The translations under genes and the position numbers were made by a program. From IMG/VR virus record IMGVR_UViG_3300044641_009805, positions 186,001 through 250,000 of that record: a stretch of 64,000 bases of DNA; one strand, given 5' to 3'. The notes under the pieces were generated by a model. That model was not told the origin of the DNA. It searched no databases and saw nothing but the letters and a program-made list of their open reading frames with translations. This document shows positions 1 through 64,000 of this stretch, one piece after another (within the stretch, counting starts at the first letter, position 1; each line of letters begins with the position of its first letter).

Positions 1-1076
1 AGAAAAACAGAGACTATCTAAGCTTTAATGTGATGTTCCAAGGAGGATTCGACGGGATCAACATCTTCGACTCTGATGAAGCTGCCATCAATGACGTCGC
101 CGTCAGAGGAGACATGGAGGACATTGCACGAGGCGGATTGAACGGTTCAGCCGTGGTCTCTCACAGAAAAGCGATAGACATCATCAAGAACACAGTCAAT
201 GCGGACATCGGCGTCATGGCCATCCCTGGAATAAGAGAACGCGTGATCACTGACGTCGCCGTGCAGGCGGCGGAAGAAAGAATGGACACTCTCTATATCA
301 TGGACATAGAACAGTACGATTCAGGCTCAAATCCCATGTCCATGTCGGCTCTAGGCAAGTCCAACGCACCCTCAACGTCATTGACCATTGCGGCTCTTAA
401 AGAACGCGGCGTGAACTCATCCTATGCAGCCGCATACTACCCCGACGTGATAATAACCCCTGATCAATTGCCTGATCAGGAGATAATCGTCCCACCCTCC
501 GTGGCCGTCCTCGGCGCCATCTCACTCAATGACTCTGTCGGAGCTCCATGGTTCGCTCCCGCCGGCATGACCCGAGGCCGTCTCACAACGGCCCTACAAC
601 CCGTGATCAACTTCGACGAACCCACGATCGATAACCTGTACATCAACAACATAAATCCACTCTACGCGACGACAAACATAAAACAACTATCCCCAGCCCA
701 AACGTCAGGCGTCGTCATCTGGGGTCAAAAGACGCTGCTGCTATCGACAGAATCTTCTCTAGGCAGAATAGCCGTCCGCAGGCTTCTCATCGACGTACGC
801 AAGGCCGTCAGACAAATCGCGCTACAATTCCTCTTTGAACCAAACGTAGAGAGAGTGTCAACCGTCTTCGCCTCACAGATCACAGAATACCTGTCGTCCG
901 TCCGCGCCCGCAACGGCCTCCAATCCTTCAAGGTGAACATAGAATCACCCCTAAAATCTAGACAAAACGTCGAAAACAACTTGCTCAAGGGCAAAATCTA
1001 CCTCCAACCCCCAAAGACCCTTGAATTCGTCTCACTGGATTTCATCATCTCGAACGGTCTACAGTCCGAGATTTGA
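1..1076 (+). CDS. Contractile tail sheath protein, C-terminal part (5' truncated by window)
   Basis: Frame is open from base 3. Sheath motifs: WFAPAGxxRG, LYINNINPL, GVVIWGQKTL, RIAVRRLL, FLFEPN. Lies directly upstream of the tube gene. Confidence 0.93.
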   Translation, partial: KNRDYLSFNVMFQGGFDGINIFDSDEAAINDVAVRGDMEDIARGGLNGSAVVSHRKAIDIIKNTVNADIGVMAIPGIRERVITDVAVQAAEERMDTLYIMDIEQYDSGSNPMSMSALGKSNAPSTSLTIAALKERGVNSSYAAAYYPDVIITPDQLPDQEIIVPPSVAVLGAISLNDSVGAPWFAPAGMTRGRLTTALQPVINFDEPTIDNLYINNINPLYATTNIKQLSPAQTSGVVIWGQKTLLLSTESSLGRIAVRRLLIDVRKAVRQIALQFLFEPNVERVSTVFASQITEYLSSVRARNGLQSFKVNIESPLKSRQNVENNLLKGKIYLQPPKTLEFVSLDFIISNGLQSEI

Positions 1077-1105
1077 AATATTTTTTGTTATATCATCTTT
1101 TGTGA

Positions 1106-1112
1106 ATAATTA
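1106..1112 (+). promoter_or_regulatory. ATANTTA putative late promoter upstream of tail tube gene
   Basis: ATAATTA at 1106-1112, followed by SD CAGGAG (about 1128-1133) and ATG 1143. The motif recurs upstream of other genes. Confidence 0.5.
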
Positions 1113-1142
1113 TGTTAGTTCCAATAGCAGGAGAATTCTACA

Positions 1143-1631
1143 ATGGCCGAAACTCTTGACGTCACGTCAATGATTCCAAACAAGTTTGAACCAAAGCGTA
1201 AGAACCGCTGGGTCCTCATGATTGAAGGCATCGACGCCTACATCATCAAGACAGCGGCTCGTCCACAAATCACGACAGAAGAAGTCCCAGTCCCGTTCAT
1301 CAACTCAACCCGCTACCTCGCAGGCAAAACGACGTTCAGCACCATGGGCGTCACCCTCCACGACCCAATCGCTCCATCAGGCGCGCAACAGGTCATGGAA
1401 TGGATCCGCCTCCACTTCGAATCGGTCAGCGGCCGCGCGGGCTACGCCGACTTCTACAAGCGTGACATCCAACTCAAGATGCTCGACCCCGTCGGCACCG
1501 TCATCGAACTCTGGGACATCAAAGGCGCATTCATCACGGATGCTAACTTCAACGAGGTCACCTACGAGGACGGAAACCCAACGGAAATATCACTAACTCT
1601 CCGTTTCGACAATTGCGTGCTGCAGTTCTAG
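1143..1631 (+). CDS. Tail tube protein (T4 gp19-like)
   Basis: 162 aa, follows the sheath gene. FEPKRKNRW start, YLAGK, KRDIQLKMLDPVG..ELW..KGAF, LTLRFD are typical tube signatures. Confidence 0.9.
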   Translation: MAETLDVTSMIPNKFEPKRKNRWVLMIEGIDAYIIKTAARPQITTEEVPVPFINSTRYLAGKTTFSTMGVTLHDPIAPSGAQQVMEWIRLHFESVSGRAGYADFYKRDIQLKMLDPVGTVIELWDIKGAFITDANFNEVTYEDGNPTEISLTLRFDNCVLQF

Positions 1632-1675
1632 AAAAAGTCTTATACCAAATCATAAAGTGATGTATAATTACCTCT

Positions 1676-2599
1676 GTGGCGTCAAGCTGCAGAGGTTTTA
1701 TGCTTAAATGTCCCCAATGCGACTTTCAAATTGAAAGCATCAATTCCCTTAGAATTCATGCTTCAAAAAAACATGATATTTCAAGCGAAGATTTATACAT
1801 TCAAGTTGTGCTAAAAGGAATTAAACCAACGTGCGAATGTGGGTGTGGTTCCGATACAAAATTTAACGGATTGGTGAATGGATACTCTAAGTTTGTATGG
1901 GGTCATGCTTCGAAAGTGAACAATAATTGGGGTCACAACAAAGAAGCCTTCAAGAAAAGTCTCACAACCAGAAGAAAAATGTGGGAAAATGGTGAAATTC
2001 AAGGATGGTGTAAGGGATTAACGAAGGACGATCCAAGAATAGCATCAATCATTGAAAAGATGAATACTCCTGAAAGATCTGAAAAAATATCCAGATCTTT
2101 AACAGGAAAATCAAAATCAGAATCTCATAAACAAAAAATCTCAGAGCATATGAAATCTTATTGGGGCAAAGAAACCAATCGAGAACGTCAAAGCTTGGAG
2201 CAAGCTGAGAGAGTAAAAAATGGATTGCTGACTAAATGCACTCGCGTTCATGGATATTTCAATAACTCTAAGAAATCATCTAAGCCTAATGTTTATTACA
2301 GGTCATTATTCGAATTAAATGCGATTCTACATTTAGAATCAAACGAAGATGTTATTTCTTATACGTTTGAACCTTACAACATCGAATATTCATTTGAAGG
2401 AAAAATTAGACATTACATCATTGATTGTTTAATAGAGTATAAAGACGGAACAAAACGTATTGTAGAATTTAAACCAAATTGCCATGTTACTCATGACAAA
2501 AATGTCGCCAAATTTCAATCTGCTCAAAAATTTGCAACCGAAAATGGTTTCATATTTGAAATATGGACAGAAAAATCTCATAGATTTTTGTCAAGCTAA
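1676..2599 (+). CDS. Free-standing homing-type endonuclease (C2H2 finger, NUMOD3-like repeats, TnsA-like PD-(D/E)XK domain)
   Basis: CPQC..HASKKH finger, CECGCG, WCKGLTK, KSESHKQKISE, C-terminal RSLFE...EP..I.Y...HY..D.LIEY....IVEFKP. AT-rich compared with its flanks. Start is GTG 1676 or ATG 1700. Confidence 0.8.
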   Translation: MASSCRGFMLKCPQCDFQIESINSLRIHASKKHDISSEDLYIQVVLKGIKPTCECGCGSDTKFNGLVNGYSKFVWGHASKVNNNWGHNKEAFKKSLTTRRKMWENGEIQGWCKGLTKDDPRIASIIEKMNTPERSEKISRSLTGKSKSESHKQKISEHMKSYWGKETNRERQSLEQAERVKNGLLTKCTRVHGYFNNSKKSSKPNVYYRSLFELNAILHLESNEDVISYTFEPYNIEYSFEGKIRHYIIDCLIEYKDGTKRIVEFKPNCHVTHDKNVAKFQSAQKFATENGFIFEIWTEKSHRFLSS

Positions 2600-2725
2600 C
2601 ATGACGTTCAAAATACTTTGATTTTCAACTACGTAGCGTGGTCAAATTTTTCTCACGTTCTTTATTTACGCGTAAGAAGCTGTGTTTAGTATATAATAAG
2701 CTTCTTTTTATAAAAGGAATAATAG

Positions 2726-3604
2726 ATGAGCACAGAAGAACGTGAGCAACGAAACGCAGTTTTTTCAGGGGCTTCGGTCCCAGCTGGTGTGGATCCCCGC
2801 ATGCCGTCGCAGACGGCCGCAGAAAAGCTGAAGGCAGAGTTTGGTTTGGACATCCCGACCGAACTGGTTCCTCTGCCCAGCGCTGGAAAGATCTATCCTG
2901 TTGGATCATCGCTGCATGATCAGGACGTCGTTGAGATCAGGCCGATGACGGCTCGTGAGGAGGACATTCTCACCTCGCGCGCTCTCATCAAGAAGGGCAC
3001 TGTCATATCTGAGCTCATCAAGGCGTGTTTGATCGATCGTTCAGTCAATCCTCAAGATCTTCTCGTTGGCGATCGAAATGCTCTCATGGTCGCGGTTCGC
3101 ATCACGGGATATGGTCCTGAGTACAACACGGAGATGGAGTGCAATGAGTGTGAGGCGAAGGGTCAGCATTCTTTCAATCTGACCGAGCTTCCGATCAAAC
3201 GGCTTGAGATCGATCCTGTCATGAAGGGAACGAACGCGTTTGAGTTCCTGCTGCCGCGGACGAAGAAGAAGGTGGTTTTCAAGTTCCCAACGGGTCGTGA
3301 CGAGGAAGAGATCTTGCACATGGCAGAGAAGCAGAAGAAGTTGGGTCTTCAGTCGGACTCCACAGTGACGACCTCATTGCAGCAGGCGATCATTTCGATC
3401 GATGGTATTGAGGATCGATTCAAGATACAGAACTTCATCAAGCTGATGCCTGCATCGGACTCCTTGGCTCTCAGGAATTACATCAGAGACAATGAGCCTG
3501 GTGTCACCATGAAGCAAGAGACGTCGTGTCCATCTTGTGGTCACGAAGAGGAGGTGAACATGCCCCTCGGAGTCTCGTTTCTTTGGCCTGCAGCCGCAAG
3601 ATAG
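2726..3604 (+). CDS. Baseplate hub / tail assembly chaperone (T4 gp26/gp51-like family)
   Basis: LVPLPSAG..YP, EIRPMTAREEDILTS, two CxxC pairs (CNEC, CPSC). Located between the tube and tape measure genes. Confidence 0.75.
   Translation: MSTEEREQRNAVFSGASVPAGVDPRMPSQTAAEKLKAEFGLDIPTELVPLPSAGKIYPVGSSLHDQDVVEIRPMTAREEDILTSRALIKKGTVISELIKACLIDRSVNPQDLLVGDRNALMVAVRITGYGPEYNTEMECNECEAKGQHSFNLTELPIKRLEIDPVMKGTNAFEFLLPRTKKKVVFKFPTGRDEEEILHMAEKQKKLGLQSDSTVTTSLQQAIISIDGIEDRFKIQNFIKLMPASDSLALRNYIRDNEPGVTMKQETSCPSCGHEEEVNMPLGVSFLWPAAAR
3575..3586 (+). other. Putative +1 (or -2) ribosomal frameshift site TCG TTT CTT TGG
   Basis: Frame 0 reads SFLWP; the +1 frame reads FFGLQPQDREALVLEPAFLLMYY and is open from 3558 to 3851. 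TTT to TTC slippage keeps Phe-tRNA pairing. Confidence 0.6.
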
Positions 3605-3851
3605 AGAAGCGTTGGTCCTTGAGCCAGCGTTCCTATTGATGTATTACTGCGGATTCACGTACCGGGAGGCCTACGCTCTCCCGGTTGCGTACAAGCGTTG
3701 GTTCATCGACAGGATCAGTAAAGAGCTATCCAAGGGTCAAGAAGAACAGAAGAACACCTCACGAGCACTTCACCAGAATACACCCGACGCGAGGGCCATG
3801 ATGGGCGCAGCACGTGCCCAGGTACCTTCTAGGCTGCGGCGATTTACATGA
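3582..3851 (+). CDS. Tail assembly chaperone C-terminal extension (probably expressed by frameshift fusion to 2726..3604)
   Basis: FLLMYYCGFTYREAYALPVAYKRWFIDRI resembles the short second chaperone domain found before tape measure genes. Only a weak own start (TTG 3612). Confidence 0.6.
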   Translation, partial: FGLQPQDREALVLEPAFLLMYYCGFTYREAYALPVAYKRWFIDRISKELSKGQEEQKNTSRALHQNTPDARAMMGAARAQVPSRLRRFT

Positions 3852-3917
3852 CGTTGTCTCGTGATAATCTCGTTAATATTTTTGGATGTTTTATACCGCA
3901 AAATATTAGATATATGC

Positions 3918-4220
3918 ATGACATGCCAAGAACCTAATTCTTCCATAAATCTGAATGAGATGAAGAACGATCTCACCCGTCGTGATCTCTTTTCTTCCGT
4001 TAGCGCGTGGTTGTTCGAGGGCCGCGCCTCCGATGTTAATCTGAGGGGTTCTCAGCAGCAGCTAGAGACGGTGCGAAGAGTGATGATCGCCTCGCGACAA
4101 TTTCACGAGGAGTTAAACAGGCCGAACGCTAGTCTACAATCCATCGCCGAGAAGCTGGAAGAGAAGCACGCAGCGGCAGAACGATTTGAAGCCAGCTTCG
4201 GCGTTCGTTGGCTTCTCTGA
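3918..4220 (+). CDS. Hypothetical protein upstream of tape measure gene
   Basis: Open frame 3861-4220 filling the gap. ATG 3918 chosen as start; start is uncertain. Confidence 0.6.
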   Translation: MTCQEPNSSINLNEMKNDLTRRDLFSSVSAWLFEGRASDVNLRGSQQQLETVRRVMIASRQFHEELNRPNASLQSIAEKLEEKHAAAERFEASFGVRWLL

Positions 4221-4239
4221 TCTCTAGGGGATTTAGAGC

Positions 4240-7200
4240 ATGACCCCGACGCCTCCTGGTAGTCCGCCGAGCGCACCTGATTTGTCAGCACAGGTAGAAG
4301 CGACGAAACAGCTGACCGCTGTGATGGCTGCTTTTGCTAAGCAGCTAGAGAAGACGAACAAAGGCCTTCGGGATCAATCAGAGATCAGCGAAGAATTATC
4401 TGACGTCTTGGATGATATTGCTTCTGAACGCGAGAAAGAAGAGAAGCAAGCGAAAGAGAGACTAGAGCAGCTGCAGAAGGAGATAGAGAGCATTGAGTCT
4501 CTTAAAGATCTCACGTCTCTCTTGGATAAAAAGTTGAAAGAGGCCGCCAAGAGCAACAAATCGTTGGCTATTAGTCTTGCGGCGGTCAGTGGAGCGGCAA
4601 AGGGGTTCAAGGCTGGAATCACGTTGATGAACAACGTATTGAGCGGCCTCGGTGGCATACTGTCGACCATCATAGGAACAGTTTTTGATCTCGGCGTCGC
4701 GATCCTCACTGGACCGATCAAGATGTTCAACGCCTTGTTCTCTAAGGCGAAGCAAGCGATGTCCGGATCGACAGAGCTCGCGACGGCGCTCGAAAAGATA
4801 AGAGAGAACTTTGGTGACATTGGTTCTGGATTAGGCGGCATCGTTGCAGGGATGGGTAAGTCTCTCACGCAAGGGGTGATCGTGCCCGGATTGAGCGCGA
4901 TGCGCGTCTTCGGCAACGTGGCTGAAGCCACCGCATACGCGAATGAGATGGCATCTTTGGCACCCGCAGCCTTCCAGAAATTGTCATCTCAATTTAAGGA
5001 CAGCGCCAAAGAGGCGTTGGCGATGGCCAAGGGGTTAGGTATCTCGAAGGAAGAGTTCGCGGGCCTGATGAATGCAGCTGTGTCTAGCGGTCGTGACGTC
5101 GTTGAGATTCAGACTGAAATCACGAAGTACGCCAAGGGAATGGCAAAGGAATTCGGATTAGATTCCAAGATGATATCGCGTGACATGGGTCGTGCCATGA
5201 AGGACGTGAAGCACTTTGCCAACGTTTCAGTCAAGGAGCTCGCGAAGGCGACGACCTATGCTCACGGGTTGGGGTTGGAGTTGAAAGACATCACAGGCGT
5301 TCTTGATGCATTCAACACGTTTGAGTCAGCCGCAGAGAGCGTCTCCAAGCTGTCGCAGGCTTTCGGCATCAACCTTGACACGATGAAGTTGCTCGAGGCA
5401 GAGACGCCTGATCAGGCCCTAGACCAGATCAAGCAGGCCTTTAACGCCGCAGGTAAGTCTGCAGATCAGATGAGCCGCCGTGAGTTGCAGCTCATCGCAC
5501 AGTCAGTCAACATGGATGAGGCGGCTGTTCGGCAGGCATTGTCGACCAAGAACGCTGGCATCTCCATGGATAGAGCCGCTGCGGCGTCGGCCGGGCTTGA
5601 AGGGCAGACGATGTCCACCGCACAGGCGATGCAGGCGTTGTCGAAGGACATTGAACGCGTGGTGAAGGCGGGTGAACCTCCGAAGGGAGAAAACTTCTTC
5701 GAGGTGTTCTTTGAAGGTGTGATGGAAGGCATGGAGAGGACCTCTGAGTTCAGGAAGTTAATGATGAACATGATGCAGTCCATTAATGCAGTTCGTCAAG
5801 CTGGGCGCGAGCTCGGCGCGCAATTGATGAATGTGATTCCTGGCTTGAAGCAACTTATAGGAGGATTGTCAGACATAGTTTCACCAGACAAGATAGGTGG
5901 AATGTTTAGATCATTTTCCAAGAGCTTCGTGGAATTTTTTCAAACGTTAAAATCAGGCGGAACTGTCACGATCCGTGAGTTGGTTGAAAATCTAAAGAAA
6001 AACTTCTTAGATTATTTGACTGCAGCAGGCCCAGGTGGTCAGAGTTTCTTGAACGGATTGAAAGATTTATGGACAGCAGCCAGAGCTATCATCGCGAGCG
6101 CATTAGATTATATCGGCGATGTTTTGTCTTCAGGTATTACCACACTTACTGATATGCTCACGGGCAAGTTCAATGAACAGGCTTCTTCGGTTGGTAACGC
6201 AATCATGGATGAAGTTAGCCCAATTACTGAAGCCTTTGGACGTCTGTTCGACAAATTGAAAGAACCGGTTTCTAAACTCGTTGAAATTGCTCTTAATTTC
6301 ATTGGAACTAAGATTGGAGAATTTTTAGACAATCATTGGATGAAGATATTATCGGGGTATCTGTCCTTTGCGTTCATTGGAGCATTTGCCAACGCTTTTG
6401 TCTCTGCGACGGGAACGGCAATCATGCAAATGGTTATTACGCCATTTTTGCAGAAGTTAGCCGCTCAAATTGTCATAGCTAGCGCATCGAGCGCCGCGTC
6501 ACAAGGCGCTTTAGGACCAATTCAAGCTCTTGGAGCCCAATCCGCAGCGGGGGCTGCCATACCATTTGAGATCGGTACAGATACTTTTATTCGTATGGGA
6601 GTTTTCATGCTTGCTGCTCTTGCGATGGTCGGCGCTGTTATTTTCGCTGTTAGGGCAGCGGGAGTAACGACCGAAGAAGTAATAAAGGCGGTTGCAATAG
6701 TTGGTGCCGCCGCGGTGCTCGCCGTAGCGGCTGGCGTGGCTACGATGATGACTGCTACAATAGGAGCACCAACTGCTGGTGCAGCACCAGTTGCGACTGC
6801 AGCTTTGCCTGTCTTAGGAGCGGTTGTTGGAGCTATGCTTCTCTTTGCATTTACTACGCTGGGTCTTGCAGCAGCCGCTAAAAATGTATCACCGGGGTCG
6901 ATTGGAAAAGCCTTGGTGATTTTAGGTGCCACCGCAGTTTTGATGTTAGCAGCCGCGGGTCTTACGATGGTAGCAGCGTCGGTTGGAGCTGCCATAGTAG
7001 CAACTGGCGGTGGCCTTGCAGCAGGAGTGGGGTTGGGTCTTCTGGTTATAGGTGGTATCGTTACCGCAATGATCGTAACCGCTGGGGTGATTATAGGCGT
7101 AGCTAGCTCAATTACAGATACCAACAAAGTAGAATCAGTAACAAAATTGTTGATGGTGGTCGGAGGGTTATACATCGCGACGATCCCGATAATGGCTGCA

Positions 7201-9408
7201 ATATTAGGAGCAATTGCGCTCGTGGCAGCTGGACCTCTTGCTATTGCTGGATTTAATAAAATAAAACAGATTGTTAACAGCATTATAGAGACAACAAAAA
7301 ATGTCATTGTAGAAATTAATAAACTACCAGTTGATCCTTCGACACTAAAAAACAAAGTAGAACCTTTCATCTCAGTCATGAAAACAATCATTGAGATGAT
7401 AAAGTCTATTGGCGAAATCTTAAAGGTTGCTCAAAATTCTAGTGTGAATAGCACGATCAACCAATTTGAAAACAAGAGTCCTTTTGATGGAGCTGCAAAT
7501 CTCATATCTAATTTGATGGGCAAAGATGATAAAAGCGGGATATTAGGAATTCTCAACGTTATTAAAGGCACAATTTCGCTGTTACAAAATGTTCCGACGG
7601 CGACCGTCAAGGCTTTTGCAGACATTCTTCTAGGAGTTAGCAAGGTCATTGGCGAAATAACCGGGATCATTAAATCTTTCACTTTGAAATACAAGTCAAC
7701 TGGACTCTTTGGATCAGATGAGCAAGACATGGCTAATGAATTTGGGAAAAATGCTCCTATTTTGCAAGGGTTCATTGAGTCAGTTTTACCTTCCATGTCA
7801 TCGCTGATAGATGCCACCGCAGTTGCTCTTAATAAAATAAAACCTGAGCAAGCTAACGCAGTTGCTCAATCAGCTGCAGGCATAGGACAGGTTCTGACCG
7901 CTACAGCGACCCTGATGGAAAATTTAGGTAAGAACGTAAAAGATTTTAAAGAAACAACAAAGACTGAAGGGATTGTTACAGATACATCAGAAGAAAAGTT
8001 TAACACAGAAGCTTACACGAAGTACATCGAGCAATTTACTGCAAAAATGGGGCCTTTGTTGGGAGTGTTAAAAACTTTTATGGCTGACACCATAGGCGCC
8101 ATCTCGACAAGCTTGTCAGGCATGGACGTATCCAAGATTGATGCTTTGAAGCCTTTGTCAGAAGTGATAGTTTCAACCTTAGGTATTATACAGGGTCTCT
8201 ATTCGGCTATGTCGAATCCAAAATTAGTTGTAGAAAATCAGCAACTGATGAACAAGTCAAAGCAGCAAACAGTTGGAAAGATTGCTGATTCAATCACCTA
8301 TAACATCACGACGACGTTCCCAAAGATAGAGGATACGTTAGAGGCCATAAAAAATAAAGCACCAGGAATTTTCAAAGTAATTGGTGATGCAATCAATTCA
8401 GTAACGTTCGCCCCGGATGCAGCAAAGAAGGTTGAGACATTGAAGGGAGGGATGGACGCTCTTGGAACCATTATAAAAGCATTAAACGAAATTGCGACTT
8501 CTATTCCTGATCCCGGGGAAGGTAAAAAGCTTTCAAACGAAGAAAGAATAACGGGTTTAATGCATAACGTGCTAATAGCAGGCGCGTTTTTGCGCAGGCT
8601 TATCTCACCAGTAAAAAATTCAAAAAAATCTCCGCTAGAAGCGTTATCTGAAACGTTGAGTAAAATCCCCGCAGGTCCAGACCTTGGGTCAGTAAAACGG
8701 CTTACATCTTTTGCTGAGAGTTTGAAATCGTTAAAAACGGTGACAGACGCGTTGGAAGGCATTTCAGATGTTATGTCAAAGGACGACGGAAATGTACCTG
8801 TGATGCCCGGTGGGGAGATAGGCGTTCCCACTGTAGAACAAGCAAATGTTTCTTACATAGCTGGCCGAATAAGCAACGTGAAATTTTTGATAGAATCTTT
8901 AGGTAATCCTGAAAGTGGTATTCCCACCTTGGACAAAGCCATACAAGACGCGAATAAAAACATCAGAGGCGGAGCAGCAACTGAATTTGCGGCATTGATG
9001 CTCAAGCTAAAAGGATATGGCGAGATAAAAGATTTGCCTGTTGTCGTCAACTCTGTCGCGGATGCATTACCAAAGGCGGTTGCCGATGCATCGCTTGGAA
9101 AACTCAGTAAAGCACTTGGAGACTTCGAGACGCAGCTCAAACAAATATCGGGAGCAAAAACGGAAAAGATTGCGGTGGAATTACGACGAACTCTCGACAC
9201 CCTCGGCGTCAAGGGCGCCAAGTACACCGTCGAGGCAAAACCGATCAACATCACAGTTGATTTAAGCATCATCATGAAGGCTGGCGACGTCGCCGACGGA
9301 ATCGCGAAGTCTTCGAACATCATTAAGCACAGAATAGAGCAGCTGGCCGTCAGATCAGGCGTGCAAAACTATGACATCTCGCAGACAGTGCCTGTTGTAG
9401 AAAAATGA
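4240..9408 (+). CDS. Tail tape measure protein
   Basis: 1722 aa, helical and Ala/Gly/Lys-rich, with an N-terminal coiled coil and a long hydrophobic multi-TM segment (about 6330-7250). Canonical position after the chaperones. Confidence 0.85.
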   Translation: MTPTPPGSPPSAPDLSAQVEATKQLTAVMAAFAKQLEKTNKGLRDQSEISEELSDVLDDIASEREKEEKQAKERLEQLQKEIESIESLKDLTSLLDKKLKEAAKSNKSLAISLAAVSGAAKGFKAGITLMNNVLSGLGGILSTIIGTVFDLGVAILTGPIKMFNALFSKAKQAMSGSTELATALEKIRENFGDIGSGLGGIVAGMGKSLTQGVIVPGLSAMRVFGNVAEATAYANEMASLAPAAFQKLSSQFKDSAKEALAMAKGLGISKEEFAGLMNAAVSSGRDVVEIQTEITKYAKGMAKEFGLDSKMISRDMGRAMKDVKHFANVSVKELAKATTYAHGLGLELKDITGVLDAFNTFESAAESVSKLSQAFGINLDTMKLLEAETPDQALDQIKQAFNAAGKSADQMSRRELQLIAQSVNMDEAAVRQALSTKNAGISMDRAAAASAGLEGQTMSTAQAMQALSKDIERVVKAGEPPKGENFFEVFFEGVMEGMERTSEFRKLMMNMMQSINAVRQAGRELGAQLMNVIPGLKQLIGGLSDIVSPDKIGGMFRSFSKSFVEFFQTLKSGGTVTIRELVENLKKNFLDYLTAAGPGGQSFLNGLKDLWTAARAIIASALDYIGDVLSSGITTLTDMLTGKFNEQASSVGNAIMDEVSPITEAFGRLFDKLKEPVSKLVEIALNFIGTKIGEFLDNHWMKILSGYLSFAFIGAFANAFVSATGTAIMQMVITPFLQKLAAQIVIASASSAASQGALGPIQALGAQSAAGAAIPFEIGTDTFIRMGVFMLAALAMVGAVIFAVRAAGVTTEEVIKAVAIVGAAAVLAVAAGVATMMTATIGAPTAGAAPVATAALPVLGAVVGAMLLFAFTTLGLAAAAKNVSPGSIGKALVILGATAVLMLAAAGLTMVAASVGAAIVATGGGLAAGVGLGLLVIGGIVTAMIVTAGVIIGVASSITDTNKVESVTKLLMVVGGLYIATIPIMAAILGAIALVAAGPLAIAGFNKIKQIVNSIIETTKNVIVEINKLPVDPSTLKNKVEPFISVMKTIIEMIKSIGEILKVAQNSSVNSTINQFENKSPFDGAANLISNLMGKDDKSGILGILNVIKGTISLLQNVPTATVKAFADILLGVSKVIGEITGIIKSFTLKYKSTGLFGSDEQDMANEFGKNAPILQGFIESVLPSMSSLIDATAVALNKIKPEQANAVAQSAAGIGQVLTATATLMENLGKNVKDFKETTKTEGIVTDTSEEKFNTEAYTKYIEQFTAKMGPLLGVLKTFMADTIGAISTSLSGMDVSKIDALKPLSEVIVSTLGIIQGLYSAMSNPKLVVENQQLMNKSKQQTVGKIADSITYNITTTFPKIEDTLEAIKNKAPGIFKVIGDAINSVTFAPDAAKKVETLKGGMDALGTIIKALNEIATSIPDPGEGKKLSNEERITGLMHNVLIAGAFLRRLISPVKNSKKSPLEALSETLSKIPAGPDLGSVKRLTSFAESLKSLKTVTDALEGISDVMSKDDGNVPVMPGGEIGVPTVEQANVSYIAGRISNVKFLIESLGNPESGIPTLDKAIQDANKNIRGGAATEFAALMLKLKGYGEIKDLPVVVNSVADALPKAVADASLGKLSKALGDFETQLKQISGAKTEKIAVELRRTLDTLGVKGAKYTVEAKPINITVDLSIIMKAGDVADGIAKSSNIIKHRIEQLAVRSGVQNYDISQTVPVVEK

Positions 9409-9446
9409 TTCGGCCTGACCTTCTCACAGCGTTATAATGTGGCATC

Positions 9447-9728
9447 ATGAAAGACATCGGTTCAAAAGAAGAGTTGTTGAAGCGTTTCCGCGAAGATCCT
9501 GAGGTCGCAGCCGTGCTCAAGAAGGCACCGAACGCGATAGATGGTGCGAAAGCCTTGAAGACGGTGGAACACATACTTGGCACATTGTATGAGGCAATCA
9601 TTCCAGCGATGGCTCAGATGAAGCAGGATCCTGCGGCCGCCTCTAAGATTTCAGAGGCTCTGAAAAGTGGCGAGGGCATAATTAAAGAAAGCGATGGTTC
9701 ACCCATCAATTCTGGATCGAAAGGGTAG
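9447..9728 (+). CDS. Hypothetical protein in tail module
   Basis: 93-aa ORF in operon context. Confidence 0.65.
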   Translation: MKDIGSKEELLKRFREDPEVAAVLKKAPNAIDGAKALKTVEHILGTLYEAIIPAMAQMKQDPAAASKISEALKSGEGIIKESDGSPINSGSKG

Positions 9729-9736
9729 GTCATTCC

Positions 9737-12700
9737 ATGGCCGGAATCAAGACAGGCAATAAGGGGTTCGTCAATCCCGCTGATCAAAACAAGGTTTACA
9801 CGATGGATTCAGCCGCTCCAGGTCAACCCGGGGCGAATGAGAACCCTCCTGACCTTGATCCCGGCAACATGACCGTCGACAACACGGTCAAGGACATCAG
9901 CAAGAAGACTCGAATCACCTTGGGAACGTACCTCAGCAAGGTCACCAAGGGTGAGGTGGGATCTTCGACAAAACCTAACAAGTACATCGTCGATGCCTCG
10001 ACCGACGCCTCCTTACCTTCGGCCATCACTACGGGTGGGTATCCGACGCCCCTGGGCACCTCAGATAATTCTTCACAATTCAACAAGGTGTTGCCAAGCT
10101 CTTTTTCTCCTGATTATGCAAGCATTGCTGGAGGAATCAAGAAAGGCAGATCGGCAGCTCAACTCCCTGACGGCAATGAGATCTTGCGTAACGCCACGGC
10201 CGGCAACACTTCAACGCAGCTCGTTCCGAACACGCCCGTCGACAAGTACACTGCCGCCGTGATTGCCGACAATCGTTGGGACTCACAGAATGAGTTCACG
10301 GGTGGGGAAGACCCGTCGAATCCGAGCGCGGGATTTGAGGTTAAGCTTCAATCCAACGCAGAGTTCGTGATGCCTTCAGGAGAAGCCACTAAGTTCCCTT
10401 CTGCTGAGTATGAACTTGGACTCGCAGAAGCTCAAGCGAAGGTCATAGAGGTCTCAGCTCAAAACGATCAAATCGTAGCCACATCCGATAAACAGTTCAT
10501 AAAAGCATCTCACACCACCCAAGGCGTGCCGACACCTCTTAGCCAACCAGTTGACGTCGGAGAAGGTGCATTTGCGCCGAACGTGAAAAACTCTTACAAT
10601 GAAGAGGATTACGTCAGGTTGAACGTCGGCGCCGCAGATGGCCTTCAAAAGGGTAAAACTTCGGCCGAAGGTCCAAGCGGTCACGATTTCTTGCCAGGAG
10701 CGCAGGTCGCGGGTGGCGTGTTGAAGGGTCCAAAACCTCTTGTTGACTATACAGACGCAGCCGTCAGACCAAACAGGTTGGTGCCTGGCGTTAACTCATT
10801 CACGAATGGTGAAGACCCTTCTTCACCGCCTAAGGACTTCAACGCGATCCTTCAATCTGAAGCAATCCCAGGACTACCCGGTGAAGAAGTTACGACTTCC
10901 TCCAAGTACGAGCTCGATCTCGGGGCCTTGACGAAGAAGCCTGTCGCAGACACTGTTGCTGCAAAGAACGCCTATCCTGTCTCCAAACCTGATATCACCG
11001 ATCTGGACTCAATCTCTTCAGCCGACGGGAAATATCCTGCACCTCTCACTCCTGCAGTCAACGTCAATTCCACTGTGCATGCTGAAAAGGTTACCGATTC
11101 AATGTCAGACGCGTACCCAACAGTCGCGAACTTGATAAAAAAAGGTAAGTCAAACGAGTCCGGTAAGGACGGCAATGAGTTATTGACGAAGGGCGTCACC
11201 ACGAATGCTCAAGGAAAAACCAAGCTAGATCCAGTTCTAAACGTCTACACAGAAACGACGTTAAAAAAGAATGATCAAAAACCTTCAAAACCCCTGATTC
11301 CATCCGAGATTGATCCGACGGCACCTCCTGCTAACTATCATCCCTACTTGGCTGACGTTTCGACTCCTGGTTCTCATACAGGTGCACCTCACGATCAGTT
11401 GACATTGAATGAGTTACGCGGGTTGCCTGTTGCAGCGACGCAAAGAAATAGCTTTCCGATCGATAAGAACACATATGCTCTAGATTCAACCACCACTCAA
11501 GGAATCCCTACTCCTCTTGCTAATTCACAAAACGACGACAGGTTTGTGAATGACAGGGTGAACATAAACCCTCCTTCTTCAGATGCTAGCGTAACCAACT
11601 TTAAAAAAGGAAAAGGCCCAGCCGACAGCAAGTATGACGGTCACAACCTATTAAAAGAAATTGACGGCAATCTCAGCACGGGTCGAAATAGTGACAAGTA
11701 TGCGAAACAAATAGTTCCTATCGTCGGAAAAGGAACGGTCGATTTAGCAACCTCTAAAGGAAACCCTTCTCCTGATAAAACGCCAGCTGATCATCCAATT
11801 AAGACTTACAAGGGTGATAGAGGTTCAACATTATCGTTAGGTAACAATCGTTTCGCTCCTCATGTTGGCTTAGATGCAAAGATACCAGGATTCAATCCCA
11901 CGTTGAAGCTCTCAGACGGAAAATCTATCACAACGATGGAGATGGCACAGATCGGCGCCGGCTTGTCGCAACGAGCCTCTGCAGAGATACCAGGGTACTT
12001 ACAAGGAAAATTCGATCCTAATGGTAACATCGCAGAGATAGCAGCCCAGTTGCCCTCGGTCGTTCAAACCGGCATCCTCAAGGTTGACAACGTCATCTTG
12101 GAAGCGAAAGACATGTTGAATTCCCTGGAAGGATCTTTTCCGACTCGTTCTTTGACTGAGATAGCTCCATTCGGTGATCAATCGTGGGGCGTCATGAACA
12201 ACGTGTCCGAACCCTTTGACGATCCCACCAATATCGGATTAATGATCACGATGATCTTGATGATGATCGCCGTAAGATTGCTACTAGAATTGTTTGCCTT
12301 ACCGACGAATCGACCGTACGGCAAAGTAACAAAGAAAGAAAGTAAAGGTCAAAGGGTCCTAGGATCCTACATGTACACGGAGCCGAATAACACCTTTAGT
12401 TTGTTTCCCTTTGATGTTTACGAGATCTTCGGATTCAAACGTACCATCAATTTATTTATAGATTGTCTACGCGCGGGATTCAATGCTTTCTTTTTAGGAT
12501 ATAGCAAAGCTGATGTCAGTCTCGGGGAACTTGCGTTCGGAGCTTTGGGCATCGGGCTAGATTCTCTCGTAGGCGAAGGTCAAGCCGTCGGTTACAACCT
12601 TGGAGTTTGCAGGACAATTATCAGGTTCGGATTGGTCCTCGCACAGGCGCTTGATAGAGTCATCAGATCGCCCAACATTGTTGCGGGAATAAAGTCAGCC

Positions 12701-14317
12701 GTCGGGATTCTTAGAATCATCAGATCTTCAAAGTTTATCGCTTCTTTTAACGTGTTCACGTCGTTAGGAGACACACTAATAGAGAGATCGAAACAATCTG
12801 CGATAAAAGGGTTGAAAGGTCCTGACGGGAATGACTTGACAGTAGCTGCAATTGACGCAGCAGAACCGAATACTATCATGCATTCTTCCGTGTTAAAGAG
12901 TAGATTGTCGGGGGGTGGATCTTATAACGCGACATTGGCTTGGAGCTCTCAGCGTGCGCCTTCGTTGTATTTGGTGTCTAGTAACGTTTATTCATTACAG
13001 AGAGCTGACACTATCAACGGCAATAAGCTGGAATCTTTCAAAGGAGGCCGTGCTTTACCTTTAGAATACGTTGGCATAGAAGATCCAAACAAAATAGTAT
13101 CTCGTGAGTATCATGCTAGCGGAAACGGCGCAAGAATCCCCAATGACGTTAGAAAAAAGTTAGAAGATGCCCTCGACGCTGAGTATGTGCCTTTTTCATT
13201 CCATGACGTCAGAACGAATGAAATCGTGTCTTTCCATGCGTTTTTAAATTCGTTGACAGATGATTATAATGCGCAGTATGACTCCGTCGACGGTTTCGGA
13301 AGAATTGAACCCGTGAAAATCTACAAAGGAACCACACGTAGGATAGGAATGTCGTTCGTAGTGGCGTCCACAAGCGATAACGACTTTGATAGAATGTGGG
13401 TAAAGATTAACAAACTTTTGACGATGATCTATCCTCAATACACAAGAGGTAGGGATCTTCTGGGCGAGAACTACAGATTTGTAGCTCCGTTCAGCCAGCT
13501 TGTCGGAGCTTCACCTTTAGTAAGAATAAGACTAGGAGATCTTTTTAGATCCAACTACTCTAGGTTTTCTCTCGCTAGATTGTTTGGGATGGCTGATGGA
13601 AATGTGGAATTCCCAGATGCAGACGGCAATCCAGCGAAGATAGAATTACAAAATAAAGCAGCAACATCAGAGAATCAAAAAAAGTATCAAGAAGCAACGA
13701 CCACATTCGAAGTCGGCGAAGAAGTAGAAATTACAGATGAAAACATCAAGAAAGAGCTTGACAGATACATCAGCGTTGAAAATGTAATAACAAATGATGC
13801 AGGGGAACCAGTCTCTAGTGAAACAATTCCAGCTGTTGATGCAACAAAGAAGCGTACTTACAAAGTAAAAAATGTTGTGTTTGGTTCATACTTGGTTGCG
13901 TCGGAAGTGGAAAATCAAGTAATAGAAACTAAAATTGTTAGTAGTACAAATTTGAAAAAGACGCCAGAAAACTTGAAAAAAATATCTCAAAAAATTTTTG
14001 GGGAAGATTCTAAAGGTGTCGGTTTTGATGCTGTTGCCAACTTCATGAATCCTGACAACAACGCCATCACCAAGTCTTTCGAGTCCGCCGGTGGCAAAGG
14101 CCTTGCTGGATTCATCGAATCAATGCAATTCGACTGGTTGAATCAAACGACCTGGTCGGTCGATCTTGGAAGAACTGCTCCCAAGATGTGTAAGGTCACG
14201 ATCAGCTTTAGCCCGATTCATGACATCACTCCTGGTATCGATCATATGGGTTATAATCGTGCTCCCGTATATCCAGTTGGCGCCGCGATGGGTAATTCAA
14301 AAGAGAAGGCAAAGTAA
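9737..14317 (+). CDS. Large baseplate / tube-initiator-like virion protein with N-terminal repeats
   Basis: C-terminal SFHAFLNSLTDDY...GFGRIEPVKIYKGTTRRIGMSF and APKMCKVTISFSPIHD resemble contractile tube-initiator domains. Four long imperfect repeats in the N-terminal half. Confidence 0.65.
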   Translation: MAGIKTGNKGFVNPADQNKVYTMDSAAPGQPGANENPPDLDPGNMTVDNTVKDISKKTRITLGTYLSKVTKGEVGSSTKPNKYIVDASTDASLPSAITTGGYPTPLGTSDNSSQFNKVLPSSFSPDYASIAGGIKKGRSAAQLPDGNEILRNATAGNTSTQLVPNTPVDKYTAAVIADNRWDSQNEFTGGEDPSNPSAGFEVKLQSNAEFVMPSGEATKFPSAEYELGLAEAQAKVIEVSAQNDQIVATSDKQFIKASHTTQGVPTPLSQPVDVGEGAFAPNVKNSYNEEDYVRLNVGAADGLQKGKTSAEGPSGHDFLPGAQVAGGVLKGPKPLVDYTDAAVRPNRLVPGVNSFTNGEDPSSPPKDFNAILQSEAIPGLPGEEVTTSSKYELDLGALTKKPVADTVAAKNAYPVSKPDITDLDSISSADGKYPAPLTPAVNVNSTVHAEKVTDSMSDAYPTVANLIKKGKSNESGKDGNELLTKGVTTNAQGKTKLDPVLNVYTETTLKKNDQKPSKPLIPSEIDPTAPPANYHPYLADVSTPGSHTGAPHDQLTLNELRGLPVAATQRNSFPIDKNTYALDSTTTQGIPTPLANSQNDDRFVNDRVNINPPSSDASVTNFKKGKGPADSKYDGHNLLKEIDGNLSTGRNSDKYAKQIVPIVGKGTVDLATSKGNPSPDKTPADHPIKTYKGDRGSTLSLGNNRFAPHVGLDAKIPGFNPTLKLSDGKSITTMEMAQIGAGLSQRASAEIPGYLQGKFDPNGNIAEIAAQLPSVVQTGILKVDNVILEAKDMLNSLEGSFPTRSLTEIAPFGDQSWGVMNNVSEPFDDPTNIGLMITMILMMIAVRLLLELFALPTNRPYGKVTKKESKGQRVLGSYMYTEPNNTFSLFPFDVYEIFGFKRTINLFIDCLRAGFNAFFLGYSKADVSLGELAFGALGIGLDSLVGEGQAVGYNLGVCRTIIRFGLVLAQALDRVIRSPNIVAGIKSAVGILRIIRSSKFIASFNVFTSLGDTLIERSKQSAIKGLKGPDGNDLTVAAIDAAEPNTIMHSSVLKSRLSGGGSYNATLAWSSQRAPSLYLVSSNVYSLQRADTINGNKLESFKGGRALPLEYVGIEDPNKIVSREYHASGNGARIPNDVRKKLEDALDAEYVPFSFHDVRTNEIVSFHAFLNSLTDDYNAQYDSVDGFGRIEPVKIYKGTTRRIGMSFVVASTSDNDFDRMWVKINKLLTMIYPQYTRGRDLLGENYRFVAPFSQLVGASPLVRIRLGDLFRSNYSRFSLARLFGMADGNVEFPDADGNPAKIELQNKAATSENQKKYQEATTTFEVGEEVEITDENIKKELDRYISVENVITNDAGEPVSSETIPAVDATKKRTYKVKNVVFGSYLVASEVENQVIETKIVSSTNLKKTPENLKKISQKIFGEDSKGVGFDAVANFMNPDNNAITKSFESAGGKGLAGFIESMQFDWLNQTTWSVDLGRTAPKMCKVTISFSPIHDITPGIDHMGYNRAPVYPVGAAMGNSKEKAK
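9970..11690 (+). repeat. Four imperfect ~160-aa protein-level repeats (TTxGxPTPL ... KKGK ... DGxxLL)
   Basis: TTGGYPTPL (about 10027), TTQGVPTPL (about 10514), DGKYPAPL (about 11024) and TTQGIPTPL (about 11490). Each is followed by (I/F/L)(K/Q)KG(K/R) and (D/S)G(N/H)(E/D/N)(I/F/L)L. Confidence 0.75.
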
Positions 14318-14323
14318 AAAGTT

Positions 14324-14623
14324 ATGGCGATATTCAGCAGGTATAGAGGGTCTCCTAGGTTAGGTTTCAACGAACAGTTCGGAACGTCGCGTGCCGTGGC
14401 CACCATTCGAGCCGCACTCGCCGAAGGCGTGCTTCCGATCATCGACACGGTGACCCTGCAAGGAAATCAGAGGTTGGATCACCTGGCTGCAACTTATTAC
14501 AAGGATTCGAGATACTGGTGGGTTCTTGCGGCAGCCAGCGAAATAGGGTGGGGATTGCAGCTACCACCAGGAACGGTGATCGTAGTGCCAGATCTAAACG
14601 CAGTGTCAGTTCTCATAGGGTGA
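14324..14623 (+). CDS. Baseplate wedge LysM-like protein (T4 gp53 / tail protein X-like)
   Basis: RLDHLAATYYKDSRYWWVLAAAS...LPPGTVIVVP. Confidence 0.85.
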   Translation: MAIFSRYRGSPRLGFNEQFGTSRAVATIRAALAEGVLPIIDTVTLQGNQRLDHLAATYYKDSRYWWVLAAASEIGWGLQLPPGTVIVVPDLNAVSVLIG

Positions 14624-14626
14624 TAG

Positions 14627-17600
14627 ATGGCTTTTAAATTCGATAACATCGCAGATCTTTATCGCAGTTTCGAGACAGTCGACGTCCTCGGCTCACAAAA
14701 GCAAGCGTCCTTGTCCGGGGTCGAAGGTGCCACGGAGGACATGTTTACAGCTTTACGTAACATTCTGCTTCAAAATAATGATAAAGTTCTCAACGGCGCT
14801 GAGATATTTGCCAAACTCAAAGAGCTTGCGGGAAAAGATAAAGAAAAAAGCAGAACGCTCGCAAAGCTCTTCAGAGTGTACACGACGAACGTTGGAGACA
14901 AGAATGGCAACAGCGGCGCGGAAAGTATCGCAACGTGGTACAATGAAAATGGAAGACCGTCTGCATACACCTACCTAGACAACGACGGTACCTATAAAGA
15001 AGGTAACTTCGATTTGATGATCCCCAAGCTCGCCGGTGATTCAACTGAGATTCCTTATCCCGAGTTGACATACCTCCTCGTCGACGCTCCCAATATTGAC
15101 TTGAAACTTCGCAACGCAGACAAGGCCGAGACGTTTCTAAATTACGTGCCTGGCATCATCGCATCACAGCTCGTGCCTTACCTTTCGGCTGAGTTCACGT
15201 TGCACCGGAACAACGATAAAAACACGACGGCCACGAATCGTCCCTTGATGACGATGAGCCCCCTTAAGTTCTTGTTGGGCGCTGACACGTCGACGATACC
15301 TGACAAGAACAAACCTCTCACCGCGAACGCGATGATCTACGACGCGATGACAAGGAACAACTTCTTTAACTCGGTCGGTATAGAGAAGGTAGATTTTGTT
15401 AAAAGAAAAAATGCGCAGCTGAAGCAGCAATATGATTTTCAATTATTGCAGTACAATTTGTTACCTCCACAAGACAAATTGAAGGCATCCCCACCAAAAG
15501 AGCCAGATTACCTCAAACAGATAGATAATCCGACCCCTGATCCTAAACCCTCAGGAGCTTTCACGACAGTGACGGGTATGGAGATGTTCACCATGCCTCA
15601 GACGCTGATCAACATGGATTATGATCAGACAGCAAGTCCCAGGTATCACCCTGTCATCAATCCCATGTTACCTTTTGGAACCATCACAGATTTTTCTGTC
15701 AACGTCCAATCTTCGGTTGGAACGTTCTCGTTCAAGACGGCGAAGATGACGTTGAAAATATTCGACAGGTCTAGGTTGGTCGAGATAGCCGACTTCATCA
15801 GCCCTAAGCTGTACAAGTCCACGACGATTTGGGTGACGTATGGGTGGCGGGCCCCCGCGCTTCCTGCGAACGATCCGTCACAGGACAATCCTTACTTTCG
15901 TTTCATCAATGAAACAATGCTAAAGAGAGAAGCGTACGGAGTCATCAACTCTAGCATACAGATAGACAGCAACGGCGTGGCGACGGTGACTCTTTCTCTA
16001 TCATCTCAAGGAGGCAATGAGGTGATAATCTCAAGTCCAGACGCTATCTCTAACAGCTTTGACGTGTTCCAGCAGAAGCTCTCCGCCGACATAAGTAGGA
16101 TACAAGAGCTAGCAGCTCGCTTGGGTTTGCCTGCCATCTACGCCGCAGCTCCTGACATCCGTGGTTCAGTGTTGATGTCGTCTGTTAATTCTGGAAACTT
16201 GTCGACTGCGGATACAAAGACTCTGAATGCTGAAATAGCCGGATTGACAAACGCTCTTAATAGTAGTAAGAGTGGCGACGCGGCAACGAAGCAAGAATTT
16301 CTGGGACTGCTAAAAAAGCTTTATTCTCCCGCAAATAACGCGGAGACGGAGCTTGCTAAACAGGCTAACGCAACCTCCGCAGAGAGATTCTCTGAGCTTG
16401 CGAAAGCGAAAGACTTCTTTGCCGTGGTGAAAGACGCAAAAAAGCAGGACGCAAAAAAGTTTGCGAACGATCAACCAGCTCTCACGAAACATCCTCTGCT
16501 TGATATAATGAATAACAGCCCAGGACAAAGAGATTATTCTGAGACCGCTGAGGCTTTGGTGTATGGTGATTACGGTACAAACTCGTTTGGGAAGGTTTTT
16601 GCTGTATACTTCGCCGCCCTGGCCCGCGCCATGGCCGGCAACGTGGTGGATGAGTTTCAGGTCATTTTCTATAAATTAAATCATCGGGCAGGCAAGGCTC
16701 GTGGTTTGAACATAGCTGAGTTCCCGATCGACGTGCCGACTTTGAAATCTGCTTATGCAAAAAGGGTCAAGCAACAAAAGGGTGATCGAATGTCGTTTTC
16801 TTCTTTCATGGAGATCGTTAGAGAATCTCAGTTTGGTGACATGAAGAATCGCGCGTATGGGTTCAGCGATCAATACAAGGTCGACAAGACGAATGGCACT
16901 TTAGTCGCAAAGGATGAAAAAGCCAACACGACCATCTCTAAATTGGCAATCGACAACTGGGGTGCAGATGGTCCATTCTTGTTACCAATGGTGGATTTTT
17001 ACATTGAAACCTTGTCAAAGGGATCCCAACACAGCACGACTGATCTGTTAGAAAAGTACACGATTGCGGCCAACGAATCTGACGGGAGGTTCAAGGCCCG
17101 AGGTCAGACGCGCATCATGAGAATCCACATTTATGACCGCGCGGCGACTCCTCATCAAACCGCCGAGACTTACATGAAAGCTGCGAGCGGTCTAGGATAC
17201 GTCGCTGTCGAGAACGATATCGGTCAGCAGACGGGCACCAGAGTAGTATCGGATGAAAACTCGGCTCAAATGAAGGCGAATGCTGGTCAGCTCGACGCCG
17301 CAAAAGCGGAAATTGGAGATTTAAAACAGAAAACAGGATTGACCGCCCAGCAGACGCTCACTGAGGCTGAATCAATCATCAACAAGCGATTCCCAGGCGC
17401 CAACGTGAAGTTTAAGGCGAGATTTATAAAACCTCGTGGTGAAGATGGCAAATCGGCTCCTAGCTTTGAGGTCATAAAGAGAGAGATCTCGCGCCTGGTT
17501 CCCACCCTAAATGTGGGATCAAACGGCACAATGATCTCTAACGTGAACTATTCCACGAACCAAGACGCGTTGCTGTCCACCATCATGATGCTCAGGAACA

Positions 17601-17965
17601 CTTCCGACGCGGCGAACCCTTCGGAACCCAACGGTTCGGGGGCTGGAGATCTGCCGATGAGAGTCGTGCAGGGCACCATGTCGTTGACGACGATGGGTTG
17701 TCCAATACTCGAATACATGCAACAATTCTTTATAGATCTAAACACTGGTACGACTGTTGACAACCTCTACAACGTCATCAGCCTGAATCACAACATGTCT
17801 CCTGGAAAGTTCACGACAGAGTTGAAGCTAGCCTTTGCCGACGCATATGGAACGTTCGAAGGAGCTCAATCGGTGGTCGCCGGGTTGACCACACAATTAA
17901 GCACTGTTACTGCTGGGATCAATGCCCAGGCCGCCCGCAACGCGCAGAAAAAGCCAGGTGGTTGA
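14627..17965 (+). CDS. Baseplate hub protein (gp27 / P2 gpD-like C-terminus)
   Basis: 1112 aa after the LysM gene. C-terminal MTTMGCP..EYMQQFFID...DNLYNV..LNH..SPGKFTTELKL resembles hub/late-control-D folds. Confidence 0.6.
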   Translation: MAFKFDNIADLYRSFETVDVLGSQKQASLSGVEGATEDMFTALRNILLQNNDKVLNGAEIFAKLKELAGKDKEKSRTLAKLFRVYTTNVGDKNGNSGAESIATWYNENGRPSAYTYLDNDGTYKEGNFDLMIPKLAGDSTEIPYPELTYLLVDAPNIDLKLRNADKAETFLNYVPGIIASQLVPYLSAEFTLHRNNDKNTTATNRPLMTMSPLKFLLGADTSTIPDKNKPLTANAMIYDAMTRNNFFNSVGIEKVDFVKRKNAQLKQQYDFQLLQYNLLPPQDKLKASPPKEPDYLKQIDNPTPDPKPSGAFTTVTGMEMFTMPQTLINMDYDQTASPRYHPVINPMLPFGTITDFSVNVQSSVGTFSFKTAKMTLKIFDRSRLVEIADFISPKLYKSTTIWVTYGWRAPALPANDPSQDNPYFRFINETMLKREAYGVINSSIQIDSNGVATVTLSLSSQGGNEVIISSPDAISNSFDVFQQKLSADISRIQELAARLGLPAIYAAAPDIRGSVLMSSVNSGNLSTADTKTLNAEIAGLTNALNSSKSGDAATKQEFLGLLKKLYSPANNAETELAKQANATSAERFSELAKAKDFFAVVKDAKKQDAKKFANDQPALTKHPLLDIMNNSPGQRDYSETAEALVYGDYGTNSFGKVFAVYFAALARAMAGNVVDEFQVIFYKLNHRAGKARGLNIAEFPIDVPTLKSAYAKRVKQQKGDRMSFSSFMEIVRESQFGDMKNRAYGFSDQYKVDKTNGTLVAKDEKANTTISKLAIDNWGADGPFLLPMVDFYIETLSKGSQHSTTDLLEKYTIAANESDGRFKARGQTRIMRIHIYDRAATPHQTAETYMKAASGLGYVAVENDIGQQTGTRVVSDENSAQMKANAGQLDAAKAEIGDLKQKTGLTAQQTLTEAESIINKRFPGANVKFKARFIKPRGEDGKSAPSFEVIKREISRLVPTLNVGSNGTMISNVNYSTNQDALLSTIMMLRNTSDAANPSEPNGSGAGDLPMRVVQGTMSLTTMGCPILEYMQQFFIDLNTGTTVDNLYNVISLNHNMSPGKFTTELKLAFADAYGTFEGAQSVVAGLTTQLSTVTAGINAQAARNAQKKPGG

Positions 17966-17991
17966 AAATCCGCTCATCGACGTGTTACCAT
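17962..17991 (+). promoter_or_regulatory. Sigma70-like promoter TTGAAA-N18-TACCAT for polA-like gene
   Basis: -35 at 17962-67, extended -10 TG-T-TACCAT at 17986-91, ATG at 18001. Confidence 0.55.
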
Positions 17992-18000
17992 ATATGTTGC

Positions 18001-19188
18001 ATGGATGTTGCTCTAGAATCGTCCTTGTTGGGAACGAACCAACACCTTCTCGTGTCGGATGATGGTTACTCGAGAATCAAAAAGATTCCTGATGAAGTCT
18101 GGCGATGTTCTCTAGACCGCCGTGAGGACGCGACTTTCTGTTGGAATACTCTGCAGATGTTGCATGACAAGTCAGAGGTCCCTCAACCTCCTGAGGCACA
18201 CGTCAGGTCGATTCGTTCCTTGATGAAGGAAGGGATTCCTCCATGGTCGATGGTTCTGCCCCCAACGATCTACAGGACATACCTAGATTCACTCGTGGCT
18301 TTTTCAAAAAAGAAGGTTGATGAAACAACAATCGAATATTATAAGAATATTTGGATGCATGCTTCCTCTCTTCTGTCATCATTAAAACCTGCAAAGGTTG
18401 ATGGTGCATTGGTTGAAGCCTTGTGCGAATCAGTTCACAATTCTCAAATCGTTTCCACATTCAAGGCCCGCGCGGGAGGATACGCTCATCCTATCACGTA
18501 TGACAGGTTTGGGACGGTGACGGGTCGTCTCACAGTGTCCTCAGGTCCAAATATTCTGTTGCTGAAGAAAGAAAACAGGAGGTTGTTGAAACCTTCGACG
18601 ATCGGAGGATACGTGGTTTCATTGGACTTTTCATCTCTTGAAGCGAGGATTCTGCTCTATGAATCCGGCAGAGGTTGCGAAGCGGCCGATCTCTACGCGG
18701 ATATAGCGACACGTTTGGGTGGCATACCCAGGAACGTAGTGAAGGCAGCTGTTCTGGCTGAACTGTATGGATCTTCCAGAAATGCCCTGGCTTTGACTCT
18801 CGGCATGTCAAACGATGACCTATCACGCTTCATAAGCAAAGTTGGAGAGATCATAGACACTCGAGCCTTGCTTTCTAACCTAAAGAGGCAATTTTCTCGT
18901 GAGGGTTTCATCACGAACAAGTATGGTCGAAGGATCGAGGTCTCTCGCCCGCAGGACAACATCTTCATCAATTATTACGCTCAGAGCACGGGCGTCGATG
19001 TGGCTCTCGTAGGATTCAACAAGATTTTGACGTCGCTGGGTAACGACGGGATCAGGCCTCTTTTCGTTCTTCACGATGCTCTCATACTAGACGTAAGAGA
19101 GGACAGGATAAAAGACGTGGAATCCGTCGAGTCAGTTAAAGTTCCAGGTTATGAATTTGAATTTCCGTTGAAGTTAGAAAAAATCTGA
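18001..19188 (+). CDS. polA: Compact family A DNA polymerase (polymerase domain only)
   Basis: TVTGRL, motif A LDFSSLEARIL, motif B KAAVLAELYG, motif C VLHDAL. About 395 aa, with no recognisable 3'-5' or 5'-3' exonuclease domain. Confidence 0.85.
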   Translation: MDVALESSLLGTNQHLLVSDDGYSRIKKIPDEVWRCSLDRREDATFCWNTLQMLHDKSEVPQPPEAHVRSIRSLMKEGIPPWSMVLPPTIYRTYLDSLVAFSKKKVDETTIEYYKNIWMHASSLLSSLKPAKVDGALVEALCESVHNSQIVSTFKARAGGYAHPITYDRFGTVTGRLTVSSGPNILLLKKENRRLLKPSTIGGYVVSLDFSSLEARILLYESGRGCEAADLYADIATRLGGIPRNVVKAAVLAELYGSSRNALALTLGMSNDDLSRFISKVGEIIDTRALLSNLKRQFSREGFITNKYGRRIEVSRPQDNIFINYYAQSTGVDVALVGFNKILTSLGNDGIRPLFVLHDALILDVREDRIKDVESVESVKVPGYEFEFPLKLEKI

Positions 19189-19239
19189 CTCTTCCTTGTC
19201 GCTGTGAACAACAACGTCGTGAAAGAGTAATGTGATTTT

Positions 19240-19836
19240 ATGACATTAAGTCCTGAGAAAATTGCTTCAAACTTTGACAAATTTCGATCTCTGTGTGAGA
19301 GGTTAGGAGATCGATCCGCTGCCGCCCTGTCTCTAGTCGATCATTTCGGCGAGAGATTGGCTTTATGTCCTGCTTCAGGCAGAAAAGAATTTCATTTGGC
19401 AGAACCCGGAGGTTTGGTGGATCATTCTCTTCGCGTTCTCAGCAATGCAATGAAGTTGTGTAAGGCATTTGAATATGATTTGCCAAAGGATTCTCTGATC
19501 ATCGGGTGTCTCTTTCACGATGCAGGAAAGCTGGGAGATCTGGAACAAGATTATTACCTGCCCCAAGACTCAGATTGGCATAGAGATAAGTTGGGTGAGA
19601 CCTACAAACACAACAAAAATATCAAGTACATGACTGTTCCTCATCGAGGCGTTTGGTTGTGTCAGCAATTCGGTCTGCGCCTCACTCAAGATGAGTGGCT
19701 TTCCATCATGTTGAACGATGGATGGGTTCTTCAGGAAAACAAAGCCTACTGTCTAAAGGAATCGAACCTCGTTCACGTCGTACAAACGGCTGATTATCTT
19801 GCGACGAAGCAAGAAAAAGAGATGATTGACGAATAG
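19240..19836 (+). CDS. HD-domain phosphohydrolase
   Basis: HLAEPGGLVDHSLRV, LFHDAGKLG, PHRG, TADY. Preceded by GTGAAC-N18-TAATGT (19204-19233). Confidence 0.85.
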   Translation: MTLSPEKIASNFDKFRSLCERLGDRSAAALSLVDHFGERLALCPASGRKEFHLAEPGGLVDHSLRVLSNAMKLCKAFEYDLPKDSLIIGCLFHDAGKLGDLEQDYYLPQDSDWHRDKLGETYKHNKNIKYMTVPHRGVWLCQQFGLRLTQDEWLSIMLNDGWVLQENKAYCLKESNLVHVVQTADYLATKQEKEMIDE

Positions 19837-19844
19837 TTAGCAGC

Positions 19845-20075
19845 ATGAACGACTTACTACGCCGTTATGTTCTAGAGATCATAAAAGAATCAAGCTTGAA
19901 GATTGATGAAGATGAAGACGAAAAAGAACCAAAGTCAGATTCTGATGACATCAACGAATTTAGCGGCGTAGGCGCAATAGCGGGTTTTACCGCTCCTTTG
20001 GGATGGACGAGTAAAGACATGGAGTCTCCTAAAGTTAAAGAAAGAAAGAAGAGAAAACAACCGGCCTGGAAGTGA
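19845..20075 (+). CDS. Small acidic/basic hypothetical protein with N-terminal helix tag
   Basis: MNDLLRRYVLEIIKE start. ATAGTTA lies 5 nt upstream of the ATG. Confidence 0.7.
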   Translation: MNDLLRRYVLEIIKESSLKIDEDEDEKEPKSDSDDINEFSGVGAIAGFTAPLGWTSKDMESPKVKERKKRKQPAWK

Positions 20076-20076
20076 C

Positions 20077-20385
20077 ATGAAAAGCTTATTTCTACCATAT
20101 GCTGTTCTATTCGTGATAGGCATTGTAGGAGCATTCATCACGAAAAAAGTACAGGCATCTGAGTTACCCATTTGGGTCCCCATATTCCCTTCTATCGCAA
20201 GTGGATTCTTATGGGGGTGGATCGCGAAGAGGTCGGAAAACCTGAGCCTCATGTCCGTTCTTGTTGACGTTCTTTACACGGCTGCTTTCGTCATCGGCTT
20301 CATGATCTTAGGTGACAGACTCACCCCGTTGCAGATAGCAGGATTTTTGGTGTCGTTGATCGGCGTCGCAATGATGGCAGCCTAA
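20077..20385 (+). CDS. Small 4-TM membrane protein, SMR/EamA (DMT)-like
   Basis: Four hydrophobic segments. C-terminal GDRLTPLQIAGFLVSLIGVAMM resembles EamA ends. Confidence 0.6.
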   Translation: MKSLFLPYAVLFVIGIVGAFITKKVQASELPIWVPIFPSIASGFLWGWIAKRSENLSLMSVLVDVLYTAAFVIGFMILGDRLTPLQIAGFLVSLIGVAMMAA

Positions 20386-20638
20386 AATTGCGATTCTGCA
20401 ATATTTATACCATCGACTTGTTCGATGCGGAAACGGACTGGACATGGGAATTAAAAATAAAACTTGCTCTGTCGAATCGGCATCGTGCAAAGTTGACGTC
20501 AGGAATAATAAAACGATACATCTCGTTTACCCTGGCTTAGTTTAAAAATGACTTGAATGTCCAACCAAGACTTGGTTCGCATGTTGCGGATTCGTCAAGG
20601 ATGTTTCATTCACAGCGGAAACGGAAAAGGAAAATAAC
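20386..20638 (+). promoter_or_regulatory. Long structured leader/intergenic region upstream of ssb
   Basis: ATATTTA at 20401; hairpin CATCGA/TCGATG at 20411-27; palindrome AACCAAG-A-CTTGGTT at 20563-77; direct repeat GCGGAAACGGA at 20427 and 20615. Confidence 0.45.
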
Positions 20639-21478
20639 ATGGCAATCGATCTAGAAGCAATCAAGCGTCGCGTGGCAGAACTCAGTGGTGTGAAGAAGAC
20701 GTCATCAGTCCAGATGTGGAAGCCACAAATCGGAGAATACAAGATTCGTTGTCTTCCATGGAAGAATGCTCCTGAGGGCCAACCCTTCGCCGAGAGGTGG
20801 TTCTATTATATTGGAGAGAACGCAGGCCTTCTGGCGCCGAATCAGTTCGGTAAGCCAGATCCCATCAACGATCTGATTCGCAAGCTGTATAGCAGCGGTA
20901 AGCCAGATGATAGGGTTCTTGCGAAGAAGCTTGCCCCTAAGATGCGTTGCTACGCTCCCGTTGTCGTTCGAGGTGAGGAAGACAAGGGCGTGCAGGTTTG
21001 GGCATTCGGCAAGATCGTATATCAGCGTATGCTTGGTTTCTTCCTCGATGAGGAGGTTGGAGACATCTTGGATCCGAACCAAGGATTCGACCTCAAGGTG
21101 ACAATCTCCAAGGCACCAGGCAAGCAGTTCAATGACACGATGGTGGATCCTGCTCGCCGCCCCTCAAAGCTGCATGAGGATCCAAAGGTCATGGCGACGT
21201 GGCTTGAAAACATTCCAAACATCGATGACATGTATCGTCTTAAGTCAACTCAAGAGATTGAAGCAGTCCTCAATAACTGGCTCAATGGTGGCGCGACGGA
21301 TGACACACCTGTTGAGACGACCCGTGGACCTGCAACAGCAGATGCTCTTGAAGATCTTGTGGCAGAAGTGAAAGCTTCGTCTCCTGAGAAGCCGAAGAAA
21401 CCGAAGAAGGCCGATGAGGATGCTCCAAAGAAACAGTCGTTAGATGATGCATTCGCTGACCTGATGGGCGACGAGTGA
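20639..21478 (+). CDS. Single-stranded DNA-binding protein, T4 gp32-like
   Basis: WKP..GEYKIRCLP, PF.E.W.YY, VVVRGEEDKGVQVWAFGK, GFDLKV, acidic C-tail LDDAFADLMGDE. Confidence 0.85.
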   Translation: MAIDLEAIKRRVAELSGVKKTSSVQMWKPQIGEYKIRCLPWKNAPEGQPFAERWFYYIGENAGLLAPNQFGKPDPINDLIRKLYSSGKPDDRVLAKKLAPKMRCYAPVVVRGEEDKGVQVWAFGKIVYQRMLGFFLDEEVGDILDPNQGFDLKVTISKAPGKQFNDTMVDPARRPSKLHEDPKVMATWLENIPNIDDMYRLKSTQEIEAVLNNWLNGGATDDTPVETTRGPATADALEDLVAEVKASSPEKPKKPKKADEDAPKKQSLDDAFADLMGDE

Positions 21479-21490
21479 TTTGACGATATC

Positions 21491-21524
21491 AAGCGCCGGG
21501 GAAATTAAAAAATCCCCGGCGCTT
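21491..21524 (+). terminator. 12-bp perfect hairpin after ssb (probable terminator) overlapping the recA -35 box
   Basis: AAGCGCCGGGGA (21491-502) and TCCCCGGCGCTT (21513-24) with a 10-nt A-rich loop. No U-tract on the + strand. Confidence 0.6.
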
Positions 21525-21552
21525 GAACTATTTAATGCTCTTAAAGGATAAT
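21523..21552 (+). promoter_or_regulatory. Sigma70-like promoter TTGAAC-N18-GATAAT for recA
   Basis: The -10 ends 6 nt before ATG 21559, consistent with a leaderless transcript. Confidence 0.45.
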
Positions 21553-21558
21553 AAACGT

Positions 21559-22746
21559 ATGGCAAAAAGAGAGAAGTCTGAAGAGATTGAGACCGTGACT
21601 AAAAAGTCCGAAGTTGATAACATGATGAAAGATCTCATTTCATCTATCAATAAGGAGTTTGGTCAACGCATCGCATATAACCTGTCAGAGATGGATGCAC
21701 CCACTGTCGTAAAACGGTGGATTGACACAGGATCTATTCAGCTCAATTATGCGATTAGAAACGCGATGGATGGAGGATATCCAGAAGGACGAATCATAGA
21801 GATTGCAGGATTGCCTTCATCAGGTAAATCGCATCTTGCTTACCATGCAGCCAGCGTCGCGCAACGAATGGGTGGTCTTGTCGTCTATATAGACACAGAG
21901 AATGCAACTCCTGTTGCCAAGCTCGCCGACATGGGTATTGATGTACGTAAGAGATTTGTCTACTGCGATTCTCATTGCACAGAAGAGGTATTCTCCATCA
22001 TAGAATCTACCATCACTAAGGCGAAGCAAGTCCTTGATAAGAACATTCCAATCCTCGTCATTTGGGATTCAGTGGCTGCAACTTCTCCGAAGGCAGAGTT
22101 GGATGGCGATTACGATCAAAATTCGATCGGCCTTCAGGCCCGTGCCATTTCCAAAGGAATGCGCAAGATCACAGGCGTGATTGGTCAGAACAACGTGACT
22201 CTTCTCTGTATCAATCAAATTCGTGATGCCATTGGAGTCATGCATGGCGATCCAACGACAACACCAGGTGGTCGTGCAATTCCATTTCACTCGTCCGTCC
22301 GCATCCGTCTTGGTAGCGGAAATCAAGTGAAAGACAAAAATGGTAATCCGATCGGTATTCACACGACTGTCACTCTCAAAAAGAATAAAGTTGCAGCTCC
22401 TTTCCGCAAGTGCGAATTTGACATTATCTTCGGCAAAGGTATTGTTGAGGATGAGTATCTCTTTGATGAAGTTCGATCTCATTGCAAAGCAAATGGAGCT
22501 GTAAAACGAGATGGTCTTGAGATTAACATTAGCGGAGAAGGCGCTTGGAAAGAGTTATCAGTCGTCAATGCAAAAACAGGCGAAGTTATGGTAGAGAAAA
22601 AGTTCTACAAATCAGAGTTTGGTGACATGTTGAAGGATGAGAAATATCGTAACTATCTTTTGACGGCTATTGATTCTGCTCTTGTAACGACTGGCGGAGA
22701 GCCTTCTGGCGAAGGAGATGGTGAAGGAGGAATGTCAGATGAGTGA
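21559..22746 (+). CDS. recA: RecA/UvsX recombinase
   Basis: DTGSIQLN, Walker [51 protein letters not shown]. Confidence 0.95.
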
Positions 22747-23278
22747 TATATTCTGGATTCGATGTGAAGTAGACAGTGACGATCTTGTTCCGAAGTATCA
22801 AACACAAGGATCAGCAGGGTGTGATCTATACGCTAACGAGTATCTGACGATCAAACCTGGTCAAAGGGCTACTGTAGCGACTGGGTTAAAGATTGAACTG
22901 CCTCCTGGATTTGAAGCCCAAGTCAGACCTAGATCTGGGTTAGCTGCCAAATATGGTATCACTGTTCTTAATTCTCCAGGAACAGTAGATTGTTTTACTT
23001 CAAATTGTTTGATTTCAACTCCTGCTGGAAAAAAGCAAGTATTTGATTTGAAGATAAATGATGTCGTGTTTTCTATGAATGAACAGACTCTTTGTGTCGA
23101 AAGCGATGTGATAAGCGCAATTGTTGATGTAGGTGAAAAAGATGTAATCAAATTTGTTTTTGATGATGACACAGAACTGTGCGTAACTCCAGGAACGATG
23201 ATTTATACTCGAGATGGGCTTAAAAGAGCTGATGAGCTATCATATGATGATGAAATTGTAATTGACCATGATACTTAA
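22739..23278 (+). CDS. dut: dUTPase N-terminal extein (84 aa) fused to N-half of split intein (95 aa)
   Basis: dUTPase motifs AGCDL, PRSGLA, GTVD, then intein block [11 protein letters not shown] at 22991, ending at TAA 23276-78. SD GGAGG precedes ATG 22739. Confidence 0.9.
22991..23275 (+). mobile_element. Split intein N-fragment (IntN)
   Basis: Begins with Cys1. Hint-fold pattern STPAG.KQV.DLKIND.V.S...[15 protein letters not shown]...TRDG.KRADEL. Strongly acidic. Confidence 0.88.
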
Positions 23279-23283
23279 TTATC

Positions 23284-24210
23284 ATGGTGAAATGTCTAAT
23301 TTGTAATCTAGAAAAGAAGTTTTCTATAGTTGAGCATCTTCGTAATACTCACAAAATATCAACAAAAGAATATCGACTGCGGTTCAAAGATGCAGAAGTA
23401 AAATCTCTTGAAGCAAAAGAGTTGGTCTCAAAAAACAATCGTAATGTTTGGTCCAATCCCGACTATCACAAGAAGATGTGCGAATCTCGTCAAGTTACTC
23501 ATAGAACGGATGCATTTCGAAAAAAACAATCTGAAATAATATCAAACACATATGCAAACGGTCATAAAAACTGGAATGATGGACTTACAAAGCATGATGA
23601 TGAACGTGTTGCTGCGGTTGGAAAAAGAAATTCTGCGCTTTTGACAGGTCGCACAAAAGAAACTCATGATTATCTAAAAAATCATAGTGATTTTATGAAA
23701 GAACACGTCTCTGATGAATTTAAATTTCGTCTGTCATGGACGGATGAAAGAAAAGAGCAATGGAGACAAAAGATTAGTGAAGGTGTTTCTGAAGCTATTT
23801 TAGAAGGTCGTTGTGGATCATCAAATAGATACAAAAAAGGGTGGTATCTTACTAAGATAGGATCAAAAGAATTTTACGATTCTTCTTGGGAACTTGAATT
23901 AATGACATTTCTTGACACAACATCGCTTTCATGGACAAAAGCTCATGGGTATAAAATTTCTTATATCGATGAAAACAATAAAACAAGACGTTACATTCCT
24001 GATTTTTACATCTACAACGATGACAAAAAATGCATTTTAGAGCTAAAAGGATTTAGCTTCAACGATAATAAAATAGAAAGAAAAAGTTCATCTGCTGAAT
24101 TGTTCGCCTTTAGCATTAATGCACGCTATTTTTTGTCTTTTAGCCTTGATGAATCGAAAAAATATATCATTAATTTTTTTGGAGAAAAAAATGAAGTTTG
24201 TAAAAATTAA
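23284..24210 (+). CDS. Free-standing homing-type endonuclease between the split-intein halves
   Basis: CLIC..HLRNTH finger, WNDGLTK repeat, C-terminal YDSSWE...YIPDF....ILELKG PD-(D/E)XK core. Different frame from dut; AT-rich. Confidence 0.82.
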   Translation: MVKCLICNLEKKFSIVEHLRNTHKISTKEYRLRFKDAEVKSLEAKELVSKNNRNVWSNPDYHKKMCESRQVTHRTDAFRKKQSEIISNTYANGHKNWNDGLTKHDDERVAAVGKRNSALLTGRTKETHDYLKNHSDFMKEHVSDEFKFRLSWTDERKEQWRQKISEGVSEAILEGRCGSSNRYKKGWYLTKIGSKEFYDSSWELELMTFLDTTSLSWTKAHGYKISYIDENNKTRRYIPDFYIYNDDKKCILELKGFSFNDNKIERKSSSAELFAFSINARYFLSFSLDESKKYIINFFGEKNEVCKN

Positions 24211-24298
24211 AAATAAAACAACGCATAATGAACGATGTTATGATCTTACAGTAGAAAATAATCACAATTTTTTTTGTAATGATGTTCTTGTTCACAAT
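24191..24298 (+). mobile_element. Split intein C-fragment (IntC)
   Basis: Block F YDLTV..NHNF and block G VHN, followed by Cys+1 (24299-301). Basic N-terminus. Confidence 0.9.
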
Positions 24299-24487
24299 TG
24301 TGACTATCGAGGGGAAATTAAGGTCATTTTGTTGAACACAGGTGACGAAGAATTTATTGTCAATAAAGGCGATAGGATTGCACAGTTGGTATTTTCTCGA
24401 GTTTTTCGTGGGATATTCCAACCAACCAACAGTTTGTCTTCAACGACCCGCGGCAGTGGTGGATTCGGTTCTACAGGCAAAACATGA
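24191..24487 (+). CDS. dut: Split intein C-half (36 aa) fused to dUTPase C-terminal extein (62 aa)
   Basis: Own SD GGAG (24181-84) and ATG 24191. MKFVKIK...CYDLTVENNHNFFCNDVLVHN|CDYRGEIKV...GDRIAQL...RGSGGFGSTG. Confidence 0.9.
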   Translation: MKFVKIKNKTTHNERCYDLTVENNHNFFCNDVLVHNCDYRGEIKVILLNTGDEEFIVNKGDRIAQLVFSRVFRGIFQPTNSLSSTTRGSGGFGSTGKT

Positions 24488-25455
24488 GTTCAGATCGTCC
24501 CATCTTGGTTATTGATGGAGCAAATCTTTTTATTAGGTCATGGGCGGCATACCCACAAATGTCGACCCATGGCTATCAAATGGGAGGTTGCATCGGTTTT
24601 CTTAAGACGTTGAAAAGAATCACAACTGAGTTACAGCCTTCAATGATCTGTATAGCGTGGGAAGGTGGGGGTTCTCTAAGACGTAGATCAATTTATCCTG
24701 AATATAAGCTTGGTAGACGTCCTGAGAAGCTCAACCGTTTTTACGGAGATGATATACCTGAGTCAGAAGAGAACAGGAAACATCAGCTTATTTCTCTATT
24801 GAACATGCTAAAAAATTCTCCTGTTTGCCAAGTTTACGCCTCTGATTGCGAGGGTGATGACATAGTTGCGTTTCTTTGTTCGGGGCCATTTAAGCAAAAT
24901 AAAAAGATCATAGTTTCTTCTGACAAAGACATGTATCAACTGTTGGATGCAAATACTTCGATCTATTCTCTTCATAAGAAAAAAGTCTTGACAGTTGATG
25001 ACGTCTTTGAAGAATTCCGAATAAAACCCAACAACTTCGCAGCCGCCAAGGCGTTATGTGGAGATCCTGGAGATAACATTCCTGGAGTAAAAGGGTTGGG
25101 GTTTAAGACGGTTTCTAAAAAACTTCCTATATTGGGAACAGATGATGATCTCTTGATAGAGGACATCATTTCGTTTTGTCAATCCAGGATTGGAGAATCT
25201 ACTGTTTATAAGAAGGTCGTAGACAATCAAGATTTGATCAACAGAAATTGGAGATTGGTATACCTAGATGGTAGTATGTTGTCAGCATCTCAAATTTCTA
25301 AAGTGCAACATACGTTAGATACATTCGTTCCGCACGTTAATAAGATCGGATTGATCAAAGCCCTCCTCAAAGAAGGAATCAACGATTTTGATGTTGAGGC
25401 ATTTTTTTATTCAATGAACTGTATTGACAGCGCGAAATACGTGACTGGTAACTAA
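24484..25455 (+). CDS. 5'-3' exonuclease / flap endonuclease (Pol I N-terminal, T4 RNase H-like)
   Basis: IDGANLFIR, EGDDIVA, SSDKDMYQL, GDPGDNIPGVKGLG.KT. Confidence 0.92.
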   Translation: MSSDRPILVIDGANLFIRSWAAYPQMSTHGYQMGGCIGFLKTLKRITTELQPSMICIAWEGGGSLRRRSIYPEYKLGRRPEKLNRFYGDDIPESEENRKHQLISLLNMLKNSPVCQVYASDCEGDDIVAFLCSGPFKQNKKIIVSSDKDMYQLLDANTSIYSLHKKKVLTVDDVFEEFRIKPNNFAAAKALCGDPGDNIPGVKGLGFKTVSKKLPILGTDDDLLIEDIISFCQSRIGESTVYKKVVDNQDLINRNWRLVYLDGSMLSASQISKVQHTLDTFVPHVNKIGLIKALLKEGINDFDVEAFFYSMNCIDSAKYVTGN

Positions 25456-25456
25456 A

Positions 25457-26893
25457 ATGTTAGAAAACGAAAATAAAAACAAGTTAACCTTTGGATCTTA
25501 CGGTAAGTCTTTTCAAGAGAAGATCATGCAGGCTCTCTTGACTGACTCGAAATTTGCCGAGCAGATGATGGAAGTGTTTGACACTTCTTACTTTGAGTTG
25601 AAGTACTTACAGTTCCTTGCTGATCGATACTTTTCATATTCAAAGAAATATAAGGTTTTTCCAACCCTTCAATTGCTCGTCACCATTATTAGAGAGGATT
25701 TGAAGGTTGGTACAGACGTTATCCTTCGAGATCAAATCATTGAGTATCTCCAAAGGATGAAGGCCAATCCAGATCCAGGAGATCTGCAATTTGTTCGTGA
25801 AAAGTCTCTTGACTTTTGTAGGAAGCAGGCTCTAAAAGCAGCTTTGGAAAATGCTGTTGATCAGATGCAGGCAAACAAATATGAATCGATCGTCGAATCG
25901 ATTAAGAAGGCCGTTCAGGTTGGCACAGCTCCGTCTGTCGGTCATGACTTCTTTAACGAGATGGACGCTCGATTCACACGTCTGAAACGTGACACAATTC
26001 CGACAGGCGTACCTGAGCTTGATAAGAAAGAGATTCTGCAAGGTGGTTCTGGTAAGGGAGAACTTTTGTGTGTTGTCGGAGGAAGCGGAAGCGGAAAGTC
26101 TCACTGGCTCACAATGATTGGAGCCAATGCTCTGCGTGCAGGTAAAAACGTCATGCACTACACCTTTGAGCTATCTGAGACAGCCGTTGGTATTCGTTAC
26201 GATTCAAACCTTTGCGACATGGATTCTAATGAAGTCATGGATCATAAAGACGAGGTTGCTGAGAAGTATAAGAACATGAACCTCGGTCGACTTTACATTA
26301 AGGAATATCCAACCAACACAGCGTCTATCTTCACGATCCGTTCGCATATTGAACGTCTCGACCTAAAAGGTTTTAAACCGGACATTATCATCATTGATTA
26401 TGCTGACATCATGAGATCAACTCGTCAGTTTGATTCTCTTCGTCACGAATTGAAATTGGTATATGAGGAGCTGCGAGGTCTTGCAATGGAATTAGGCGTT
26501 CCAATCTGGACAGCATCGCAATCGAATAAAGAAGGAGCCAATAGCGAGATCATCGACATGACAAATATGTCAGAAGCTTACGGAAAGGCTATGATTTGCG
26601 ACTTCATCATATCAGTCTCTAGACGACCACATGAGAAGGCTTCAGGCTGGGGTAGACTCTTTGTCGCAAAGAATCGAGCAGGTAGAGATGGACTTGTTTT
26701 TCCTGCCAAGATCAACACTGCTCAGAGTAAATTTGAGATTACAGGAGCAGCAGATACGCCAGAAGAAACTTCATCCTCAGATGAAGTTGAACAGAAAAAA
26801 GCCTTAAGAGCCAAATGGAAAGAACTAAAAAATGAATTTTCTAGTTCAAGAAACTTTTCGAGCGCAGAATCAGTAACAACGGTTGGAAGTTAA
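25457..26893 (+). CDS. dnaB: Replicative DNA helicase, DnaB/gp41-like
   Basis: Walker A GGSGSGKS, TFELSE, IDYADIM, WTASQSN, AKNRAG. Confidence 0.9.
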   Translation: MLENENKNKLTFGSYGKSFQEKIMQALLTDSKFAEQMMEVFDTSYFELKYLQFLADRYFSYSKKYKVFPTLQLLVTIIREDLKVGTDVILRDQIIEYLQRMKANPDPGDLQFVREKSLDFCRKQALKAALENAVDQMQANKYESIVESIKKAVQVGTAPSVGHDFFNEMDARFTRLKRDTIPTGVPELDKKEILQGGSGKGELLCVVGGSGSGKSHWLTMIGANALRAGKNVMHYTFELSETAVGIRYDSNLCDMDSNEVMDHKDEVAEKYKNMNLGRLYIKEYPTNTASIFTIRSHIERLDLKGFKPDIIIIDYADIMRSTRQFDSLRHELKLVYEELRGLAMELGVPIWTASQSNKEGANSEIIDMTNMSEAYGKAMICDFIISVSRRPHEKASGWGRLFVAKNRAGRDGLVFPAKINTAQSKFEITGAADTPEETSSSDEVEQKKALRAKWKELKNEFSSSRNFSSAESVTTVGS

Positions 26894-26943
26894 GATATAG
26901 TTATGCATCCCAAGAATTCAATGAATTGGAGACGGAACGTAAT

Positions 26944-29526
26944 ATGAAAACATACACGTATAATGAAGCATATGAAGCATCGTTGGACTACTTTAAGGGA
27001 GACGAGCTCGCTGCATCAGTCTTTGTTTCAAAGTACGCGCTGCGCGATTCTAAAGGAGGCATTTTAGAAAAGACGCCTACTGACATGCATCTGCGTCTCA
27101 CTCGTGAGTTTGCTCGTATTGAAGCCAAGTATCCAAATCCTCTTTCGGAGAAAGAGATTTTCTGTCTCCTTGCTGACACTGATCATCTAGACGTCACACA
27201 AAAGTCGACAATGACGCTTGAACAATTGGCAGCCGAATCGCGAGGCATTGGGGCAGTCGTTCCGCAAGGTTCTCCAATGTCTGCCATGGGCAATCCATAC
27301 AAGCTTCAATCATTGTCTAACTGCTTCGTTATAGCTTCTCCGCAAGATTCTTATGGCGGAATTCTATTCACGGATCAGGAACAGGCGCAAATCATGAAAC
27401 GTCGTGGTGGCGTTGGTTTCGACGTCTCTACGATTCGTCCCAAAGGCCTTGCCACAGCCAATGCAGCTGGAACGACCGATGGTATCGGCGTCTTTATGGA
27501 GAGGTTCTCCAACACATGCCGTGAGGTTGCTCAAGGTGGTCGTCGTGGAGCACTAATGCTCACAATTTCGGTGATGCATCCTGAGGTTGAGACTTTCATC
27601 AACATCAAACGAGATCTAAAGAAAGTCACAGGAGCAAACATCTCTGTTCGTCTCACTGACGAATTTATGAATGCAGTGAAAGATGATAAGGAATTTACTC
27701 TTCGTTGGCCAGTCGAGGTACCTGTTGAAGAAGCTAAAGTTACCAAGATCGTCAAGGCTCGAGAGCTTTGGAATCAGGTCATCGATGCCGCATGGACTTC
27801 TGCAGAACCAGGTCTTCTATTCTGGGATACAGTCAAGAAGATGACACCAACTGAGGCATATGCTTCAAAAGGATACGCCAACGTTTCTACGAATCCTTGC
27901 GCTGAGCTGATTCTCAGCCCTTACGATTCTTGCCGCCTTCTTCTCATCAACCTCACAAAGTTTGTGAAGGACGCATACCTTCCCACGGCTTCATTCGATT
28001 TTGATAAGTTCAAGAAAGTTTCTGCAAAAGCGCAAAAGTTGATGGATGATCTTGTCGATCTTGAGATTGAGGCCGTCGATGCTATCTTGAAAAAGATTGG
28101 ATCCGACCCTGAGAGTGAAGAGGTCAAACAACATGAGGTCAACCTCTGGCAAAAAATCAAAAAAGCTGCCTCAGGCGCCCGTCGCACAGGACTTGGAATC
28201 ACTGGCATCGGAGATGCTCTGGCTTCGATTGGCGTAACCTATGGTTCTGAAGAGTCAGTTCATAAGACAGAAGAGATTTATAAAACGTTGGCTCTTTCCG
28301 CTTATCGATCTTCAGTCGACATGGCAAAGGACAGAGGATCATTCCCCGTCTATGATTGGTCTTTAGAAAACGAAAGTCCATTTTTAAAGAGAGTTATGGA
28401 AGCTGATAAGGCCTTATTTGCAGATTGGGTGAAATACGGTCGTCGCAACATTGCGTTGACAACGACTGCTCCGGCAGGGTCTGTTTCATGCCTCACGCAA
28501 ACGACAAGCGGTATTGAACCAGCTTACCTTCTTTCCTACACACGCCGTAAGAAGATTAACCCTAATGACACCGCATCACGAGTTGATTTTATCGATCAGC
28601 TTGGTGATAAGTGGCAGGAGTATAAGGTCTACCACCACGGTTTCAAGAAGTGGATGGATGCCACAGGAAAGGTAGATGAGCAAATTGCAGAGTCACCCTA
28701 CTGGAAGGCAACAAGCAATGATGTTGACTGGCCTATGTCCGTCAAGCTTCAGGCTGCTGCTCAAAAGTGGGTCTGCCATGCAATCTCTAAGACCTGTAAC
28801 CTTCCTAATGATGTGACAAGAGAAGTTGTTGCTGACGTTTATATGGCTGCCTGGGAGGCCGGATGCAAGGGTTTCACTGTCTATAGAGATGGATGCCGTA
28901 CAGGCGTTCTAGTTCAGGATACTCCCAAGGAGACAAAGAAGGTTGATGACAGCCAGCCAGAAACCATGATAGAAAATCATGCTCCAAAGCGACCGAAGGA
29001 ATTACCATGCGATATTCATCGAATTAACGTAAAGGGTTCTGAAGGTCAGGAATCATATCTTGTCCTGGTCGGCAGGCTTGAAGGAAAGCCATACGAGATC
29101 TTCTGTGGCCTATCACATCACGTTGAAGTTCCGAAGAAGGCGAAGGTAGGAAATCTTATCAAGAATGGTAAGAAGGATGGAGTTGCAACATACAATCTTC
29201 AGATTCCTGTTGGGGATGACGATAACCTTGTTTTCAAGGACATTGTGGAGTTGTTCTCCAATCCAAATCACGGAGCTTTTACAAGATCCCTCTCGCTTGC
29301 TCTACGCCATGGGGTTCCTGTTCAATACGTTGTTGAACAGCTACAAAAAGACAAATACAGTGATATGCAATCTTTCTCTAGAGTCTTGGCCCGCGTTCTA
29401 AAAGGATACATTCCTGACGGCGCAAAATCAACGTCTGACAAGACGTGTCCTGAGTGTGGATCTAACTCTCTAGTTTACAAAGAAGGATGCGTCACATGTA
29501 ACAGCTGCTCTTGGAGCAAGTGTTGA
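26944..29526 (+). CDS. nrdJ: Adenosylcobalamin-dependent (class II) ribonucleotide reductase
   Basis: LSNCFV, RRGGVG, RRGALM, active site NPCAEL, TTAPAGS, GCKGFTVYRDG, C-terminal TSCPD-like domain and CPECG..C..C zinc ribbon. Confidence 0.95.
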   Translation: MKTYTYNEAYEASLDYFKGDELAASVFVSKYALRDSKGGILEKTPTDMHLRLTREFARIEAKYPNPLSEKEIFCLLADTDHLDVTQKSTMTLEQLAAESRGIGAVVPQGSPMSAMGNPYKLQSLSNCFVIASPQDSYGGILFTDQEQAQIMKRRGGVGFDVSTIRPKGLATANAAGTTDGIGVFMERFSNTCREVAQGGRRGALMLTISVMHPEVETFINIKRDLKKVTGANISVRLTDEFMNAVKDDKEFTLRWPVEVPVEEAKVTKIVKARELWNQVIDAAWTSAEPGLLFWDTVKKMTPTEAYASKGYANVSTNPCAELILSPYDSCRLLLINLTKFVKDAYLPTASFDFDKFKKVSAKAQKLMDDLVDLEIEAVDAILKKIGSDPESEEVKQHEVNLWQKIKKAASGARRTGLGITGIGDALASIGVTYGSEESVHKTEEIYKTLALSAYRSSVDMAKDRGSFPVYDWSLENESPFLKRVMEADKALFADWVKYGRRNIALTTTAPAGSVSCLTQTTSGIEPAYLLSYTRRKKINPNDTASRVDFIDQLGDKWQEYKVYHHGFKKWMDATGKVDEQIAESPYWKATSNDVDWPMSVKLQAAAQKWVCHAISKTCNLPNDVTREVVADVYMAAWEAGCKGFTVYRDGCRTGVLVQDTPKETKKVDDSQPETMIENHAPKRPKELPCDIHRINVKGSEGQESYLVLVGRLEGKPYEIFCGLSHHVEVPKKAKVGNLIKNGKKDGVATYNLQIPVGDDDNLVFKDIVELFSNPNHGAFTRSLSLALRHGVPVQYVVEQLQKDKYSDMQSFSRVLARVLKGYIPDGAKSTSDKTCPECGSNSLVYKEGCVTCNSCSWSKC

Positions 29527-29534
29527 GTAGTAAT

Positions 29535-29798
29535 ATGAAATTAAAAGCCAAAGATCTTCGTAGGATAATAAAAGAAGAATTTTCTAGCACAATTCCTGAC
29601 TTTATGTTACGTCAAATGGCGGAAAAGTGCTCTGAGGATCTTAAACGATTGATGATAAATCACATTAAAGTAAAATCACCAGCTGATCGTACTTATATGA
29701 TTGCTTTAGCTAACAAAGTATCTGAAGACTTGGAAGAAGAAGTAAAAAAGTTACTCGACGAAAAACTATCGGAGTTTTTGAATAGATCTTCTCATTGA
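29535..29798 (+). CDS. Hypothetical protein with N-terminal helix tag
   Basis: MKLKAKDLRRIIKEE start. Confidence 0.7.
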   Translation: MKLKAKDLRRIIKEEFSSTIPDFMLRQMAEKCSEDLKRLMINHIKVKSPADRTYMIALANKVSEDLEEEVKKLLDEKLSEFLNRSSH

Positions 29799-29805
29799 GA
29801 AAAAT

Positions 29806-30465
29806 ATGCCTGCACAAAATAATAAAGTAGAGCTGATCGGGTATTACGGATCTGATGAAACCCATGCGCTTTCAGCGTGGACATCAACATCAAGAGATCT
29901 GACTGAAGAAAAAAAGAATAGAATACCTTCCTTGTTGAAGATGTTAGCTGAGAATGAACACCATTCTGTTTTTGAAAAATCTTCAATTCATTTTCTAGTT
30001 ACCAGCGATGTTGCTTCACACATACACTTAATCAAGCATAGAATCGGCGTATCAATCAATGCTGAATCAGCTAGGTACAAGGAATTGAAAGATGATAAGT
30101 ACTATGTTCCTGTTGATTGGGATAATGAAGAAGCGATTGCATACGTGATGCATATGGATCATTCTTTACAAAAATATCATGAAACTCTTGAGAGACTTGT
30201 GCGAAAAGGTATGTCACGCAAGCGTGCTAAAGAATCTGCAAGATTGTATTTGCCTTATGGTAATCAGATCACTGCTGATGTTATGTTCAATTTTAGAAGC
30301 TTTTATCATTTTTTGAAGCTTCGGTATTCTGAGCATGCTCAATTAGAGATAAGGAATATCGCACAACAGATGTTGGAACTTGTCGTAGCATCCAAAGCAT
30401 TTCCTGCTACTCTTGAAGCTTTTGGGTTAGTCGTTAACGGTGAGATCAGAGAACCTTTTTCTTGA
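29806..30465 (+). CDS. thyX: Flavin-dependent thymidylate synthase
   Basis: HHSVFE, KHRIGVSINAESARY (RHRx7-8S motif variant), ESARLYLP, NFRSFYHFL.LR...HAQLEIR. Confidence 0.92.
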   Translation: MPAQNNKVELIGYYGSDETHALSAWTSTSRDLTEEKKNRIPSLLKMLAENEHHSVFEKSSIHFLVTSDVASHIHLIKHRIGVSINAESARYKELKDDKYYVPVDWDNEEAIAYVMHMDHSLQKYHETLERLVRKGMSRKRAKESARLYLPYGNQITADVMFNFRSFYHFLKLRYSEHAQLEIRNIAQQMLELVVASKAFPATLEAFGLVVNGEIREPFS

Positions 30466-30478
30466 AAGATTAAATCTT

Positions 30479-31060
30479 ATGTCCAAGCTAATAGTAATCG
30501 AGGGTCCTGATAGAGTTGGTAAAGCAACTCAAACAAATTTTCTTTCTAATTTTTTATCATGGAGAGGTTACAAGGTCTTAACGATTGAGGTTCCTATTCG
30601 TTCTAATTTTGTTTATCACATCATCTATTGGATGCTAAGGAATGGGCTAGCAAAAAAGTTTCCAAAATGTTTTCAGTGGTTACAGTATTTTAATAGACAG
30701 ATTTTTCAATGGTTCAGCTTGAGAAAGCTGGAGAAAAATTACGATTATATCATAATGGATAGATGGAGTCTATCCACGGTCGTTTATGGTAAAGCAACAG
30801 GAGTTCCATCTGAGTTCACTGAAAAATTACATGCTAGGTTAAGAAGACCTGAGTTCACCTTTTTATTGTTGGGTCCTGCCCACAAACACTCTGCTGAAGA
30901 CGTGTATGAATCTGATGCTGAGTTGCAAGAGAACGTGAGAAGAATTTACCTAGAATGGTCAAAAGAGCATCCGGCTTCTTGTAAGGTGATTGACTGCACT
31001 CAACCTCGTGAAGTCATTGCAGAAGAGATTAGAACCAAATTGAGCGAATTAAATTTTTAA
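30479..31060 (+). CDS. tmk: Thymidylate (dTMP) kinase
   Basis: P-loop IEGPDRVGKATQ, MDRWSLS..VYG. Confidence 0.85.
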   Translation: MSKLIVIEGPDRVGKATQTNFLSNFLSWRGYKVLTIEVPIRSNFVYHIIYWMLRNGLAKKFPKCFQWLQYFNRQIFQWFSLRKLEKNYDYIIMDRWSLSTVVYGKATGVPSEFTEKLHARLRRPEFTFLLLGPAHKHSAEDVYESDAELQENVRRIYLEWSKEHPASCKVIDCTQPREVIAEEIRTKLSELNF

Positions 31061-31115
31061 TAGTGATTGTACTATCAAAGATAGATGATTTAAATTTCCA
31101 TGAAGGACAAAAAAC

Positions 31116-31367
31116 ATGAGCTATAAAATTTCTGATGCAGTTGCAATGAGAATGATTCAAATCTTTCAAGAGGCTCTTTTGCTGGGAGTTGATGGTGCTG
31201 ACCTGATGAGGCAAGTCCGTCTTGTTGTAGATGAGTCAAATCCTGACACTGTCACTCTAGATCCAAAGTATGAGTTGCAAGTCTCTGAAATGCATAAGAA
31301 GTATTTGGCAGAAGCAGAAAGCCTTAAAGACAAGAAAGATTCTCAAGGTGTGTTAGTCTTTGAATGA
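31116..31367 (+). CDS. Hypothetical protein
   Basis: 83-aa ORF in operon context. Confidence 0.7.
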   Translation: MSYKISDAVAMRMIQIFQEALLLGVDGADLMRQVRLVVDESNPDTVTLDPKYELQVSEMHKKYLAEAESLKDKKDSQGVLVFE

Positions 31368-31368
31368 T

Positions 31369-31449
31369 ATGATGTTTTGGATTTCTATCAATTTAGCTTT
31401 GTTCGTGATTTGTTTCAAGTTTTATATTTCTGGTGAAAGAGACGAATAA
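31369..31449 (+). CDS. Small single-TM peptide (26 aa)
   Basis: MMFWISINLALFVICFKFYISGERDE. Fills the gap exactly, and its stop overlaps the next ATG (TAATG). Confidence 0.45.
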   Translation: MMFWISINLALFVICFKFYISGERDE

Positions 31450-31817
31450 TGTCAGATAAACTTGATGAGATGTGGAAACAGCAAAAGCAATTCATGGATT
31501 TACTCAGAGAAAAAAGAGAATTTCCAAGCTTTCCAGTCGACACTTCGACAAAAGGTGGACAAAAGATATTGAAGTCTATTACTCATGAATGTATGCATGA
31601 GTTGTTTGAAGCAAATCTTCTGTTAAAAAATTCGAAGGATCATCGTGCGACAGATCTACGAGATTTTGATCGCGATAGTTACGTTGAAGAGTTATGTGAT
31701 GCTCTTCACTACTTTTTTGAAATCGCCATACTTAGCGGAGTCTCTATTGAAGAGTTATATCAAGCTTACATGAAAAAGGGAGAGATAAACTTCAATAGAG
31801 TAGAAAAAGGTTACTAA
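31449..31817 (+). CDS. All-alpha NTP pyrophosphatase (MazG / dimeric dUTPase / dCTPase-like)
   Basis: HECMHELFEA, EELCDALHYFFE, YMKK..IN..R. Confidence 0.8.
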   Translation: MSDKLDEMWKQQKQFMDLLREKREFPSFPVDTSTKGGQKILKSITHECMHELFEANLLLKNSKDHRATDLRDFDRDSYVEELCDALHYFFEIAILSGVSIEELYQAYMKKGEINFNRVEKGY

Positions 31818-31913
31818 TTTTTTAGTTTGGTCCTTTTCAGTTTTTTTTTAATGTTTATCAATATCTCAACGACGGCGCCCAACGTATAAGCCGTTTTAAC
31901 AAGGAGAATTGAT

Positions 31914-32267
31914 ATGTTGACTTGGTATTACGATTTACACCGTTCAAACGACATACTAGACGTTTTTAAGACTTTTGAAGATCTTGGGAGACCATTAGAA
32001 AAAAAAGTTCAAGATTCTGTAGATGAAACTAGCATTAAATTAGAAATGCCAGGTGTGAAGCAATCTGAATTAGACATCACCGTCGAAGGAAGACGTTTAA
32101 AAGTAAAAGCTAAATCTAGTAAAACGAACAAAGAATATTCTTATTCATACTCTTTAAATTCTGCTGTAGATGAATCTTCGATAACAGCAAAATTAGAAGA
32201 TGGCTTATTAGAAATAAATCTTCCAAAAAAGCCTGAATCTGTGCCTAGAAAGATTAAAGTCCACTAA
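31914..32267 (+). CDS. hsp20: Small heat shock protein (Hsp20 / alpha-crystallin)
   Basis: EMPGVKQSELDITVEG, ITAKLEDGLLEINLPK. Strong SD AAGGAG. Confidence 0.9.
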   Translation: MLTWYYDLHRSNDILDVFKTFEDLGRPLEKKVQDSVDETSIKLEMPGVKQSELDITVEGRRLKVKAKSSKTNKEYSYSYSLNSAVDESSITAKLEDGLLEINLPKKPESVPRKIKVH

Positions 32268-32286
32268 AATCAGCAAACTTAGAGAG

Positions 32287-32318
32287 AAAAAGGATCGAAC
32301 TGGTTTCGATCCTTTTTT
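32287..32318 (+). terminator. Intrinsic terminator after hsp20
   Basis: AAAAAGGATCGAA-CTGGT-TTCGATCCTTTTTT: perfect stem followed by a T-tract. Confidence 0.85.
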
Positions 32319-32367
32319 ATTTTTGTAAGATTTTGATATATATAACGAAGAGTGGAGCCAGCAGAAA

Positions 32368-32889
32368 ATGAAAATAACTCATAATCAGCTTAGAAGAATC
32401 ATTAAAGAAGAGTATGAAAGAGCAACACCAGTTCAACCTGGACAGATAATGTCAGAAGCTAGAGCCATGTATCTGGCTGAAGAGGTCATGAACGAGGGAT
32501 TTTTTAAGAATGTTTGGGCGGGTCTCACAGGCGCGGGAAAAGAAGCTGGTAAAAAAGCTGGAGCTGCTAAAGATGTGGTAGTTAAAAAAGCCACAGCTGC
32601 AGGACAAGAAATTTCAGCTGCTGCTAAAAGATTTGCGGAACCAATCGCCGCTGCTGGAAGAACTGCAGTAAAAGCAATAGAAGACATTAAAGACGCAGGC
32701 ACTCGTGCTGCCGCTGAAAGTGCAGCAGCTGAATTGAAAGCCGCCTTGGAACCTATGATTAAGAAGCAAGTTGCAGAGCTAATCAAAAATGAAGTCAAGT
32801 CAGGAAAAGACGAAGCAGCTGCTAAAGTAGAAGCAGAAGCAATAGTCATGAATGCTTTAGCAGCTGCTCTGATGGGTATAGGAACTTGA
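32368..32889 (+). CDS. Ala/Lys-rich hypothetical protein with N-terminal helix tag (candidate internal head protein)
   Basis: MKITHNQLRRIIKEE start; Ala-rich helical body. Confidence 0.75.
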   Translation: MKITHNQLRRIIKEEYERATPVQPGQIMSEARAMYLAEEVMNEGFFKNVWAGLTGAGKEAGKKAGAAKDVVVKKATAAGQEISAAAKRFAEPIAAAGRTAVKAIEDIKDAGTRAAAESAAAELKAALEPMIKKQVAELIKNEVKSGKDEAAAKVEAEAIVMNALAAALMGIGT

Positions 32890-32905
32890 GTATTCATTAA
32901 GGACA

Positions 32906-33526
32906 ATGAAATCTCTACAAGAAAAATCTAAAGTAAATCCAGGTTACATAAAAGGGTTATCAGGATCCGAGGCCGCCAAGCGTAAGAAAGAAATTGAGCG
33001 CGGTTCTAAAACGGACTCAGATGATCCTTCTGCATATGATGATGACAGATTTCAGACAGATTTTACTTCTAGTGGAGAAAGAAAAAAGACAAAACCATCG
33101 AAACACACCAAAGCCTTTAAACGTATGTTTGGTGAGATGGTTGACGAGTTTGATGATGTTTTAGAAGAAGACTTTGGGTCTGATGGCTTGCTTGAAGAAG
33201 ACATTGATTTTTTGATCGATCTATCTCTACTTAGAGAGTTCATAGGCGAGATTTTGAATGAGAAGAAAAAAGGATCAAACGTCACGACAGCCTTAAAAAA
33301 TAAGGCTGAAAAGTCAGGCGCTCCTATGGGCGCTCTTCGTGCGATCTATAATAAAGGATTGGCTGCGTGGAGAACTGGCCATCGCCCTGGTGCTTCGCCA
33401 CATCAGTGGGCGATGGCAAGAGTCAACAGCGTTCTTGCAGGAGGTCCAGCAAGAAAAGTTGATGCAGCGCAATGGGAAAAGATAAAAAAACATCGCGGTA
33501 AAAAAAGAAAGAAAAAGAAAGATTGA
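32906..33526 (+). CDS. Basic hypothetical protein with conserved GHRPG...QWAMARVNS domain (DUF5824-like by recollection)
   Basis: LRAIYNKGLAAWRTGHRPGASPHQWAMARVNSVL; poly-Lys C-tail; internal LLREFIGEILNE. Confidence 0.7.
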   Translation: MKSLQEKSKVNPGYIKGLSGSEAAKRKKEIERGSKTDSDDPSAYDDDRFQTDFTSSGERKKTKPSKHTKAFKRMFGEMVDEFDDVLEEDFGSDGLLEEDIDFLIDLSLLREFIGEILNEKKKGSNVTTALKNKAEKSGAPMGALRAIYNKGLAAWRTGHRPGASPHQWAMARVNSVLAGGPARKVDAAQWEKIKKHRGKKRKKKKD

Positions 33527-33552
33527 AATTTCTCAAAGCGGCAATGTATAAT
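33523..33552 (+). promoter_or_regulatory. Sigma70-like promoter TTGAAA-N18-TATAAT
   Basis: Near-consensus boxes. ATG 33560 lies 7 nt after the -10, with no SD, so a leaderless transcript is likely. Confidence 0.65.
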
Positions 33553-33559
33553 CAATTAC

Positions 33560-33985
33560 ATGTCGCCTGAAAAAGATCGTTTGCTTCGACAAAGATATCC
33601 AAAGATTTTTAAAACGTCTGAACACAGCGATGAACCCCTGGACATGTGGGGAATTGAATGTGAAGATGGCTGGTTTGAACTGATTGATACACTTTGTAAC
33701 AGGATTCAATCTCATATCGAATGGCGCTCGAAGAACGCACAAGACGAAGAAGAACTTGAAGATCTCCAAGTAGTAGCACAGCAAGTAAAAGAAAAGTTCG
33801 GCGGACTTCGTTTTTACGTTGCAGGTGGAGACGATATTACAGAAGCTTTTATTTCTTTTGCCGAAACGATGTCCTACAAGATTTGTGAGACGTGTGGTCA
33901 ACCCGGAAGGCAACAAGACGACAGAGGCTGGATACATACTGTCTGTGATCCATGCTTTGAGAAGAGAGCGCGGAGAACAGCATGA
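33560..33985 (+). CDS. Conserved phage hypothetical protein with C-terminal zinc ribbon
   Basis: GWFELIDTL, QVKEKFGGLRFY, CETCG...GWIHTVCDPC. Confidence 0.8.
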   Translation: MSPEKDRLLRQRYPKIFKTSEHSDEPLDMWGIECEDGWFELIDTLCNRIQSHIEWRSKNAQDEEELEDLQVVAQQVKEKFGGLRFYVAGGDDITEAFISFAETMSYKICETCGQPGRQQDDRGWIHTVCDPCFEKRARRTA

Positions 33986-34749
33986 AGAAAGTTGAGTTTA
34001 AAGATGGACTTGCTATTAATGGCGATTCTTCTTCAAGAGATACAATTGAAGAAGTTAAAACGTGGCTAGGCGAAGCAGGAGGTGTACCTCTGATCGCAAC
34101 CGATCCTCCTTATGGTAACATAGTCATGCAGGAATGGGATCGAGTAAAAATGACTGACGACCAATACGCCGACCACATGATCCAATGGACACGATTGTGG
34201 TCGGAGATTCTACTTCAAGGAGGAGCATTCTATGTCTGGGGAGGTATTGGACTTCCTGATTTCCGTCCTTTCATCAAGTATCTCACGAGAGTTGAAGATG
34301 ATAACTTTAAGATGGCCAATCTCATTACCTGGTCAAAGAAGCGGGCATATGGAGTCCAAAACAACTATCTCTTTACGCGTGAAGAACTCGCATACTTCAT
34401 CAAGGGAAATCCAAAGAAACCCCTGAAGTTTAATATTCCCCTCCTCGAAACGAAGCGCGGATACGCTGGATATAATGAAAAGTATCCAGCCAAGAGTGAG
34501 TTCTTTCGTCGAACCAACGTTTGGATGGACATTAACGAGATTTTTAAGGGAAAACTTCACCCAACTCAAAAAGCTGCTCGTGTGGTAGAGATTCCTATAG
34601 AGGTCCATACAGATCCAGGAGATGTCGTCATTGACCCATTCGCGGGTAGTGGTGCTACTGCATTTGCCGCTCGCAAACTTGGTAGAAAATTTATTGTTAT
34701 CGAAAAAGATGAAGAGATCTTCGGTAAGATGATAGAGAGGTTACAATGA
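33982..34749 (+). CDS. Beta-class N6-adenine/N4-cytosine DNA methyltransferase
   Basis: Catalytic DPPY near the N-terminus, HPTQK, SAM-binding DPFAGSG near the C-terminus. Confidence 0.9.
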   Translation: MKKVEFKDGLAINGDSSSRDTIEEVKTWLGEAGGVPLIATDPPYGNIVMQEWDRVKMTDDQYADHMIQWTRLWSEILLQGGAFYVWGGIGLPDFRPFIKYLTRVEDDNFKMANLITWSKKRAYGVQNNYLFTREELAYFIKGNPKKPLKFNIPLLETKRGYAGYNEKYPAKSEFFRRTNVWMDINEIFKGKLHPTQKAARVVEIPIEVHTDPGDVVIDPFAGSGATAFAARKLGRKFIVIEKDEEIFGKMIERLQ

Positions 34750-34994
34750 AAAAACAGTTTAACTCGCAAAAAGAATATTGGGAATCTTTACTTAAAGAAT
34801 ATTCTAAGATCTATTTGAACGCCCAGGACAAGATTGCTAGATATGAGTCTGTAATGTCTAGAAAATCTTCTAAAAATTGGTCTGATGATAAAAAGAAAAA
34901 GTTTCTTAATAGGCTCACGACAGCAAACAAAGAACTTAATGAATCTTTTGACATCATTAATCAACTACAAATGAGATTAAATCAATCAGAATAA
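34746..34994 (+). CDS. Hypothetical protein
   Basis: 82-aa helical ORF, ATGA-coupled. Confidence 0.6.
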   Translation: MKKQFNSQKEYWESLLKEYSKIYLNAQDKIARYESVMSRKSSKNWSDDKKKKFLNRLTTANKELNESFDIINQLQMRLNQSE

Positions 34995-35020
34995 CACCAT
35001 CTTAATAAAAGAATTAAATT

Positions 35021-35854
35021 ATGAGATTGGCATGGGCGACTGATATACATTTAGATTGCGTTGATGATGTTGTTTCAAAGGTGCAAGATCTTGCTGTTCG
35101 AGGTGCTGAATGTGAGTCTTTCATATTGTCTGGTGATATCACCATAGCACCTCACTTGTTACAACACCTTAGAATCATAGAAAGCATCATACAAAAACCT
35201 TTTTATTTCGTACTTGGCAATCACGATTACTATTTTTCAGATATTCTTTCGGTTAGAAAGAGTGTGGCTGATGCATGTCGATCAATGTCATTCGCCAGAT
35301 ACTTGGCCATGACGCCTTACGTTAGATTGACTCCTCACGTCGCTTTAGTCGGTCATGATGGATGGTATGACGCGATGAATGGTAACTTCAGAGACAGTGA
35401 TGTTATCATGAATGATTGGATACGGATTGCAGATTTTTCTCCTGCAATCCTTCCTTCGTTGGGAGGTAAATCGATAAACAAAGATGTGATAATAAAAATT
35501 TCAAGAGCGATATGCAGCGCGTCTGTAAACCATATAGCAAATGGAATAAAGGCTGCCATTCGTGACAAAAATGAACACGTCATCGTTGTCTCGCACGTTC
35601 CTCCCTTTAAAGAATCCTACAATAGTACGAAGTACGGACCAACAAATTCTGCTTCAATTTTGCCGTGGTATACATCTAAAACCTTAGGTGATACGTTGCT
35701 ATCTGCAGCAAGAGCTTATCCACGTGTTAAGTTCACGATTTTATCGGGACACTCTCACAGTCATTATGATGAGTATTTGCTCAACAACTTGAACGTTCGC
35801 GTCGGAAATTCTCAATATGGTTCACCACAAATTGCAGGGATCATCGATATTTAA
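35021..35854 (+). CDS. Calcineurin-like metallophosphoesterase
   Basis: TDIHLD, SGDI, LGNHD, SHVPP, GHSH. Confidence 0.9.
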   Translation: MRLAWATDIHLDCVDDVVSKVQDLAVRGAECESFILSGDITIAPHLLQHLRIIESIIQKPFYFVLGNHDYYFSDILSVRKSVADACRSMSFARYLAMTPYVRLTPHVALVGHDGWYDAMNGNFRDSDVIMNDWIRIADFSPAILPSLGGKSINKDVIIKISRAICSASVNHIANGIKAAIRDKNEHVIVVSHVPPFKESYNSTKYGPTNSASILPWYTSKTLGDTLLSAARAYPRVKFTILSGHSHSHYDEYLLNNLNVRVGNSQYGSPQIAGIIDI

Positions 35855-35873
35855 AGTTAAAGGAGTTTCCTCC

Positions 35874-36404
35874 ATGAAAAGAGCGCTTCTCTTAAACTTT
35901 AATGGAGAACCTTTACAATTCATCGATGGTTCTAGGGCTATTAAGTTGATGTTAAAAGGTAGAGCTGAAGTTGCTTCTGGTATGACAGGAGAGCCTTGCT
36001 TTTGGGATGAGATTGTTAACTCTCCGACTCGAGGAATTCAACTGCCTGCAGTTTTAAGATTAAAGTATTACGTGAATAAGAGGCAGTATATTAAGCCACC
36101 TAGATTTCAAAAGAAAGTTTTATTCAATCGTGATGCTTGGAAATGTCAATACTGCGGCATTGAGCTCAACTATTCTGGCATAACGGTAGATCACATCTAC
36201 CCTGCGTCTCGAGGTGGCGCTACTACGTGGAAAAATTGCGTTGCAGCATGTCGTTACTGTAACAATAATAAAGGGAATAAGACGCCTGAAGAAGCTGGCA
36301 TGAAATTATTGAAAGTTCCCGTTGAACCAAACGCGCTTCATTATTGGGATCTTTCTAAGTCTACTTCATGGCATGATGACTGGTTTTTGTTCGTTGGCGC
36401 ATAA
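35874..36404 (+). CDS. HNH endonuclease (McrA-like)
   Basis: VFNRD..CQYCG, TVDHIYPASRGG.TTWKNCVAACRYCNNNKG. Confidence 0.92.
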   Translation: MKRALLLNFNGEPLQFIDGSRAIKLMLKGRAEVASGMTGEPCFWDEIVNSPTRGIQLPAVLRLKYYVNKRQYIKPPRFQKKVLFNRDAWKCQYCGIELNYSGITVDHIYPASRGGATTWKNCVAACRYCNNNKGNKTPEEAGMKLLKVPVEPNALHYWDLSKSTSWHDDWFLFVGA

Positions 36405-36478
36405 ATCTTTATATTCTATTTTCAACAATGATGTAATATCTTCTGTTGGATAATAGTTATGACAGGAGTTTTGCATTC

Positions 36479-37543
36479 ATGCGTTTGAAGATAACTGACT
36501 TACAACGTATCGTAGAAGAAACGGTACAAGAGAAAAAAGCAGTGGCAGAATTTTGTTCAGAGATAAAAAGAGTCTTTGGACCGACTGTGATTGTTGCAAA
36601 TGATGTGGTGGCTTTGTCTGAACAAGCCAACGATCGTTTGGATGTGCTAGAAAGAACTGGTAGAAGAAACTACATAAAGTTCTCTGCAAACGCAGCTCTC
36701 AAAGTAGCTCATCACAAGAATCCAGAAATCAGGAGATTGGCTATTAGATTGTTGCCAGAACATCTAGCATGCAAATTTATTAATGATAAGGTTCCTTTTG
36801 TTCGAGCCGCCGCCGCGCAAAACTCTCCCGTCAAGTTAATTGAAGAGACGATCAAAAAATATCCGACAGATGACACCCTACGTGATATCTTAAAACAAAA
36901 GCGTCTTACTGAGAGTAAGCCTGCTCTTAAGTCTGCTGCGTCAAGTCCTGAAGGAGAATCTTTCCTTAGCGACGCATGGTATGATTCAAAAGCCCGTAAA
37001 TTGATACAAGACTATGGTAGAACCCTGGACACAGGGTGGGTTTCTGCAGCGGTAAATCAATATTGTTCAGCCGCTAGATCCGTCAATCGCTACAACATAG
37101 ACTCTTATAAGCTCATGAAAAAAGTTGTAGAGATAATGGCTGACAACGAAGAAGAACGCAGAGACAAATTAGAGCTTAATGAATCGTTTAAACATGACGT
37201 TCAAGAATCAGATGAGCAGAATGATCAGGTAGAAAGCTTGTTAGAAACAGCTTCATTACCTAATGAATACATCACAAAAGCTCATGATGTTTTTTCTATG
37301 AAAATTACGAAGTTGGTTAAAGATGATGATCTCAATGAAGGTATAGCGGAATTTATTTCTGTTCCCTTATCAGGAATGTTACCTCATCAATCTTCTCCCA
37401 GATTTACGGATGAAATTGCTTTAGACACGTATGTGAAGCATTGGAACAATAAGCAAGCGCTTCAAGGAAGCAACTATAGACTTTCTTGGTCGCCACATCC
37501 AGAGATTCAAAATAAAGTCAAATTTTATCTGGGGTCAAAATGA
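36479..37543 (+). CDS. Hypothetical protein with N-terminal helix tag and HEAT-like segment
   Basis: MRLKITDLQRIVEE start; HKNPEIRRLAIRLLP...DKVPFVRAAAA. ATAGTTA at 36453. Confidence 0.75.
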   Translation: MRLKITDLQRIVEETVQEKKAVAEFCSEIKRVFGPTVIVANDVVALSEQANDRLDVLERTGRRNYIKFSANAALKVAHHKNPEIRRLAIRLLPEHLACKFINDKVPFVRAAAAQNSPVKLIEETIKKYPTDDTLRDILKQKRLTESKPALKSAASSPEGESFLSDAWYDSKARKLIQDYGRTLDTGWVSAAVNQYCSAARSVNRYNIDSYKLMKKVVEIMADNEEERRDKLELNESFKHDVQESDEQNDQVESLLETASLPNEYITKAHDVFSMKITKLVKDDDLNEGIAEFISVPLSGMLPHQSSPRFTDEIALDTYVKHWNNKQALQGSNYRLSWSPHPEIQNKVKFYLGSK

Positions 37544-38100
37544 GCAAGAAAAAAATTACCGAATCTTTACACATGATGTTGACGATCGAACCAAACTTAA
37601 ACATCATTACAGAAAATATGATGGCTGAGTGGGGAAATGTTCCTTATTGCCAGCTTTCTGTTGTTTTAGTTCATCTAAAATTTTTGGCAGAACTACACCA
37701 GAATCATCACTGGACTTGCATGGGAGATCCATTCTACGGCGATCATCTTCTTTTTCAACGATTGTATGAAGGCGTTTCTGCAGAAGTAGATTCAGTTGCT
37801 GAAAAAGCTATAGGTCTTGGATCAACTTCCAACGTCAATATTCAGCTGATTCATTCTCAAATGTTAAAGCTCATTTCTAACGTTGGATCAGGTATGACGA
37901 TTCCGCAATCGACTGATTTAGCAAAACGCTCAATGATTGCAGAGTTGAACTTTTTGAAAGTAATTGATCACGCGATGTCTTCTTTGAATGAGTGTGGAAT
38001 GTTGTCAAACGGTATCGATAATTTGTTACAAGGCATTGCAGACAAACATGAAGGACATGTTTATCTCTTAAAACAACGTTGTTCCAAACAGGCCGTTTAA
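37540..38100 (+). CDS. dps: Dps/ferritin-like protein
   Basis: HQNHHW..MG..FYGDHLLFQRLYE...DSVAEK ferroxidase pattern; KHEGHVYLLK. Confidence 0.78.
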   Translation: MSKKKITESLHMMLTIEPNLNIITENMMAEWGNVPYCQLSVVLVHLKFLAELHQNHHWTCMGDPFYGDHLLFQRLYEGVSAEVDSVAEKAIGLGSTSNVNIQLIHSQMLKLISNVGSGMTIPQSTDLAKRSMIAELNFLKVIDHAMSSLNECGMLSNGIDNLLQGIADKHEGHVYLLKQRCSKQAV

Positions 38101-38102
38101 AC

Positions 38103-38663
38103 ATGAAAATTAAATTTGAACAGTTAAGAAGAATCATAAAAGAAGAAATTACTCTTGCAAAATCAGGCGAAAATCAAAGATTTTTACATGGACCTGACGA
38201 TGAAGGTGCAATGGTAAAATCTAGTTTGTCAGCCATGATGAATATGGCTTCTGATATTCAAGATGTCATGGCAGACGATGATCAACTCCCGGGTTGGGTT
38301 CAAGATCATCTTTCTGTTGCTCATGAAAATCTGCAACAGGTTCATGGTTATTTGATGGGAACATTGAAGCAAGAATCTAGATCTAGTAATCAGAAAAAAA
38401 ATATTTCAGAGTCTATTTCTAAGATTACGACAAGAGAAATTAAAGAATGGTCGAAAGGCAATTGGGGATTCATTTCTGAGACATCTCAATCTGTTGACCC
38501 CGATCGAATTAGAGAAGTTTGGGAAGACCTAGGCGGGTACAATGGCTCTAAAGTTACAGTTGAAGATATAGCTTTAGAATTGAGAGTTCTTCCAACGGAT
38601 GTTAACATGAATGGAACAGGCCTTGTGGTTCTTGATGGTGTTGTACAAAGAGAGTCATTCTAA
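38103..38663 (+). CDS. Hypothetical protein with N-terminal helix tag
   Basis: MKIKFEQLRRIIKEE start; QLPGWVQDHLSVAHENLQQVHGYL. Confidence 0.75.
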   Translation: MKIKFEQLRRIIKEEITLAKSGENQRFLHGPDDEGAMVKSSLSAMMNMASDIQDVMADDDQLPGWVQDHLSVAHENLQQVHGYLMGTLKQESRSSNQKKNISESISKITTREIKEWSKGNWGFISETSQSVDPDRIREVWEDLGGYNGSKVTVEDIALELRVLPTDVNMNGTGLVVLDGVVQRESF

Positions 38664-38680
38664 CATTCTGGAATCGACGT

Positions 38681-39934
38681 ATGGGTGGTAATACTAAGGC
38701 TATAGATCGTGAGACTGGAGAAGTTGTAAACTTCTTTGGTCGTCCTGGGTATGCAGACAAAATAGATCTTAAAAAATTAGATCGCTCTTCTCTAAAAAGA
38801 TCTATCATTACTGCTTTAAAAAATTTGGATTCGTCGTATGAGAATGAATTTGGCGTTCCTATTTGGGATCGTTCGCAACGAAATTCATTACTCTCATCCG
38901 GTGAGGCGTTTAACGGATCTTCTGAACATCTATTCAACGATAAAATAACGGATAAAGAATTCACAAAATTTAAGCCTTCGGTAGGCGATATTGACTTGAC
39001 AGTTCCTGCTGAAAAAATAGAAACTATATTTGATCTACTAGCTTCTCTTGAAGGAAAAGAAGTGGTACCTGGGAAAATTTGGTATGTAGGACAAAATAGA
39101 AAAAAGTACGGAGGAGATCAAATAAATGCTTTGTTTGCGTACAGGCAAACAAAAGACGCAGACCCAGTATTCGTTCAAGTTGATTTTGAATCAGTAGACT
39201 ATGCTGGGGGGCGTCCGGATTCATTTGCGAAATTTGGACATTCTTCGGCTTGGGAAGACGTAAAAGAGGGCGTAAAAGGCGTGTTCCACAAATATTTGTT
39301 GAGATCTCTAACGACAAAATCAACTCTAAATGATGCAGTCATTCTTGCCAAGAATAGCCCAGTATACCCACCAGAAAAAATAAAGATTAAGAAGAAATCT
39401 GATCCAATTAAGCTGCTCTCGTTTTCTGTTTCGCAAGGGTTGAGAACCACTGTGGAGTTGCAGAAATACCCTGACGATCCTAATATTCCGAAAGAACTAA
39501 TCGGTCAACCTGTTAAATTAGGAGATTCTTTCGTTTATAGAGAACTATCAACAGCAGAATCAAGCTACGTAAAAAATATAGACGAAATATTTACGTTGTT
39601 GTTTGGTAAGGTTCCTTCGTCGTCAGATGACATGACAAAATTGCAATCTTTTTCTGGTATACTTTCGTTAATGAAAATGTATATGTCAGATGATGACATA
39701 GAAAATATCTACGAAGATTTTGTTAATGAAAAGCTATTTTCTCCTGAAGCTCAAGGATTAGATTTGACAAGTGCAGAAGTAGATAAATCTTCGAAGCTCG
39801 CCGCCGTAGGAAGATTTAGAAAAGAGTTTCCGTTTTTGGCAGAACCAGATGCGACCATGGTGCAATCTTATTATTCTTCGTATAAGATAAGAGAATCTAT
39901 ATCCAGGTATATACGCATCTTATTCGGTCGATAA
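38681..39934 (+). CDS. Pol-beta-superfamily nucleotidyltransferase-like protein
   Basis: MGGN start, GSS, GDIDL, third acidic residue in VQVDF. Confidence 0.65.
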   Translation: MGGNTKAIDRETGEVVNFFGRPGYADKIDLKKLDRSSLKRSIITALKNLDSSYENEFGVPIWDRSQRNSLLSSGEAFNGSSEHLFNDKITDKEFTKFKPSVGDIDLTVPAEKIETIFDLLASLEGKEVVPGKIWYVGQNRKKYGGDQINALFAYRQTKDADPVFVQVDFESVDYAGGRPDSFAKFGHSSAWEDVKEGVKGVFHKYLLRSLTTKSTLNDAVILAKNSPVYPPEKIKIKKKSDPIKLLSFSVSQGLRTTVELQKYPDDPNIPKELIGQPVKLGDSFVYRELSTAESSYVKNIDEIFTLLFGKVPSSSDDMTKLQSFSGILSLMKMYMSDDDIENIYEDFVNEKLFSPEAQGLDLTSAEVDKSSKLAAVGRFRKEFPFLAEPDATMVQSYYSSYKIRESISRYIRILFGR

Positions 39935-41620
39935 ATGTTAGATATTTCAATTCTAGAACTAAAAAAAGCAGTCAAGACTCCGAAGGCTGCCTCTAATTTT
40001 ATCAGAAAGCATATCAAGGTTGTCGAGAAAATCGACGGAACGAAACTTACCTTGATACGCAATGATGCGCAATTTGACCCAAATGACTATACAAAAAACT
40101 GGATTATTTCGTATAAGGGAAACATCATTTATTCTACGGAATTTTCTGGATTGGAAAAGAGAGATAAAGACATTAAAACGTCTGGGCTAGGTACGTCTCA
40201 ATATAAATTTGTGTATGATCATTTGAAAAGAGTCCATGAAGGAACTGCTTCAATTCCTCTCAATACAGAATTTTTTATAGAATTTGTTCAAAATAAACCT
40301 ACTGTAACTAGAGATTATGCGAAGAAACACGGCATGTTCTTGGTCGGATTTGGGCCGGCAGTGTATGCATCATCTAAAGGGCAAATCTATTCTTCATCCA
40401 CATTTGTTGATGATCCTGCTAAGTTAGAAGAGTACAGAGAAATATTACAGTTAAATTCTTTTCCATTACTCTACGAAGGTAATTTGTCTTCTAGGACGGA
40501 GATATTCGATAATAGCGAATATCTTGATCCAAGGCTTAGAGAATTATTCTCACAGAATCTAGAGACAGTGGATTTTTCAAATCCGCAAGAGATTCTTGAC
40601 GGAGTTGTTAGTTCTTTTCAAGCTTTGGAGTCCTCGTTAGGAGGACAATCAGAAGGAGTTGTCATCACCGTCGAAGGTGATGACATGTCTGAGAAGCAGC
40701 TATATAAAGTTTTAGCAGCCGATCAACACAACAAAGAAGTAAGAGAGAAAAAGAAATCTAGGTATAAGGGCACCCCGCAAGAAGAAGCAGCGTATTGGGA
40801 AGACATCAACGCTACTACTGATCTAATTCTGGACGAATTGCAGATTGATGCTAGGGATTCTCGACCTGAAGAAGCGTTGAAAGACTTGTCGGCAAGAGTT
40901 TATGAGATGTCTGAAGAAGACATAGGAGCATATCATCCTGTTAAAACTCTTTTAAATAAGCAAGAAGATTTAATGCTGACTGCTAAAACCAGATTGTTCG
41001 TTTTAGGTCATAGACTCAAAAAGATAGCTGTCATTCCTATGGCTGCAAAACCTTTTCACAGAGGTCATCAAGCGTTATTGGATGCAGCAGAAGCAGACGG
41101 AAATGAATTAATTCTAGTGTATGTATCTACGGGGGGAAGAGACGAAATAAGTTCTTCTGACATGGTCCCGTTGTGGAAAAACTACTACTTGCCAGCCATA
41201 CAAGAGACGTATGGAGATAAGGTCGCCATCAGGTTCACAAAAGGAATTTCTCCCATGTATGAACTGAGATCTGCAATCTCCAACCTAGTCAGACAATCAG
41301 AAGAAACAGTAGTGACTCTTTATGGAGATCCAGAAGATGCTGCCCGCCGCGTCGACGATATAATCAATAACGAAAAAAACGTGGTTGATCTAACGAGAAA
41401 AGTCGTGGCAGGATCGGTACCCAGAGAATCTTCCGGCGGAATTTCTGGCACAAAAATGAGAGAATTTTTGTCGACTGGACAAAGAGAACAGTTCATGAAG
41501 AATTTGCCTGATTTTTTGAACGAAGATTCAAAACTAGCAATTTGGAATTCTTTGTCAAAAAGTAAAGTTTCGCAAAGTGAAAATCTATTGAAATCATATG
41601 TAAGATTAATTCTTGCATAA
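39935..41620 (+). CDS. Fusion of ATP-dependent ligase-type nucleotidyltransferase domain and HxGH (cytidylyl/adenylyl)transferase domain
   Basis: N-terminal EKIDG (motif I), FFIEF (III), EGVVI (IV), LYKV (V). C-terminal KPFHRGH and ISGTKMR. Confidence 0.75.
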   Translation: MLDISILELKKAVKTPKAASNFIRKHIKVVEKIDGTKLTLIRNDAQFDPNDYTKNWIISYKGNIIYSTEFSGLEKRDKDIKTSGLGTSQYKFVYDHLKRVHEGTASIPLNTEFFIEFVQNKPTVTRDYAKKHGMFLVGFGPAVYASSKGQIYSSSTFVDDPAKLEEYREILQLNSFPLLYEGNLSSRTEIFDNSEYLDPRLRELFSQNLETVDFSNPQEILDGVVSSFQALESSLGGQSEGVVITVEGDDMSEKQLYKVLAADQHNKEVREKKKSRYKGTPQEEAAYWEDINATTDLILDELQIDARDSRPEEALKDLSARVYEMSEEDIGAYHPVKTLLNKQEDLMLTAKTRLFVLGHRLKKIAVIPMAAKPFHRGHQALLDAAEADGNELILVYVSTGGRDEISSSDMVPLWKNYYLPAIQETYGDKVAIRFTKGISPMYELRSAISNLVRQSEETVVTLYGDPEDAARRVDDIINNEKNVVDLTRKVVAGSVPRESSGGISGTKMREFLSTGQREQFMKNLPDFLNEDSKLAIWNSLSKSKVSQSENLLKSYVRLILA

Positions 41621-42177
41621 TGAGAATTTTTTTTAGTTCTGACACTCACTACTTTCATGCGAACATCATAAAATATTGTGATAGACCTTTTAAAACTGTC
41701 GATGAAATGAATGAATTCATGATAGACGCGTGGAATTCATTCGTAGATGAAGATGATTTAACTTTTCATCTTGGCGATTTTTCGTTGTTGCGTCCCGTGG
41801 ACTCCGATCAACTAAGAGATGTAATAACCAGATTAAAAGGTAAGAAAATTCTCGTTAAAGGTAACCATGACAAAGATAGTGACTCGTTTTTTTTAGATGC
41901 AGGGTTTAAAAAAGTATACGATTCTATCAACGTAGCAGGCGTTTTGCTTGTCCATTATCCGTTGCACGAAGCTTTTTCTAGAAAAGTAAAAGATTCTCAT
42001 TGGGGTGAAGTGTCTCACGTAATACATGGACATTCACACGATAAAAAAAATCCTAATCTAGAAAATCATTACAATGTAGCCGTAGACAGGCATGAATTTT
42101 GTCCTGTTTCTTTGCAACAAGCAGTTCCTGAAAATTTGCAAAAGAATTTCTTTTTAGAAGCAGTTAAGCTTTTTTGA
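41620..42177 (+). CDS. Calcineurin-like phosphoesterase
   Basis: SDTHYFH, HLGDF, KGNHD, HYP, HGHSH. TAATG-coupled to the upstream gene. Confidence 0.9.
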   Translation: MRIFFSSDTHYFHANIIKYCDRPFKTVDEMNEFMIDAWNSFVDEDDLTFHLGDFSLLRPVDSDQLRDVITRLKGKKILVKGNHDKDSDSFFLDAGFKKVYDSINVAGVLLVHYPLHEAFSRKVKDSHWGEVSHVIHGHSHDKKNPNLENHYNVAVDRHEFCPVSLQQAVPENLQKNFFLEAVKLF

Positions 42178-42203
42178 ACAAAGTAAAAAAGTTTTCATAA
42201 TAT
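42174..42203 (+). promoter_or_regulatory. Sigma70-like promoter TTGAAC-N18-TAATAT for guaB
   Basis: Same geometry as the other TTGAAN promoters. Confidence 0.45.
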
Positions 42204-42218
42204 ATCGTATGAAATAAT

Positions 42219-43286
42219 ATGCAACGTTCATTGTGCTTCGATGATGTACTGCTCGTCCCTCAACTTTCAGACATAGAGTCTAGATCGCATGTAGATCTTT
42301 CAGTGCCGGGATTTGACTCCGCTTTTGCTAGCTTAACCGACAAACACGAACAATTAAAGTGTCCCATTGTCGGTTCTCCTATGGACACAGTAATAAGTCC
42401 TCAGTCGGCGGCTGTCATTGCAAAGCTTGGAGGCTTCGGAGTTTTGCATCGATACTGTTCAATCGATGATTCTAAAAAGATGTTTCTTGAAACGGCTAAA
42501 CTATTGCTTGATGATTGTGACAATAGTTCTTCAGCTTTTATCCCGAACTTGATGGTGGCTGTTGGTGCGACGGGTGATTATCTTGAAAGAGCAGGTGAAC
42601 TATACGACGTGGGTTGTAGGGCTTTCTGCGTTGATGTTGCGCATGGTCACCACACAAATGTTAAAAATGCTCTAAATAAGCTAAGAGTAAAATTTGGTAA
42701 AAAAATTCACATAATGACTGGCAACGTTGCAACTTTGGAAGCCTTCAATGATCTTGCTGACTGGGGTGCTGATTCCATACGTACCGGTGTCGGAGGAGGA
42801 TCCATGTGTACAACGAGAATTCGCACGGGACATGGAGTTCCAACGCTGCAATCAATCATCGATTGTGCAAAATCCGACAGGGACGTTTACATTGTAGCAG
42901 ATGGTGGAATTAGGAACAGCGGCGATGCAGTGAAAGCTCTAGCTGCTGGAGCGGACATGGTGATGCTAGGATCAGTTCTTGCTGGACATGATGAATCCCC
43001 AGGAGCAATCATTACAAAAGACAACCAACGTTACAAGAAGTTTCGCGGAATGGCTTCAAGAGAAGCGCAATTGGAATGGAGAGGTAAGGTGTCCGTTGCT
43101 GAAGGAGAGTCAACGTTGATCCCTTACAGAGGTTCTCTTCAAGATACTTTGACAGACCTGCTTGAAGGCATTAAATCAGGTCTGTCATATTCAGGCGCTA
43201 AAAGTATTAGAGAGTTTAGAAGCAAAGCTAAATTTTTAGGTATCACTTCAAATGCTGTCAAAGAAAATGGTCCTCACGGAAAGTGA
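42219..43286 (+). CDS. guaB: IMP dehydrogenase / GMP reductase (no CBS subdomain)
   Basis: [57 protein letters not shown]. Confidence 0.92.
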
Positions 43287-43288
43287 TT

Positions 43289-43759
43289 TCACTTTTTCTT
43301 TTTCTTCTTTTTTCCGTGAAATGGAACGCCTGCTTGCTTTGACATCCAATTTGCTGCGGCCCAAGGATTCGTAGCCCAACTATCAACTTTTTTTGCTTTT
43401 TCTGTTGCGGTTACTGCGCCTTTCAATATTTTTTTTGCTGTTGATTTAGAAGGTCCTTTTTTTGCTTCTGTCATTGCACATGTGCATGGCCCTTCTAACT
43501 CTAAAGGCATCATACCGCACATAGGGCAAACTGAAGCTTGTTCGCATGAACATTGATCGGCAGGCATTCCACACATTCCACACATTTCAGATTCCATTCC
43601 ACCGCAACCACAATCTGACTCGACTGATTGCGACATCATGCCACACTCTTCGCATGGCATTCCTGCTTCTCTTGTGTCCATCACACCCGTTGGTGCGTTA
43701 CCTGCGTAACTTCCTATGGGTTCTCCAAATGTTTCTGCTAGATAGTCTTTTGCTCTCAT
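43289..43759 (-). CDS. Cys-rich protein with three CxxC-GM...CxC units and poly-Lys tail
   Basis: 12 Cys in alternating CxxC/CxC pairs. ATATTTA lies 5 nt upstream of ATG 43759 on the minus strand. Confidence 0.7.
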   Translation of the reverse strand: MRAKDYLAETFGEPIGSYAGNAPTGVMDTREAGMPCEECGMMSQSVESDCGCGGMESEMCGMCGMPADQCSCEQASVCPMCGMMPLELEGPCTCAMTEAKKGPSKSTAKKILKGAVTATEKAKKVDSWATNPWAAANWMSKQAGVPFHGKKKKKKK

Positions 43760-43789
43760 GTCGATAAATATACCTTCTTCCAAGAAATA

Positions 43790-43819
43790 TTGAAGTGCAA
43801 ATTTAAACTTCTTTAACAT
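43790..43819 (+). promoter_or_regulatory. Sigma70-like promoter TTGAAG-N18-TAACAT for dnaE
   Basis: -35 at 43790-95, -10 at 43814-19, ATG at 43832. Confidence 0.45.
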
Positions 43820-43831
43820 ACAATAGTTCTG

Positions 43832-46800
43832 ATGACGAGAGACAATAAAACAGCTTCACCTACCAGATTCGTGGGTCTTCATGCGCATTCTACATTTTCG
43901 CAGTACGATGGTCTCGATTATCCTCAAGAGCACATTGATTACGTGCTAGAAAATGGCATGGACGCTTGGTCGTTGACTGACCATGGTAACATGAATGGAT
44001 TCTGTCACGCTTTTCTTCATGCCGAAAAGATGAAAAAGTCAGGAAAGAACTTTAAGTTTATCCCTGGCTGCGAGATGTACGTTCATCCTGATCTTACCCA
44101 GTGGAAAAAAGATCTGGAAGCGTCCAAGGTAAAACCTGCAAAGGACGAGTCCATCATTACTCCTATCACCGCGGTCGTTGATGGCGATGACGAGACGACA
44201 GACGTTGGTACGGATGAAGCAGCTTTGACTGTTGAGAACGAGGACGAGACGAAGTCAGGTAAATACAATGATCCCGTCAAGCGTCGTCATCATCTAGTCG
44301 TTCTACCAAAAACCTCAGTAGGCCTTCAACGTCTGTTCCACCTGGTATCCAGGGGATACATGGAAGGATTTTATCGATTCCCTCGAATCGATTATTCGAT
44401 GCTAAAAGAAGCAGCAAAAGGTGATCATCTCATGATCAGCACAGCTTGTTTAGGTGGTCCTTTGGCTTTCGACGCTTTCGAACAGCTTCAAAAAGTTCCG
44501 TTCGAAGAATTGAAACACCAATTGCTTAACGACAGATCACTTTTGGATCGTATCATTGCTACGATGAGTAACACTTACGACAAGTTAGTTGATGCCGTCG
44601 GTCGCGATAACGTATGTCTTGAACTACAATTCAACAAGCTCCCTGCTCAGCATCTTGTTAATCGAGCTCTCATTGAGTTTTCCAAACGAAATTCCCTGCG
44701 CGATAGAGTGGTGGTTACTTGCGACTCGCACTATTCACGACCAGAAAACTGGAAAGAACGAGAGATTTATAAGAAGCTAGGTTGGCTTAACTATCAAAAC
44801 TTTGATCCAAGCTTGTTGCCTAAGTCTAAGGACGATTTAAAATGCGAATTGTATCCCAAAAATGCCAAGCAGGTGTGGGAATCTTATTTGTCTACGACGG
44901 AAGGCATGGATTTCTATGACGATGAATTTGTTAAGGACGCGATTGAAAGAACCCATGATATCGTTCATAACGAATTAGGTGACATTCAGCCTGACAAGAC
45001 AATGAAGCTTCCTTCTTACGTGATCCCTGAGGGAACCACGGAAGATAAGGCACTCGTGGTTGCGTGTAAAAATGGATTGAAGTGGAGAGGTCTAGACTCA
45101 AGACAAGACTACATCGACAGAATCAAATATGAGCTAGGCATCATCAAAGGTAAGAAGTTCTCTAGGTACTTCTTGACGATGAAGGCTATCATGGATATTG
45201 CTCGTGAGCATATGTTGATCGGACCAGGTCGTGGATCAGCTGCTGGTTCACTTGTAGCCTATGTTCTTGGAATTACGAATTTGGATCCAATTGAATATGA
45301 TCTTTCTTTTGAAAGATTTTTGAATCCTTCTAGAACAGGTGCCCCTGATATTGACTCTGACATCTCTGATCGAGATTTATTGATTGAACTTCTTAGAAAG
45401 AATCTTGGCGAAAGGAACGTCATTCCTATCTCCAACTACAACACCTTCAGGTTAAAGAGCCTCATTAAAGATATTGCTCGATTCTACAGTATCCCTTTTG
45501 AGGAAGTCAACGCTGCTCTTGCTCCTGTCGAGGATGATGTCAAGAAGGAGGTCTTTAAACCAGGAACAGACAAGAACTTGTTCGTTCTTACATACGAAGA
45601 CGCCATCAAATATTCAAAGTCTCTACAAGACTTCATTGCTGCACACCCCGAGGTGGCCGAACCAATTGAGATTTTATTCAAGCAAAACCGTTCTTTGGGC
45701 CGCCACGCCGGTGGCGTCATCGTATCAGAAGATGTCGCCGAAAGAATGCCTCTAATCCTTGCTCGCGGTGAGGCCCAGACACCTTGGGTCGAAGGCATGA
45801 ACTATAAACATCTCGAAGAATTTGGGTGGATCAAGTTCGATCTGCTAGGTCTTGAAACCTTGCGTATCATCGAACGATGCATCGGCCTAATCCTCGAGCG
45901 CCGGGAAGGTGTAAAAAATCCTGATTTTAAGCAAATTCGAGCGTGGTTTGATAAGCATATGGATCCGAAGAACATTGATCTGAACGATCAAAAAGTCTAC
46001 GAATATGTTTACCACGAAGGTAGGTTCGCAGGTATCTTCCAGCTAACACAAACAGGTGCTCAGCGGCTGTTTACGAAGGCTAAACCACGTAGCATCATCG
46101 ACATTGCCACTCTTACTTCGATCTATCGTCCTGGTCCTCTTGCGGCTAACGTGGATAAACTTTATATTGATGCAAAGAATAATCCTGACAAGATTGATTA
46201 TCAACATCCGTTGATCAAAAAAGTCCTCGAGTCTACATACGGTTGTATCATCTTTCAAGAGCAGACCATGAGGTTATGTTCTGTGGTGGCGGGATTCCCT
46301 GAGGCTGAGACTGACACCATCCGTCGTAACATTATGAAGCGCAGCGCGTCTAAGAAAGACGATGCTGCAGCGGATGCGAGGAAAGCAAAAGAAGAGTTCG
46401 TGTTAGGTGCTGTGAAGAATGGCGTAAACGAGAAGGTCGCATCTGAACTATACGATAAGATTCTATTCTTCTCTGGATACGGCTTTAATGCCTCGCATGC
46501 CGTGTCTTATGCAATTGATTCTTACTATTGCGCTTGGCTCTTGACTTATTATGAAGAGGAATGGCTATGCGCATATCTCGAATCGATGTCAGGAAACGAC
46601 GAGAAACGAGCCAAAGCTTTTTCAGAAGTAAAAGCGCTAGGATATAAGATCGTTCCAATTGACGTAAACTACGCGACAAAGAGCTGGACAATCTTGGAAG
46701 GTAAACGATTCATGCCAAGCTTCTTGTCTTGCAAGGGAATTGGAGAGGCTGCTATCGATGAAATCGTCGAGAACAGACCTTACAAGAGTGTCGAAGAGAT

Positions 46801-47416
46801 GTTGTGGAATGATGATGGTTCATGGAAACATTCCAAATTTAACAAGCGAGCTTTTGAAGGTCTCATCTCCATCAGAGCGTTTGACTCTCTTGACTGCGTA
46901 GGTGAAGGAAAAACATTTAACAGCTACAAACAGATGCATCACATCTTGATTGATAAAGGTGCCGATATCAAGAAAACTTCAAAGAAAAATCCTACTCTCG
47001 GTATGGAAAACTTTCGAAATCTTTTGATAGAAACAAATGACATGGATGAGTGGACTCGTGGGGAGTTGGTTGACAACAGCGTGAAATATCTTGGATCATT
47101 CAACTCTAACATTTTAGTTTCTCAAGAACTGATTGCAAAGCTAGAATCTAAAGGTGTCAAATCCATCGACCTCATCGAGCAAACTGACGTTTATTGGTTC
47201 ATTATTTCTGACGTAAAAGAAAAAAAGACGAAGAACGGAAAGCCATACTTGCTTCTGACGGCAATAGGCCTTGAAGGCCAAACCCGTCGGATCTTTTGTT
47301 GGGGATGGGATGGCCGAACTGAGTTGCCGAAGTACTCCACATGCATAGCAGAAATTACTGTCGATAATTACGGTAATAAAACTTTTATGAGCAAGGTTAA
47401 GGTAATCGATGAATAA
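43832..47416 (+). CDS. dnaE: DNA polymerase III alpha subunit (family C)
   Basis: PHP domain HAHS.FS..DG, TDHG, GCE, DSHY; GPGRGSAAGSLV, PDIDSD, RHAGG, KFDLLGL, FQEQ, YGFNASHA. No intein. Confidence 0.96.
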   Translation: MTRDNKTASPTRFVGLHAHSTFSQYDGLDYPQEHIDYVLENGMDAWSLTDHGNMNGFCHAFLHAEKMKKSGKNFKFIPGCEMYVHPDLTQWKKDLEASKVKPAKDESIITPITAVVDGDDETTDVGTDEAALTVENEDETKSGKYNDPVKRRHHLVVLPKTSVGLQRLFHLVSRGYMEGFYRFPRIDYSMLKEAAKGDHLMISTACLGGPLAFDAFEQLQKVPFEELKHQLLNDRSLLDRIIATMSNTYDKLVDAVGRDNVCLELQFNKLPAQHLVNRALIEFSKRNSLRDRVVVTCDSHYSRPENWKEREIYKKLGWLNYQNFDPSLLPKSKDDLKCELYPKNAKQVWESYLSTTEGMDFYDDEFVKDAIERTHDIVHNELGDIQPDKTMKLPSYVIPEGTTEDKALVVACKNGLKWRGLDSRQDYIDRIKYELGIIKGKKFSRYFLTMKAIMDIAREHMLIGPGRGSAAGSLVAYVLGITNLDPIEYDLSFERFLNPSRTGAPDIDSDISDRDLLIELLRKNLGERNVIPISNYNTFRLKSLIKDIARFYSIPFEEVNAALAPVEDDVKKEVFKPGTDKNLFVLTYEDAIKYSKSLQDFIAAHPEVAEPIEILFKQNRSLGRHAGGVIVSEDVAERMPLILARGEAQTPWVEGMNYKHLEEFGWIKFDLLGLETLRIIERCIGLILERREGVKNPDFKQIRAWFDKHMDPKNIDLNDQKVYEYVYHEGRFAGIFQLTQTGAQRLFTKAKPRSIIDIATLTSIYRPGPLAANVDKLYIDAKNNPDKIDYQHPLIKKVLESTYGCIIFQEQTMRLCSVVAGFPEAETDTIRRNIMKRSASKKDDAAADARKAKEEFVLGAVKNGVNEKVASELYDKILFFSGYGFNASHAVSYAIDSYYCAWLLTYYEEEWLCAYLESMSGNDEKRAKAFSEVKALGYKIVPIDVNYATKSWTILEGKRFMPSFLSCKGIGEAAIDEIVENRPYKSVEEMLWNDDGSWKHSKFNKRAFEGLISIRAFDSLDCVGEGKTFNSYKQMHHILIDKGADIKKTSKKNPTLGMENFRNLLIETNDMDEWTRGELVDNSVKYLGSFNSNILVSQELIAKLESKGVKSIDLIEQTDVYWFIISDVKEKKTKNGKPYLLLTAIGLEGQTRRIFCWGWDGRTELPKYSTCIAEITVDNYGNKTFMSKVKVIDE

Positions 47417-47942
47417 CATGCATACTGTCGTAATTTTTGAAGGATGTGATAAAGTTGGTAAGACTGAAATGGCTCGTGAGCTTTCGCGACGAATGGAGAT
47501 TCCATATTTCAAGAATAAATCAGAATGGAAAGCGTTTAGCTCAGATCCAGATTATTTCGTGAAGGCTCTTCGATACGGAGACCCTTACTTCTACACTTTT
47601 CTTCGAGACACCAAGACGTCTGTTATTCTTGATCGATCGTACCCTTCAGAGTGGGTGTATTCAAGAGTTTACGATAGAAAGACCGATCATGATGCTCTGT
47701 CTCATATTGATTTTCTTGCAGCTTCTTTTGGCGTTAAGATAGTCATTCCGTATAGGACTTCTTATTCTGGTCTAAAAGACGATATTCATAACATAGGCGA
47801 ATATCATCTACAAAAATTGTCAGACATGTATGAAGAATTTGCAAAGTGGACCAAATGTGACGTACTACGCTTTTGCATTGATTCTGAAAACCTAGAATGG
47901 GAAATGGAGACCATTCGTAAATTCTTGAAAAAGGAGGCATGA
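47409..47942 (+). CDS. Deoxynucleoside monophosphate kinase (Tmk-fold), candidate modified-dCMP kinase
   Basis: FEGCDKVGKT P-loop, LDRSYPSEWVY. This is the second dNMP kinase in the window. Confidence 0.75.
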   Translation: MNNMHTVVIFEGCDKVGKTEMARELSRRMEIPYFKNKSEWKAFSSDPDYFVKALRYGDPYFYTFLRDTKTSVILDRSYPSEWVYSRVYDRKTDHDALSHIDFLAASFGVKIVIPYRTSYSGLKDDIHNIGEYHLQKLSDMYEEFAKWTKCDVLRFCIDSENLEWEMETIRKFLKKEA

Positions 47943-48967
47943 TGCGCATCGGAATTAGTTATTGGGGTTTTTGTGAGCCTTTTGGAGCATCAGGAGAAGC
48001 AAAAACGCCTGATGGTCATCGGTATGGTCGTCCTATTTTTGTGAACGCAGCTGTCGCATCAGGACATCAGATTTATGCGTTACAAAAGCGTAGAGAAGTT
48101 GTGCCATATAAAAACATCAATTATGATGAGGGATTTCCTGACATAGATGTTTTATTTGTTGAGTGGCGATGGCCAACTTATAAAAATTCAGGAGAAAATC
48201 CTGCCGAACCTGATCTGCTCAGGCAAAATGAGCTTCTTCGGCACTATCACGGAAAGATTCCTGTCGTTATTTGGGATTGTGATTATAAGGTGACACCAGA
48301 AGATGAGCTAGCATGGCCTAAAGCTATAATTGCAGATCCCGCATTTGAACCAAGATATTTGACCAGAAAAAGAGAAAGATTGATGTTTTGGACAGATTGG
48401 CAATTTTTGCTGCAACCGTCCAACGTGTCTTTTGAATATGGCTATGTGGGAAACAATTATGAAAGACCAGAAGCATTTTATCAGTACTATTCCTCACCAT
48501 CAAGAGAGCTAAGAAATCTGGGAATACAGACGACGGTTCATGGTAATTGGTTAGAAGTTTCTCCTGAGAGAGAACATCCTACATCATTGATAAAACAGCA
48601 TCCCTTCGTTTCATTCGCTCAACGCTTGAATTTTCATGATTCAATGAAAAGGTTGAATTCTTTTATCTGCGCAACACACATAACCAAGCCAGAATACGCC
48701 AAACGTGGGTTTGCGTCTCCTCGTTACTTAGAAAATATGGCTGTGGGCACGCCTGCTTTGGTCCCATCAGAGTTTTTGATCCCAAACTTATTAGGAAGTG
48801 AGTGGACAGTATCGACGTCAGAACAAGTAATTGCTCAAGTTAAATACATCAGCAAACTTTCTTATGAATTCAGGGTTTCTTTAGTCAAAGAACAAATGAC
48901 GATTTTGAAAAATAAGAATGTATTTTCTGTAAGCGACGTAATAGATTTCTTGGAGACACTCGTATGA
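47939..48967 (+). CDS. GT-B glycosyltransferase, T4 beta-glucosyltransferase-like
   Basis: YGYVGNNYER and HITKPEYAKRGFASPRYLENMAVGTPALVPSEF parallel, as I recall them, the T4 BGT segments VIYGGSFR and IIGDKNYNDNFITLRVWETMASDAVMLIDEEF. Confidence 0.7.
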   Translation: MMRIGISYWGFCEPFGASGEAKTPDGHRYGRPIFVNAAVASGHQIYALQKRREVVPYKNINYDEGFPDIDVLFVEWRWPTYKNSGENPAEPDLLRQNELLRHYHGKIPVVIWDCDYKVTPEDELAWPKAIIADPAFEPRYLTRKRERLMFWTDWQFLLQPSNVSFEYGYVGNNYERPEAFYQYYSSPSRELRNLGIQTTVHGNWLEVSPEREHPTSLIKQHPFVSFAQRLNFHDSMKRLNSFICATHITKPEYAKRGFASPRYLENMAVGTPALVPSEFLIPNLLGSEWTVSTSEQVIAQVKYISKLSYEFRVSLVKEQMTILKNKNVFSVSDVIDFLETLV

Positions 48968-49965
48968 TGAAAAAAGATAAGGTTCTAATCACAGGCGTAG
49001 CTGGACTTCTTGGGGCAAATTTTTCTAGATATCTGTTGTCCAGAGGTTATGATGTCGTTGGGATTGATGATTTAAGCGGCGGATATCTAGATTCTGTTCC
49101 AAAAGAAATGACATTCTACGACGTAGACTTGGTAGATCGTCATAAAACAGAAGAGGTATTTGCAAAAGAAAAACCTGATTATGTTTTCCATTTTGCTGCG
49201 TACGCAGCAGAAGGATTGAGTCCTTTCATTAGAAATTACAACTACACAAACAACGTGTTAGCTTCCGCTAATGTAATTAATGCTTGTGTAAATCATGATA
49301 TCAAAAAGATTGTTTTTACCTCATCGATGGCGGTATATGGAGTAGGCAATCCACCCTTTACAGAAGATCAGCTACCAACCCCAGAGGATCCTTACGGTAT
49401 TGCGAAATATGCAGTAGAGATGGATCTCAAACTTGCACATGAAATGTTTGGACTAAGATACAGCATTGTTCGCCCGCACAACGTTGTTGGCATTTATCAA
49501 AATATTTGGGATAGGTATCGAAACGTTATAGGCATTTGGATTCGTAAAGCTCTTGTTGGAGAACCGCTGACTATCTTTGGAGACGGTACACAAAAACGTG
49601 CTTTTTCAGACATCAAGTTCTATATGGCTCCTTTTGAAAAGCTTATGACGTCTTTTGACGGTGAAACTTTCAACATAGGAGCTGATAAAGATTTCACAAT
49701 TAACGAAGCTTGCGATCTCGTGATGGACGTTGCAGCTGAGCTTGGAGTTAAAGCGACCAAGGTTCATTTAGAAAAACGCAATGAAGTGCACACTGCATAC
49801 TGCGATCACAGTAAAGCTCATAAGCTGTTAGGGTTTAAAGATGAAACTAATCTTAGAGATATGATTAAAGAAATGTTTGTCTGGGCTATGAAGCAGCCTG
49901 ATAGACAAATAAAGAACATGGATTATGAGATTGAAAAGAACATGTACTCTTTTTGGAAGAAATGA
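48964..49965 (+). CDS. NAD-dependent NDP-sugar epimerase/dehydratase (SDR)
   Basis: GVAGLLG, FTSSMAVYG, YGIAK, RPHNVVG, RAFS. Confidence 0.9.
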   Translation: MMKKDKVLITGVAGLLGANFSRYLLSRGYDVVGIDDLSGGYLDSVPKEMTFYDVDLVDRHKTEEVFAKEKPDYVFHFAAYAAEGLSPFIRNYNYTNNVLASANVINACVNHDIKKIVFTSSMAVYGVGNPPFTEDQLPTPEDPYGIAKYAVEMDLKLAHEMFGLRYSIVRPHNVVGIYQNIWDRYRNVIGIWIRKALVGEPLTIFGDGTQKRAFSDIKFYMAPFEKLMTSFDGETFNIGADKDFTINEACDLVMDVAAELGVKATKVHLEKRNEVHTAYCDHSKAHKLLGFKDETNLRDMIKEMFVWAMKQPDRQIKNMDYEIEKNMYSFWKK

Positions 49966-50750
49966 TTATGACTTTTCCTGAAAAATTAGCTGATAGAGAA
50001 AAATACATTTTTGATCAAGTTTTAGCTGGCAATTTTGATGCAGAATGGGTTCCTCTCGAATTTTCTTCAGGAGGAAGAACCATTAAATTCAATGTGATGA
50101 ATGATGCATTGAAAATTGACGGCATAAGAGTTAATGTATCTGCAGAACTTCAGCAAAAGTTAGCAGATGTATTTAATGCGTCTTTATTGACAACACATAT
50201 CGCTGACTTAATGTTTATCAATGCCACGCACCGAGTAGAGCCCTGTCCTATGACGATATCTTCGACAGTCGATTCTATGATTAAACACAGCAAAATGGTC
50301 GATGGAAAAGTTGGGTTTAATGTGACAGGATTAGTAGCTTCTCCTGGAAAGCATTGGATTTTAGATAAGAAACTAGACTTAAATCCTAGAAGAGCTTGTA
50401 ACTATGGGTGGCATTTCGTTGGTACGAACTACAAGGGTATAAAAGGTCACCCAACTGGATCTAAGCAGAACAAGCTAAATGGATCGACGATGTCAGTGAT
50501 CCAGCCGAATGCAACTGCCCATGATATGAAACATTCTGATTATTCTCAAATTTGTCAGCTTGTTTCTCAAGCTTGTTGGATCGACGGTGTCATACACCGT
50601 TTATCTGACGTTCTGCAAGATCCAACGAATTGTGATCTTGCTACCGCTAATGGTCCTTTAAGTTTTGTTAGACAACCTGGTACGTCTCCTTTTGTCGGAA
50701 CTTCTGTTATGTTTCCTGTAAAAATTACTTCGCAAGGAGGAATTGTATGA
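49962..50750 (+). CDS. Conserved hypothetical protein
   Basis: QQKLAD..ASLLT, GLVA..GKHW, NYGWH, IQP.ATAH..HSDYSQ. I recall similar motifs in bacterial hypothetical proteins; function unknown. Confidence 0.7.
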   Translation: MIMTFPEKLADREKYIFDQVLAGNFDAEWVPLEFSSGGRTIKFNVMNDALKIDGIRVNVSAELQQKLADVFNASLLTTHIADLMFINATHRVEPCPMTISSTVDSMIKHSKMVDGKVGFNVTGLVASPGKHWILDKKLDLNPRRACNYGWHFVGTNYKGIKGHPTGSKQNKLNGSTMSVIQPNATAHDMKHSDYSQICQLVSQACWIDGVIHRLSDVLQDPTNCDLATANGPLSFVRQPGTSPFVGTSVMFPVKITSQGGIV

Positions 50751-50935
50751 CGTATGAATACGAATGCAAAGCTTGCAATCATCAGTTTGAAGCGGAACAA
50801 TCAATCAAAGATCCACCATTAACAAACTGCCCTCGTTGTAAGACTGACTTTTTAAGAAGGCTTATAAGCAAATCAACATTTGTTTTGAAGGGCTCTGGGT
50901 GGGCTGCTGATAACTATTCTTCAAAATCTTCTTAG
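50747..50935 (+). CDS. FmdB-family zinc ribbon protein
   Basis: MTYEYECKACNHQFE..QSIKDPPLTNCPRC...RLIS...F.LKGSGW..DNY. Confidence 0.9.
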   Translation: MTYEYECKACNHQFEAEQSIKDPPLTNCPRCKTDFLRRLISKSTFVLKGSGWAADNYSSKSS

Positions 50936-51660
50936 TAAGTAGGTAGCGTGTGTTGTCTCAGCGGACAATCACTTTTGTTGCGAGATGATCTAGAAGCAGG
51001 ATGCCCAGGTTTCAAGAGGTTGTGTAAGTCTTCTCCTTCTTTGCTAGCAAAGACTGATTTGACTTCGCCTGTTTCACTATTAAAGATAATAGTATACCCG
51101 CCTCTGGACATATCTAGAGGCTTTTTTATAGTGTTCATATAATCGAACCTACCTGCTTTACTCATCTCCCTATCAAACCAAGCTTCAAGCACAAAGTTAG
51201 AGACAGAAACGGGCGTGCCATTGACATCAATCTCATACGAGTCTCCTTGAACGGGGTCGCACAATTCCAATGCTACGAAAGTATGATCTCCTCTATTCGA
51301 CCAAAGATTGACGTAGGGATTGTAGAATGTTTCAAGTATTTCGTGAGATAGGACGACCGAAACAGCGTGAGTTCCCTTCAACGTAGTTCCGCCATGCTTC
51401 AATAACGGGTCCGTAAAAACTCTACACCAAACTCTTCCGTCAGGATCTTGCGTATGGTATCCAAGAGCACCAGCAACATCTGGAGAGTTAATAAGAACAA
51501 CGGGGAATCCATCATTACCACCTACCTTTATCTCCCATGGCATCCTTTCCAGGAGCGGGGCTGCTTGTTGCGTTAACTGTATTTTGCAGGCTTCAACCAT
51601 GAGGTTCAAATCTGCTTCGGAAACGTTGGTCGATTTATTGATGACATTAAACGTTCTCAT
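50932..51660 (-). CDS. Hypothetical protein with HExxE motif (zincin-like?)
   Basis: ALGYH, SHEILETFYNP, ELCDPVQ. ATATTTA lies 5 nt upstream on the minus strand. Confidence 0.7.
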   Translation of the reverse strand: MRTFNVINKSTNVSEADLNLMVEACKIQLTQQAAPLLERMPWEIKVGGNDGFPVVLINSPDVAGALGYHTQDPDGRVWCRVFTDPLLKHGGTTLKGTHAVSVVLSHEILETFYNPYVNLWSNRGDHTFVALELCDPVQGDSYEIDVNGTPVSVSNFVLEAWFDREMSKAGRFDYMNTIKKPLDMSRGGYTIIFNSETGEVKSVFASKEGEDLHNLLKPGHPASRSSRNKSDCPLRQHTLPTY

Positions 51661-51712
51661 AATTGTAAATATGAAACAAGCTTGTTTATAATTTAAAAAG
51701 GTGTATAATCAT

Positions 51713-52681
51713 ATGAGAATTTTATTGACGGGTGGTGCGGGCTTCATAGGCAGTAACGTCGCAAAAAGGTTGTTGGCAGAAAATATAGAGTTTGACATCG
51801 TTGACGATCTATCGAACGGTCACATGTCGTTTGTTGATCCTTCGCTGCTGGATCGTAACATTACGATTGCCAGCTTCGACTCCGAAACAATCTTAGCAAA
51901 GATAAGGTCTGGATTGTACGATGTTGTTATACACTTGGCGGCCGTCCCGCGTGTGAGTTATTCCGTCGATTTTCCCCTTGAGTCTCACAACGCAAACGTG
52001 ACAGCAACAATGAAATTGATTGATGCTTGTCGAGGAAAGATTAAACGTTTTGTCTTTGCATCCTCGTCCTCTGTTTATGGAGGTGCTGACCAGCTACCAA
52101 CTCCTCCTGATACCGCAAAGAATCCTAAATCACCTTACGCTTTGCAAAAATCTATAATTGAAGATTATTTGAAGATGTATTACGATCTTTATGGGTTCGA
52201 TTCAGTCAGCCTAAGGTTCTTTAACGTCTTTGGTCCAAATCAATTAGGAAATTCTCCTTATTCCACAGCGGTTTCTGCGTGGGTTAATGCAATTATGAAG
52301 GGGACTTCGATGCGTTCTGACGGAGACGGAACGCAATCTCGCGACATGTGTTATGTTGATAATGTTGCCGATGCATGCGTAAGAGCAGCAAAGGCAAATT
52401 TCCCATTAAAGTCTGAAACTTTAAATGTGGCTTGTGGCGACAGGACAACAAATAGAGAAATTTTGCAATTTTTGTTGAAAAAATTTCCTGATGCGAAATA
52501 CCATGATGCTCCTTGGAGACCTGGCGATGTCATGCACACTCAAGCTGATATTTCTAGGACAAAAGAAGTTTTAGGTTACACTCCCCTGGTGTATTTTTGG
52601 GAAGGATTGGAAAAAACAATCCAGTGGTATCAGGACAATTGGGAACTAATTAAAACGTTGAGTGATAAAGAGAATATATGA
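51713..52681 (+). CDS. NAD-dependent NDP-sugar 4-epimerase (GalE/WbpP-like)
   Basis: GGAGFIG, HLAAVPRV, ASSSSVYG, YALQK, LRFFNVFGPNQ, SRDMCYVDNV. Confidence 0.9.
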   Translation: MRILLTGGAGFIGSNVAKRLLAENIEFDIVDDLSNGHMSFVDPSLLDRNITIASFDSETILAKIRSGLYDVVIHLAAVPRVSYSVDFPLESHNANVTATMKLIDACRGKIKRFVFASSSSVYGGADQLPTPPDTAKNPKSPYALQKSIIEDYLKMYYDLYGFDSVSLRFFNVFGPNQLGNSPYSTAVSAWVNAIMKGTSMRSDGDGTQSRDMCYVDNVADACVRAAKANFPLKSETLNVACGDRTTNREILQFLLKKFPDAKYHDAPWRPGDVMHTQADISRTKEVLGYTPLVYFWEGLEKTIQWYQDNWELIKTLSDKENI

Positions 52682-53676
52682 AAGTTTTTTCTAGCTTCAC
52701 TGAAGCCTACTATGATCTGCTTCTAGACGTCTACAAGCATCCTGACTTTGTTTCTTCTCCTCGAGGGCAGAAGATCAGAGAAAAGTTGGGCGTATCATTC
52801 AGGATTTCTAATCCTCTTGATAGATTACCGTATGTAGAGCAAAGAGACTTTAGCTTATCATATTTTGTTGCAGAGTCTTTGTGGTATCTTTCTGGAAACG
52901 ATTCCACTGAATGGATATCGAATTATTCTTCTTTTTGGAAGAACATTTCTGATGATGGCACTACAGCTAACAGCGCTTACGGCGCCAGGATTTTTAATCC
53001 TCATTCAAGAATTGCTGGTCAAATCGATCCTTCTTGGACACAATGGGATTACATCTTGAATGAACTGACGACAGATCCAGATTCTCGCCGAGCCGTCGTT
53101 CATATTAGATCTCCTCAGGATTCTATCCTAGCCTCAAAGGACGTTCCTTGCACTTTGTCTTTGCAGTTTTTTTTGCGTAACGATCAGGTTCACATGATAG
53201 TCTCTATGAGATCATCTGATCTCATCTTAGGAATTGCGTATGATGTTCCTGCATTCACGTTGTTTCAAGAGTTGTTGGCTAATCAATTATCGGATAGGCT
53301 GAACAGGTCTATAAGCGTTGGTGAGTATACTCACGTAAGCAATTCTTTGCATATTTATGAAAAGCATTTTGGAATGGTAGAAGAAATTCTAAAAAAACGA
53401 GAGTTTTTTAGTTTAGAAATGCCGAAGCTACCAAAGGGTAAACTACCTTTAGAATATATTTTGGAGCAAGAATCCAAGTGCAGAAATTGTCAGACTATTG
53501 ATGAATTAAAACAGTTGGCTTCTAATCTCAATGCTGGTTCTGAATATTGGAATGATTGGTGCAAGATTTTAATTTCGCATAGAGCAAATAAGTTAAAAGG
53601 TGTTGATTCTGAAAACTTTAAGTTAGTCCTCTTGAAATCAACGGAATTTAACGGCTATAAATTTTTTAACAAATAA
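52678..53676 (+). CDS. Thymidylate-synthase-fold pyrimidine modifier, probable dCMP hydroxymethylase
   Basis: AESLWYLSG, SRRAV, catalytic PCT, MRSSD. GIAYD has Asp (53242-44) at the position where dUMP-specific ThyA has Asn and T4 gp42 has Asp. Confidence 0.75.
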   Translation: MKVFSSFTEAYYDLLLDVYKHPDFVSSPRGQKIREKLGVSFRISNPLDRLPYVEQRDFSLSYFVAESLWYLSGNDSTEWISNYSSFWKNISDDGTTANSAYGARIFNPHSRIAGQIDPSWTQWDYILNELTTDPDSRRAVVHIRSPQDSILASKDVPCTLSLQFFLRNDQVHMIVSMRSSDLILGIAYDVPAFTLFQELLANQLSDRLNRSISVGEYTHVSNSLHIYEKHFGMVEEILKKREFFSLEMPKLPKGKLPLEYILEQESKCRNCQTIDELKQLASNLNAGSEYWNDWCKILISHRANKLKGVDSENFKLVLLKSTEFNGYKFFNK

Positions 53677-53682
53677 GGTGTT

Positions 53683-54246
53683 ATGTCAAATCCTCAATTC
53701 ATACTCTATACGGGTCCAATGTTTTCTAGCAAAACAACCGGACTGCTGTCTTCAATAGATCGTTTTAAATACCAAAACAAACGAGTAGCTGTGTTTAAGC
53801 CGCGCTTAGATGATAGATACAGTGAAGAGTATATTTGTACTCATAGCGGGTGGAAAGTACCTGCCATTTGCATAAAAGAAGGAACCGACATACTTGAAAA
53901 ATTGTCAGAGATGAATGAAAATCCTCATGTCGTGGCTGTTGATGAAGCATTCATGATACCAGGTATTTCGAAAGTTTTAGTCTGGCTTTATAGAAGTGGA
54001 TATTCGATAGTGGTATCGTCATTAGATCTATCAGCCAGCGGAAAACCGTTCAATGAAATTGAAAAAATGCTGCCTTGGGCAACCCAGGTGGAAAAACGGA
54101 CGGCGGTCTGTACAGTCTGCAGCAAAGATGCTCATTACACATACAAAAAGCAGATTGGAGGAAATGAAATAGAGGTCGGCGGAGCTGAACTTTATGAACC
54201 AAGATGTTTAAAGTGTCATCCAGTAATATTTGATCCGGCTAGCTGA
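53683..54246 (+). CDS. tdk: Thymidine kinase
   Basis: GPMFSSKT, FKPRLDDRY, VDEA, C..C, IEVGG.ELYEPRC..C. Confidence 0.92.
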   Translation: MSNPQFILYTGPMFSSKTTGLLSSIDRFKYQNKRVAVFKPRLDDRYSEEYICTHSGWKVPAICIKEGTDILEKLSEMNENPHVVAVDEAFMIPGISKVLVWLYRSGYSIVVSSLDLSASGKPFNEIEKMLPWATQVEKRTAVCTVCSKDAHYTYKKQIGGNEIEVGGAELYEPRCLKCHPVIFDPAS

Positions 54247-54247
54247 A

Positions 54248-54688
54248 ATGATTGATAGGAAAAAATTAAAGCTTTCTGTTTTCATGCAAATGTGCAGGGA
54301 CCTGTCTGTTCTTTCATATGATCCGAAATACAAGGTAGCTTCAATTATTATCACTCCAGACTTTAGAGAAGTTTGTGCTATCGGGTATAACGGAGGATAC
54401 AAAGGCGGGCCTAACGAGAGAAGTTCTTTAGACCACGGTAACTCAGGATTTCTCCATGCCGAAGAAAATGCTCTTTTTCATCTTTGCAAGCCTTATGAAC
54501 TTCGATCTGGACTAATCATGCTATGTACTCATAAGCCTTGCTCAATGTGTGCCCGTCGCATCGTGAATAGTGGAATTCAAAATGTTGTCTATGAAGTCGA
54601 TTATTTAGATAAAGAGTCTGCTACAGATGAGATATTCAAGAATAGCAATACTTCTTGTAAAAAGTATGAAGATATAATTTCTTTATAA
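54248..54688 (+). CDS. dCMP deaminase
   Basis: KVASII, GYNG, HAEENAL, PCSMC. Confidence 0.9.
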   Translation: MIDRKKLKLSVFMQMCRDLSVLSYDPKYKVASIIITPDFREVCAIGYNGGYKGGPNERSSLDHGNSGFLHAEENALFHLCKPYELRSGLIMLCTHKPCSMCARRIVNSGIQNVVYEVDYLDKESATDEIFKNSNTSCKKYEDIISL

Positions 54689-54742
54689 ATTCCGAACGTG
54701 GACTAAACGGCATGATAATTACTATGTAGTTTGGGTAGATTC

Positions 54743-55087
54743 ATGAAAAAATTAACAGAAAAAGAAGTAGTAAGACTTTTACGAGAAGAGTGGAATAAAA
54801 AAATAGAGTCTTTCCTCCCTGAAAAAGACAAATTAGAAAAGAAAGACAAGAAAAAAGCTGACACTGATTTGTCTGTAGAATTTCCACTCAAAGGAGAAAA
54901 AGAGATTGTTATATCTCCTGAATTCAAGGTGAAAAGTAAAAAAGGAACGGGGCAGGGTCTTTTGTACACTGTTTCAAACGTGAATCCAACCAGCAAAACC
55001 ATCACTTTAACTCACCAAAAAGAAGATGGCGTGGCAGAAACAACGGTAACTTTTGATGAATTTGTAAAAGAATTCGAGAGGCAGTAA
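54743..55087 (+). CDS. Hypothetical protein with N-terminal helix tag
   Basis: MKKLTEKEVVRLLREE start; ATAATTA at 54715. Confidence 0.7.
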   Translation: MKKLTEKEVVRLLREEWNKKIESFLPEKDKLEKKDKKKADTDLSVEFPLKGEKEIVISPEFKVKSKKGTGQGLLYTVSNVNPTSKTITLTHQKEDGVAETTVTFDEFVKEFERQ

Positions 55088-55091
55088 TCAA

Positions 55092-55820
55092 ATGAACAAG
55101 CTTATAGATCCTCAAAAAATAGACTCGTTATTAAAAAAAGCTGTTAAGGACAGCATCTCCAAAAAAGCGCCATCTATTGGTTTAACGCCTCAAGCAGATC
55201 AGATAAATGAATCTTACGTTGCTGAGCCCAAGGTTTTTAAACAAGTAACTGAGTTTGTTACTCAAAAAACCAAAGATGCTCATTATGATCTCTACAAGGG
55301 CTACGTCGAATCATTCAACAAAGTATCTGCTGAACTCGACACTTCAAAACGTGGAGATGCTAACCCTCGTCACTCATCGTATAAATCTCTGAAAAAAGAT
55401 GAGGTTTATAACCTAAACGCGATTTGGCTTCACGAGTTATACTTCTCGAATTGTTTCGACCCACATTCTGAGATCACGATGGACTCTTTGTCTTATTTAC
55501 GATTGGAACGAGATTTCGGCACATTTGAAGACTGGCAAAGAGATTTCATAGCGTGTTCAAACTCAGCAGGAGTTGGTTGGGCTGTTTGCGGATATCACAT
55601 GTTTTTGCAGCGATATGTGAATACTTTCGTCGGAAGTCATGATGCGAATGTCATGTTGGGTATATACCCAGTGATCGTTCTAGACGTTTGGGAACATGCT
55701 TATCGTGATTACTTGAACGACAAACAGAGCTATATAGTTTCTCAAATGAGAGAAATTAATTGGAATGTGGTTGAAGAAAGAGTTAAGAAAGCCGAGCAAA
55801 TTGCGCAGGTATTAAAATGA
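55092..55820 (+). CDS. sod: Fe/Mn superoxide dismutase-like protein with ~40-aa N-terminal extension
   Basis: Metal ligands HYDLY, LHELYF, DVWEHAY; FGTFEDWQRDF, GWA, REINW..VEER. Confidence 0.85.
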   Translation: MNKLIDPQKIDSLLKKAVKDSISKKAPSIGLTPQADQINESYVAEPKVFKQVTEFVTQKTKDAHYDLYKGYVESFNKVSAELDTSKRGDANPRHSSYKSLKKDEVYNLNAIWLHELYFSNCFDPHSEITMDSLSYLRLERDFGTFEDWQRDFIACSNSAGVGWAVCGYHMFLQRYVNTFVGSHDANVMLGIYPVIVLDVWEHAYRDYLNDKQSYIVSQMREINWNVVEERVKKAEQIAQVLK

Positions 55821-56359
55821 AAATTCATTTAAAAGAGTTGAAAAAGATTATTAAAGATAGCGTATCTCATTTGCTCGAGGAGAAAAGCAAATCTTCTAAA
55901 GTAGAATCGGAAGACTCTTTAGACTCGCAAATAGACTCTTACTTCGCCAAATATGAAAAAGAAGCGACCTCTGTTAAAAAAGAAGGATTTGATTTCAAAA
56001 TCATGACGAGAAATTTTCTGTTAGAAGCAGAAGATGACAAAGCAGGCAAAGATGATAAAGCTCAAGAAGCTCCATCTGATCTTACGATCGATGATATAGA
56101 TCTAGAATCCTTTACAAACAGCGTAGTTCGTTTAATTGATAACTACGATTCTCTTTTAGAGGTAAGAGACACTGTGGTTCGTAGAGCCGTAAATTTCTTA
56201 TCAAAGAGTTATGATTCGAGCGTCATACAATCATTTAAAGAAATATTAGAAGAACAGTATGATATAGAAGTTGGCAAGAATCAATCAGAAGAAAAATTTT
56301 CGAAATTCCCAGCACCACCAGCCGATAGAGCTATGGGACCATCTGGAGGTGGTGCTTGA
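55817..56359 (+). CDS. Acidic hypothetical protein with N-terminal helix tag
   Basis: MKIHLKELKKIIKDS..HLLEE start. Confidence 0.72.
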   Translation: MKIHLKELKKIIKDSVSHLLEEKSKSSKVESEDSLDSQIDSYFAKYEKEATSVKKEGFDFKIMTRNFLLEAEDDKAGKDDKAQEAPSDLTIDDIDLESFTNSVVRLIDNYDSLLEVRDTVVRRAVNFLSKSYDSSVIQSFKEILEEQYDIEVGKNQSEEKFSKFPAPPADRAMGPSGGGA

Positions 56360-56694
56360 TCAGAACTGACATTTTGCATGATAGAAAATGCATTCATGTT
56401 AAATTGAAGAAAGATGTTCATCTACGTCTAAGAGAAAAATTATTCGCTTACCAGTTGTCTATACAATCTGTTTTTGATGAATTTGCGATGTTGATTGTTA
56501 CGGAGGATCGAAAAGCAATAAAAATGCTGGAAGATCTTGCGCTAAAAAGAGCTCAGGCTGAATTAGAAAAACCAATTAGGAAATTTACAGGAAGTCGTGA
56601 ACGTATTGATGAACTAGATCATAACACGCTGTATAATATGATCAATGCAGAAGACAAAAGAGGAAAGCGAAAAAAAGAAGATGAGTCTGCTTGA
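56356..56694 (+). CDS. Hypothetical protein, possible ribbon-helix-helix DNA binder
   Basis: KCIHVKLKKDVHLRLREKLF...SIQSVFDEF. Confidence 0.6.
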   Translation: MIRTDILHDRKCIHVKLKKDVHLRLREKLFAYQLSIQSVFDEFAMLIVTEDRKAIKMLEDLALKRAQAELEKPIRKFTGSRERIDELDHNTLYNMINAEDKRGKRKKEDESA

Positions 56695-56935
56695 AGAGAT
56701 TATCGATGTCGCAATAGGGTCTTCTCGAGTCATGTCAACCGTCGTCAATAACATGTTGGTGTTGACCAATGAGATAAAAAGCATCAAAGAATCTTTGTCG
56801 ACTCTTACTAAAGCGTTACACGTTCATCAAATTGCTATCTCTGAACTGATGGAAAACTTAACGCAAGATTCTATTAGAGAAAATTTTGAAGACGTAGGTC
56901 AAATAAAAAATGCGAGAAAAGACAAACCAAATTGA
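56681..56935 (+). CDS. Hypothetical coiled-coil protein
   Basis: ATG 56681 (MSLLEEII) overlaps the upstream stop region. Confidence 0.6.
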   Translation: MSLLEEIIDVAIGSSRVMSTVVNNMLVLTNEIKSIKESLSTLTKALHVHQIAISELMENLTQDSIRENFEDVGQIKNARKDKPN

Positions 56936-56936
56936 T

Positions 56937-57320
56937 ATGAGCAAGTTATTACCTTTTTTGAAAAAAAATTGGAGATATTTTGCGATTGCGATTTTTACTA
57001 TTTTAGTGTTGTTATTCTTGCAAAAAGATAGAATCTCTTTAACGCAACAACTTCAATCTACTCGAACAGCGTACGAAGAAAGAATCAGTCAGATTGAAAA
57101 TGCAAGAAAAGAAGAACGCAGACAAAATGATGAAGCGTTGTCACAACTAAAGAAAAAGCTTGTTGATGTCCAAAAACAGTATGACGATGCAAAAGTAGAA
57201 TTAGAAAAAAAGAAAAAAGAAGAAATAAAAGATCTTGTCGAAAAGTACTCAGACGACCCAGAAGAGCTAGCAAAGAAGCTTTCTGAAGTTACGGGATTTA
57301 AGATAATTCTTCCGGAGTAA
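56937..57320 (+). CDS. N-terminal TM plus coiled-coil protein (i-spanin-like)
   Basis: WRYFAIAIFTILVLLFL TM followed by a long charged coiled coil. Confidence 0.6.
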   Translation: MSKLLPFLKKNWRYFAIAIFTILVLLFLQKDRISLTQQLQSTRTAYEERISQIENARKEERRQNDEALSQLKKKLVDVQKQYDDAKVELEKKKKEEIKDLVEKYSDDPEELAKKLSEVTGFKIILPE

Positions 57321-57322
57321 AT

Positions 57323-57853
57323 ATGAAAAAAATTATACCGTTGTTCTTATCTGCATTTATATTCACGATTTCTTCTTGGGCTGTTTCTGATGAAAAGAAA
57401 GGTCCTAATGTTGAACTGTCTAAAGTTGTCAAAGACGTTGTTCCTGAGATGCCTAGTTCTGAAAAAGACTTGACAGCAATTTCTCCTATGCGAAAATCTC
57501 AGTTTGCTCCTTTTACTGGTGTCTTGCTGTCTCCGATGGCTATTGCGACGATCATCTCTGAAATAAAGTTTCAACAAGAAAAGATTGATATTGAAGTAAA
57601 GAAAGCAGTAGAAACAACGACGGCAGAATTTGCATACAAACAGCAAATCTTTGAAAATAGATGTACAGCAGATAAAAAATTGTTAGAAGTCAGCGTAGAA
57701 GAAAAGAAAAAGCAAATTGAATTGTTAGACTCTACCATCAAAGCAGAAATAGAATCAAGACCAAATCCAGTCATGTGGTCTTTATTGGGCCTTGCTGCAG
57801 GCGTTGTCGTAACAACAACAACAGCTTCTATAATAACAGCCGTTTCTAATTGA
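57323..57853 (+). CDS. Exported protein with signal peptide, coiled coil and C-terminal TM
   Basis: MKKIIPLFLSAFIFTISSWA signal, PFTGVLLSP, C-terminal WSLLGLAAGVVVTTTTASIITAV. No lipobox Cys. Confidence 0.65.
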   Translation: MKKIIPLFLSAFIFTISSWAVSDEKKGPNVELSKVVKDVVPEMPSSEKDLTAISPMRKSQFAPFTGVLLSPMAIATIISEIKFQQEKIDIEVKKAVETTTAEFAYKQQIFENRCTADKKLLEVSVEEKKKQIELLDSTIKAEIESRPNPVMWSLLGLAAGVVVTTTTASIITAVSN

Positions 57854-57864
57854 GGAAAATTACA

Positions 57865-58212
57865 ATGAGAAGAAATAACAGCATCCCGCCTCCTACTCTT
57901 GAACCGTTTATGGCAAAACCAGTAAAAATTGTTGAGAATGAAGAAAAGAAATCTTCCGCTATCCCGTGGTGGTGGATGAGGAACGACAAAGGTCGTAAAT
58001 CAGTGAGCGTGACATTCGCGTCAATTTCATTTTTAGTGACAACTTTAGTCTATCTTGTTGCAGCTTTTGAAAAATTAGGACCGGTATCCTTTAGACCTTT
58101 TGACGTAGGGGCGTGCATGGCTTATTTCTTGCCAGCTTTAAGCTTGTATTTTGGTAGAAGGTTAACTGAGGCAAAGTATTCTTCCACGCCTGAAACAAAA
58201 TCTGATCAGTAA
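57865..58212 (+). CDS. Two-TM holin-like membrane protein
   Basis: KSVSVTFASISFLVTTLVYLVAAF and CMAYFLPALSLYFGRR. Confidence 0.55.
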   Translation: MRRNNSIPPPTLEPFMAKPVKIVENEEKKSSAIPWWWMRNDKGRKSVSVTFASISFLVTTLVYLVAAFEKLGPVSFRPFDVGACMAYFLPALSLYFGRRLTEAKYSSTPETKSDQ

Positions 58213-58247
58213 ATTAGGAAATAACGTTATAGTTATCGAAGTATATT

Positions 58248-59198
58248 ATGAACTCGATTGTCATAACAGAATCTGCTTTGAGAGAGTTTTTGAGAGAGAT
58301 GTTAGATTCTCCGTCGACGAATAGTCATTTAGATGGAAATATGCCTGTTAGAATAAGTCCCGTTGTAGCTCCTGATGCTGCCGAGGTCAATTCTGCTAAT
58401 TCTAATTTCACACCTCAAAATAAAGTCGAGTTGTTATCTGCTTTGCGCACAATATGCAACGTAGAAGACGATCAAGTTCCCGCTGTTTACATAGCTGTAA
58501 AAGATGCGCTAGAGAAGCAAGGTGAAGAGATGAAGAATACCCAAGTTGAATCAACTATTCGTGCTACGGTTAGAAAACTATTATCTGAAATTTCAGCATC
58601 AGAAAAACGCCAAATGGCTGCCGACAAGTTGTGGAGTGAACTACCCAAAGTAGATCCTTCTACTTATCCACAAGTAACGAAGGTAGATCCAGGGGTTTCT
58701 AGTAAATCAGGAACTCCAGCAGAACAAAAAGCAAAATTTGAAAAGAATAAATCGCAGCTTCAAAAAACATTTTCAACTATGAAAATGTCAGACTTAGAAG
58801 ATGAAGCAGAATCAGAACCGACAGGACGTAAGAATGTCATGATGACAGACGTTGGTGGTTCCTCATTTAAAGAGATTGCAAAAGAGCTAGGATTTGCTGC
58901 AGAATCTGGTGCAAAACAAGCCGTTGAGAAAGCTTTAGAAAAAGCTAAACTTGTGACTAAGATGGATTTATTCGATCCTGACACTTTAGAGATTTTAGTT
59001 CTACAATCAATGTCAGATTATATCGACGTTTTATCTTCGACTGGGGAACTTACACCTCAAGAAGTAAAGATGCTGAAAGATAATCCAGCTATAGTTAGAA
59101 CGCTCGACGGATTTAGAGAATTTTTAGATAAAGATTTAAGAAAAGCTAAAAAGACGCTTGAGACAGCAAAAAACGAATCTAGATTGCGTGGACGTTGA
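58248..59198 (+). CDS. Tagged protein with sigma region-4-like HTH
   Basis: Two helix tags (ALREFLREML, TIRATVRKLLSE). GGSSFKEIAKELGFAAESGAKQAVEKALEK HTH. ATAGTTA at 58229. Confidence 0.65.
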   Translation: MNSIVITESALREFLREMLDSPSTNSHLDGNMPVRISPVVAPDAAEVNSANSNFTPQNKVELLSALRTICNVEDDQVPAVYIAVKDALEKQGEEMKNTQVESTIRATVRKLLSEISASEKRQMAADKLWSELPKVDPSTYPQVTKVDPGVSSKSGTPAEQKAKFEKNKSQLQKTFSTMKMSDLEDEAESEPTGRKNVMMTDVGGSSFKEIAKELGFAAESGAKQAVEKALEKAKLVTKMDLFDPDTLEILVLQSMSDYIDVLSSTGELTPQEVKMLKDNPAIVRTLDGFREFLDKDLRKAKKTLETAKNESRLRGR

Positions 59199-59200
59199 AA

Positions 59201-59956
59201 ATGTTTAATGCTACCATAGCCGCTGCAGTACAATTCGAACCGAAGATTCTTGACGTACAAAAGAATCTTTCTACTGCTCGTTATCTTGCTCATGAAGCCG
59301 CAGCAAAAGGAGCGAGCGTAGTGGTACTACCAGAATTGTGCATCAGCGGTTATGTATTGCGCAATAAACAAGAAGCTTCTCAATGTGCGCAAACTAGAGA
59401 TGGTTACCAAACTGAAGCATTTCTGCCAATAGCTAAACAGTACAATTGTCACATCGTGGTCGGATACGTAGAATTGAATGAAGGAAAGCTGTATAATTCA
59501 GCTGTAGTCGTAGGTCCAAATGGCGTTAGCGCTAATTTTCAAAAACACAATCTTTGGGCTAACGATTATTTGTGGGCAGAGTCTTCAGAAGCATTTAATC
59601 CCGTTGTTATAACAAGAGCTGGTCGACTTGGCGCTTTGATCTGTAGAGATGCTATGAATGTCTATAGAGAAAGTTACAAGTTTTACAAAGAAGATCAAAA
59701 ATTCTATAGAAAAGGGTCGGTTGATACTATAGCATTATTGACAAACTGGGGTGGGAATGTAGGTCATCCGGATCATACATGGGTAGAACTTGCCGAACAA
59801 ACGAATGCAAATATCATCGTTTCTAATCGTGTTGGAAAAGAAAGAGATTTGACATTCAAAGGCGGTTCTTGTATAGTTACTCGCAACAAACAAGTCTACA
59901 CACATGGTTCCAGCTTTTTGAACGAAGCCGTCGTTGGTGGTATAATTGAACTATGA
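59201..59956 (+). CDS. Carbon-nitrogen hydrolase (nitrilase superfamily)
   Basis: AAVQF, VLPELC (Glu), FQKHNL (Lys), LICRD (Cys), SNRVG.E..F.GGS. Confidence 0.9.
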   Translation: MFNATIAAAVQFEPKILDVQKNLSTARYLAHEAAAKGASVVVLPELCISGYVLRNKQEASQCAQTRDGYQTEAFLPIAKQYNCHIVVGYVELNEGKLYNSAVVVGPNGVSANFQKHNLWANDYLWAESSEAFNPVVITRAGRLGALICRDAMNVYRESYKFYKEDQKFYRKGSVDTIALLTNWGGNVGHPDHTWVELAEQTNANIIVSNRVGKERDLTFKGGSCIVTRNKQVYTHGSSFLNEAVVGGIIEL

Positions 59957-60333
59957 AGCTTGTAGAAATCAACCGAAATTTTATACGCGATTCTTTCAGA
60001 TCGATCGTCGATGCCCCGGTTAAGGTTGTAAAGAATGTTGATAAACCAATCATAGCGATTGAAAAATGGTCCTTTCTTGATGACGGAAATTCTTATGTAA
60101 AGAAGTTTTTCTTTGAAAGCCTACAAGATAGAAACAGATTTGTAACATCTCTATTAAGTTACGAGTCAGAGTCTGGTCATCATGCTAGATTAAGAATAGA
60201 CAAAAAAATAGTTTTTGTAGAACTAGAAACTCTAGAAAAGAACAAAACGACAGAGCTAGACAAAGCTTACAGCAGATATGCGGATTTAATTTGTAAAGAC
60301 ATAGCGTATAATCCGCTGTATGAAAGAGAATGA
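59953..60333 (+). CDS. Pterin-4-alpha-carbinolamine dehydratase-like protein
   Basis: W......YVKKFFF.S..DR..FV......SGHHARL...T......LDK.Y..YAD. Confidence 0.7.
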   Translation: MKLVEINRNFIRDSFRSIVDAPVKVVKNVDKPIIAIEKWSFLDDGNSYVKKFFFESLQDRNRFVTSLLSYESESGHHARLRIDKKIVFVELETLEKNKTTELDKAYSRYADLICKDIAYNPLYERE

Positions 60334-60700
60334 TTCTAGAATTTTAGTCAGCAAAGAACTTGAAGGTCAGATACCTGACATAGAAGGATCTTTGTCTGAT
60401 TATTTGTTTTCAGCTGTTTGCATTTATCTTAAAGATTCTAATGCTTCATTGGAGCTAGATGGCCCCATTACATCATTTTCTATTTCCAATGAAGTTAGTA
60501 TTAACATGAAAATGCAAATTGATAAAGCTTTTCATATAATGAAGTTGAAAAGCTTTTTAAAGTTTGATGATGTCAACTTTGTTTTAAAAGACAACTTAAT
60601 AAAATTGAACGGTCATTATGCAGTTCAACAAGTGAAAATGTTAGACATCAACGTTGAAGATCAAGAGTGCAATCTAGAATTAAGCATTAAATCTGTTTAA
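60320..60700 (+). CDS. Hypothetical protein
   Basis: 126-aa ORF in operon context. Confidence 0.65.
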   Translation: MKENDSRILVSKELEGQIPDIEGSLSDYLFSAVCIYLKDSNASLELDGPITSFSISNEVSINMKMQIDKAFHIMKLKSFLKFDDVNFVLKDNLIKLNGHYAVQQVKMLDINVEDQECNLELSIKSV

Positions 60701-60749
60701 TGATTGATTCAAGCGTCTAATATATAGTTATACCAGGAGTCACGTCACA

Positions 60750-60917
60750 ATGGAACGAGATGAACAAGATATAAATTTTGACAAATTTATGGATGATATT
60801 CTCATTAAAGAGTCAAAGAAAAAGCAGGAATTAGTTGAAGAAACTCCGCAACGTAAATATGTAAAAAAGTATACAGAGCGTGCTTCAAATCGCATTAGAT
60901 TTTCTAAGGTGTTATGA
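60750..60917 (+). CDS. Small hypothetical protein (55 aa; not in the ORF track)
   Basis: MERDEQDINFDKFMDDILIKE... Preceded by ATAGTTA (60724) and SD AGGAG; its stop overlaps the next ATG. Confidence 0.7.
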   Translation: MERDEQDINFDKFMDDILIKESKKKQELVEETPQRKYVKKYTERASNRIRFSKVL

Positions 60918-61414
60918 TGTCTAATCGTCCTACTATAAAATCTGGAGAAACGCTTAGCAGTTTTTTATCTGAGATTATTAAAGAATCTTATTCTGAAAAG
61001 ATAAGACTGTCTGAGAAAAAAGATGCGGAAGCTTTATCAACAGGAGATATTTCTGTCGAGGACGTGGTCGATAAGTTGAACGTAATTCGATCAGGAAAAT
61101 CTTTTAAGGATGAAGAAGTTCTAGCAAATATGCAAAAATACTTAGAAGATCTTGACAAGCCAGAAAAAACAGCGCTTCTTGCATTTTTAAAGGGCATATC
61201 TGAAATAGTTACTGCAGGTGTATCAGGAGCCAAAGCGTTTGAACCAACAGACACTCCTTCTAAAGTGAAGATGAAAAAGAAGTCATCTGAAAAGCAAAAG
61301 GTTTCTGTCACGCCGAATGTGATAAAAAAGCCAGAGTCTGAAGAGACTACAAAGTCTTCTAGTCCTTCAGAAGATACTTCTCCTCCTGCCCCGATTGAAC
61401 CCAAGAAGAAATAG
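60914..61414 (+). CDS. Hypothetical protein with helix tag
   Basis: LSSFLSEIIKE; KLNVIRSGKSFKD; Lys/Ser/Pro-rich tail. Confidence 0.72.
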   Translation: MMSNRPTIKSGETLSSFLSEIIKESYSEKIRLSEKKDAEALSTGDISVEDVVDKLNVIRSGKSFKDEEVLANMQKYLEDLDKPEKTALLAFLKGISEIVTAGVSGAKAFEPTDTPSKVKMKKKSSEKQKVSVTPNVIKKPESEETTKSSSPSEDTSPPAPIEPKKK

Positions 61415-61423
61415 TATTATAAT
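61395..61423 (+). promoter_or_regulatory. Sigma70-like promoter TTGAAC-N17-TATAAT
   Basis: Consensus -10; ATG 61433 downstream. Confidence 0.6.
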
Positions 61424-61432
61424 TCAATCATT

Positions 61433-61642
61433 ATGGAAGAAGTTAGGCGAATACATTTACATGATGGTGAAGTGCTTGAAGTCTCTATGAGACCAGGATT
61501 TCTTGAAAGAATCTCTTCACATTTTCAGCTAGCTAAAGCTGAAAACGTAACAGATGATCACATACGTATGTACATATTTGATGTATTTAAAAATGCGATA
61601 GACAAGGCTGAAAATGAAGGATTCAGAGAAAATTCTGCTTGA
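61433..61642 (+). CDS. Hypothetical protein
   Basis: 69-aa ORF after the promoter. Confidence 0.65.
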   Translation: MEEVRRIHLHDGEVLEVSMRPGFLERISSHFQLAKAENVTDDHIRMYIFDVFKNAIDKAENEGFRENSA

Positions 61643-61886
61643 ATATGTTACTTTAATACTTGAAAAAAAGATTAGAGAAGCCGACATATCTGACGGTCAA
61701 AAGGCCAAATGGGGATCAAGAAAACACATCTCAGATCTCAAGCGCCGTTTGAAAGAAGCTGAGTACTGGCGTGACAAGCAAAAGAAGGGCTCTGAAAAAA
61801 GAGCCCATTATAGAAATGTTGTTAATGACATCAAACGTCAGTTAAAAGCTGCTATAAAAAAAGAAAAAGTTGAAGACGAAAAGTAA
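61614..61886 (+). CDS. Basic hypothetical protein with helix tag
   Basis: KILLEYVTLILE; WGS.KHISDLKRRL. Confidence 0.7.
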   Translation: MKDSEKILLEYVTLILEKKIREADISDGQKAKWGSRKHISDLKRRLKEAEYWRDKQKKGSEKRAHYRNVVNDIKRQLKAAIKKEKVEDEK

Positions 61887-61889
61887 TTT

Positions 61890-62915
61890 TTACTTTTCGT
61901 CTTTTACAATTTCGTCTTTCTTAACTTTGCCGCTTTCAGGCTGCTGAGAGTTGATTAAACTTAGAATTTTTTCTTTTCCTGCGACGGAAACCACGATTCT
62001 TCCACCTTGCGTCGTCGCAACTATCGAGATAATATCTTTTGTAGCAAAAAACAACGAATTATTCTCATACCACACAATGCCTACTGCATCTCCCACTGCG
62101 GCTTTGATAGCTTCAGCATTGATTATTTTGTAGATGTTTTCCGGCGTGTAATCTTGCAAGTCGTTTTTCTTGAATTCATCCGACCATTTCTTTAGAAGAT
62201 TTGCGAATTGTTTTTGACCAAATTCTGTCAAATCGCTGATGTCTGAAATACCCATTCTTACGAGTTTTAGTACGAATGGAGTGCTAGTAAGCAACTTTCC
62301 TTTTGCTGAACCCATCTTGATTCCAGCGGTTTTAGACCCAGCTTTAACGTGCCAAGGTTCATTATTGATTGTTACATCATATAAAGAATTGCTTTTTTCA
62401 CCAGTACTTGTGTTTTCAAACATCAGACGAATCACAATTTCGCCTGCTCCAATTTGCATACCACCAGCTTTAGGATTAGTCGACAATCTTGCTACATCAC
62501 GCAAAACTTCAGGCACATTTATTGACGTATTAGCAGGCGCCGCAGCCAGCTTAAATAAAGAAGCCTCTAGCTTCGCTGGATCTTTTTTTGAAAGTAGAAT
62601 CTTAAGCTCGTCTCTTAGTACGTTTGTGCTTTCTACAATTCCCTTTAGTTTTTCAGAAACTGCTGGGTCGATACGATCTATGCCTTGTAACAAATTTTCA
62701 TAATCTTGGGATTCTTTCGCGGAAGGCTTTGACCCTTGCTCTACTGGAGATGTCCGATCTTTAGTTGTCGCCTTTAAAATAGAAGTTTTAATTTTCTTTG
62801 CGACTTTATCAGGAACTTCGAATTCTTCGTCATTAATAGTGACTTTTACTTCAAGCAATTGTTTTACGTACTCTCTAAGCAATGTTACGCTGCTTTTTCT
62901 ATTGTTATATGGCAT
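61890..62915 (-). CDS. Tagged protein with putative PD-(D/E)XK restriction-like nuclease fold
   Basis: LLREYVKQLLE tag; IGAGEIV...LYDVTINNEPWHVK. Confidence 0.6.
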   Translation of the reverse strand: MPYNNRKSSVTLLREYVKQLLEVKVTINDEEFEVPDKVAKKIKTSILKATTKDRTSPVEQGSKPSAKESQDYENLLQGIDRIDPAVSEKLKGIVESTNVLRDELKILLSKKDPAKLEASLFKLAAAPANTSINVPEVLRDVARLSTNPKAGGMQIGAGEIVIRLMFENTSTGEKSNSLYDVTINNEPWHVKAGSKTAGIKMGSAKGKLLTSTPFVLKLVRMGISDISDLTEFGQKQFANLLKKWSDEFKKNDLQDYTPENIYKIINAEAIKAAVGDAVGIVWYENNSLFFATKDIISIVATTQGGRIVVSVAGKEKILSLINSQQPESGKVKKDEIVKDEK

Positions 62916-62969
62916 ATCTAGATCTAATAATCCTATATTTATCTACTTAACAGGATAAATTTAGAATTT

Positions 62970-63389
62970 ATGGTACCAACAAGATTTTCATGCGGAGCTG
63001 TAGTTTATAGAAAGCAACCTACTTGCACGCAAATCTTATTGGTGAAGCAGTCTACAAATGATGAAGCTTGGGGAATTCCGAAAGGCCACATGGAGTATGG
63101 CGAAACATACGTAGAGACAGCTGTTAGAGAAACCTTTGAAGAGGCTGGAATTGACATAAAAATAATCACGCAATTACCCCACGTGTTCATAACAAGAAAA
63201 AAATATAAAAAAATTGTGATACCTTTCCTAGCAATACAAACATGTGATCGTGAGCCGAGCAGCGGTCATGAAGCTTCAGAAGTCGTAGAAGCAAGATGGT
63301 TCGATATAAAAAAGTTGCCTCCGTTGTGCTCGTATCAGCGTCCTATCTTCGATGCAGCTCTTTTGATGTTGGAGATGGGAAATGGATGA
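62970..63389 (+). CDS. Nudix hydrolase (Ap4A-hydrolase-like)
   Basis: SCGAVVY, WGIPKGHMEYGETYVETAVRETFEEAG Nudix box. Confidence 0.92.
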   Translation: MVPTRFSCGAVVYRKQPTCTQILLVKQSTNDEAWGIPKGHMEYGETYVETAVRETFEEAGIDIKIITQLPHVFITRKKYKKIVIPFLAIQTCDREPSSGHEASEVVEARWFDIKKLPPLCSYQRPIFDAALLMLEMGNG

Positions 63390-63630
63390 AAAGAAGCTAG
63401 AGCAAATTTTGTTAGAAATACGTAGTTATGCTATGAACGTGAAAGATTGGCAGACTATAAAAAAGGAAATTTTAAAATCCTTGCCTCCATCTGACAGGAA
63501 GTTTTTTTCTACAAGAGATCCATACACCAAACAGCAGACGTTAAATGAATTTGAACGTACGGTTGTAGAAAAATGGGAGAAATTAACGAGCGTTAAACTG
63601 ATAATTAAGAGTCGTGATGCAAGAAAATAA
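63382..63630 (+). CDS. Hypothetical protein
   Basis: 82-aa ORF overlapping the Nudix stop. Confidence 0.6.
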   Translation: MDEKKLEQILLEIRSYAMNVKDWQTIKKEILKSLPPSDRKFFSTRDPYTKQQTLNEFERTVVEKWEKLTSVKLIIKSRDARK

Positions 63631-64000
63631 ATTATTAAGAGAGTACGTTCGACGAATTCTAACAGAAGAGATGTCAGGCGACTATTCGGCGTCCTACATG
63701 TCAGGTGGTAGTACCTTTGGTGGCACAGCCATAAAGACAGCATTCGTAGATCCCGTTACTGATATTTTCAAGATATTGAAAGGTAGAGCAAAAGAATTAT
63801 TCTCAGGAGTAAAAAGACTCGCCCGCGTGTCTCTTAGCGGAGGGTTGGGTCTCTTGACAGCTGGCGCTTGGGAACCGAATTATCAAGCCGCCAAAGACGC
63901 GTACAACAATGAAATATCGAAGATAAGAAGTGAGTATGAAGGTGCAAGATCGGCCGGTATAAAAGCTTTGTTGGCTAGCGATTTAGTCGCAATCGGTTTT
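63617..64000 (+). CDS. Hypothetical protein with helix tag (3' truncated by window)
   Basis: ATG 63617 MQENKLLREYVRRILTEE, open to the window end; ATAATTA at 63601. Confidence 0.75.
   Translation, partial: MQENKLLREYVRRILTEEMSGDYSASYMSGGSTFGGTAIKTAFVDPVTDIFKILKGRAKELFSGVKRLARVSLSGGLGLLTAGAWEPNYQAAKDAYNNEISKIRSEYEGARSAGIKALLASDLVAIGF

What the first reader, a model, noticed from the sequence alone, without database searches (positions are those of the whole stretch)
19845..64000. A shared amphipathic-helix plus [ILV]xE tag on many unrelated proteins: candidate capsid-targeting/maturation-protease signal
Seen at N-termini: MNDLLRRYVLEIIKE (19845), MKLKAKDLRRIIKEE (29535), MKITHNQLRRIIKEE (32368), MRLKITDLQRIVEE (36479), MKIKFEQLRRIIKEE (38103), MKKLTEKEVVRLLREE (54743), MKIHLKELKKIIKDS..HLLEE (55817), ITESALREFLREML (58248), LSSFLSEIIKE (60914), KILLEYVTLILE (61614), LLREYVKQLLE (62915, minus) and MQENKLLREYVRRILTEE (63617). 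Seen internally: LLREFIGEILNE (32906) and TIRATVRKLLSE (58248). Seen at C-termini: ISRYIRILF (38681) and LLKSYVRLILA (39935). The rest of these proteins are unrelated, and many of the genes follow the ATANTTA motif. Established: T4 internal proteins use an N-terminal CTS (MKTYQEFIAE) that is removed by gp21 cleavage after Glu; phiKZ gp175 also cleaves after Glu. Inference: this may be a portable tag that loads a diverse enzyme cargo into the head for delivery at infection.
Basis: partly seen in the sequence, partly recalled or inferred. Interest (0 to 1): 0.8.

Follow-up and report, generated by a model that had tools for sequence, protein, structure and literature searches.

The report
T4-style capsid-targeting tag, expanded
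A large uncultured freshwater T4-like phage puts the same ~15-residue N-terminal helix ending in Ile-Ile-Lys-Glu on at least a dozen unrelated small proteins, and comparison with its own head genes and with phage T4 indicates, without experimental proof, that this is a signal that loads them into the capsid and is then cut off by the head protease.

Summary
All the listed peptides are present at the stated coordinates. The N-terminal ones are far beyond chance. The window is part of a 278 kb freshwater far-T4 myovirus contig.

Twelve window proteins, and more just outside the window, start with an amphipathic helix. Its consensus is M-K-[IL]-T-x-x-Q-L-[RK]-[RK]-I-I-[KR]-E-E.

- A pattern fixed beforehand from the T4 capsid targeting sequence (PHI-x-x-PHI-PHI-x-E) occurs 16 times at N-termini, against 3.6 in shuffles.
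- An HMM of the window tags finds 74 unique proteins in clade relatives, against 0 in shuffles. They fall into 35 families that share nothing but the tag.
- The phage encodes a T4 gp21-type protease (Peptidase_S77).
- In this genome and its relatives the tag sits on small genes packed between portal, protease, scaffold and capsid genes.
- The residues that align with T4's known gp23 and gp24 cleavage sites read Q-V-L-K-E|S in this phage's capsid protein, which matches the end of the tag.

The capsid-targeting and cleavage reading is therefore well supported by comparison, but nothing has been tested at the bench. I rate it a new variant of a known kind.

The parts
19845..20075 (+). 76-aa tagged protein. 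The tag is at nt 19845-19892 (MNDLLRRYVLEIIKES). It is followed by an acidic linker and the motif EFSGVGAIAGFTAPLG. It looks like a relocated small prohead-core protein.
   Evidence: Leave-one-out score 7.0 bits, reached by 0 of 1540 shuffles. It aligns with head-module small core proteins of Flavobacterium phage immuto (gp072, 73 aa), L105 and L076, with M1, E15, E38, G43, A44 and G47 invariant.
29535..29798 (+). 87-aa tagged protein. The tag is at nt 29535-29579 (MKLKAKDLRRIIKEE). It lies directly downstream of the ribonucleotide reductase gene.
   Evidence: 14.0 bits. Nine orthologues in relatives keep the tag.
32368..32889 (+). 173-aa tagged protein. The tag is at nt 32368-32412 (MKITHNQLRRIIKEE).
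   Evidence: 13.2 bits. Orthologues read MKLTKNQLQNIIKEE, MNITESKLREIIKEE and MQITKKQLQQIIKEE.
36479..37543 (+). 354-aa tagged protein, possibly a HEAT/LRV-like repeat protein. The tag is at nt 36479-36523 (MRLKITDLQRIVEET).
   Evidence: It is in register with class A (L8, I11, V12, E14). Orthologues read MRLKLSDLQKVVKET. The leave-one-out score is weak.
38103..38663 (+). 186-aa tagged protein. The tag is at nt 38103-38147 (MKIKFEQLRRIIKEE).
   Evidence: In the family alignment A2, M1 and E14 are invariant and K2, L8 and I12 nearly so. An indel-rich linker of 0-80 aa follows the tag. Family members sit next to the protease in L058 and near the head genes in L083, and between tube and baseplate genes in L020/L021. 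A low-confidence AF2 model shows a helix at 5-20 followed by a disordered stretch at 21-33.
54743..55087 (+). 114-aa tagged protein. The tag is at nt 54743-54790 (MKKLTEKEVVRLLREE).
   Evidence: 8.7 bits. Leave-one-out score 9.3, reached by 0 of 1540 shuffles.
55817..56359 (+). 180-aa tagged protein. The tag is at nt 55817-55882 (MKIHLKELKKIIKDSVSHLLEE). Asp replaces Glu at the first site, and a second LLEE follows.
   Evidence: 10.0 bits. In T4, Asp at the cleavage position blocks processing but not targeting (PMC9026906).
58248..59198 (+). 316-aa tagged protein. The tag is at nt 58248-58301 (MNSIVITESALREFLREM).
Evidence: 6.1 bits. The leave-one-out score is moderate, reached by 20 of 1540 shuffles.
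60914..61414 (+). 166-aa tagged protein. The tag is at nt 60914-60988 and ends ...LSSFLSEIIKES.
   Evidence: 8.6 bits. Leave-one-out score 5.6, reached by 3 of 1540 shuffles.
61614..61886 (+). 90-aa basic protein with a weaker tag at nt 61614-61667 (MKDSEKILLEYVTLILEK).
   Evidence: 5.9 bits. The leave-one-out score is weak, reached by 87 of 1540 shuffles. It matches PHI-x-x-PHI-PHI-x-E.
61890..62915 (-). 341-aa tagged protein on the minus strand. The tag is at nt 62850-62915 (MPYNNRKSSVTLLREYVKQLLE).
   Evidence: The translation is confirmed. The leave-one-out score is moderate, reached by 25 of 1540 shuffles.
63617..64000 (+). Start of a 296-aa tagged protein that runs off the window. The tag is at nt 63617-63670 (MQENKLLREYVRRILTEE).
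   Evidence: 8.8 bits. Leave-one-out score 9.2, reached by 0 of 1540 shuffles. The full gene is seen in L110 10648-11538.
33227..33262 (+). Possible internal tag LLREFIGEILNE|KK (residues 108-119) in the 206-aa DUF5824 protein (gene 32906-33526), at the border of the conserved domain.
   Evidence: The DUF5824 match starts at residue 121. The motif is conserved in the L012 orthologue, which reads LIREFVEEVLNE|KK. It is the top window hit of an HMM built from head-core proteins of other phages, but only marginally: 5.0 bits against a shuffle maximum of 5.9.
39899..39934 (+). C-terminal ISRYIRILFGR of the 417-aa protein.
   Evidence: Below 4 bits with the tag HMM. Not hit by the protease C-terminal HMM. 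The C-termini of orthologues differ.
41585..41620 (+). C-terminal LLKSYVRLILA of the 561-aa RNA-ligase-like protein. It is conserved in orthologues but not shown to be the tag.
   Evidence: Orthologues end ENLIRSYVRSVIKA and ENLIRTYVRSTLTS. Below 4 bits with the tag HMM. No hit with the protease C-terminal HMM. The RNA_ligase match is weak.
36453..36459 (+). One example of the promoter-like ATA[AG]TTA box. Other copies upstream of starts begin at 1106, 1664, 19833, 26897, 47364, 54715, 58229, 60724 and 63601.
   Evidence: Ten of 15 + strand copies lie within 45 nt upstream of a start, against 0.8 expected, p = 4e-10. The same box precedes the tail tube gene and the sheath-3 gene of this phage, and the scaffold gene of L193.

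Best explanation
The tag is this phage lineage's version of the T4 capsid targeting sequence. I propose the following sequence of events.
1. A short N-terminal amphipathic helix presents a hydrophobic face (L8, I11, I12 in the commonest register).
2. This face docks the newly made protein onto the scaffolding core while the prohead is being built.
3. After the shell closes, the gp21-type serine protease (Peptidase_S77) cuts after the conserved Glu of PHI-PHI-[KR]-E.
4. The tag peptide is released, and the mature protein stays inside the head with the DNA. From there it can enter the host at infection.

Shown here:
- the tag exists;
- it is N-terminal, conserved and attached to unrelated proteins;
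- the genome has the protease;
- the tag decorates head-module genes;
- the tag's end equals the predicted capsid-protein maturation site.

Inferred: docking to the core, cleavage, retention in the virion and delivery.
For: Lineage and protease.
- The phage is T4-like. It has gp13, gp15, sheath, tube, gp25 and a T4 baseplate protein, plus Terminase_6N, Portal_T4 and Gp23.
- It has a Peptidase_S77 protease (E = 2.4e-28, 99 bits against a cut-off of 27) in its own head module at record 76-98 kb.

Match to the T4 signal.
- In the T4 CTS MKTYQEFIAE, residues 4 and 7 direct targeting and residues 8 and 10 direct processing (PMC9026906; PMC8442874). That is PHI-x-x-PHI-PHI-x-E, the spacing of the tag.
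- The pattern is 4.5-fold enriched at N-termini only.

Position of the tag in head modules.
- In this genome the tag is on the 141-aa and 78-aa genes between protease and scaffold, and on the 265-aa and 108-aa genes just after the capsid gene.
- In the clade relative L193 it is on 7 small head-module genes.
- In independent Mel-JY01-like loci, 11 of 80 families between portal and capsid genes are tag-positive. The figures are 0 of 35 upstream and 2 of 123 downstream.
- L047 has at least 7 such genes in a row.

Cleavage site.
- The known T4 sites gp23 SFLTE65|A and gp24 ELLRE10|S align with QVLKE60|S in this phage's capsid protein.
- The protease itself has SSETIKE22|S just before its Pfam domain.
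- The tags end IIKE|E.

Modularity and specificity.
- The tag stays at the extreme N-terminus while a linker of 0-80 aa after it varies.
- No tag occurs among 75 tail, baseplate and glycosylation proteins of the same genome, against 14 of 81 in the replication-side region.
- Several tagged genes share a promoter-like box with the tail tube gene.
Against: - There is no proteomic or biochemical evidence of any kind.
- Most tagged genes in the window lie among replication and nucleotide-metabolism genes, not in the late structural block. T4's ipI-III and alt are also scattered.
- The mature parts are not uniformly basic as the T4 internal proteins are (pI 4.5-10.1).
- Tag-like N-termini also occur on large terminase in some relatives (for example MAKSLKELIREEYIK). 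Terminase is not a core protein, so sequence alone gives false positives.
- The tag HMM does not score T4 proteins. The link to T4 is therefore one of pattern and context, not of sequence homology.
- In the 29535 family, conserved sequence follows the tag immediately, so there the helix could be part of the fold.
Confidence: 0.62

Rival explanations
1. The tag does target proteins to the prohead core, but most tagged proteins are expendable core or scaffold components. Like T4 gp67, gp68 and gp22, they would be chopped up and expelled rather than kept as cargo and delivered to the host.
For: - The 19845 protein resembles small head-module core proteins and has a gp67-like acidic stretch.
- The 265-aa tagged protein next to the capsid gene shares the scaffold's C-terminal ERW..LAGI.K motif.
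- Many tagged proteins are small, helical and low in complexity.
Against: - The 35 families are unrelated, and their turnover between relatives looks more like T4's polymorphic internal proteins than like conserved scaffold parts.
- Several tagged proteins are 300-350 aa with distinct folds predicted.
- The window proteins do not show multiple internal PHI-x-E sites above expectation.
Confidence: 0.15
2. The helix is a docking or oligomerisation peptide for some other phage hub, such as a replication or host-takeover complex or a chaperone. Its presence on head-module genes would then be secondary.
For: - Most window copies lie among gp32, UvsX, DnaB, RNR, ThyX and DnaE genes.
- No cleavage has been demonstrated.
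- A terminase N-terminus resembles the tag.
Against: - The tag is strongly concentrated between portal and capsid genes in independent loci and in this genome's own head module.
- It ends in the same PHI-PHI-K-E as the capsid protein's predicted maturation site.
- The conserved Glu (30 of 35 family representatives) has no obvious role in a plain docking helix.
Confidence: 0.13
3. All tagged proteins are fast-diverging paralogues of one ancestral small protein, and only the N-terminal helix has stayed recognisable. There would then be no portable signal.
For: The shared register (tag at residues 8-15 in many) and tandem arrays of tagged small genes (L047, L193) are what gene duplication would give.
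Against: - Lengths range from 60 to 354 aa.
- There is no BLAST link after tag removal, and all 28 hhalign pairs have probability <=3.2%.
- The tag is also on proteins with separate identities, namely the gp67-like core protein and possibly the DUF5824 protein.
- Even if paralogy were true, it would not explain why only the helix and its Glu are kept.
Confidence: 0.06
4. The pattern is a compositional or translational artefact. A+U-rich, Lys/Ile/Glu-rich 5' ends of genes in a genome that lacks Shine-Dalgarno sequences could produce amphipathic-looking N-termini by chance.
For: - MK[IL][KT] starts use A/U-rich codons.
- Many genes lack a Shine-Dalgarno sequence.
Against: - Shuffles that keep the composition of the first 30 residues give 0-3 hits, against 74-128 real ones.
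- None of the 75 tail and glycosylation proteins of the same genome has the tag.
- The register and the Glu are conserved across orthologues that use different codons.
Confidence: 0.02

Closest known systems
Phage T4 capsid targeting sequence (CTS) of internal proteins IPI, IPII, IPIII and Alt, cleaved by gp21 (Mullaney and Black 1996; reviewed in PMC9026906 and PMC3012670)
   Same: - Both are 10-20-residue N-terminal peptides on otherwise unrelated, fast-turning-over proteins.
- Both have PHI-x-x-PHI-PHI-x-E spacing and a Glu at the end.
- Both phages have a gp21-family (Peptidase_S77) protease and a T4-type portal, scaffold and capsid protein.
- In both, the genes are scattered outside the head block.
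   Different: - The consensus differs (MK[IL]T..QL[RK][RK]II[KR]EE against MKTYQEFIAE) and the hydrophobic core is shifted about 4 residues further in.
- There is no detectable sequence homology to T4.
- The repertoire is much larger: at least 19 candidates in the 185 kb of this genome examined, and 35 families in the sampled clade, against 4-5 in T4.
- The cargo is not uniformly basic.
- Nothing has been tested experimentally.
T4 gp23 and gp24 maturation propeptides
   Same: The known sites SFLTE65|A (gp23) and ELLRE10|S (gp24) align column for column with QVLKE60|S in this phage's capsid protein. This gives the same PHI-PHI-x-E as the tag's end.
   Different: Those are structural-protein propeptides, not portable tags. 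Cleavage of this phage's capsid protein is inferred from the alignment only.
Propeptides of giant phages phiKZ, 201phi2-1 and SPN3US, cleaved by gp175 or gp245 (PMC5694885)
   Same: - Many head and ejection proteins carry N-terminal propeptides that are removed after Glu.
- Paralogues share identical N-termini.
- The propeptide of SPN3US gp47 is inferred to target it to the prohead.
   Different: - Those motifs are [SAG]-x-E.
- Their propeptides are often longer than 100 residues and are not a shared short consensus helix.
- Their proteases are only distantly related to gp21, whereas this phage's protease is a clear S77 member.
Encapsulin cargo-loading peptides, and the C-terminal capsid-targeting tail of HK97-type prohead proteases
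   Same: A short portable peptide directs unrelated cargo to the interior of a shell built on the HK97 fold.
   Different: These are usually C-terminal, are not removed by a Glu-specific protease, and have different sequence motifs. This comparison comes from general knowledge and was not tested here.

Membership tests
T4-type capsid targeting sequence (gp21-processed CTS) | The phage encodes a gp21-family prohead protease (Peptidase_S77) with T4-type portal, scaffold and capsid genes | tested here: met
   In L229, which is the same contig at record 76-98 kb: Peptidase_S77 E = 2.4e-28, Portal_T4 E = 6.6e-73, Gp23 E = 3.1e-76 and Terminase_6N.
T4-type capsid targeting sequence (gp21-processed CTS) | A short peptide at the extreme N-terminus (10-20 residues) | tested here: met
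   Tag ends fall at residues 15-25. The first hydrophobic position is at residue 8 or 9 in 22 of 35 family representatives. A whole-protein scan finds N-terminal hits only.
T4-type capsid targeting sequence (gp21-processed CTS) | PHI-x-x-PHI-PHI-x-E spacing (T4 residues 4 and 7 for targeting, 8 and 10 for processing) | tested here: met
   16 N-terminal matches against 3.55 expected. Logo counts out of 35 representatives: L 29, I 26, I 28, E 30. The T4 rule is taken from PMC9026906 and checked on T4 gp23 and gp24.
T4-type capsid targeting sequence (gp21-processed CTS) | The peptide is shared by proteins that are otherwise unrelated | tested here: met
   35 BLAST-unlinked families. All 28 hhalign pairs have probability <=3.2%.
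T4-type capsid targeting sequence (gp21-processed CTS) | Sequence similarity to the T4 CTS itself | tested here: not met
   The window tag HMM scores T4 head proteins below 1 bit. The resemblance lies in pattern and context only.
T4-type capsid targeting sequence (gp21-processed CTS) | The tag is removed by cleavage after Glu | not testable with these tools
   The only support is inference: the tag's end matches the capsid protein's QVLKE60|S, which aligns with the known T4 sites.
T4-type capsid targeting sequence (gp21-processed CTS) | Tagged proteins are found inside the virion, and the tag is sufficient for packaging | not testable with these tools
   No cultured host, and no proteome available here. 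The genomic association with head modules is indirect.
phiKZ-like propeptides (gp175-type processing) | [SAG]-x-E cleavage motif and a phiKZ-type protease | tested here: not met
   The tags end [ILV]-[ILV]-x-E, and the protease is a clear T4 S77 member. The phiKZ-type motif is as described in PMC5694885.

The most novel reading that the evidence does not exclude
An abundant clade of freshwater jumbo T4-like phages may use one short cleavable address tag to pack a large, rapidly changing set of proteins into the head. That set would be about 20 or more per genome and dozens of unrelated families across the clade, several times the T4 repertoire. Many of the genes sit among early-type genes. On this reading, much of the phage's first-minute host-takeover or anti-defence arsenal arrives as ready-made protein with the DNA. 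The tag would then be a sequence-only predictor of the injected proteome in uncultured phages.
Probability: 0.35. Interest if true: 0.75.

Novelty: new variant of a known kind. Interest (0 to 1): 0.62.

Why it matters
If the tag works as inferred, a simple sequence rule identifies which proteins an uncultured phage carries inside its capsid and probably injects. In T4 that class includes anti-restriction proteins and host-modifying enzymes, and it cannot otherwise be recognised from sequence. The finding would mark dozens of unknown protein families as candidate injected effectors in a phage clade seen in many lake metagenomes. It would show that the T4 CTS principle reaches far beyond the T-even phages. 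It would also provide a second, sequence-distinct packaging tag for engineering protein delivery in T4-like capsids.

Tried and rejected
- Walking the contig from the window covered record 130-259 kb and found tail, baseplate, fibre and glycosylation genes but no head module. The head module was finally located at 76-98 kb by querying IMG/VR with a clade relative's capsid protein.
- DNA and protein searches of GenBank phages found no close relative and no homologue of the 38103 family. The nearest cultured phages are Microcystis phage Mel-JY01 and Flavobacterium phage immuto.
- Pfam and PHROGs gave nothing for the tagged proteins. The ESM Atlas gave only a HEAT/LRV lead.
- The big-database search with the 19845 protein returned only unnamed close homologues. 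Their genomic position is conserved next to the HD-domain and gp32 genes.
- An HMM built from head-core proteins of other phages gave only a marginal hit, to the internal DUF5824 motif.
- The AF2 model of the 38103 family has low confidence (pTM 0.31), so I ran no fold search on it.
- A DNA-repeat or promoter-cassette origin of the shared N-termini is rejected, because the codons differ between copies.
- ATANTTA as written is not enriched. Only the narrower ATA[AG]TTA is positionally enriched.

Full report
**What the window is**

The window corresponds to record positions 186,001-250,000 of a 278,435-bp freshwater metagenome contig. The contig is JGI 3300044641 Ga0453727_0000002, also held as IMGVR_UViG_3300044641_009805 and as NCBI JBFDRI010012331.1.

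The contig is a distant T4-like myovirus.
- It has gp13, gp14, gp15, three tandem sheath paralogues, a tube, gp25 and a T4 baseplate protein.
- From window position ~19.2 kb onward it has an HD-domain gene, gp32, a RecA/UvsX-like gene, dUTPase, DnaB, ribonucleotide reductase, ThyX, thymidylate kinase, DnaE and related genes.
- GenBank phages hold no close relative. The nearest cultured phages are Microcystis phage Mel-JY01 (sheath 31% identical) and Flavobacterium phage immuto.

**Checking the observation**

They form one motif with two flavours.
- Class A is M-[KR]-[IL]-[KT]-x-x-x-L-[RKQ]-[RK]-I-[IV]-[KE]-[ED], with the Leu at exactly residue 8. Five proteins carry it, against 0.05 expected.
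- Class B is LL[RK]E[YF]V..[IL]L.E, placed a few residues further in.
- Both reduce to PHI-x-x-PHI-PHI-x-E.

To avoid circularity I fixed that pattern from the T4 literature before counting. In the T4 CTS MKTYQEFIAE, residues 4 and 7 govern targeting and residues 8 and 10 govern processing (PMC9026906; PMC8442874).
- The pattern starts within the first 24 residues 16 times among 76 window proteins. Shuffles give 3.55 +/- 1.87, with a maximum of 10 in 1000.
- It is not enriched in the rest of the proteins.
- Leave-one-out scoring recognises 8 of 12 tags at a level reached by at most 3 of 1540 composition-matched shuffled N-termini. Two more are moderate and two are weak.
- Copies differ at synonymous codon positions, so selection acts on the peptide, not on a DNA repeat.

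- All four score below 4 bits with the tag HMM.
- A model of prohead-protease C-termini does not hit the two C-terminal ones.
- Only the internal LLREFIGEILNE|KK of the DUF5824 protein remains possible. It is conserved in an orthologue, abuts the Pfam domain and scores marginally.

**Is the tag portable?**

An HMM built from the 12 window tags was run on relatives fetched through the 38103 protein, gp13 and the capsid protein.
- In the clade loci it finds 74 unique proteins at 6 bits or more in the first 30 residues. Shuffles that keep the composition of those 30 residues give 0.
- With the tag removed, these proteins fall into 35 families with no BLAST link.
- For the eight largest families, all 28 profile-profile comparisons have probability <=3.2%.
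- Using one representative per family, the logo is [T]-x-x-[QED]-L(29/35)-[RK]-[RKQ]-I(26)-I(28)-[KR]-E(30)-E(22).
- Within orthologous families the tag stays at the extreme N-terminus. The stretch after it gains and loses 0-80 residues (38103 family) or an acidic linker (19845 family). That is the behaviour of a module, not of part of a fold.
- A low-confidence AF2 model shows a helix at residues 5-20 followed by a disordered stretch.

**What links the tag to the capsid**

1. The phage has the enzyme. Its own head module lies at record 76-98 kb (locus L229). In order it encodes:
 - Terminase_6N;
 - a 102-aa protein;
 - Portal_T4;
 - a 286-aa protein;
 - Peptidase_S77 (E = 2.4e-28);
 - a 141-aa protein starting MKMTRNELKDLVKEC;
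 - a 78-aa protein starting MKLTSNLLKRIIMQE;
 - a 164-aa protein;
 - a 632-aa scaffold-like protein;
 - the Gp23 capsid protein;
 - a 265-aa protein starting MKLTKSRLRELVVEE;
 - a little further on, a 108-aa protein starting MKLTERQLRKIILEE.

 The same tag as in the window therefore decorates the small genes that occupy the positions of T4's prohead-core genes.

2. The pattern holds across the clade and beyond.
 - The relative L193 (gp13 78% identical) has seven tagged small genes in its head module.
 - In 80 independent loci fetched with the Mel-JY01 capsid protein, tag-positive families make up 11 of 80 between portal and capsid genes. The figures are 0 of 35 upstream and 2 of 123 downstream, and both downstream families sit right after the capsid gene.
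 - One phage (L047) has at least seven consecutive head-module genes starting MKKSELKQIIKEE.
 - The window's 38103 family has members beside the protease in L058.
 - The window's 19845 protein aligns with the small core protein that lies between portal and protease in immuto (gp072), L105 and L076.

3. The cleavage site matches.
 - T4 gp23 SFLTE65|A and gp24 ELLRE10|S were verified on the T4 record.
 - They align with QVLKE60|S in this phage's capsid protein, QLISE|A in Mel-JY01 and QIVSE|A in immuto.
 - The protease has SSETIKE22|S just before its catalytic domain.
 - The tags end IIKE|E, LLRE|E and ILTE|E.

4. There is a within-genome control. None of the 75 tail, baseplate, fibre and glycosylation proteins of the same contig carries the tag, against 14 of 81 in the replication-side region and 3 of 29 in the head region. 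The tag is therefore not a general habit of this genome's N-termini.

5. There is a hint of co-regulation. ATANTTA as written is not enriched. ATA[AG]TTA, however, lies within 45 nt upstream of a start codon in 10 of its 15 + strand copies, against 0.8 expected. Those copies precede five tagged genes, two operons that contain tagged genes, and the tail tube gene. The same box precedes the sheath-3 gene of this phage and the scaffold gene of L193.

**Mechanism proposed**

The helix docks the protein to the scaffolding core during prohead assembly. The S77 protease then cuts after the conserved Glu. The tag leaves, and the mature protein stays with the DNA.

Shown here are the anatomy, the enrichment, the portability, the protease gene, the head-module association and the site match. 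Docking, cleavage, retention and delivery are inferred.

One window tag (55817) has Asp where the others have Glu, followed by a second LLEE. In T4, Asp at that position blocks processing but not targeting.

**What is not supported**

- The cargo is not recognisably enzymatic.
- The RNA-ligase-like protein, whose C-terminal helix is conserved, cannot be called tagged.
- The mature parts are not uniformly basic.
- Tag-like helices occur on terminase in some relatives, so the sequence alone is not fully specific.
- The window tag HMM does not detect T4 proteins. The relation to T4 is functional analogy within a homologous head-assembly system, not sequence homology of the tag.

**Novelty**

The principle is established for T-even phages: a CTS on diverse internal proteins (PMC3012670). 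Long propeptides are known in phiKZ-like phages (PMC5694885). Literature searches found no description of this consensus or of such an expanded repertoire in environmental T4-like phages. I therefore rate it a new variant of a known kind, of moderate to high interest, mainly as a sequence-only handle on the packaged proteome of uncultured phages.

Noticed in passing
L009 10001-19428 (record 177.6-187.1 kb); the third copy ends at window 1076: There are three tandem tail-sheath paralogues of 1011, 1023 and 1021 aa upstream of the tube gene. T4-like phages normally have a single gp18.
   Followed up: no
window 1676-2599: A gene with a TnsA-like endonuclease N-terminal domain (PF08722) sits between the tail tube gene and the T4_baseplate gene. 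The relative L008 has a different 231-aa gene there, which suggests a mobile insertion.
   Followed up: no
L112 and L029 (record ~130-147 kb): A ~17 kb island carries sugar-nucleotide and glycosyltransferase genes (epimerases, an aminotransferase, an acetyltransferase, a UDP-glucose dehydrogenase and at least 6 glycosyltransferases). It lies immediately upstream of the baseplate module.
   Followed up: no
window + strand copies starting at 1106, 1664, 19833, 26897, 36453, 47364, 54715, 58229, 60724 and 63601: A promoter-like box ATA[AG]TTA lies 6-41 nt upstream of start codons in 10 of its 15 copies, against 0.8 expected. It is shared by the tail tube gene, sheath-3 and several tagged genes, so it may be a late promoter.
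   Followed up: partly
window 38681-42177: This is a cassette of a 417-aa protein, a 561-aa RNA-ligase-like protein (weak PF09414 match, KxDG motif) and a Metallophos_2 phosphoesterase. It is reminiscent of an RNA-repair set. The ligase's C-terminal ENL[IL][KR][ST]YVR helix is conserved in relatives.
   Followed up: partly
window 43832-47416, compared with L013 13549-18443 and L025 13265-18202: The DnaE polymerase gene is intact in the window (1194 aa). In relatives it is interrupted into two pieces by an inserted ORF of ~310 aa, probably a homing endonuclease or intein-type insertion.
   Followed up: no
L229 8049-9947 and 12014-12811; scaffold genes of the L030-L109 loci: The scaffold-like 632-aa protein and the tagged 265-aa protein share a C-terminal ERW..LAGI.K motif. 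Mel-JY01-like scaffolds have a similar ending (..RFKKLAGI..). It may be a conserved capsid-binding tail.
   Followed up: no
L047 3087-8680 (IMGVR_UViG_3300009537_000008): The head module holds at least seven small, mutually unrelated genes that all start MKKSEL[KI][QH][IL]I[KR]EE. This is the most extreme expansion of the tag that I saw.
   Followed up: partly
window 29806-30465 and 52678-53676; also 31914-32267, 55092-55820 and 62970-63389: Both thymidylate synthase types are encoded (ThyX/Thy1 and ThyA). The window also encodes Hsp20, an Fe/Mn superoxide-dismutase C-terminal domain protein and a NUDIX hydrolase.
   Followed up: no
upstream regions across the whole window: Most genes have no recognisable Shine-Dalgarno sequence. 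This points to a host with SD-independent initiation, for example Bacteroidota or cyanobacteria. The host is unknown.
   Followed up: no

Follow-up and report, generated by a model that had tools for sequence, protein, structure and literature searches.

Protein ligation, segmental labelling and split-effector technologies are built on natural split inteins, and the range of what one-pot assembly can join grows with every additional orthogonal pair. Fractured genes with split inteins, including gp41-1, gp41-8, NrdJ-1, NrdA-2 and IMPDH-1, were described from GOS metagenomes by Dassa et al. (2009; PMC2677866), who reported eight hosts, dUTPase not among them. In these loci, three ORFs on one strand make up a phage DNA-metabolism host gene, with an IntN of 88-105 aa, an IntC of 33-54 aa, a spacer of 27-51 nt before a GIY-YIG or Vsr-like endonuclease, and the endonuclease overlapping IntC by 6-69 bp; a hairpin was present at the endonuclease start in 15 of 16 fractured-gene endonucleases. 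A nucleotide-metabolism gene split by a free-standing endonuclease gene is also known from Aeromonas phage Aeh1, in which mobE interrupts nrdA (Friedrich 2007; Crona 2011, PMC3045599). In that system, a hairpin reportedly controls mobE translation, the endonuclease gene overlaps the downstream fragment, and the NrdA fragments, which carry no intein, assemble non-covalently.

Two contiguous inteins bear on the host and on the catalytic residues. Cyanophage vB_AphaS-CL131 carries a cis-splicing HNH intein, whose self-excision was shown, in its dCTP deaminase, an enzyme of the dUTPase/dCTP-deaminase superfamily (PMC6293099). The archaeal Tko CDC21-1 intein and its orthologues (Tori et al. 2012) splice without the block-B histidine (His B:10) through a compensatory mechanism, according to the summaries of that work given in PMC4031507 and PMC6333167.

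Organization of the dUTPase locus

The 64-kb stretch of DNA that we analysed, hereafter the window, belongs to an uncultured jumbo phage and contains in its replication module what we regard, with a probability of about 0.8, as a genuine fractured dUTPase gene whose product is spliced via a split intein. All features of the locus lie on the plus strand. ORF1 (22739-23278; ATG at 22739, TAA at 23276-23278) is preceded by a Shine-Dalgarno sequence, AAGGAGG (22724-22730), recognizable 8 nt 5' of the ATG. It encodes dUTPase residues 1-84 (N-extein, 22739-22990), which comprise motifs 1, 2, and motif 3 through GTVD and end in ...NSPGTVD, followed by a 95-aa IntN (22991-23278). The N-extein matched Pfam PF00692 (dUTPase, E 2e-13) and PDB dUTPases (e.g. 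7n56, E 1.7e-19); it shares 82-96% identity with the corresponding half of the intact 146-aa alleles. ORF3 (24191-24487; ATG at 24191, stop at 24485-24487) lies in the reading frame of ORF1 and has a Shine-Dalgarno sequence of its own, GGAG (24181-24184), 6 nt 5' of its ATG and inside the 3' end of the intervening nuclease ORF. It encodes a 36-aa IntC (24191-24298) and the C-extein (24299-24487), which starts with Cys+1 (TGT at 24299) and DYRGEIKV, carries motifs 3b, 4 and 5, and matched PF00692 (E 6e-17) and PDB dUTPases (E 3e-16); its TGA stop overlaps the ATG of a 5'-3' exonuclease gene.

Joining the exteins (84 aa + 62 aa) gives 146 aa, equal to the intein-less alleles, with the five trimeric-dUTPase motifs in order (AGCDL, RPRSG, GTVD|CDYRGE, GDRIAQL, and RGSGGFGSTG). 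The insertion point lies directly 3' of the first Asp of motif 3 (Asp84, position -1), which we take to be the catalytic residue of the enzyme. The inserted element as a whole (IntN, nuclease and IntC; 22991-24298, 1308 bp) is AT-rich, with a GC content of 23-34% (IntN, 34%; IntC, 23%) against 43-44% for the exteins (N-extein, 43.7%), a composition that marks it as foreign. The initial annotation had described a dUTPase up to GTVD continued by a 95-aa, Cys-initiated acidic IntN ending in TAA, a separate 308-aa endonuclease ORF in another frame, and exteins adding up to a 146-aa dUTPase with the junction in motif 3; our coordinates and the length of the intein-less alleles bear out each of these elements.

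The assignment to the fractured-gene layout, likewise made in that annotation, stands on every structural criterion of Dassa et al. (2009; PMC2677866). As in their loci, three ORFs lie on one strand in a phage DNA-metabolism gene, the intein halves (95 and 36 aa) are of similar size, a hairpin lies at the endonuclease start, and the endonuclease overlaps IntC, here by 20 nt. The polarity of charge (N-negative/C-positive) is that of NrdJ-1 and IMPDH-1 and opposite to that of gp41-1 (N-positive/C-negative). The locus differs in its spacer of 5 nt before the endonuclease, in the endonuclease itself, which is neither GIY-YIG nor Vsr-like, and in lacking the block-B His. The Aeh1 arrangement, as reported, shares with the window the splitting of a nucleotide-metabolism gene by a free-standing endonuclease gene, the hairpin and the overlap, but not the intein halves that the window fragments carry. 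The vB_AphaS-CL131 intein has a host of the same superfamily; however, it is not split but contiguous and has an HNH domain nested in it, its site (GKSTYAR|CG) corresponds to motif 2 and not to motif 3, and it keeps the block-B His (CTPDHNF) (PMC6293099). The layout is of a known kind, and neither dUTPase as host nor this insertion site was found in the searched literature, in which no published intein in a dUTPase was found. The initial proposal that dUTPase is a new split-intein host is consistent with that literature, with the host list of Dassa et al. and with our search of 50,697 GenBank phage records. Promoter and terminator scans gave nothing convincing, and no further inteins were found within the 64-kb window.

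The intein halves and their family

IntN is acidic (20 D+E vs 8 K+R, pI 4.1) and begins with Cys (codon at 22991), the N-terminal nucleophile of class 1 inteins. It matched Pfam Hint_2/Hint weakly, and its best PDB matches were the Ssp DnaB mini-intein (E 6.5e-4) followed by NrdJ-1 (E 0.15). IntC (MKFVKIKNKTTHNERCYDLTVENNHNFFCNDVLVHN) matched Pfam Intein_splicing (E 7e-7), has canonical blocks F and G, and ends in VLVHN, i.e. His-Asn; the class 1 features of this half are present, namely Asp F:4, His F:13, the penultimate His, the terminal Asn, and Cys at +1 (YDLTVENNHNFF...VLVHN|C). The initial annotation recognized the GGAG/ATG of ORF3 and the 36-aa IntC ending in HN correctly, and its description of IntC as basic holds for the first 15 residues (pI 10.5), the half as a whole being only mildly so (pI 7.85). 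A close resemblance of IntC to gp41-1 had also been claimed and did not hold up. IntC matched the structures 6y75, 9hth, 8ubs (NrdJ-1) and 6qaz (gp41-1) with E values of 3e-4 to 9e-4; the match to 6qaz (E 8.5e-4, over residues 12-36) covers blocks F and G only and ranks behind several other inteins, and IntN had no gp41-1 match in the PDB at E<=10. What the window intein shares in sequence with gp41-1 and NrdJ-1 does not go beyond generic motifs.

We collected dUTPase-hosted homologs, obtaining at least 47 IntN clusters at 50% identity and, from the top 120 matches, about 60 IntC clusters, all of them at one site after the motif-3 Asp. The locus is not a one-off but part of a large and old family, met here in metagenomes only, and the same site is filled in unrelated phage contexts too. 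A tblastn search of the 50,697 GenBank phage records with IntN, IntC-extein and nuclease revealed no dUTPase intein; IntN matches at 29-34% identity were to UvsW and terminase inteins, and the nuclease had one distant match. A DNA-level search of the same collection gave short chance-level matches only, and an IntC-profile scan of species-representative genomes turned up, among the matches listed, a single IntC-like fragment, which came from a MAG and was unrelated. To the literature searched, the locus contributes a further host protein and insertion site, along with dozens of natural sequence variants.

The block-B position and the proposed trans-splicing

Block B of IntN reads T66-P-G-T69, in which Thr B:7 is kept and His B:10 is replaced by Thr, so the TxxH of class 1 inteins (Thr B:7 and His B:10) is not present. 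The alignment with the Ssp DnaB mini-intein puts TPGT over TANH, and the family HMM alignment puts it under 'Tpnh'. This substitution is directly relevant to the question whether, and in what way, the dUTPase intein splices. According to a 2014 review, His B:10 ranks as the best-conserved residue of inteins, with one functional exception cited, and one His-less intein was cited there as a degraded pseudogene. The Tko CDC21-1 inteins resemble the window intein in being natural and without His B:10, and IntC had weak matches to the CDC21-1 structures 6rpq and 6rpp. As they are summarized in the citing papers, the CDC21-1 inteins are contiguous and archaeal, with a compensating Lys58 and Leu at -1, unlike the window intein, which is split, phage-borne and has Asp at -1; no equivalent Lys was identified in it.

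By sequence, ORF1 yields dUTPase(1-84)-IntN and ORF3 IntC-dUTPase(85-146); in our proposed mechanism, each dUTPase fragment would be inactive until spliced. Acidic IntN would associate with the basic N-terminal stretch of IntC into a HINT fold, as their sequences suggest, and Cys1, the terminal Asn and Cys+1 would carry out protein trans-splicing. The ligated product would be a 146-aa dUTPase differing from the intein-less alleles by one change, Glu to Cys, at a variable position of motif 3. The first step, the N-S acyl shift, would run without the usual block-B His through some compensation.

The strongest competing explanation is that the intein halves no longer splice, so that the fragments are held together non-covalently or the locus is a decaying pseudogene, tolerated as the host supplies dUTPase. 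Thr at B:10 could mean slow or impaired N-terminal activation, and the His is absent both in the window and across the family, where 46 of 47 dUTPase-hosted IntN have T, S, Q or K at this position; the 2014 review, too, cites one His-less intein as a degraded pseudogene. Assembly without splicing also has a precedent in the intein-less, fragmented NrdA of Aeh1 (PMC3045599). Moreover, a phage dUTPase may be dispensable, and a crippled gene could therefore persist for a while. Against these points, the residues that splicing would use are invariant over the 47 IntN and about 60 IntC clusters: Cys1 was present in 36 of 36 classified dUTPase IntN sequences, and all IntC-bearing proteins within the top 120 matches had the penultimate His, terminal Asn and Cys+1, whereas the +1 residue is Glu or Ser in intein-less alleles. 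With synonymous divergence at saturation, pN against homologs (0.18-0.35) was far below pS (0.63-0.84), alike for exteins, IntN, nuclease and IntC. An intein of 131 aa left in place would, in addition, be expected to block the active site, because the junction lies inside an active-site motif, beside the presumed catalytic Asp. Purifying selection and the invariant nucleophiles suggest, indirectly, that the intein is probably active in trans-splicing, and we consider loss of splicing unlikely.

In related inteins of other hosts, His was found at B:10 in 67 of 68. Two residues of IntN, Asp39 and Glu37, are invariant and specific to the dUTPase-hosted family. We tentatively propose, at clearly less than even odds, that the dUTPase-hosted split inteins form a widespread natural family in which a host-specific compensation allows the N-S acyl shift to occur in the absence of His B:10. 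They would then be a distinct mechanistic subclass and a source of split inteins orthogonal to those in use as tools (gp41-1, Npu and NrdJ-1). Candidates for the compensation would be, for example, the invariant -1 Asp of motif 3, or Asp39/Glu37 of IntN. The family-wide loss of His B:10, set against its retention in sister inteins, constitutes a natural experiment on the replacement of a catalytic residue by extein context.

The putative endonuclease and the predicted RNA hairpin

Between the two halves lies a free-standing putative homing endonuclease gene (23284-24210, plus strand; 308 aa), in a frame different from that of ORF1 and ORF3. It starts 5 nt after the ORF1 stop with no obvious Shine-Dalgarno sequence. 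The protein consists of an N-terminal C2H2-type zinc finger (C4, C7, H18 and H23), a helical middle, and a C-terminal PD-(D/E)xK domain with the catalytic motif E203, P239-D240, E253-x-K255; in an alignment of 14 sequences, E203, D240 and E253 were invariant and K255 nearly so. Pfam matches to Tn7_TnsA-like_N and ROS_MUCR were both weak, PHROG matches were to 22215 and 15137 'endonuclease', and a PDB sequence search gave no match. The AlphaFold model of the nuclease domain had a pLDDT of 86-95 over most of the domain (10-residue block means), and Foldseek matched it to TnsA (9bw1, E 2e-4; 1f1z, E 5e-3; probability 1.0), then to Bax1, Hjc and the R2 RLE; neither Vsr nor I-Bth0305I was among the best 50 of 564 matches. 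A Vsr-like identity was considered and rejected, ELKG standing in place of the Vsr-type motif (FWH-like), in which a His serving as general base follows the Asp and Glu. From the sequence and the predicted structure, the window enzyme appears to be a zinc finger joined to a TnsA-like PD-(D/E)xK nuclease, with putative cleavage activity, rather than a GIY-YIG or Vsr-like enzyme; an endonuclease of this type is not known from fractured genes. I-Ssp6803I and the Vsr-like/EDxHD family (I-Bth0305I) likewise use a restriction-endonuclease-like fold for homing; the window enzyme differs from them in its canonical E...PD...ExK, in being nearer to TnsA, Bax1 and Hjc by Foldseek, and in its N-terminal C2H2 zinc finger. 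The initial annotation had overlooked both this nuclease type and the Thr in place of the block-B His.

An inverted repeat (I5) forms a predicted RNA hairpin over the ORF1 stop codon (23262-23291, plus strand), the 3' arm of which holds the nuclease AUG (23284-23286). Its folding energy was -12.3 kcal/mol (z = -3.7), and none of 200 shuffled sequences was equally stable. Equivalent hairpins were present in three related loci (-16.4, -9.0 and -20.0 kcal/mol in L020, L023 and L026, respectively). Because the AUG is buried in the hairpin, the endonuclease would be translated late or at a low level.

The common reading frame of ORF1 and ORF3, and the frequency of endonuclease-encoding introns in phage genes, would also suit a nuclease ORF lying inside a group I intron, with RNA splicing fusing IntN and IntC into a cis-splicing mini-intein. 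We consider this very improbable: no Rfam intron model matched at E<=1 in 22400-24800, where a snoRNA match was attributable to chance; the 5-nt gap before the nuclease ORF and the 20-nt overlap after it leave no non-coding room for an intron core; and the GGAG and ATG of ORF3 are conserved across the family.

Independent assemblies, empty sites and proposed mobility

Six IMG/VR contigs from independent assemblies (L001-L006) all have the identical three-ORF arrangement; the three products are identical across L001, L002, L003 and L006, and L004 and L005 deviate solely in ORF1 (98%). That a contiguous intein-endonuclease dUTPase was split by false frameshifts, a general possibility in metagenome assemblies and nothing more, can be given next to no weight, since these six assemblies concur base for base or nearly, the ends of IntN and the starts of IntC coincide in dozens of diverged homologs, including ones at 35-72% identity, and the nuclease ORF is complete and its family free-standing, its distant relative in Bacillus phage Moonbeam being free-standing and intergenic too.

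The fractured dUTPase gene has an identifiable empty site, as close relatives carry the gene uninterrupted. In about ten contigs (L007-L017), an intact 146-aa dUTPase begins with MSDIFW, like ORF1, and joins GTVD directly to EDYRGE (...CCAGGAACCGTAGAT|GAAGACTACAGAGG...), with Glu at +1 in the close relatives. We compared the window with L005, a related 213-kb phage contig, by pairwise alignment, counting differences per 200 bp. The tract 22849-24635 (plus strand) is 100% identical in the two, whereas for the adjacent recA and the initial 110 bp of the dUTPase gene, outside it, identity is only about 70-90%, with 17-87 differences per 200 bp; at the protein level, RecA is 81% identical and the nuclease and IntC 100%. 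This pattern resembles co-conversion around the insertion. It could instead reflect general mosaic recombination, because other blocks of both contigs are also near-identical. In the proposed homing step, the endonuclease would cut intein-less dUTPase alleles of co-infecting relatives, and repair would copy the whole element together with flanking extein sequence.

Among relatives, the endonuclease was found intact, N-terminally truncated, internally deleted, reduced to a remnant, or replaced by a Vsr/DUF559-like nuclease, states that we read as stages of a homing cycle. The presence of several endonuclease states at one site supports the model by which split inteins arise when inteins are invaded by free-standing endonucleases. 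The replacement enzyme, in L032, occupies the same intein site and has EFYGSYWHC and a DUF559 match.

A dUTPase gene fractured by a split intein

Reading of the window sequence confirmed exactly the three ORFs that the initial annotation had placed here, all on the (+) strand. ORF1, with a Shine-Dalgarno sequence (AAGGAGG) eight bases 5' of its ATG at 22739, encodes an N-extein of 84 dUTPase residues ending in NSPGTVD (Pfam dUTPase, E 2e-13) and an IntN made up of a Cys (TGT 22991) and 94 further residues before the TAA at 23276-23278, with weak Pfam matches to Hint_2 and Hint after residue 84. The nuclease ORF (308 codons, 23284-24210) begins five bases past this stop in a different frame, and its last 20 bases contain the ATG of ORF3 (24191), six bases after a GGAG Shine-Dalgarno sequence (24181-24184). 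ORF3 encodes a 36-residue IntC ending in VLVHN (Pfam Intein_splicing, 7e-7) and a C-extein that starts with Cys (24299) and DYRGEIKV (Pfam dUTPase, E 6e-17) and ends at TGA 24485-24487, overlapping the start of the next gene. ORF1 and ORF3 are in the same frame, and all five dUTPase motifs are present in the 146 residues of the joined exteins. In motif 3, the first Asp is presumably catalytic (E. coli Asp90, M. tuberculosis Asp83); if so, the intein directly follows the catalytic Asp, and each fragment by itself should be inactive.

In a PDB sequence search, both exteins matched solved dUTPases, IntN matched the Ssp DnaB mini-intein (6.5e-4) and NrdJ-1 (0.15), and IntC matched intein C-terminal regions (6y75, 9hth, NrdJ-1 8ubs and gp41-1 6qaz; E 3e-4 to 9e-4). 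The ORFs, the Pfam and PDB matches and the intact alleles described below bear out the proposed layout of extein-IntN, endonuclease and IntC-extein with a 146-aa joined product, and the locus has every structural feature of a fractured gene (Dassa et al. 2009, PMC2677866). The observation is confirmed and its interpretation supported, with corrections concerning gp41-1, the nuclease type and block B; splicing itself is predicted from sequence. The close likeness of IntC to gp41-1 was not upheld, as the similarity is weak and partial (6qaz, E between 3e-4 and 9e-4) and the charge polarity of gp41-1 is opposite to that of the window intein, of which it is not a close relative.

A hairpin at 23262-23291 (-12.3 kcal/mol, z = -3.7) brings the final IntN codons into pairing with the start codon of the nuclease, and equivalent hairpins were found in three relatives' loci (L020, L023 and L026); it may explain the conservation of the IntN tail (DHDT) among close relatives. 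Hairpins were reported in 15 of 16 fractured loci, with nuclease/IntC overlaps of 6-69 bp (Dassa et al., PMC2677866), compared with 20 nt in the window.

Independent copies, empty sites and mobility

The same three ORFs were present in six contigs from an IMG/VR scan (L001-L006, the largest being 278 kb and 213 kb); four of these have all three products identical, and L004 and L005 differ in ORF1 only (98%). Ten further contigs (L007-L010, L012-L017) encode a 146-aa dUTPase without interruption, 82-96% identical in its N-terminal half to the window N-extein, and in L011, where the dUTPase runs off the contig end, the insert is absent too. The intein-less alleles read EDYRGE directly after GTVD, which defines the inserted element as 22991-24298 (1308 bp), the +1 codon being Glu in the empty site and Cys in the window. 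The GC content of IntN (34%), the nuclease (32.5%) and IntC (23%), compared with 43-44% for recA and the exteins, marks the element as compositionally foreign. The fractured dUTPase locus is real.

The window and L005, a related 213-kb phage contig, are 100% identical over 22849-24635, a tract that spans the element and 142 bp of the N-extein and extends 148 bp beyond the dUTPase stop, whereas divergence in recA and the dUTPase gene's first 110 bp amounts to 17-87 differences per 200 bp. Judged from these alignments, the tract resembles the outcome of homing with co-conversion, although the two contigs are mosaic elsewhere as well. Both jumbo-phage contigs are mosaics: over 18739-27275, the count per 200 bp switches between blocks with 0-6 differences and blocks with 25-87 (20739-22938, 25539-27138).

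Among the window, L020 and L023, pS was 0.63-0.84 (synonymous sites saturated) against a pN of 0.18-0.35 in N-extein, IntN, nuclease, IntC and C-extein alike, indicating that all three ORFs were kept coding over long divergence. Amino acid identities were 49-64% for the exteins, 51-60% for IntN, 50-53% for the nuclease and 67-72% for IntC. Cys1, the terminal His-Asn and Cys+1 did not vary across the family; at +1, Glu or Ser is found in the intein-less alleles.

The endonuclease

The separate 308-aa endonuclease ORF proposed between the halves is present, with a PD-(D/E)xK motif and a TnsA-like predicted fold. Thirteen homologues were found, 36-78% identical except for a 244-aa fragment that is identical to the window protein, and both homologues whose genomic context was examined lie within fractured dUTPase loci. 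One homologue, P0123, is on a 2,243-bp contig, as is the dUTPase-IntN protein P0004, and the two probably share one contig. The alignment revealed an N-terminal zinc finger (C-x2-C...H-x4-H) and the motif E203...P239-D240...E253-x-K255, in which E203, P239, D240 and E253 are invariant and K255 nearly so. The AlphaFold model is confident for the two end domains, with a mean pLDDT per ten-residue block of about 87-94 across residues 1-60 and of 86-95 across the greater part of 190-300, and its best structural matches were TnsA (9bw1, E 2e-4; 1f1z, 5e-3), followed by Bax1, R2 RLE and Hjc. Together, the catalytic motif, the model confidence and the TnsA matches identify the predicted fold as that of a canonical PD-(D/E)xK enzyme, in contrast to the GIY-YIG or Vsr-like endonucleases of the 2009 fractured genes.

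The nuclease varies among relatives' loci: in L036 it is 51% identical to the window's and lacks the zinc finger, in the distant lineage L026 it has 177 aa with the middle region missing, in L039 a zinc-finger remnant alone is left, in L032 it is Cys-rich and Vsr/DUF559-like, and L029 and L030 have a truncated Cys-rich ORF and a still shorter one. Bacillus phage Moonbeam encodes a distant, free-standing, intergenic homologue with NUMOD3.

A family of dUTPase-hosted split inteins

Sequence comparisons place the window intein in a large family. Searches at the protein level returned many dUTPase-N+IntN proteins (35-72% identical) and, among the best 120 matches, about 60 clusters of IntC+dUTPase-C; in all members the insertion site is the same, IntN ends about 91-99 residues past the Cys and IntC ends in HN before a Cys. 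An exhaustive search of 1.84 billion representatives with IntN gave 153 matches, 47 of them dUTPase-hosted as assigned by the residues upstream of Cys1. The protein ended exactly at the IntN end in 35/35 dUTPase-hosted matches with remaining length computed, arguing that these are split; one of a further eleven extends 5 residues beyond it. No contiguous dUTPase intein was found among the 153 matches, the remainder of which are hosted by UvsW-type helicases, DnaE, RNR and other proteins.

The three-part layout recurs in the loci of six relatives, in syntenic jumbo-phage contexts (L020, L023, L036, L039) or in unrelated ones adjoining PolB-exonuclease, glycosyltransferases or intein-containing IMPDH (L026, L029, L032). 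Other phages with a fractured dUTPase carry further mobile elements nearby (L029:5363-7525, L030, L026:343-2799): directly downstream is an IMPDH containing a Hom_end_hint intein, and upstream are large ORFs that match LAGLIDADG_3. Some uninterrupted dUTPases (P0198, P0200) read TID followed by CDYRGEIK, which places a Cys at +1 relative to the intein site. Such a Cys could be natural variation that pre-adapts the site, or what the precise loss of an intein left behind.

Many proteins of 314-335 aa (P0263, P0277, P0279, P0294, P0305, P0309, P0320, P0323, P0325, P0363 and others) end exactly where a related IntN ends, and in the scanned set of 65 relatives to which they belong, 12-19 members, counted across the set as a whole, have Pfam UvsW_N, ResIII or DEAD. 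These matches would point to fractured genes for UvsW-type helicases, a host outside the 2009 list; DnaE and RNR examples occur too. An isolated IntC-like peptide, MKFSKIKKINILPAEQVYDIEVEGTHNFVANGIIAHN followed by T, is encoded at L035:3001-3111 (MAG JAUYAT010000022.1) outside any dUTPase context, the only confirmed IntC-profile match among those listed for species-representative genomes.

A non-canonical block B

Compared with a canonical class 1 intein, the window intein departs in one defining feature, the block-B His. Ssp DnaB aligns A-T-A-N-H-R-F-L-T with V-T-P-G-T-M-I-Y-T of the window, and the family HMM places its consensus 'Tpnh' over 'TPGT', so that Thr stands in place of His B:10. 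This position is T, S, Q or K in 46/47 dUTPase-hosted IntNs (His in 1/47); it is His in 67/68 related inteins of other hosts. His B:10 is called the best-conserved residue of inteins in a 2014 review (Mills, Johnson and Perler), which listed just two inteins lacking it, a pseudogene and Tko CDC21-1, the latter with Lys58 compensating. Residues at -1 of the extein can also compensate for its loss (Friedel et al.). Candidates for compensation in the dUTPase group are the -1 residue, in every case motif 3's first Asp, and IntN Asp39, which only this group keeps near-invariant. Mainly because this His is replaced, we hold the claim of splicing below certainty; the non-canonical block B is also the main reason why the locus exceeds just another split intein.

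The initial annotation had proposed dUTPase as a previously unreported split-intein host, which agrees with the searches: no report of an intein in dUTPase was found in the searchable literature, nor any such intein in the 50,697 GenBank phage genomes searched. The nearest reported intein within the dUTPase enzyme superfamily is that of cyanophage CL131 dCTP deaminase (PMC6293099), which is cis-splicing with HNH, inserted between GKSTYAR and CG (the motif-2 equivalent) and retains the block-B His, whereas the window intein is split with a free-standing nuclease, lies in motif 3 and has Thr. The fractured-gene kind of layout is already known; the dUTPase host and insertion site are new, the endonuclease family differs and block B is non-canonical family-wide.

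Genomic context

The window forms the module for replication and nucleotide metabolism in an uncultured jumbo phage, with the gene order PolA-like, gp32-like SSB, RecA/UvsX, fractured dUTPase, 5'-3' exonuclease, DnaB-like helicase, class II RNR and DnaE-like polymerase. The DnaE of the nearest GenBank phages is only ~30% identical; no tRNA genes were found in the window, nor further inteins by family HMM search. A 1112-aa ORF without Pfam match (14627-17965) lies directly upstream of a 408-aa ORF (17962-19188) whose match to the DNA_pol_A profile is only partial (positions 76-352 of 381), and a full DnaE-like polymerase is also encoded (43832-47416).

In L021:1-2484 (Logan SRR31843399_110575), from a phage related to that of the window, the recA/UvsX gene adjoining the fractured dUTPase is itself fractured. 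Its RecA part ends in ...LRTAIG followed by CVSPETKLTVRRREINT and a stop, an IntN of only 17 aa; next come a 304-aa Vsr-like nuclease (EHHGDYWHC) and a long IntC of about 146 aa ending in ...GLLSHN before TMHGDPD. The intact recA allele in L020 reads ...AIGVTHGDPD, and the L021 recA looks to have been broken by an atypically split intein.

What the first reader, a model, noticed from the sequence alone, without database searches (positions are those of the whole stretch)
38681..42177. Three different nucleotidyltransferase folds plus a phosphoesterase in one coupled module
Seen: (i) a Pol-beta-type NTase (GS..GDID..D); (ii) a ligase/capping-type domain with motifs I (KIDG), III, IV (EGVVI) and V, fused to (iii) an HxGH transferase (KPFHRGH, ISGTKMR); (iv) a calcineurin-like phosphoesterase. 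The ORFs abut or overlap (39934/39935; TAATG at 41620), and the first two end in the helix tag. Established: phosphoesterase plus ligase plus NTase is the logic of RNA end-healing/sealing systems (T4 Pnk/Rnl, Pnkp-Hen1), and HxGH enzymes include NMNAT. Inference: this may be an uncharacterised counter-defence module, for tRNA/RNA repair, NAD restoration, or making or destroying a nucleotide signal, perhaps injected from the virion.
Basis: partly seen in the sequence, partly recalled or inferred. Interest (0 to 1): 0.72.

Follow-up and report, generated by a model that had tools for sequence, protein, structure and literature searches.

The report
Phage three-enzyme nucleic-acid break-repair module
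Three abutting genes of a 278-kb phage encode a polymerase-X-like nucleotide-adding enzyme, an RNA-ligase fused to an NMN-adenylyltransferase-like enzyme, and a metal phosphatase; the first two are always inherited together (often fused into one protein) in hundreds of phage lineages and most likely form an uncharacterised kit for mending broken RNA or DNA ends, which in some related phages is packed into the virus particle.

Summary
In detail: ORF1 (38681-39934), ORF2 (39935-41620) and ORF3 (41620-42177) abut or overlap. High-confidence models show three nucleotidyltransferase folds: Pol-beta/family-X-like; Rnl2-like ligase; NMNAT/PPAT-like HxGH. ORF3 is a complete calcineurin-type phosphoesterase.

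All catalytic residues are conserved in about 175-180 homologs.

ORF1 and ORF2 form the conserved core:
- 48 of 54 dereplicated loci have them adjacent or fused.
- Four more genomes carry both genes unlinked.
- The two contigs without ORF1 are fragments.
- Fusions occur in both orders, with HxGH alone, and with a P-loop (AAA_33) kinase.

ORF3 is a generic phage phosphoesterase, linked in only 10 of 54 loci.

Best model: a polynucleotide end-healing, fill-in and sealing kit. RNA is favoured, because the ligase has no OB domain and the genome has a separate DNA ligase. DNA repair is not excluded. The role of the HxGH domain is unknown.

Virion delivery has outside support. Both homologs were detected in Campylobacter phage IBB_35 particles, and some homologs carry a T4-type capsid-targeting leader. 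It is not shown for the window's own proteins.

Neither family has a described function. Verdict: a new variant of a known kind.

The parts
38681..39934 (+). ORF1, 417 aa. A Pol-beta-superfamily nucleotidyltransferase with a family-X-polymerase-like palm plus thumb (about aa 22-325) and a C-terminal helical domain. Catalytic residues: G79-S80, D103, D105, D168.
   Evidence: ORF. No Pfam hit; matches phrog_19290, unknown function. AF2 pLDDT 94. Best folds are Pol beta, lambda, mu, TdT and ASFV PolX, Z 6.9-7.8 over about 165-190 residues. Catalytic residues are 100% conserved in 179 homologs. The family has 764 clusters at 50% identity.
39890..39931 (+).
   Evidence: Helix 407-415 with low pLDDT. 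Conserved in many homologs and similar to the ORF2 tail in the same genomes. Not matched by the N-terminal leader profile.
39935..40744 (+). ORF2 aa 1-270: covalent nucleotidyltransferase (ligase) domain of RNA-ligase type. The predicted AMP-lysine is K32 (codon 40028-40030).
   Evidence: Pfam RNA_ligase PF09414 at 20 bits, below the cut-off of 27. Best folds are NgrRnl (Z 10.5), T4 Rnl2 (10.3), REL1 (9.8) and Trl1-LIG. K32, E116, E240, G241 and K258 are conserved in 173-174 of 174 homologs. The nearest Atlas clusters are viral RNA_ligase and T4_Rnl2_C families.
40745..41005 (+). ORF2 aa 271-357: all-helical region where DNA ligases and capping enzymes carry an OB fold.
   Evidence: Secondary structure of the model. 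Partly aligned with the C-terminal helical domains of Trl1-LIG and Rnl3-type ligases.
41006..41578 (+). ORF2 aa 358-548: HIGH-superfamily (HxGH) nucleotidyltransferase domain, NMNAT/PPAT-like. Motifs: H375-x-G-H378 and S504-G-T-x-x-R509.
   Evidence: Best folds are NadM NMNAT (Z 13.1), PPAT (12.4) and M. jannaschii NMNAT (12.1). The profile against PDB sequences aligns both motifs with archaeal and NadR-type NMNAT, E about 1e-4. Matches phrog_3041 cytidyltransferase. Conservation.
41579..41617 (+). C-terminal amphipathic helix of ORF2 (aa 549-561).
   Evidence: Helix 551-560 with low pLDDT. The motif E-N-L-L-+-x-Y-V-R-x-L-L is conserved down to about 35% identity.
41620..42177 (+). ORF3, 185 aa: calcineurin-like metallophosphoesterase of the aq_1665 / phrog_547 type. 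Its start overlaps the ORF2 stop by one base.
   Evidence: Pfam Metallophos_2 at 37 bits, above the cut-off. phrog_547 at 1e-41. PDB 1xm7 at E 9e-25. All metal-binding motifs are invariant. Adjacent to the ORF1/ORF2 pair in 10 of 54 dereplicated loci.
36446..38663 (+). Upstream neighbours, for context only. Two ORFs (36446-37543 and 38079-38663) begin with the genome's recurrent N-terminal leader. A Dps/ferritin-like ORF (37540-38100) lies between them.
   Evidence: They are not shown to belong to the module.

Best explanation
**What it is.** ORF1 plus ORF2, with ORF3 as a lineage-specific accessory, form a conserved phage enzyme kit that acts on broken polynucleotide ends.

**Working model.**
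1. ORF3 is a binuclear metallophosphoesterase. It removes a 2',3'-cyclic or 3'-phosphate to expose a 3'-OH.
2. ORF1 has a family-X-polymerase-like Pol-beta fold. It adds back one or a few nucleotides to that 3'-OH.
3. The N-terminal domain of ORF2 self-adenylylates on K32 with ATP. It then transfers AMP to the 5'-phosphate and seals the break.
4. The C-terminal HxGH domain of ORF2 performs a coupled adenylyl transfer onto a phosphate monoester. The acceptor is unknown. It could be NMN, giving NAD+, or a phosphorylated polynucleotide end.
5. In relatives, a P-loop kinase supplies the 5'-phosphate.

RNA is the favoured substrate, for example tRNA cut by host anticodon nucleases. The ligase is of the RNA-ligase type without an OB domain, and the phage has a separate canonical DNA ligase.

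In other lineages the enzymes are capsid-targeted, so the kit is probably delivered with the DNA there.

**Shown:** the folds, the active-site conservation, the co-inheritance and fusions, the virion detection of homologs, and the CTS-like leaders.

**Inferred:** the substrate, the order of the steps, the role of the HxGH domain, and delivery of the window's own proteins.
For: Folds and motifs.

Active sites are conserved in 174-179 homologs.

Coupling of ORF1 and ORF2:
- 48 of 54 dereplicated ORF2 loci have ORF1 adjacent or fused.
- About 20 loci encode one lig-HxGH-ORF1 polypeptide of 954-1350 aa.
- Other fusions are ORF1-lig-HxGH, HxGH-ORF1, kinase-ORF1 and ORF1-kinase.
- 15 Campylobacter and 6 Vibrio phage records appear in the hit lists of both genes; in CP220 the two genes lie 66 kb apart.
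- Of five contigs without an adjacent ORF1, three have it elsewhere; the other two are 27% and 35% complete.

Kinase: an AAA_33/Zeta-type P-loop kinase lies between the two genes in L007 and is fused to ORF1 in L070.

RNA-type ligase: all-helical after the NTase domain, no OB fold. Best hits are RNA ligases. The genome has its own OB-containing ATP DNA ligase and 14 tRNA genes.

Precedent: phage RNA ligases that work with Pol-beta NTases (RlaP), kinases and calcineurin-like phosphatases (PMC7824862). RlaP adds 1-2 NMP to damaged RNA 3' ends (bioRxiv 10.64898/2025.12.29.696909).

Virion link: the IBB_35 particle proteome lists gene 1-56 (ORF1 homolog, 17% coverage) and gene 2-25 (ORF2 homolog, 2.9% coverage). 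T4-type CTS-like leaders sit on ORF1, ORF2 and kinase homologs (the T4 CTS sequence is).
Against: - No biochemical evidence exists for any member.
- The window's genome (84% complete) has no AAA_33 kinase, RtcB, KptA, RlaP or class II CCA enzyme. A complete heal-and-seal pathway for 5'-OH/2',3'>P ends is therefore not encoded here.
- ORF1's nearest folds are DNA polymerases of family X, with only moderate Z (below 8).
- The RNA_ligase Pfam match is below the curated cut-off.
- No described repair system contains a HIGH-type nucleotidyltransferase, so one of the three active sites has no place in the model.
- ORF3 belongs to a generic phage family and is absent from most loci.
- In this genome the module sits among replication, recombination and nucleotide-metabolism genes. 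That would suit DNA repair equally well.
Confidence: 0.5

Rival explanations
1. A DNA gap-filling and nick-sealing (or DNA-end processing) kit. ORF1 would act as a minimal family X polymerase like ASFV PolX. The ORF2 ligase would seal, possibly after a ribonucleotide patch as in bacterial LigD. ORF3 would clean 3'-phosphate ends. In capsid-targeted lineages the kit would protect or repair the incoming genome, for example after restriction or nicking.
For: - The top structural matches of ORF1 are all family X DNA polymerases: Pol beta, lambda, mu, TdT, ASFV PolX and Thermus PolX. About 165-190 residues align across palm and thumb.
- ORF3's best NCBIfam hit is the ligase-associated DNA-damage-response phosphoesterase PdeM. 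The hit is weak (E 5e-4).
- The module lies among UvsX, DnaB, exonuclease, RNR and Pol III alpha genes.
- In L005/L006 an ATP DNA ligase follows ORF3.
- Homologs are virion-borne or CTS-tagged, so they travel with the DNA.
Against: - The ligase domain lacks the OB fold that all DNA ligases carry, and it matches RNA ligases best.
- The phage already has a canonical DNA ligase.
- ORF1 has no detectable 8-kDa/HhH DNA-binding domain and no Pfam match to the PolX palm or thumb families.
- The Z-scores are middling.
Confidence: 0.22
2. An NAD+- or nucleotide-centred counter-defence device. The HxGH domain would be an NMNAT that rebuilds NAD+, the relatives' kinase acting as a ribosylnicotinamide kinase as in NadR. 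ORF1 and the ligase domain would make or modify a nucleotide or cap-like molecule, and ORF3 would hydrolyse a signalling nucleotide.
For: - The HxGH motifs align with archaeal and NadR/NadM-type NMNAT, and the best fold hits are NMNATs.
- HIGH-NTase-kinase fusions of the NadR type are known in jumbo phages (PMC7824862).
- HxGH-ORF1 fusions without the ligase exist.
Against: - The genome has no Nampt/NadV. An NMNAT alone cannot restore NAD+ after NADase cleavage to ADPR and nicotinamide.
- PPAT scores as well as NMNAT.
- The ligase lysine and motifs I-V are invariant, which argues for a polynucleotide ligase rather than a small-molecule enzyme.
- ORF1 resembles polymerases more than cGAS/CD-NTases.
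Confidence: 0.1
3. The genes are merely neighbours with independent functions, and the 'module' is an accident of tight phage gene packing.
For: - Phage genes routinely abut or overlap.
- ORF3 is generic and variably linked.
- The predicted-complex job gave no verdict.
Against: - Repeated independent fusions of ORF1 with ORF2 occur in both orders, and with parts of it.
- Co-occurrence holds even when the genes are 20-120 kb apart.
Confidence: 0.03

Closest known systems
Phage and bacterial RNA end-healing/sealing systems: T4 Pnkp + Rnl1/Rnl2; bacterial Pnkp-Hen1 and Pnkp1-Rnl-Hen1; RlaP + RNA ligase cassettes
   Same: - A ligase of the covalent-lysine NTase type.
- A Pol-beta NTase partner, as RlaP is for RNA ligases.
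- A metallophosphoesterase, as in the phosphatase module of Clostridium thermocellum Pnkp.
- A P-loop kinase in relatives.
- Operon or fusion linkage.
   Different: - ORF1 is not RlaP: there is no PF10127 match, and its fold is nearer to family X polymerases.
- The ligase is fused to a HIGH-type nucleotidyltransferase, which none of these systems has.
- There is no Hen1.
- The window's genome has no kinase.
- Some lineages target the enzymes to the capsid.
T4 Rnl2 / Naegleria NgrRnl / kinetoplastid REL1 (nick-sealing RNA ligases)
   Same: The adenylyltransferase fold gives the best matches (Z about 10). Motifs I, III, IV and V are present. There is no OB domain, and a helical region follows the NTase domain. 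REL1 works with a Pol-beta TUTase (RET2) in the editosome, which is analogous to the ORF1/ORF2 pairing.
   Different: - Identity is only 13-17%.
- Motif I is KIDG rather than the KxHG I recall for Rnl2 (from memory).
- Motif V has a single invariant lysine.
- The Pfam score is below the cut-off.
- No T4_Rnl2_C domain was detected.
Family X DNA polymerases, especially the minimal ASFV PolX (paired with a viral ligase for repair)
   Same: A palm with GS and DxD...D, plus a following thumb-like subdomain. 163 of the 176 residues of the ASFV PolX chain align (rmsd 3.5 A). A virus-encoded partner ligase is present.
   Different: There is no sequence-level match and no 8-kDa or HhH domains. ORF1 has an extra C-terminal helical domain and an invariant N-terminal GGN motif. 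Z is only 6.9-7.8.
Archaeal/NadR/NadM-type NMN adenylyltransferases and PPAT (HIGH superfamily)
   Same: A Rossmann-like fold (Z 11-13). The 'P-x-H-x-G-H' and 'S-G-T-x-x-R' motifs align residue for residue with M. jannaschii NMNAT.
   Different: E-values are only about 1e-4 and substrate-specific residues are unassigned. The domain is fused to a ligase. The genome has no Nampt partner.
T4 internal proteins and Alt: diverse injected proteins that share only an N-terminal capsid-targeting sequence
   Same: - Some ORF1, ORF2 and kinase homologs start with MK(S/T)F.QF..E, close to the T4 CTS MKTYQEFIAE.
- Homologs were found in IBB_35 particles.
- The gene pair often sits between the major capsid and neck genes, or next to terminase and portal.
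   Different: The window's ORF1 and ORF2 have no N-terminal leader, only a C-terminal helix. This genome's own recurrent leader has a different sequence and has not been tested.

Membership tests
Pol-beta nucleotidyltransferase superfamily (ORF1) | hG[GS] motif, [DE]h[DE]h metal carboxylates and a third acidic residue on the palm sheet. | tested here: met
   G79-S80, D103-x-D105 and D168 are 177-179 of 179 conserved. The palm fold matches PolX, TUTase, OAS and cGLR.
Family X DNA polymerase (ORF1) | Palm plus thumb (nascent-base-pair-binding) subdomains with PolX topology. | tested here: inconclusive
   The top seven VIA hits and the Foldseek, AFDB and PDB hits are PolX enzymes with 163-191 aligned residues. 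Z is only 6.8-7.8 and TM is below 0.45.
Family X DNA polymerase (ORF1) | Sequence-profile match to the PolX palm/thumb/fingers families; HhH or 8-kDa DNA-binding domains. | tested here: not met
   No Pfam family at E <= 0.1. No helix-hairpin-helix or 8-kDa region aligned.
RlaP (PF10127, RNA-ligase-associated Pol-beta NTase) (ORF1) | Match to the PF10127 profile. | tested here: not met
   No hit in hmmscan or in the six-frame search of the whole genome.
RlaP (PF10127) (ORF1) | Genomic association with an RNA ligase. | tested here: met
   Adjacent to or fused with the ORF2 ligase in 48 of 54 loci. This is a functional analogy only.
Covalent nucleotidyltransferases: ATP-dependent ligases and capping enzymes (ORF2 N-terminal domain) | Motif I KxDG lysine, plus motifs III, IV and V. 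| tested here: met
   K32-I-D-G, E112/E116, E240-G241 and K258 are invariant in 173-174 of 174.
RNA ligase, Rnl2-like / PF09414 (ORF2 N-terminal domain) | Profile match above the curated threshold. | tested here: inconclusive
   20 bits against a cut-off of 27. Several homologs do carry PF09414. The nearest Atlas clusters are PF09414 +/- T4_Rnl2_C.
RNA ligase rather than DNA ligase or capping enzyme (ORF2) | No OB-fold domain after the NTase domain; a helical C-terminal module instead. | tested here: met
   Residues 267-357 are all helical in the model. The best fold matches are RNA ligases.
RNA ligase (ORF2) | Lysine adenylylation and sealing of RNA 3'-OH/5'-P ends. | not testable with these tools
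   Needs biochemistry.
HIGH-superfamily nucleotidyltransferase (ORF2 C-terminal domain) | (H/T)xGH motif and ISxxxxR motif on a Rossmann-like fold. | tested here: met
   H375 (H in 153, T in 16 of 174), G377, H378 in 173 of 174, S504-G-T and R509 in 167 of 174. Fold Z 11-13.
NMN adenylyltransferase specifically | Substrate-specific recognition of NMN; NAD+ synthesis. | tested here: inconclusive
   Both motifs align with archaeal and NadR NMNAT at E about 1e-4, but PPAT scores equally well. No Nampt in the genome.
Calcineurin-like metallophosphoesterase (ORF3) | DxH, GD, GNH[DE], H and GHxH metal-binding motifs, with a profile match above the threshold. | tested here: met
   All motifs are invariant. 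Metallophos_2 at 37.2 bits against 27. PDB 1xm7 at E 9e-25.
Complete end-healing/sealing pathway (Pnkp/Rnl type) | A polynucleotide 5'-kinase component. | tested here: not met
   No AAA_33 kinase in the window's genome. One is present in relatives L007 and L070 and in P0043 and P0101.
T4-type capsid-targeted (injected) proteins | An N-terminal CTS-like leader of about 10 aa before the mature domain. | tested here: not met
   The window's ORF1 starts directly at the core MGGN and ORF2 at MLDISI. The leader is present in 11 of 252 ORF1-family and 2 of 120 ORF2-family representatives, and across the L007 gene block.

The most novel reading that the evidence does not exclude
The ORF1/ORF2 enzymes (with kinase or phosphoesterase partners) are a previously unrecognised class of encapsidated, co-injected enzymes. 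The three-active-site polynucleotide repair or end-capping machine would be loaded into the head through short targeting helices: a T4-type CTS in some lineages, and the MKIxLxELR+IIREE leader or C-terminal helix in this one. It would be delivered with the genome to undo host nuclease damage to tRNA, or to the incoming DNA ends, from the first seconds of infection. The HxGH domain would carry out a new adenylyl transfer onto a polynucleotide phosphate end.
Probability: 0.25. Interest if true: 0.85.

Novelty: new variant of a known kind. Interest (0 to 1): 0.66.

Why it matters
- Phage RNA-repair enzymes (T4 Pnkp, Rnl1, Rnl2) are classic tools and classic counter-defence factors. The natural role of Rnl2-type ligases is still unclear.
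- Here an Rnl2-like ligase is locked by co-inheritance and fusion to a PolX-like nucleotide-adding enzyme and to a HIGH-type adenylyltransferase. The ORF1 family alone has 764 clusters at 50% identity. None of it is characterised: the PHROG entries for ORF1 (phrog_19290) and for the ligase part of ORF2 (phrog_27149) read 'unknown function'.
- The system offers a defined, testable multi-enzyme set with three different nucleotidyl-transfer chemistries.
- It is a possible source of new ligase and terminal-transferase reagents.
- If the virion link holds, it would be the first case of a nucleic-acid repair kit delivered by injection.

Tried and rejected
1. Complex prediction on ORF2 + ORF1 gave no verdict (score 0.00). 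This is not evidence for or against binding.

2. Link to the downstream GMP reductase (42219-43286) and to deoxyinosine DNA of Firehammerviruses (the dI idea is from memory). This was rejected. GMP-reductase homologs occur in 79 phage records but not in Campylobacter phages, and relatives have other genes at that position.

3. ORF1 = CP220 gp027 'virion structural protein', or pv27 CDS0283. No similarity was found. The true homologs are pv27 CDS0276 and CP220 84842-85894.

4. ORF1 = RlaP, or = a class II CCA-adding enzyme. There are no profile matches.

5. NAD salvage partner search: no Nampt and no KptA/Tpt1.

6. Other RNA ligases: no RtcB. The second PF09414 hit in the genome is a canonical DNA ligase.

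7. Promoter and terminator scan: nothing above shuffled expectation.

8. Extra domains of long homologs gave no informative Pfam, PHROG or PDB matches. These were the P0241 insert, the extensions of P0289, P0290, P0297 and P0340, and the 336-aa and 250-aa proteins of L007. By motif inspection only, the P0241 insert looks like a second Pol-beta NTase, but BLAST to ORF1 is not significant.

9. Literature searches found no description of an RNA-ligase-HIGH-NTase fusion or of the ORF1 family.

10. PIP-box-like reading of the C-terminal helices (ExxLxxY[VI]): an idea only, untested.

Full report
**Setting.** The window is positions 186001-250000 of a 278,435-bp IMG/VR virus contig, estimated 84% complete. 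The region around the finding is a long run of + strand genes. They include UvsX-like recombinase, DnaB-like helicase, an exonuclease, class I RNR, an HNH endonuclease, a second metallophosphoesterase, a GMP-reductase/IMPDH-like protein and a Pol III alpha subunit. The genome also carries 14 tRNA genes and a canonical ATP-dependent DNA ligase with an OB domain.

**Observation.** The three ORFs exist as described.
- The ORF1 stop codon (39932-39934) is immediately followed by the ORF2 start codon.
- The ORF2 stop and the ORF3 start overlap in TAATG.
- No promoter or terminator signal exceeds shuffled expectation.

**ORF1 (417 aa).**
- It has no Pfam or NCBIfam family and belongs to phrog_19290, 'unknown function'.
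- An alignment of 54 homologs gives invariant G79-S80, G102-D103-x-D105 and D168, plus K199, H203-K204 and an N-terminal G-G-N.
- The AlphaFold2 model is confident: pLDDT 94.4, pTM 0.90.
- Foldseek against the PDB returns almost only DNA polymerases lambda and beta, at E about 1e-3.
- The Foldseek-independent VIA search puts Pol beta, TdT, Pol mu, ASFV PolX, Thermus PolX and Leishmania Pol beta on top. Z is 6.8-7.8, with 163-191 residues aligned across palm and thumb.
- cGLR, OAS, TUTases and MenT follow, matching the palm only.
- AFDB clusters give the same picture. BFVD gives uncharacterised phage proteins.
- The Z-scores are middling, so I call ORF1 a Pol-beta-superfamily NTase with a PolX-like two-subdomain core, not a member of family X.

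**ORF2 (561 aa).**
- Pfam gives sub-threshold RNA_ligase (aa 28-259) and citrate-lyase-ligase/cytidylyltransferase matches (aa 364-409). PHROGs gives phrog_27149 (unknown) plus phrog_3041 'cytidyltransferase'.
- The model (pLDDT 91.2) has three parts.
  - N-terminal adenylyltransferase domain. Its best matches are Naegleria NgrRnl (Z 10.5), T4 Rnl2 (10.3), REL1 (9.8), Trl1-LIG (8.5-8.6) and Rnl3-type ligases.
  - An all-helical stretch (aa 267-357) in place of the OB fold.
  - A Rossmann-like domain (aa 361-545). Its best matches are NadM NMNAT (13.1), PPAT (12.4), M. jannaschii NMNAT (12.1) and NaMNATs.
- A profile search of PDB sequences aligns 'PxHxGH' and 'SGTxxR' with archaeal and NadR NMNAT motifs. 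E is only about 1e-4, and PPAT scores equally well.
- Language-model neighbours of the N-terminal part are viral RNA_ligase/T4_Rnl2_C clusters. Those of the C-terminal part are stand-alone viral cytidylyltransferase-like proteins.

**ORF3 (185 aa).** It is a complete calcineurin-type metallophosphoesterase.
- Pfam is above threshold, and phrog_547 scores 1e-41.
- The closest solved relative is the uncharacterised Aquifex aq_1665, at E 9e-25.
- All metal ligands are invariant.
- Its family occurs in 1248 phage records, far beyond the range of ORF1 and ORF2.

**Conservation of active sites.**
- ORF1 family, 179 homologs: G79, D103, D105 and D168 are 100% conserved; S80 is 177 of 179.
- ORF2 family, 174 homologs: K32, D34 and G35 are 173 of 174; E116, E240, G241 and K258 are 174 of 174.
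- HxGH domain: H375 is H (153) or T (16); H378 is 173 of 174; R509 is 167 of 174.

All three nucleotidyl-transfer sites are therefore under selection.

**Co-conservation.** This was the second criterion.
- 15 Campylobacter (Firehammervirus) and 6 Vibrio phage records appear in the hit lists of both ORF1 and ORF2. In CP220 the two genes are 66 kb apart.
- A scan of IMG/VR gave 79 loci. After dereplication at 85% identity there were 54 lineages.
  - 48 have ORF1 within 8 kb of ORF2 or fused to it.
  - Of five contigs without a nearby ORF1, three have it elsewhere on the contig. The other two are 27% and 35% complete.
- About 20 lineages encode a single ligase-HxGH-ORF1 polypeptide of 954-1350 aa (example P0241).
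- Among the 150 best representatives of the ORF1 family there are also these fusions:
  - ORF1-ligase-HxGH: P0294, P0299, P0347.
  - HxGH-ORF1 without a ligase domain: P0366, P0372, P0361.
  - kinase-ORF1: P0043.
  - ORF1-kinase: P0101.
- In L007 a P-loop kinase (AAA_33, E 9e-8; also Zeta-toxin-like) lies between the two genes. The same kinase is fused to ORF1 in L070.
- ORF3 homologs flank the pair in only 10 of 54 lineages.

The conserved core is thus ORF1 + ORF2. Kinase and phosphoesterase are exchangeable accessories.

**Mechanistic reading.**
- A lysine-adenylylating ligase, a 3'-end nucleotide-adding enzyme, a phosphoesterase and (in relatives) a P-loop kinase together make up a polynucleotide end-healing, fill-in and sealing system.
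- Published comparative work describes phage RNA ligases that operate with RlaP Pol-beta NTases, polynucleotide kinases and, in some jumbo phages, calcineurin-like phosphatases (PMC7824862).
- RlaP was recently shown to add one or two NMPs to damaged RNA 3' ends.
- ORF1 is not RlaP by profile but occupies the same niche.
- I favour RNA as substrate. The ligase has the RNA-ligase architecture, and the phage has a separate DNA ligase.
- The PolX-like fold of ORF1, the weak PdeM-like hit of ORF3 and the replication/recombination neighbourhood keep a DNA-repair reading alive.
- The window's genome lacks an AAA_33 kinase, RtcB, KptA and Nampt. Here the kit would therefore need 5'-phosphate ends or a host kinase.
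- An NAD-salvage role for the HxGH domain lacks its usual partner.
- The HxGH domain has no counterpart in any described repair system. HIGH enzymes adenylylate phosphate monoesters or carboxylates (established family chemistry). Transfer onto a polynucleotide phosphate end is conceivable, but it is pure inference.

**Virion link.** Several independent observations point the same way.
- In many lineages the pair lies between the major capsid protein gene and the neck/sheath genes, or next to terminase and portal.
- The particle proteome of Campylobacter phage vB_CcoM-IBB_35 lists gene 1-56 at 17.0% coverage and gene 2-25 at 2.9% coverage among 38 virion proteins (PMC3322345). By coordinates these are the ORF1 homolog and the ligase part of the ORF2 homolog.
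- The T4 capsid-targeting sequence is MKTYQEFIAE. It is cleaved once and is sufficient to package foreign proteins (see also PMC3012670).
- Eleven ORF1-family and two ORF2-family representatives begin with a near-identical leader placed before the core domain, for example MKTFNQFITE and MKSFKQYLNE.
- In L007 the whole co-directional block carries such a leader. The block comprises the ORF1 homolog, a 336-aa protein, the kinase, a 250-aa protein, the ORF2 homolog and several small downstream proteins.
- The window's own ORF1 and ORF2 have no N-terminal leader.

**The genome's own leader and the C-terminal helices.**
- The window's genome has a different recurrent N-terminal leader, MKIxLxELR+IIREE. 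It occurs on at least 14 proteins against 0.08 expected by chance. Two of these are the ORFs just upstream of ORF1.
- ORF1 and ORF2 end in conserved amphipathic helices that co-vary between the two families within a genome.
- The leader profile does not hit the window's C-termini.
- It does hit the corresponding position of the L069 ORF1 homolog.
- The L033 ORF2 homolog is fused to a protein that starts with the leader.
- Whether these helices are targeting signals is untested.

**Novelty and verdict.**
- I found no description of the ORF1 family, of a ligase-HIGH-NTase fusion, or of capsid-targeted repair enzymes in the searchable literature.
- The kind of system, phage polynucleotide repair, is known. 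This composition and its possible mode of delivery are not.
- I therefore rate it a new variant of a known kind.
- That the module is real is near certain. My confidence in the repair function is about 0.5 for the stated model, with about 0.2 more on the DNA variant.

Noticed in passing
window 29511-29798, 32368-32889, 36446-37543, 38079-38663; genome-wide also 2504-2959, 33237-48278 (a cluster) and 255027-255518 in G000 coordinates: At least 14 otherwise unrelated proteins share an N-terminal leader, MKIxL(S/G)(E/D)LR+IIREE, against 0.08 expected by chance. The same leader occurs in relatives (L008-L011, L070, L085, L022). It recalls the T4 internal proteins, which share only a capsid-targeting sequence.
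   Followed up: partly
L007:2474-12723 (ENA metagenome contig of 158,937 bp): A block of about ten co-directional genes all start with a T4-CTS-like leader, MKSF(K/L)(Q/E)(Y/F)..E. They include the ORF1 and ORF2 homologs and an AAA_33 kinase. This suggests a whole set of encapsidated enzymes.
   Followed up: partly
L043:10004-13924 (P0241) and similar proteins of about 1300 aa in L041, L045, L046, L049-L054 and L057-L064: The long ligase-HxGH-ORF1 fusions carry an extra insert of about 350 aa (residues 548-903). Its GS...GDIDIQ...QVDLV motifs look like a second, very divergent Pol-beta NTase. No database match was found.
   Followed up: partly
L033:9992-12952 (P0242): This ORF2 homolog is extended by about 400 aa. 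The extension begins with the helix leader (MRISERQLRAIVNEEL) and continues into a Gly/Ala-rich, strongly hydrophobic region. It could be a gene fusion or a lost stop codon.
   Followed up: no
window 42219-43286: A GMP reductase / IMPDH-like gene (PF00478, 1.8e-92) lies directly downstream of ORF3. Homologs are scattered in 79 phage records, mostly jumbo phages. It is not co-distributed with ORF1/ORF2.
   Followed up: partly
window 43289-43819, minus strand: A 176-aa ORF on the opposite strand is very rich in Cys and Met, with CGMC/CPMCGM-type repeats, and ends in a run of eight lysines. It may be a metal-binding protein.
   Followed up: no
window 35021-35854 and 35817-36404: A second, larger calcineurin-like phosphoesterase (277 aa, phrog_1649) is followed by an overlapping HNH endonuclease ORF, about 3 kb upstream of the module.
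   Followed up: partly
window 37540-38100: A Dps/ferritin-like 'DNA binding protein' ORF (phrog_3636, 2e-11) sits between the two leader-bearing ORFs upstream of ORF1.
   Followed up: no
G000:C1:52059-53806, 62143-62217, 82717-82789; G000:C1:81045-82382: The genome has a tRNA array of 12 genes plus two singletons, including Lys-UUU, Glu-UUC, Gln, Asn, Tyr and Arg. It also has a canonical ATP-dependent DNA ligase with an OB domain, just upstream of tRNA-Glu.
   Followed up: partly
HM246721.1 24270-25289 and 23855-24148 (L092): In phage IBB_35 the ORF2 homolog is annotated as two ORFs (gene 2-25 and gene 2-24), whereas CP220 has one 503-aa gene. It is probably a frameshift in the 454 assembly, or a genuinely split gene.
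   Followed up: no
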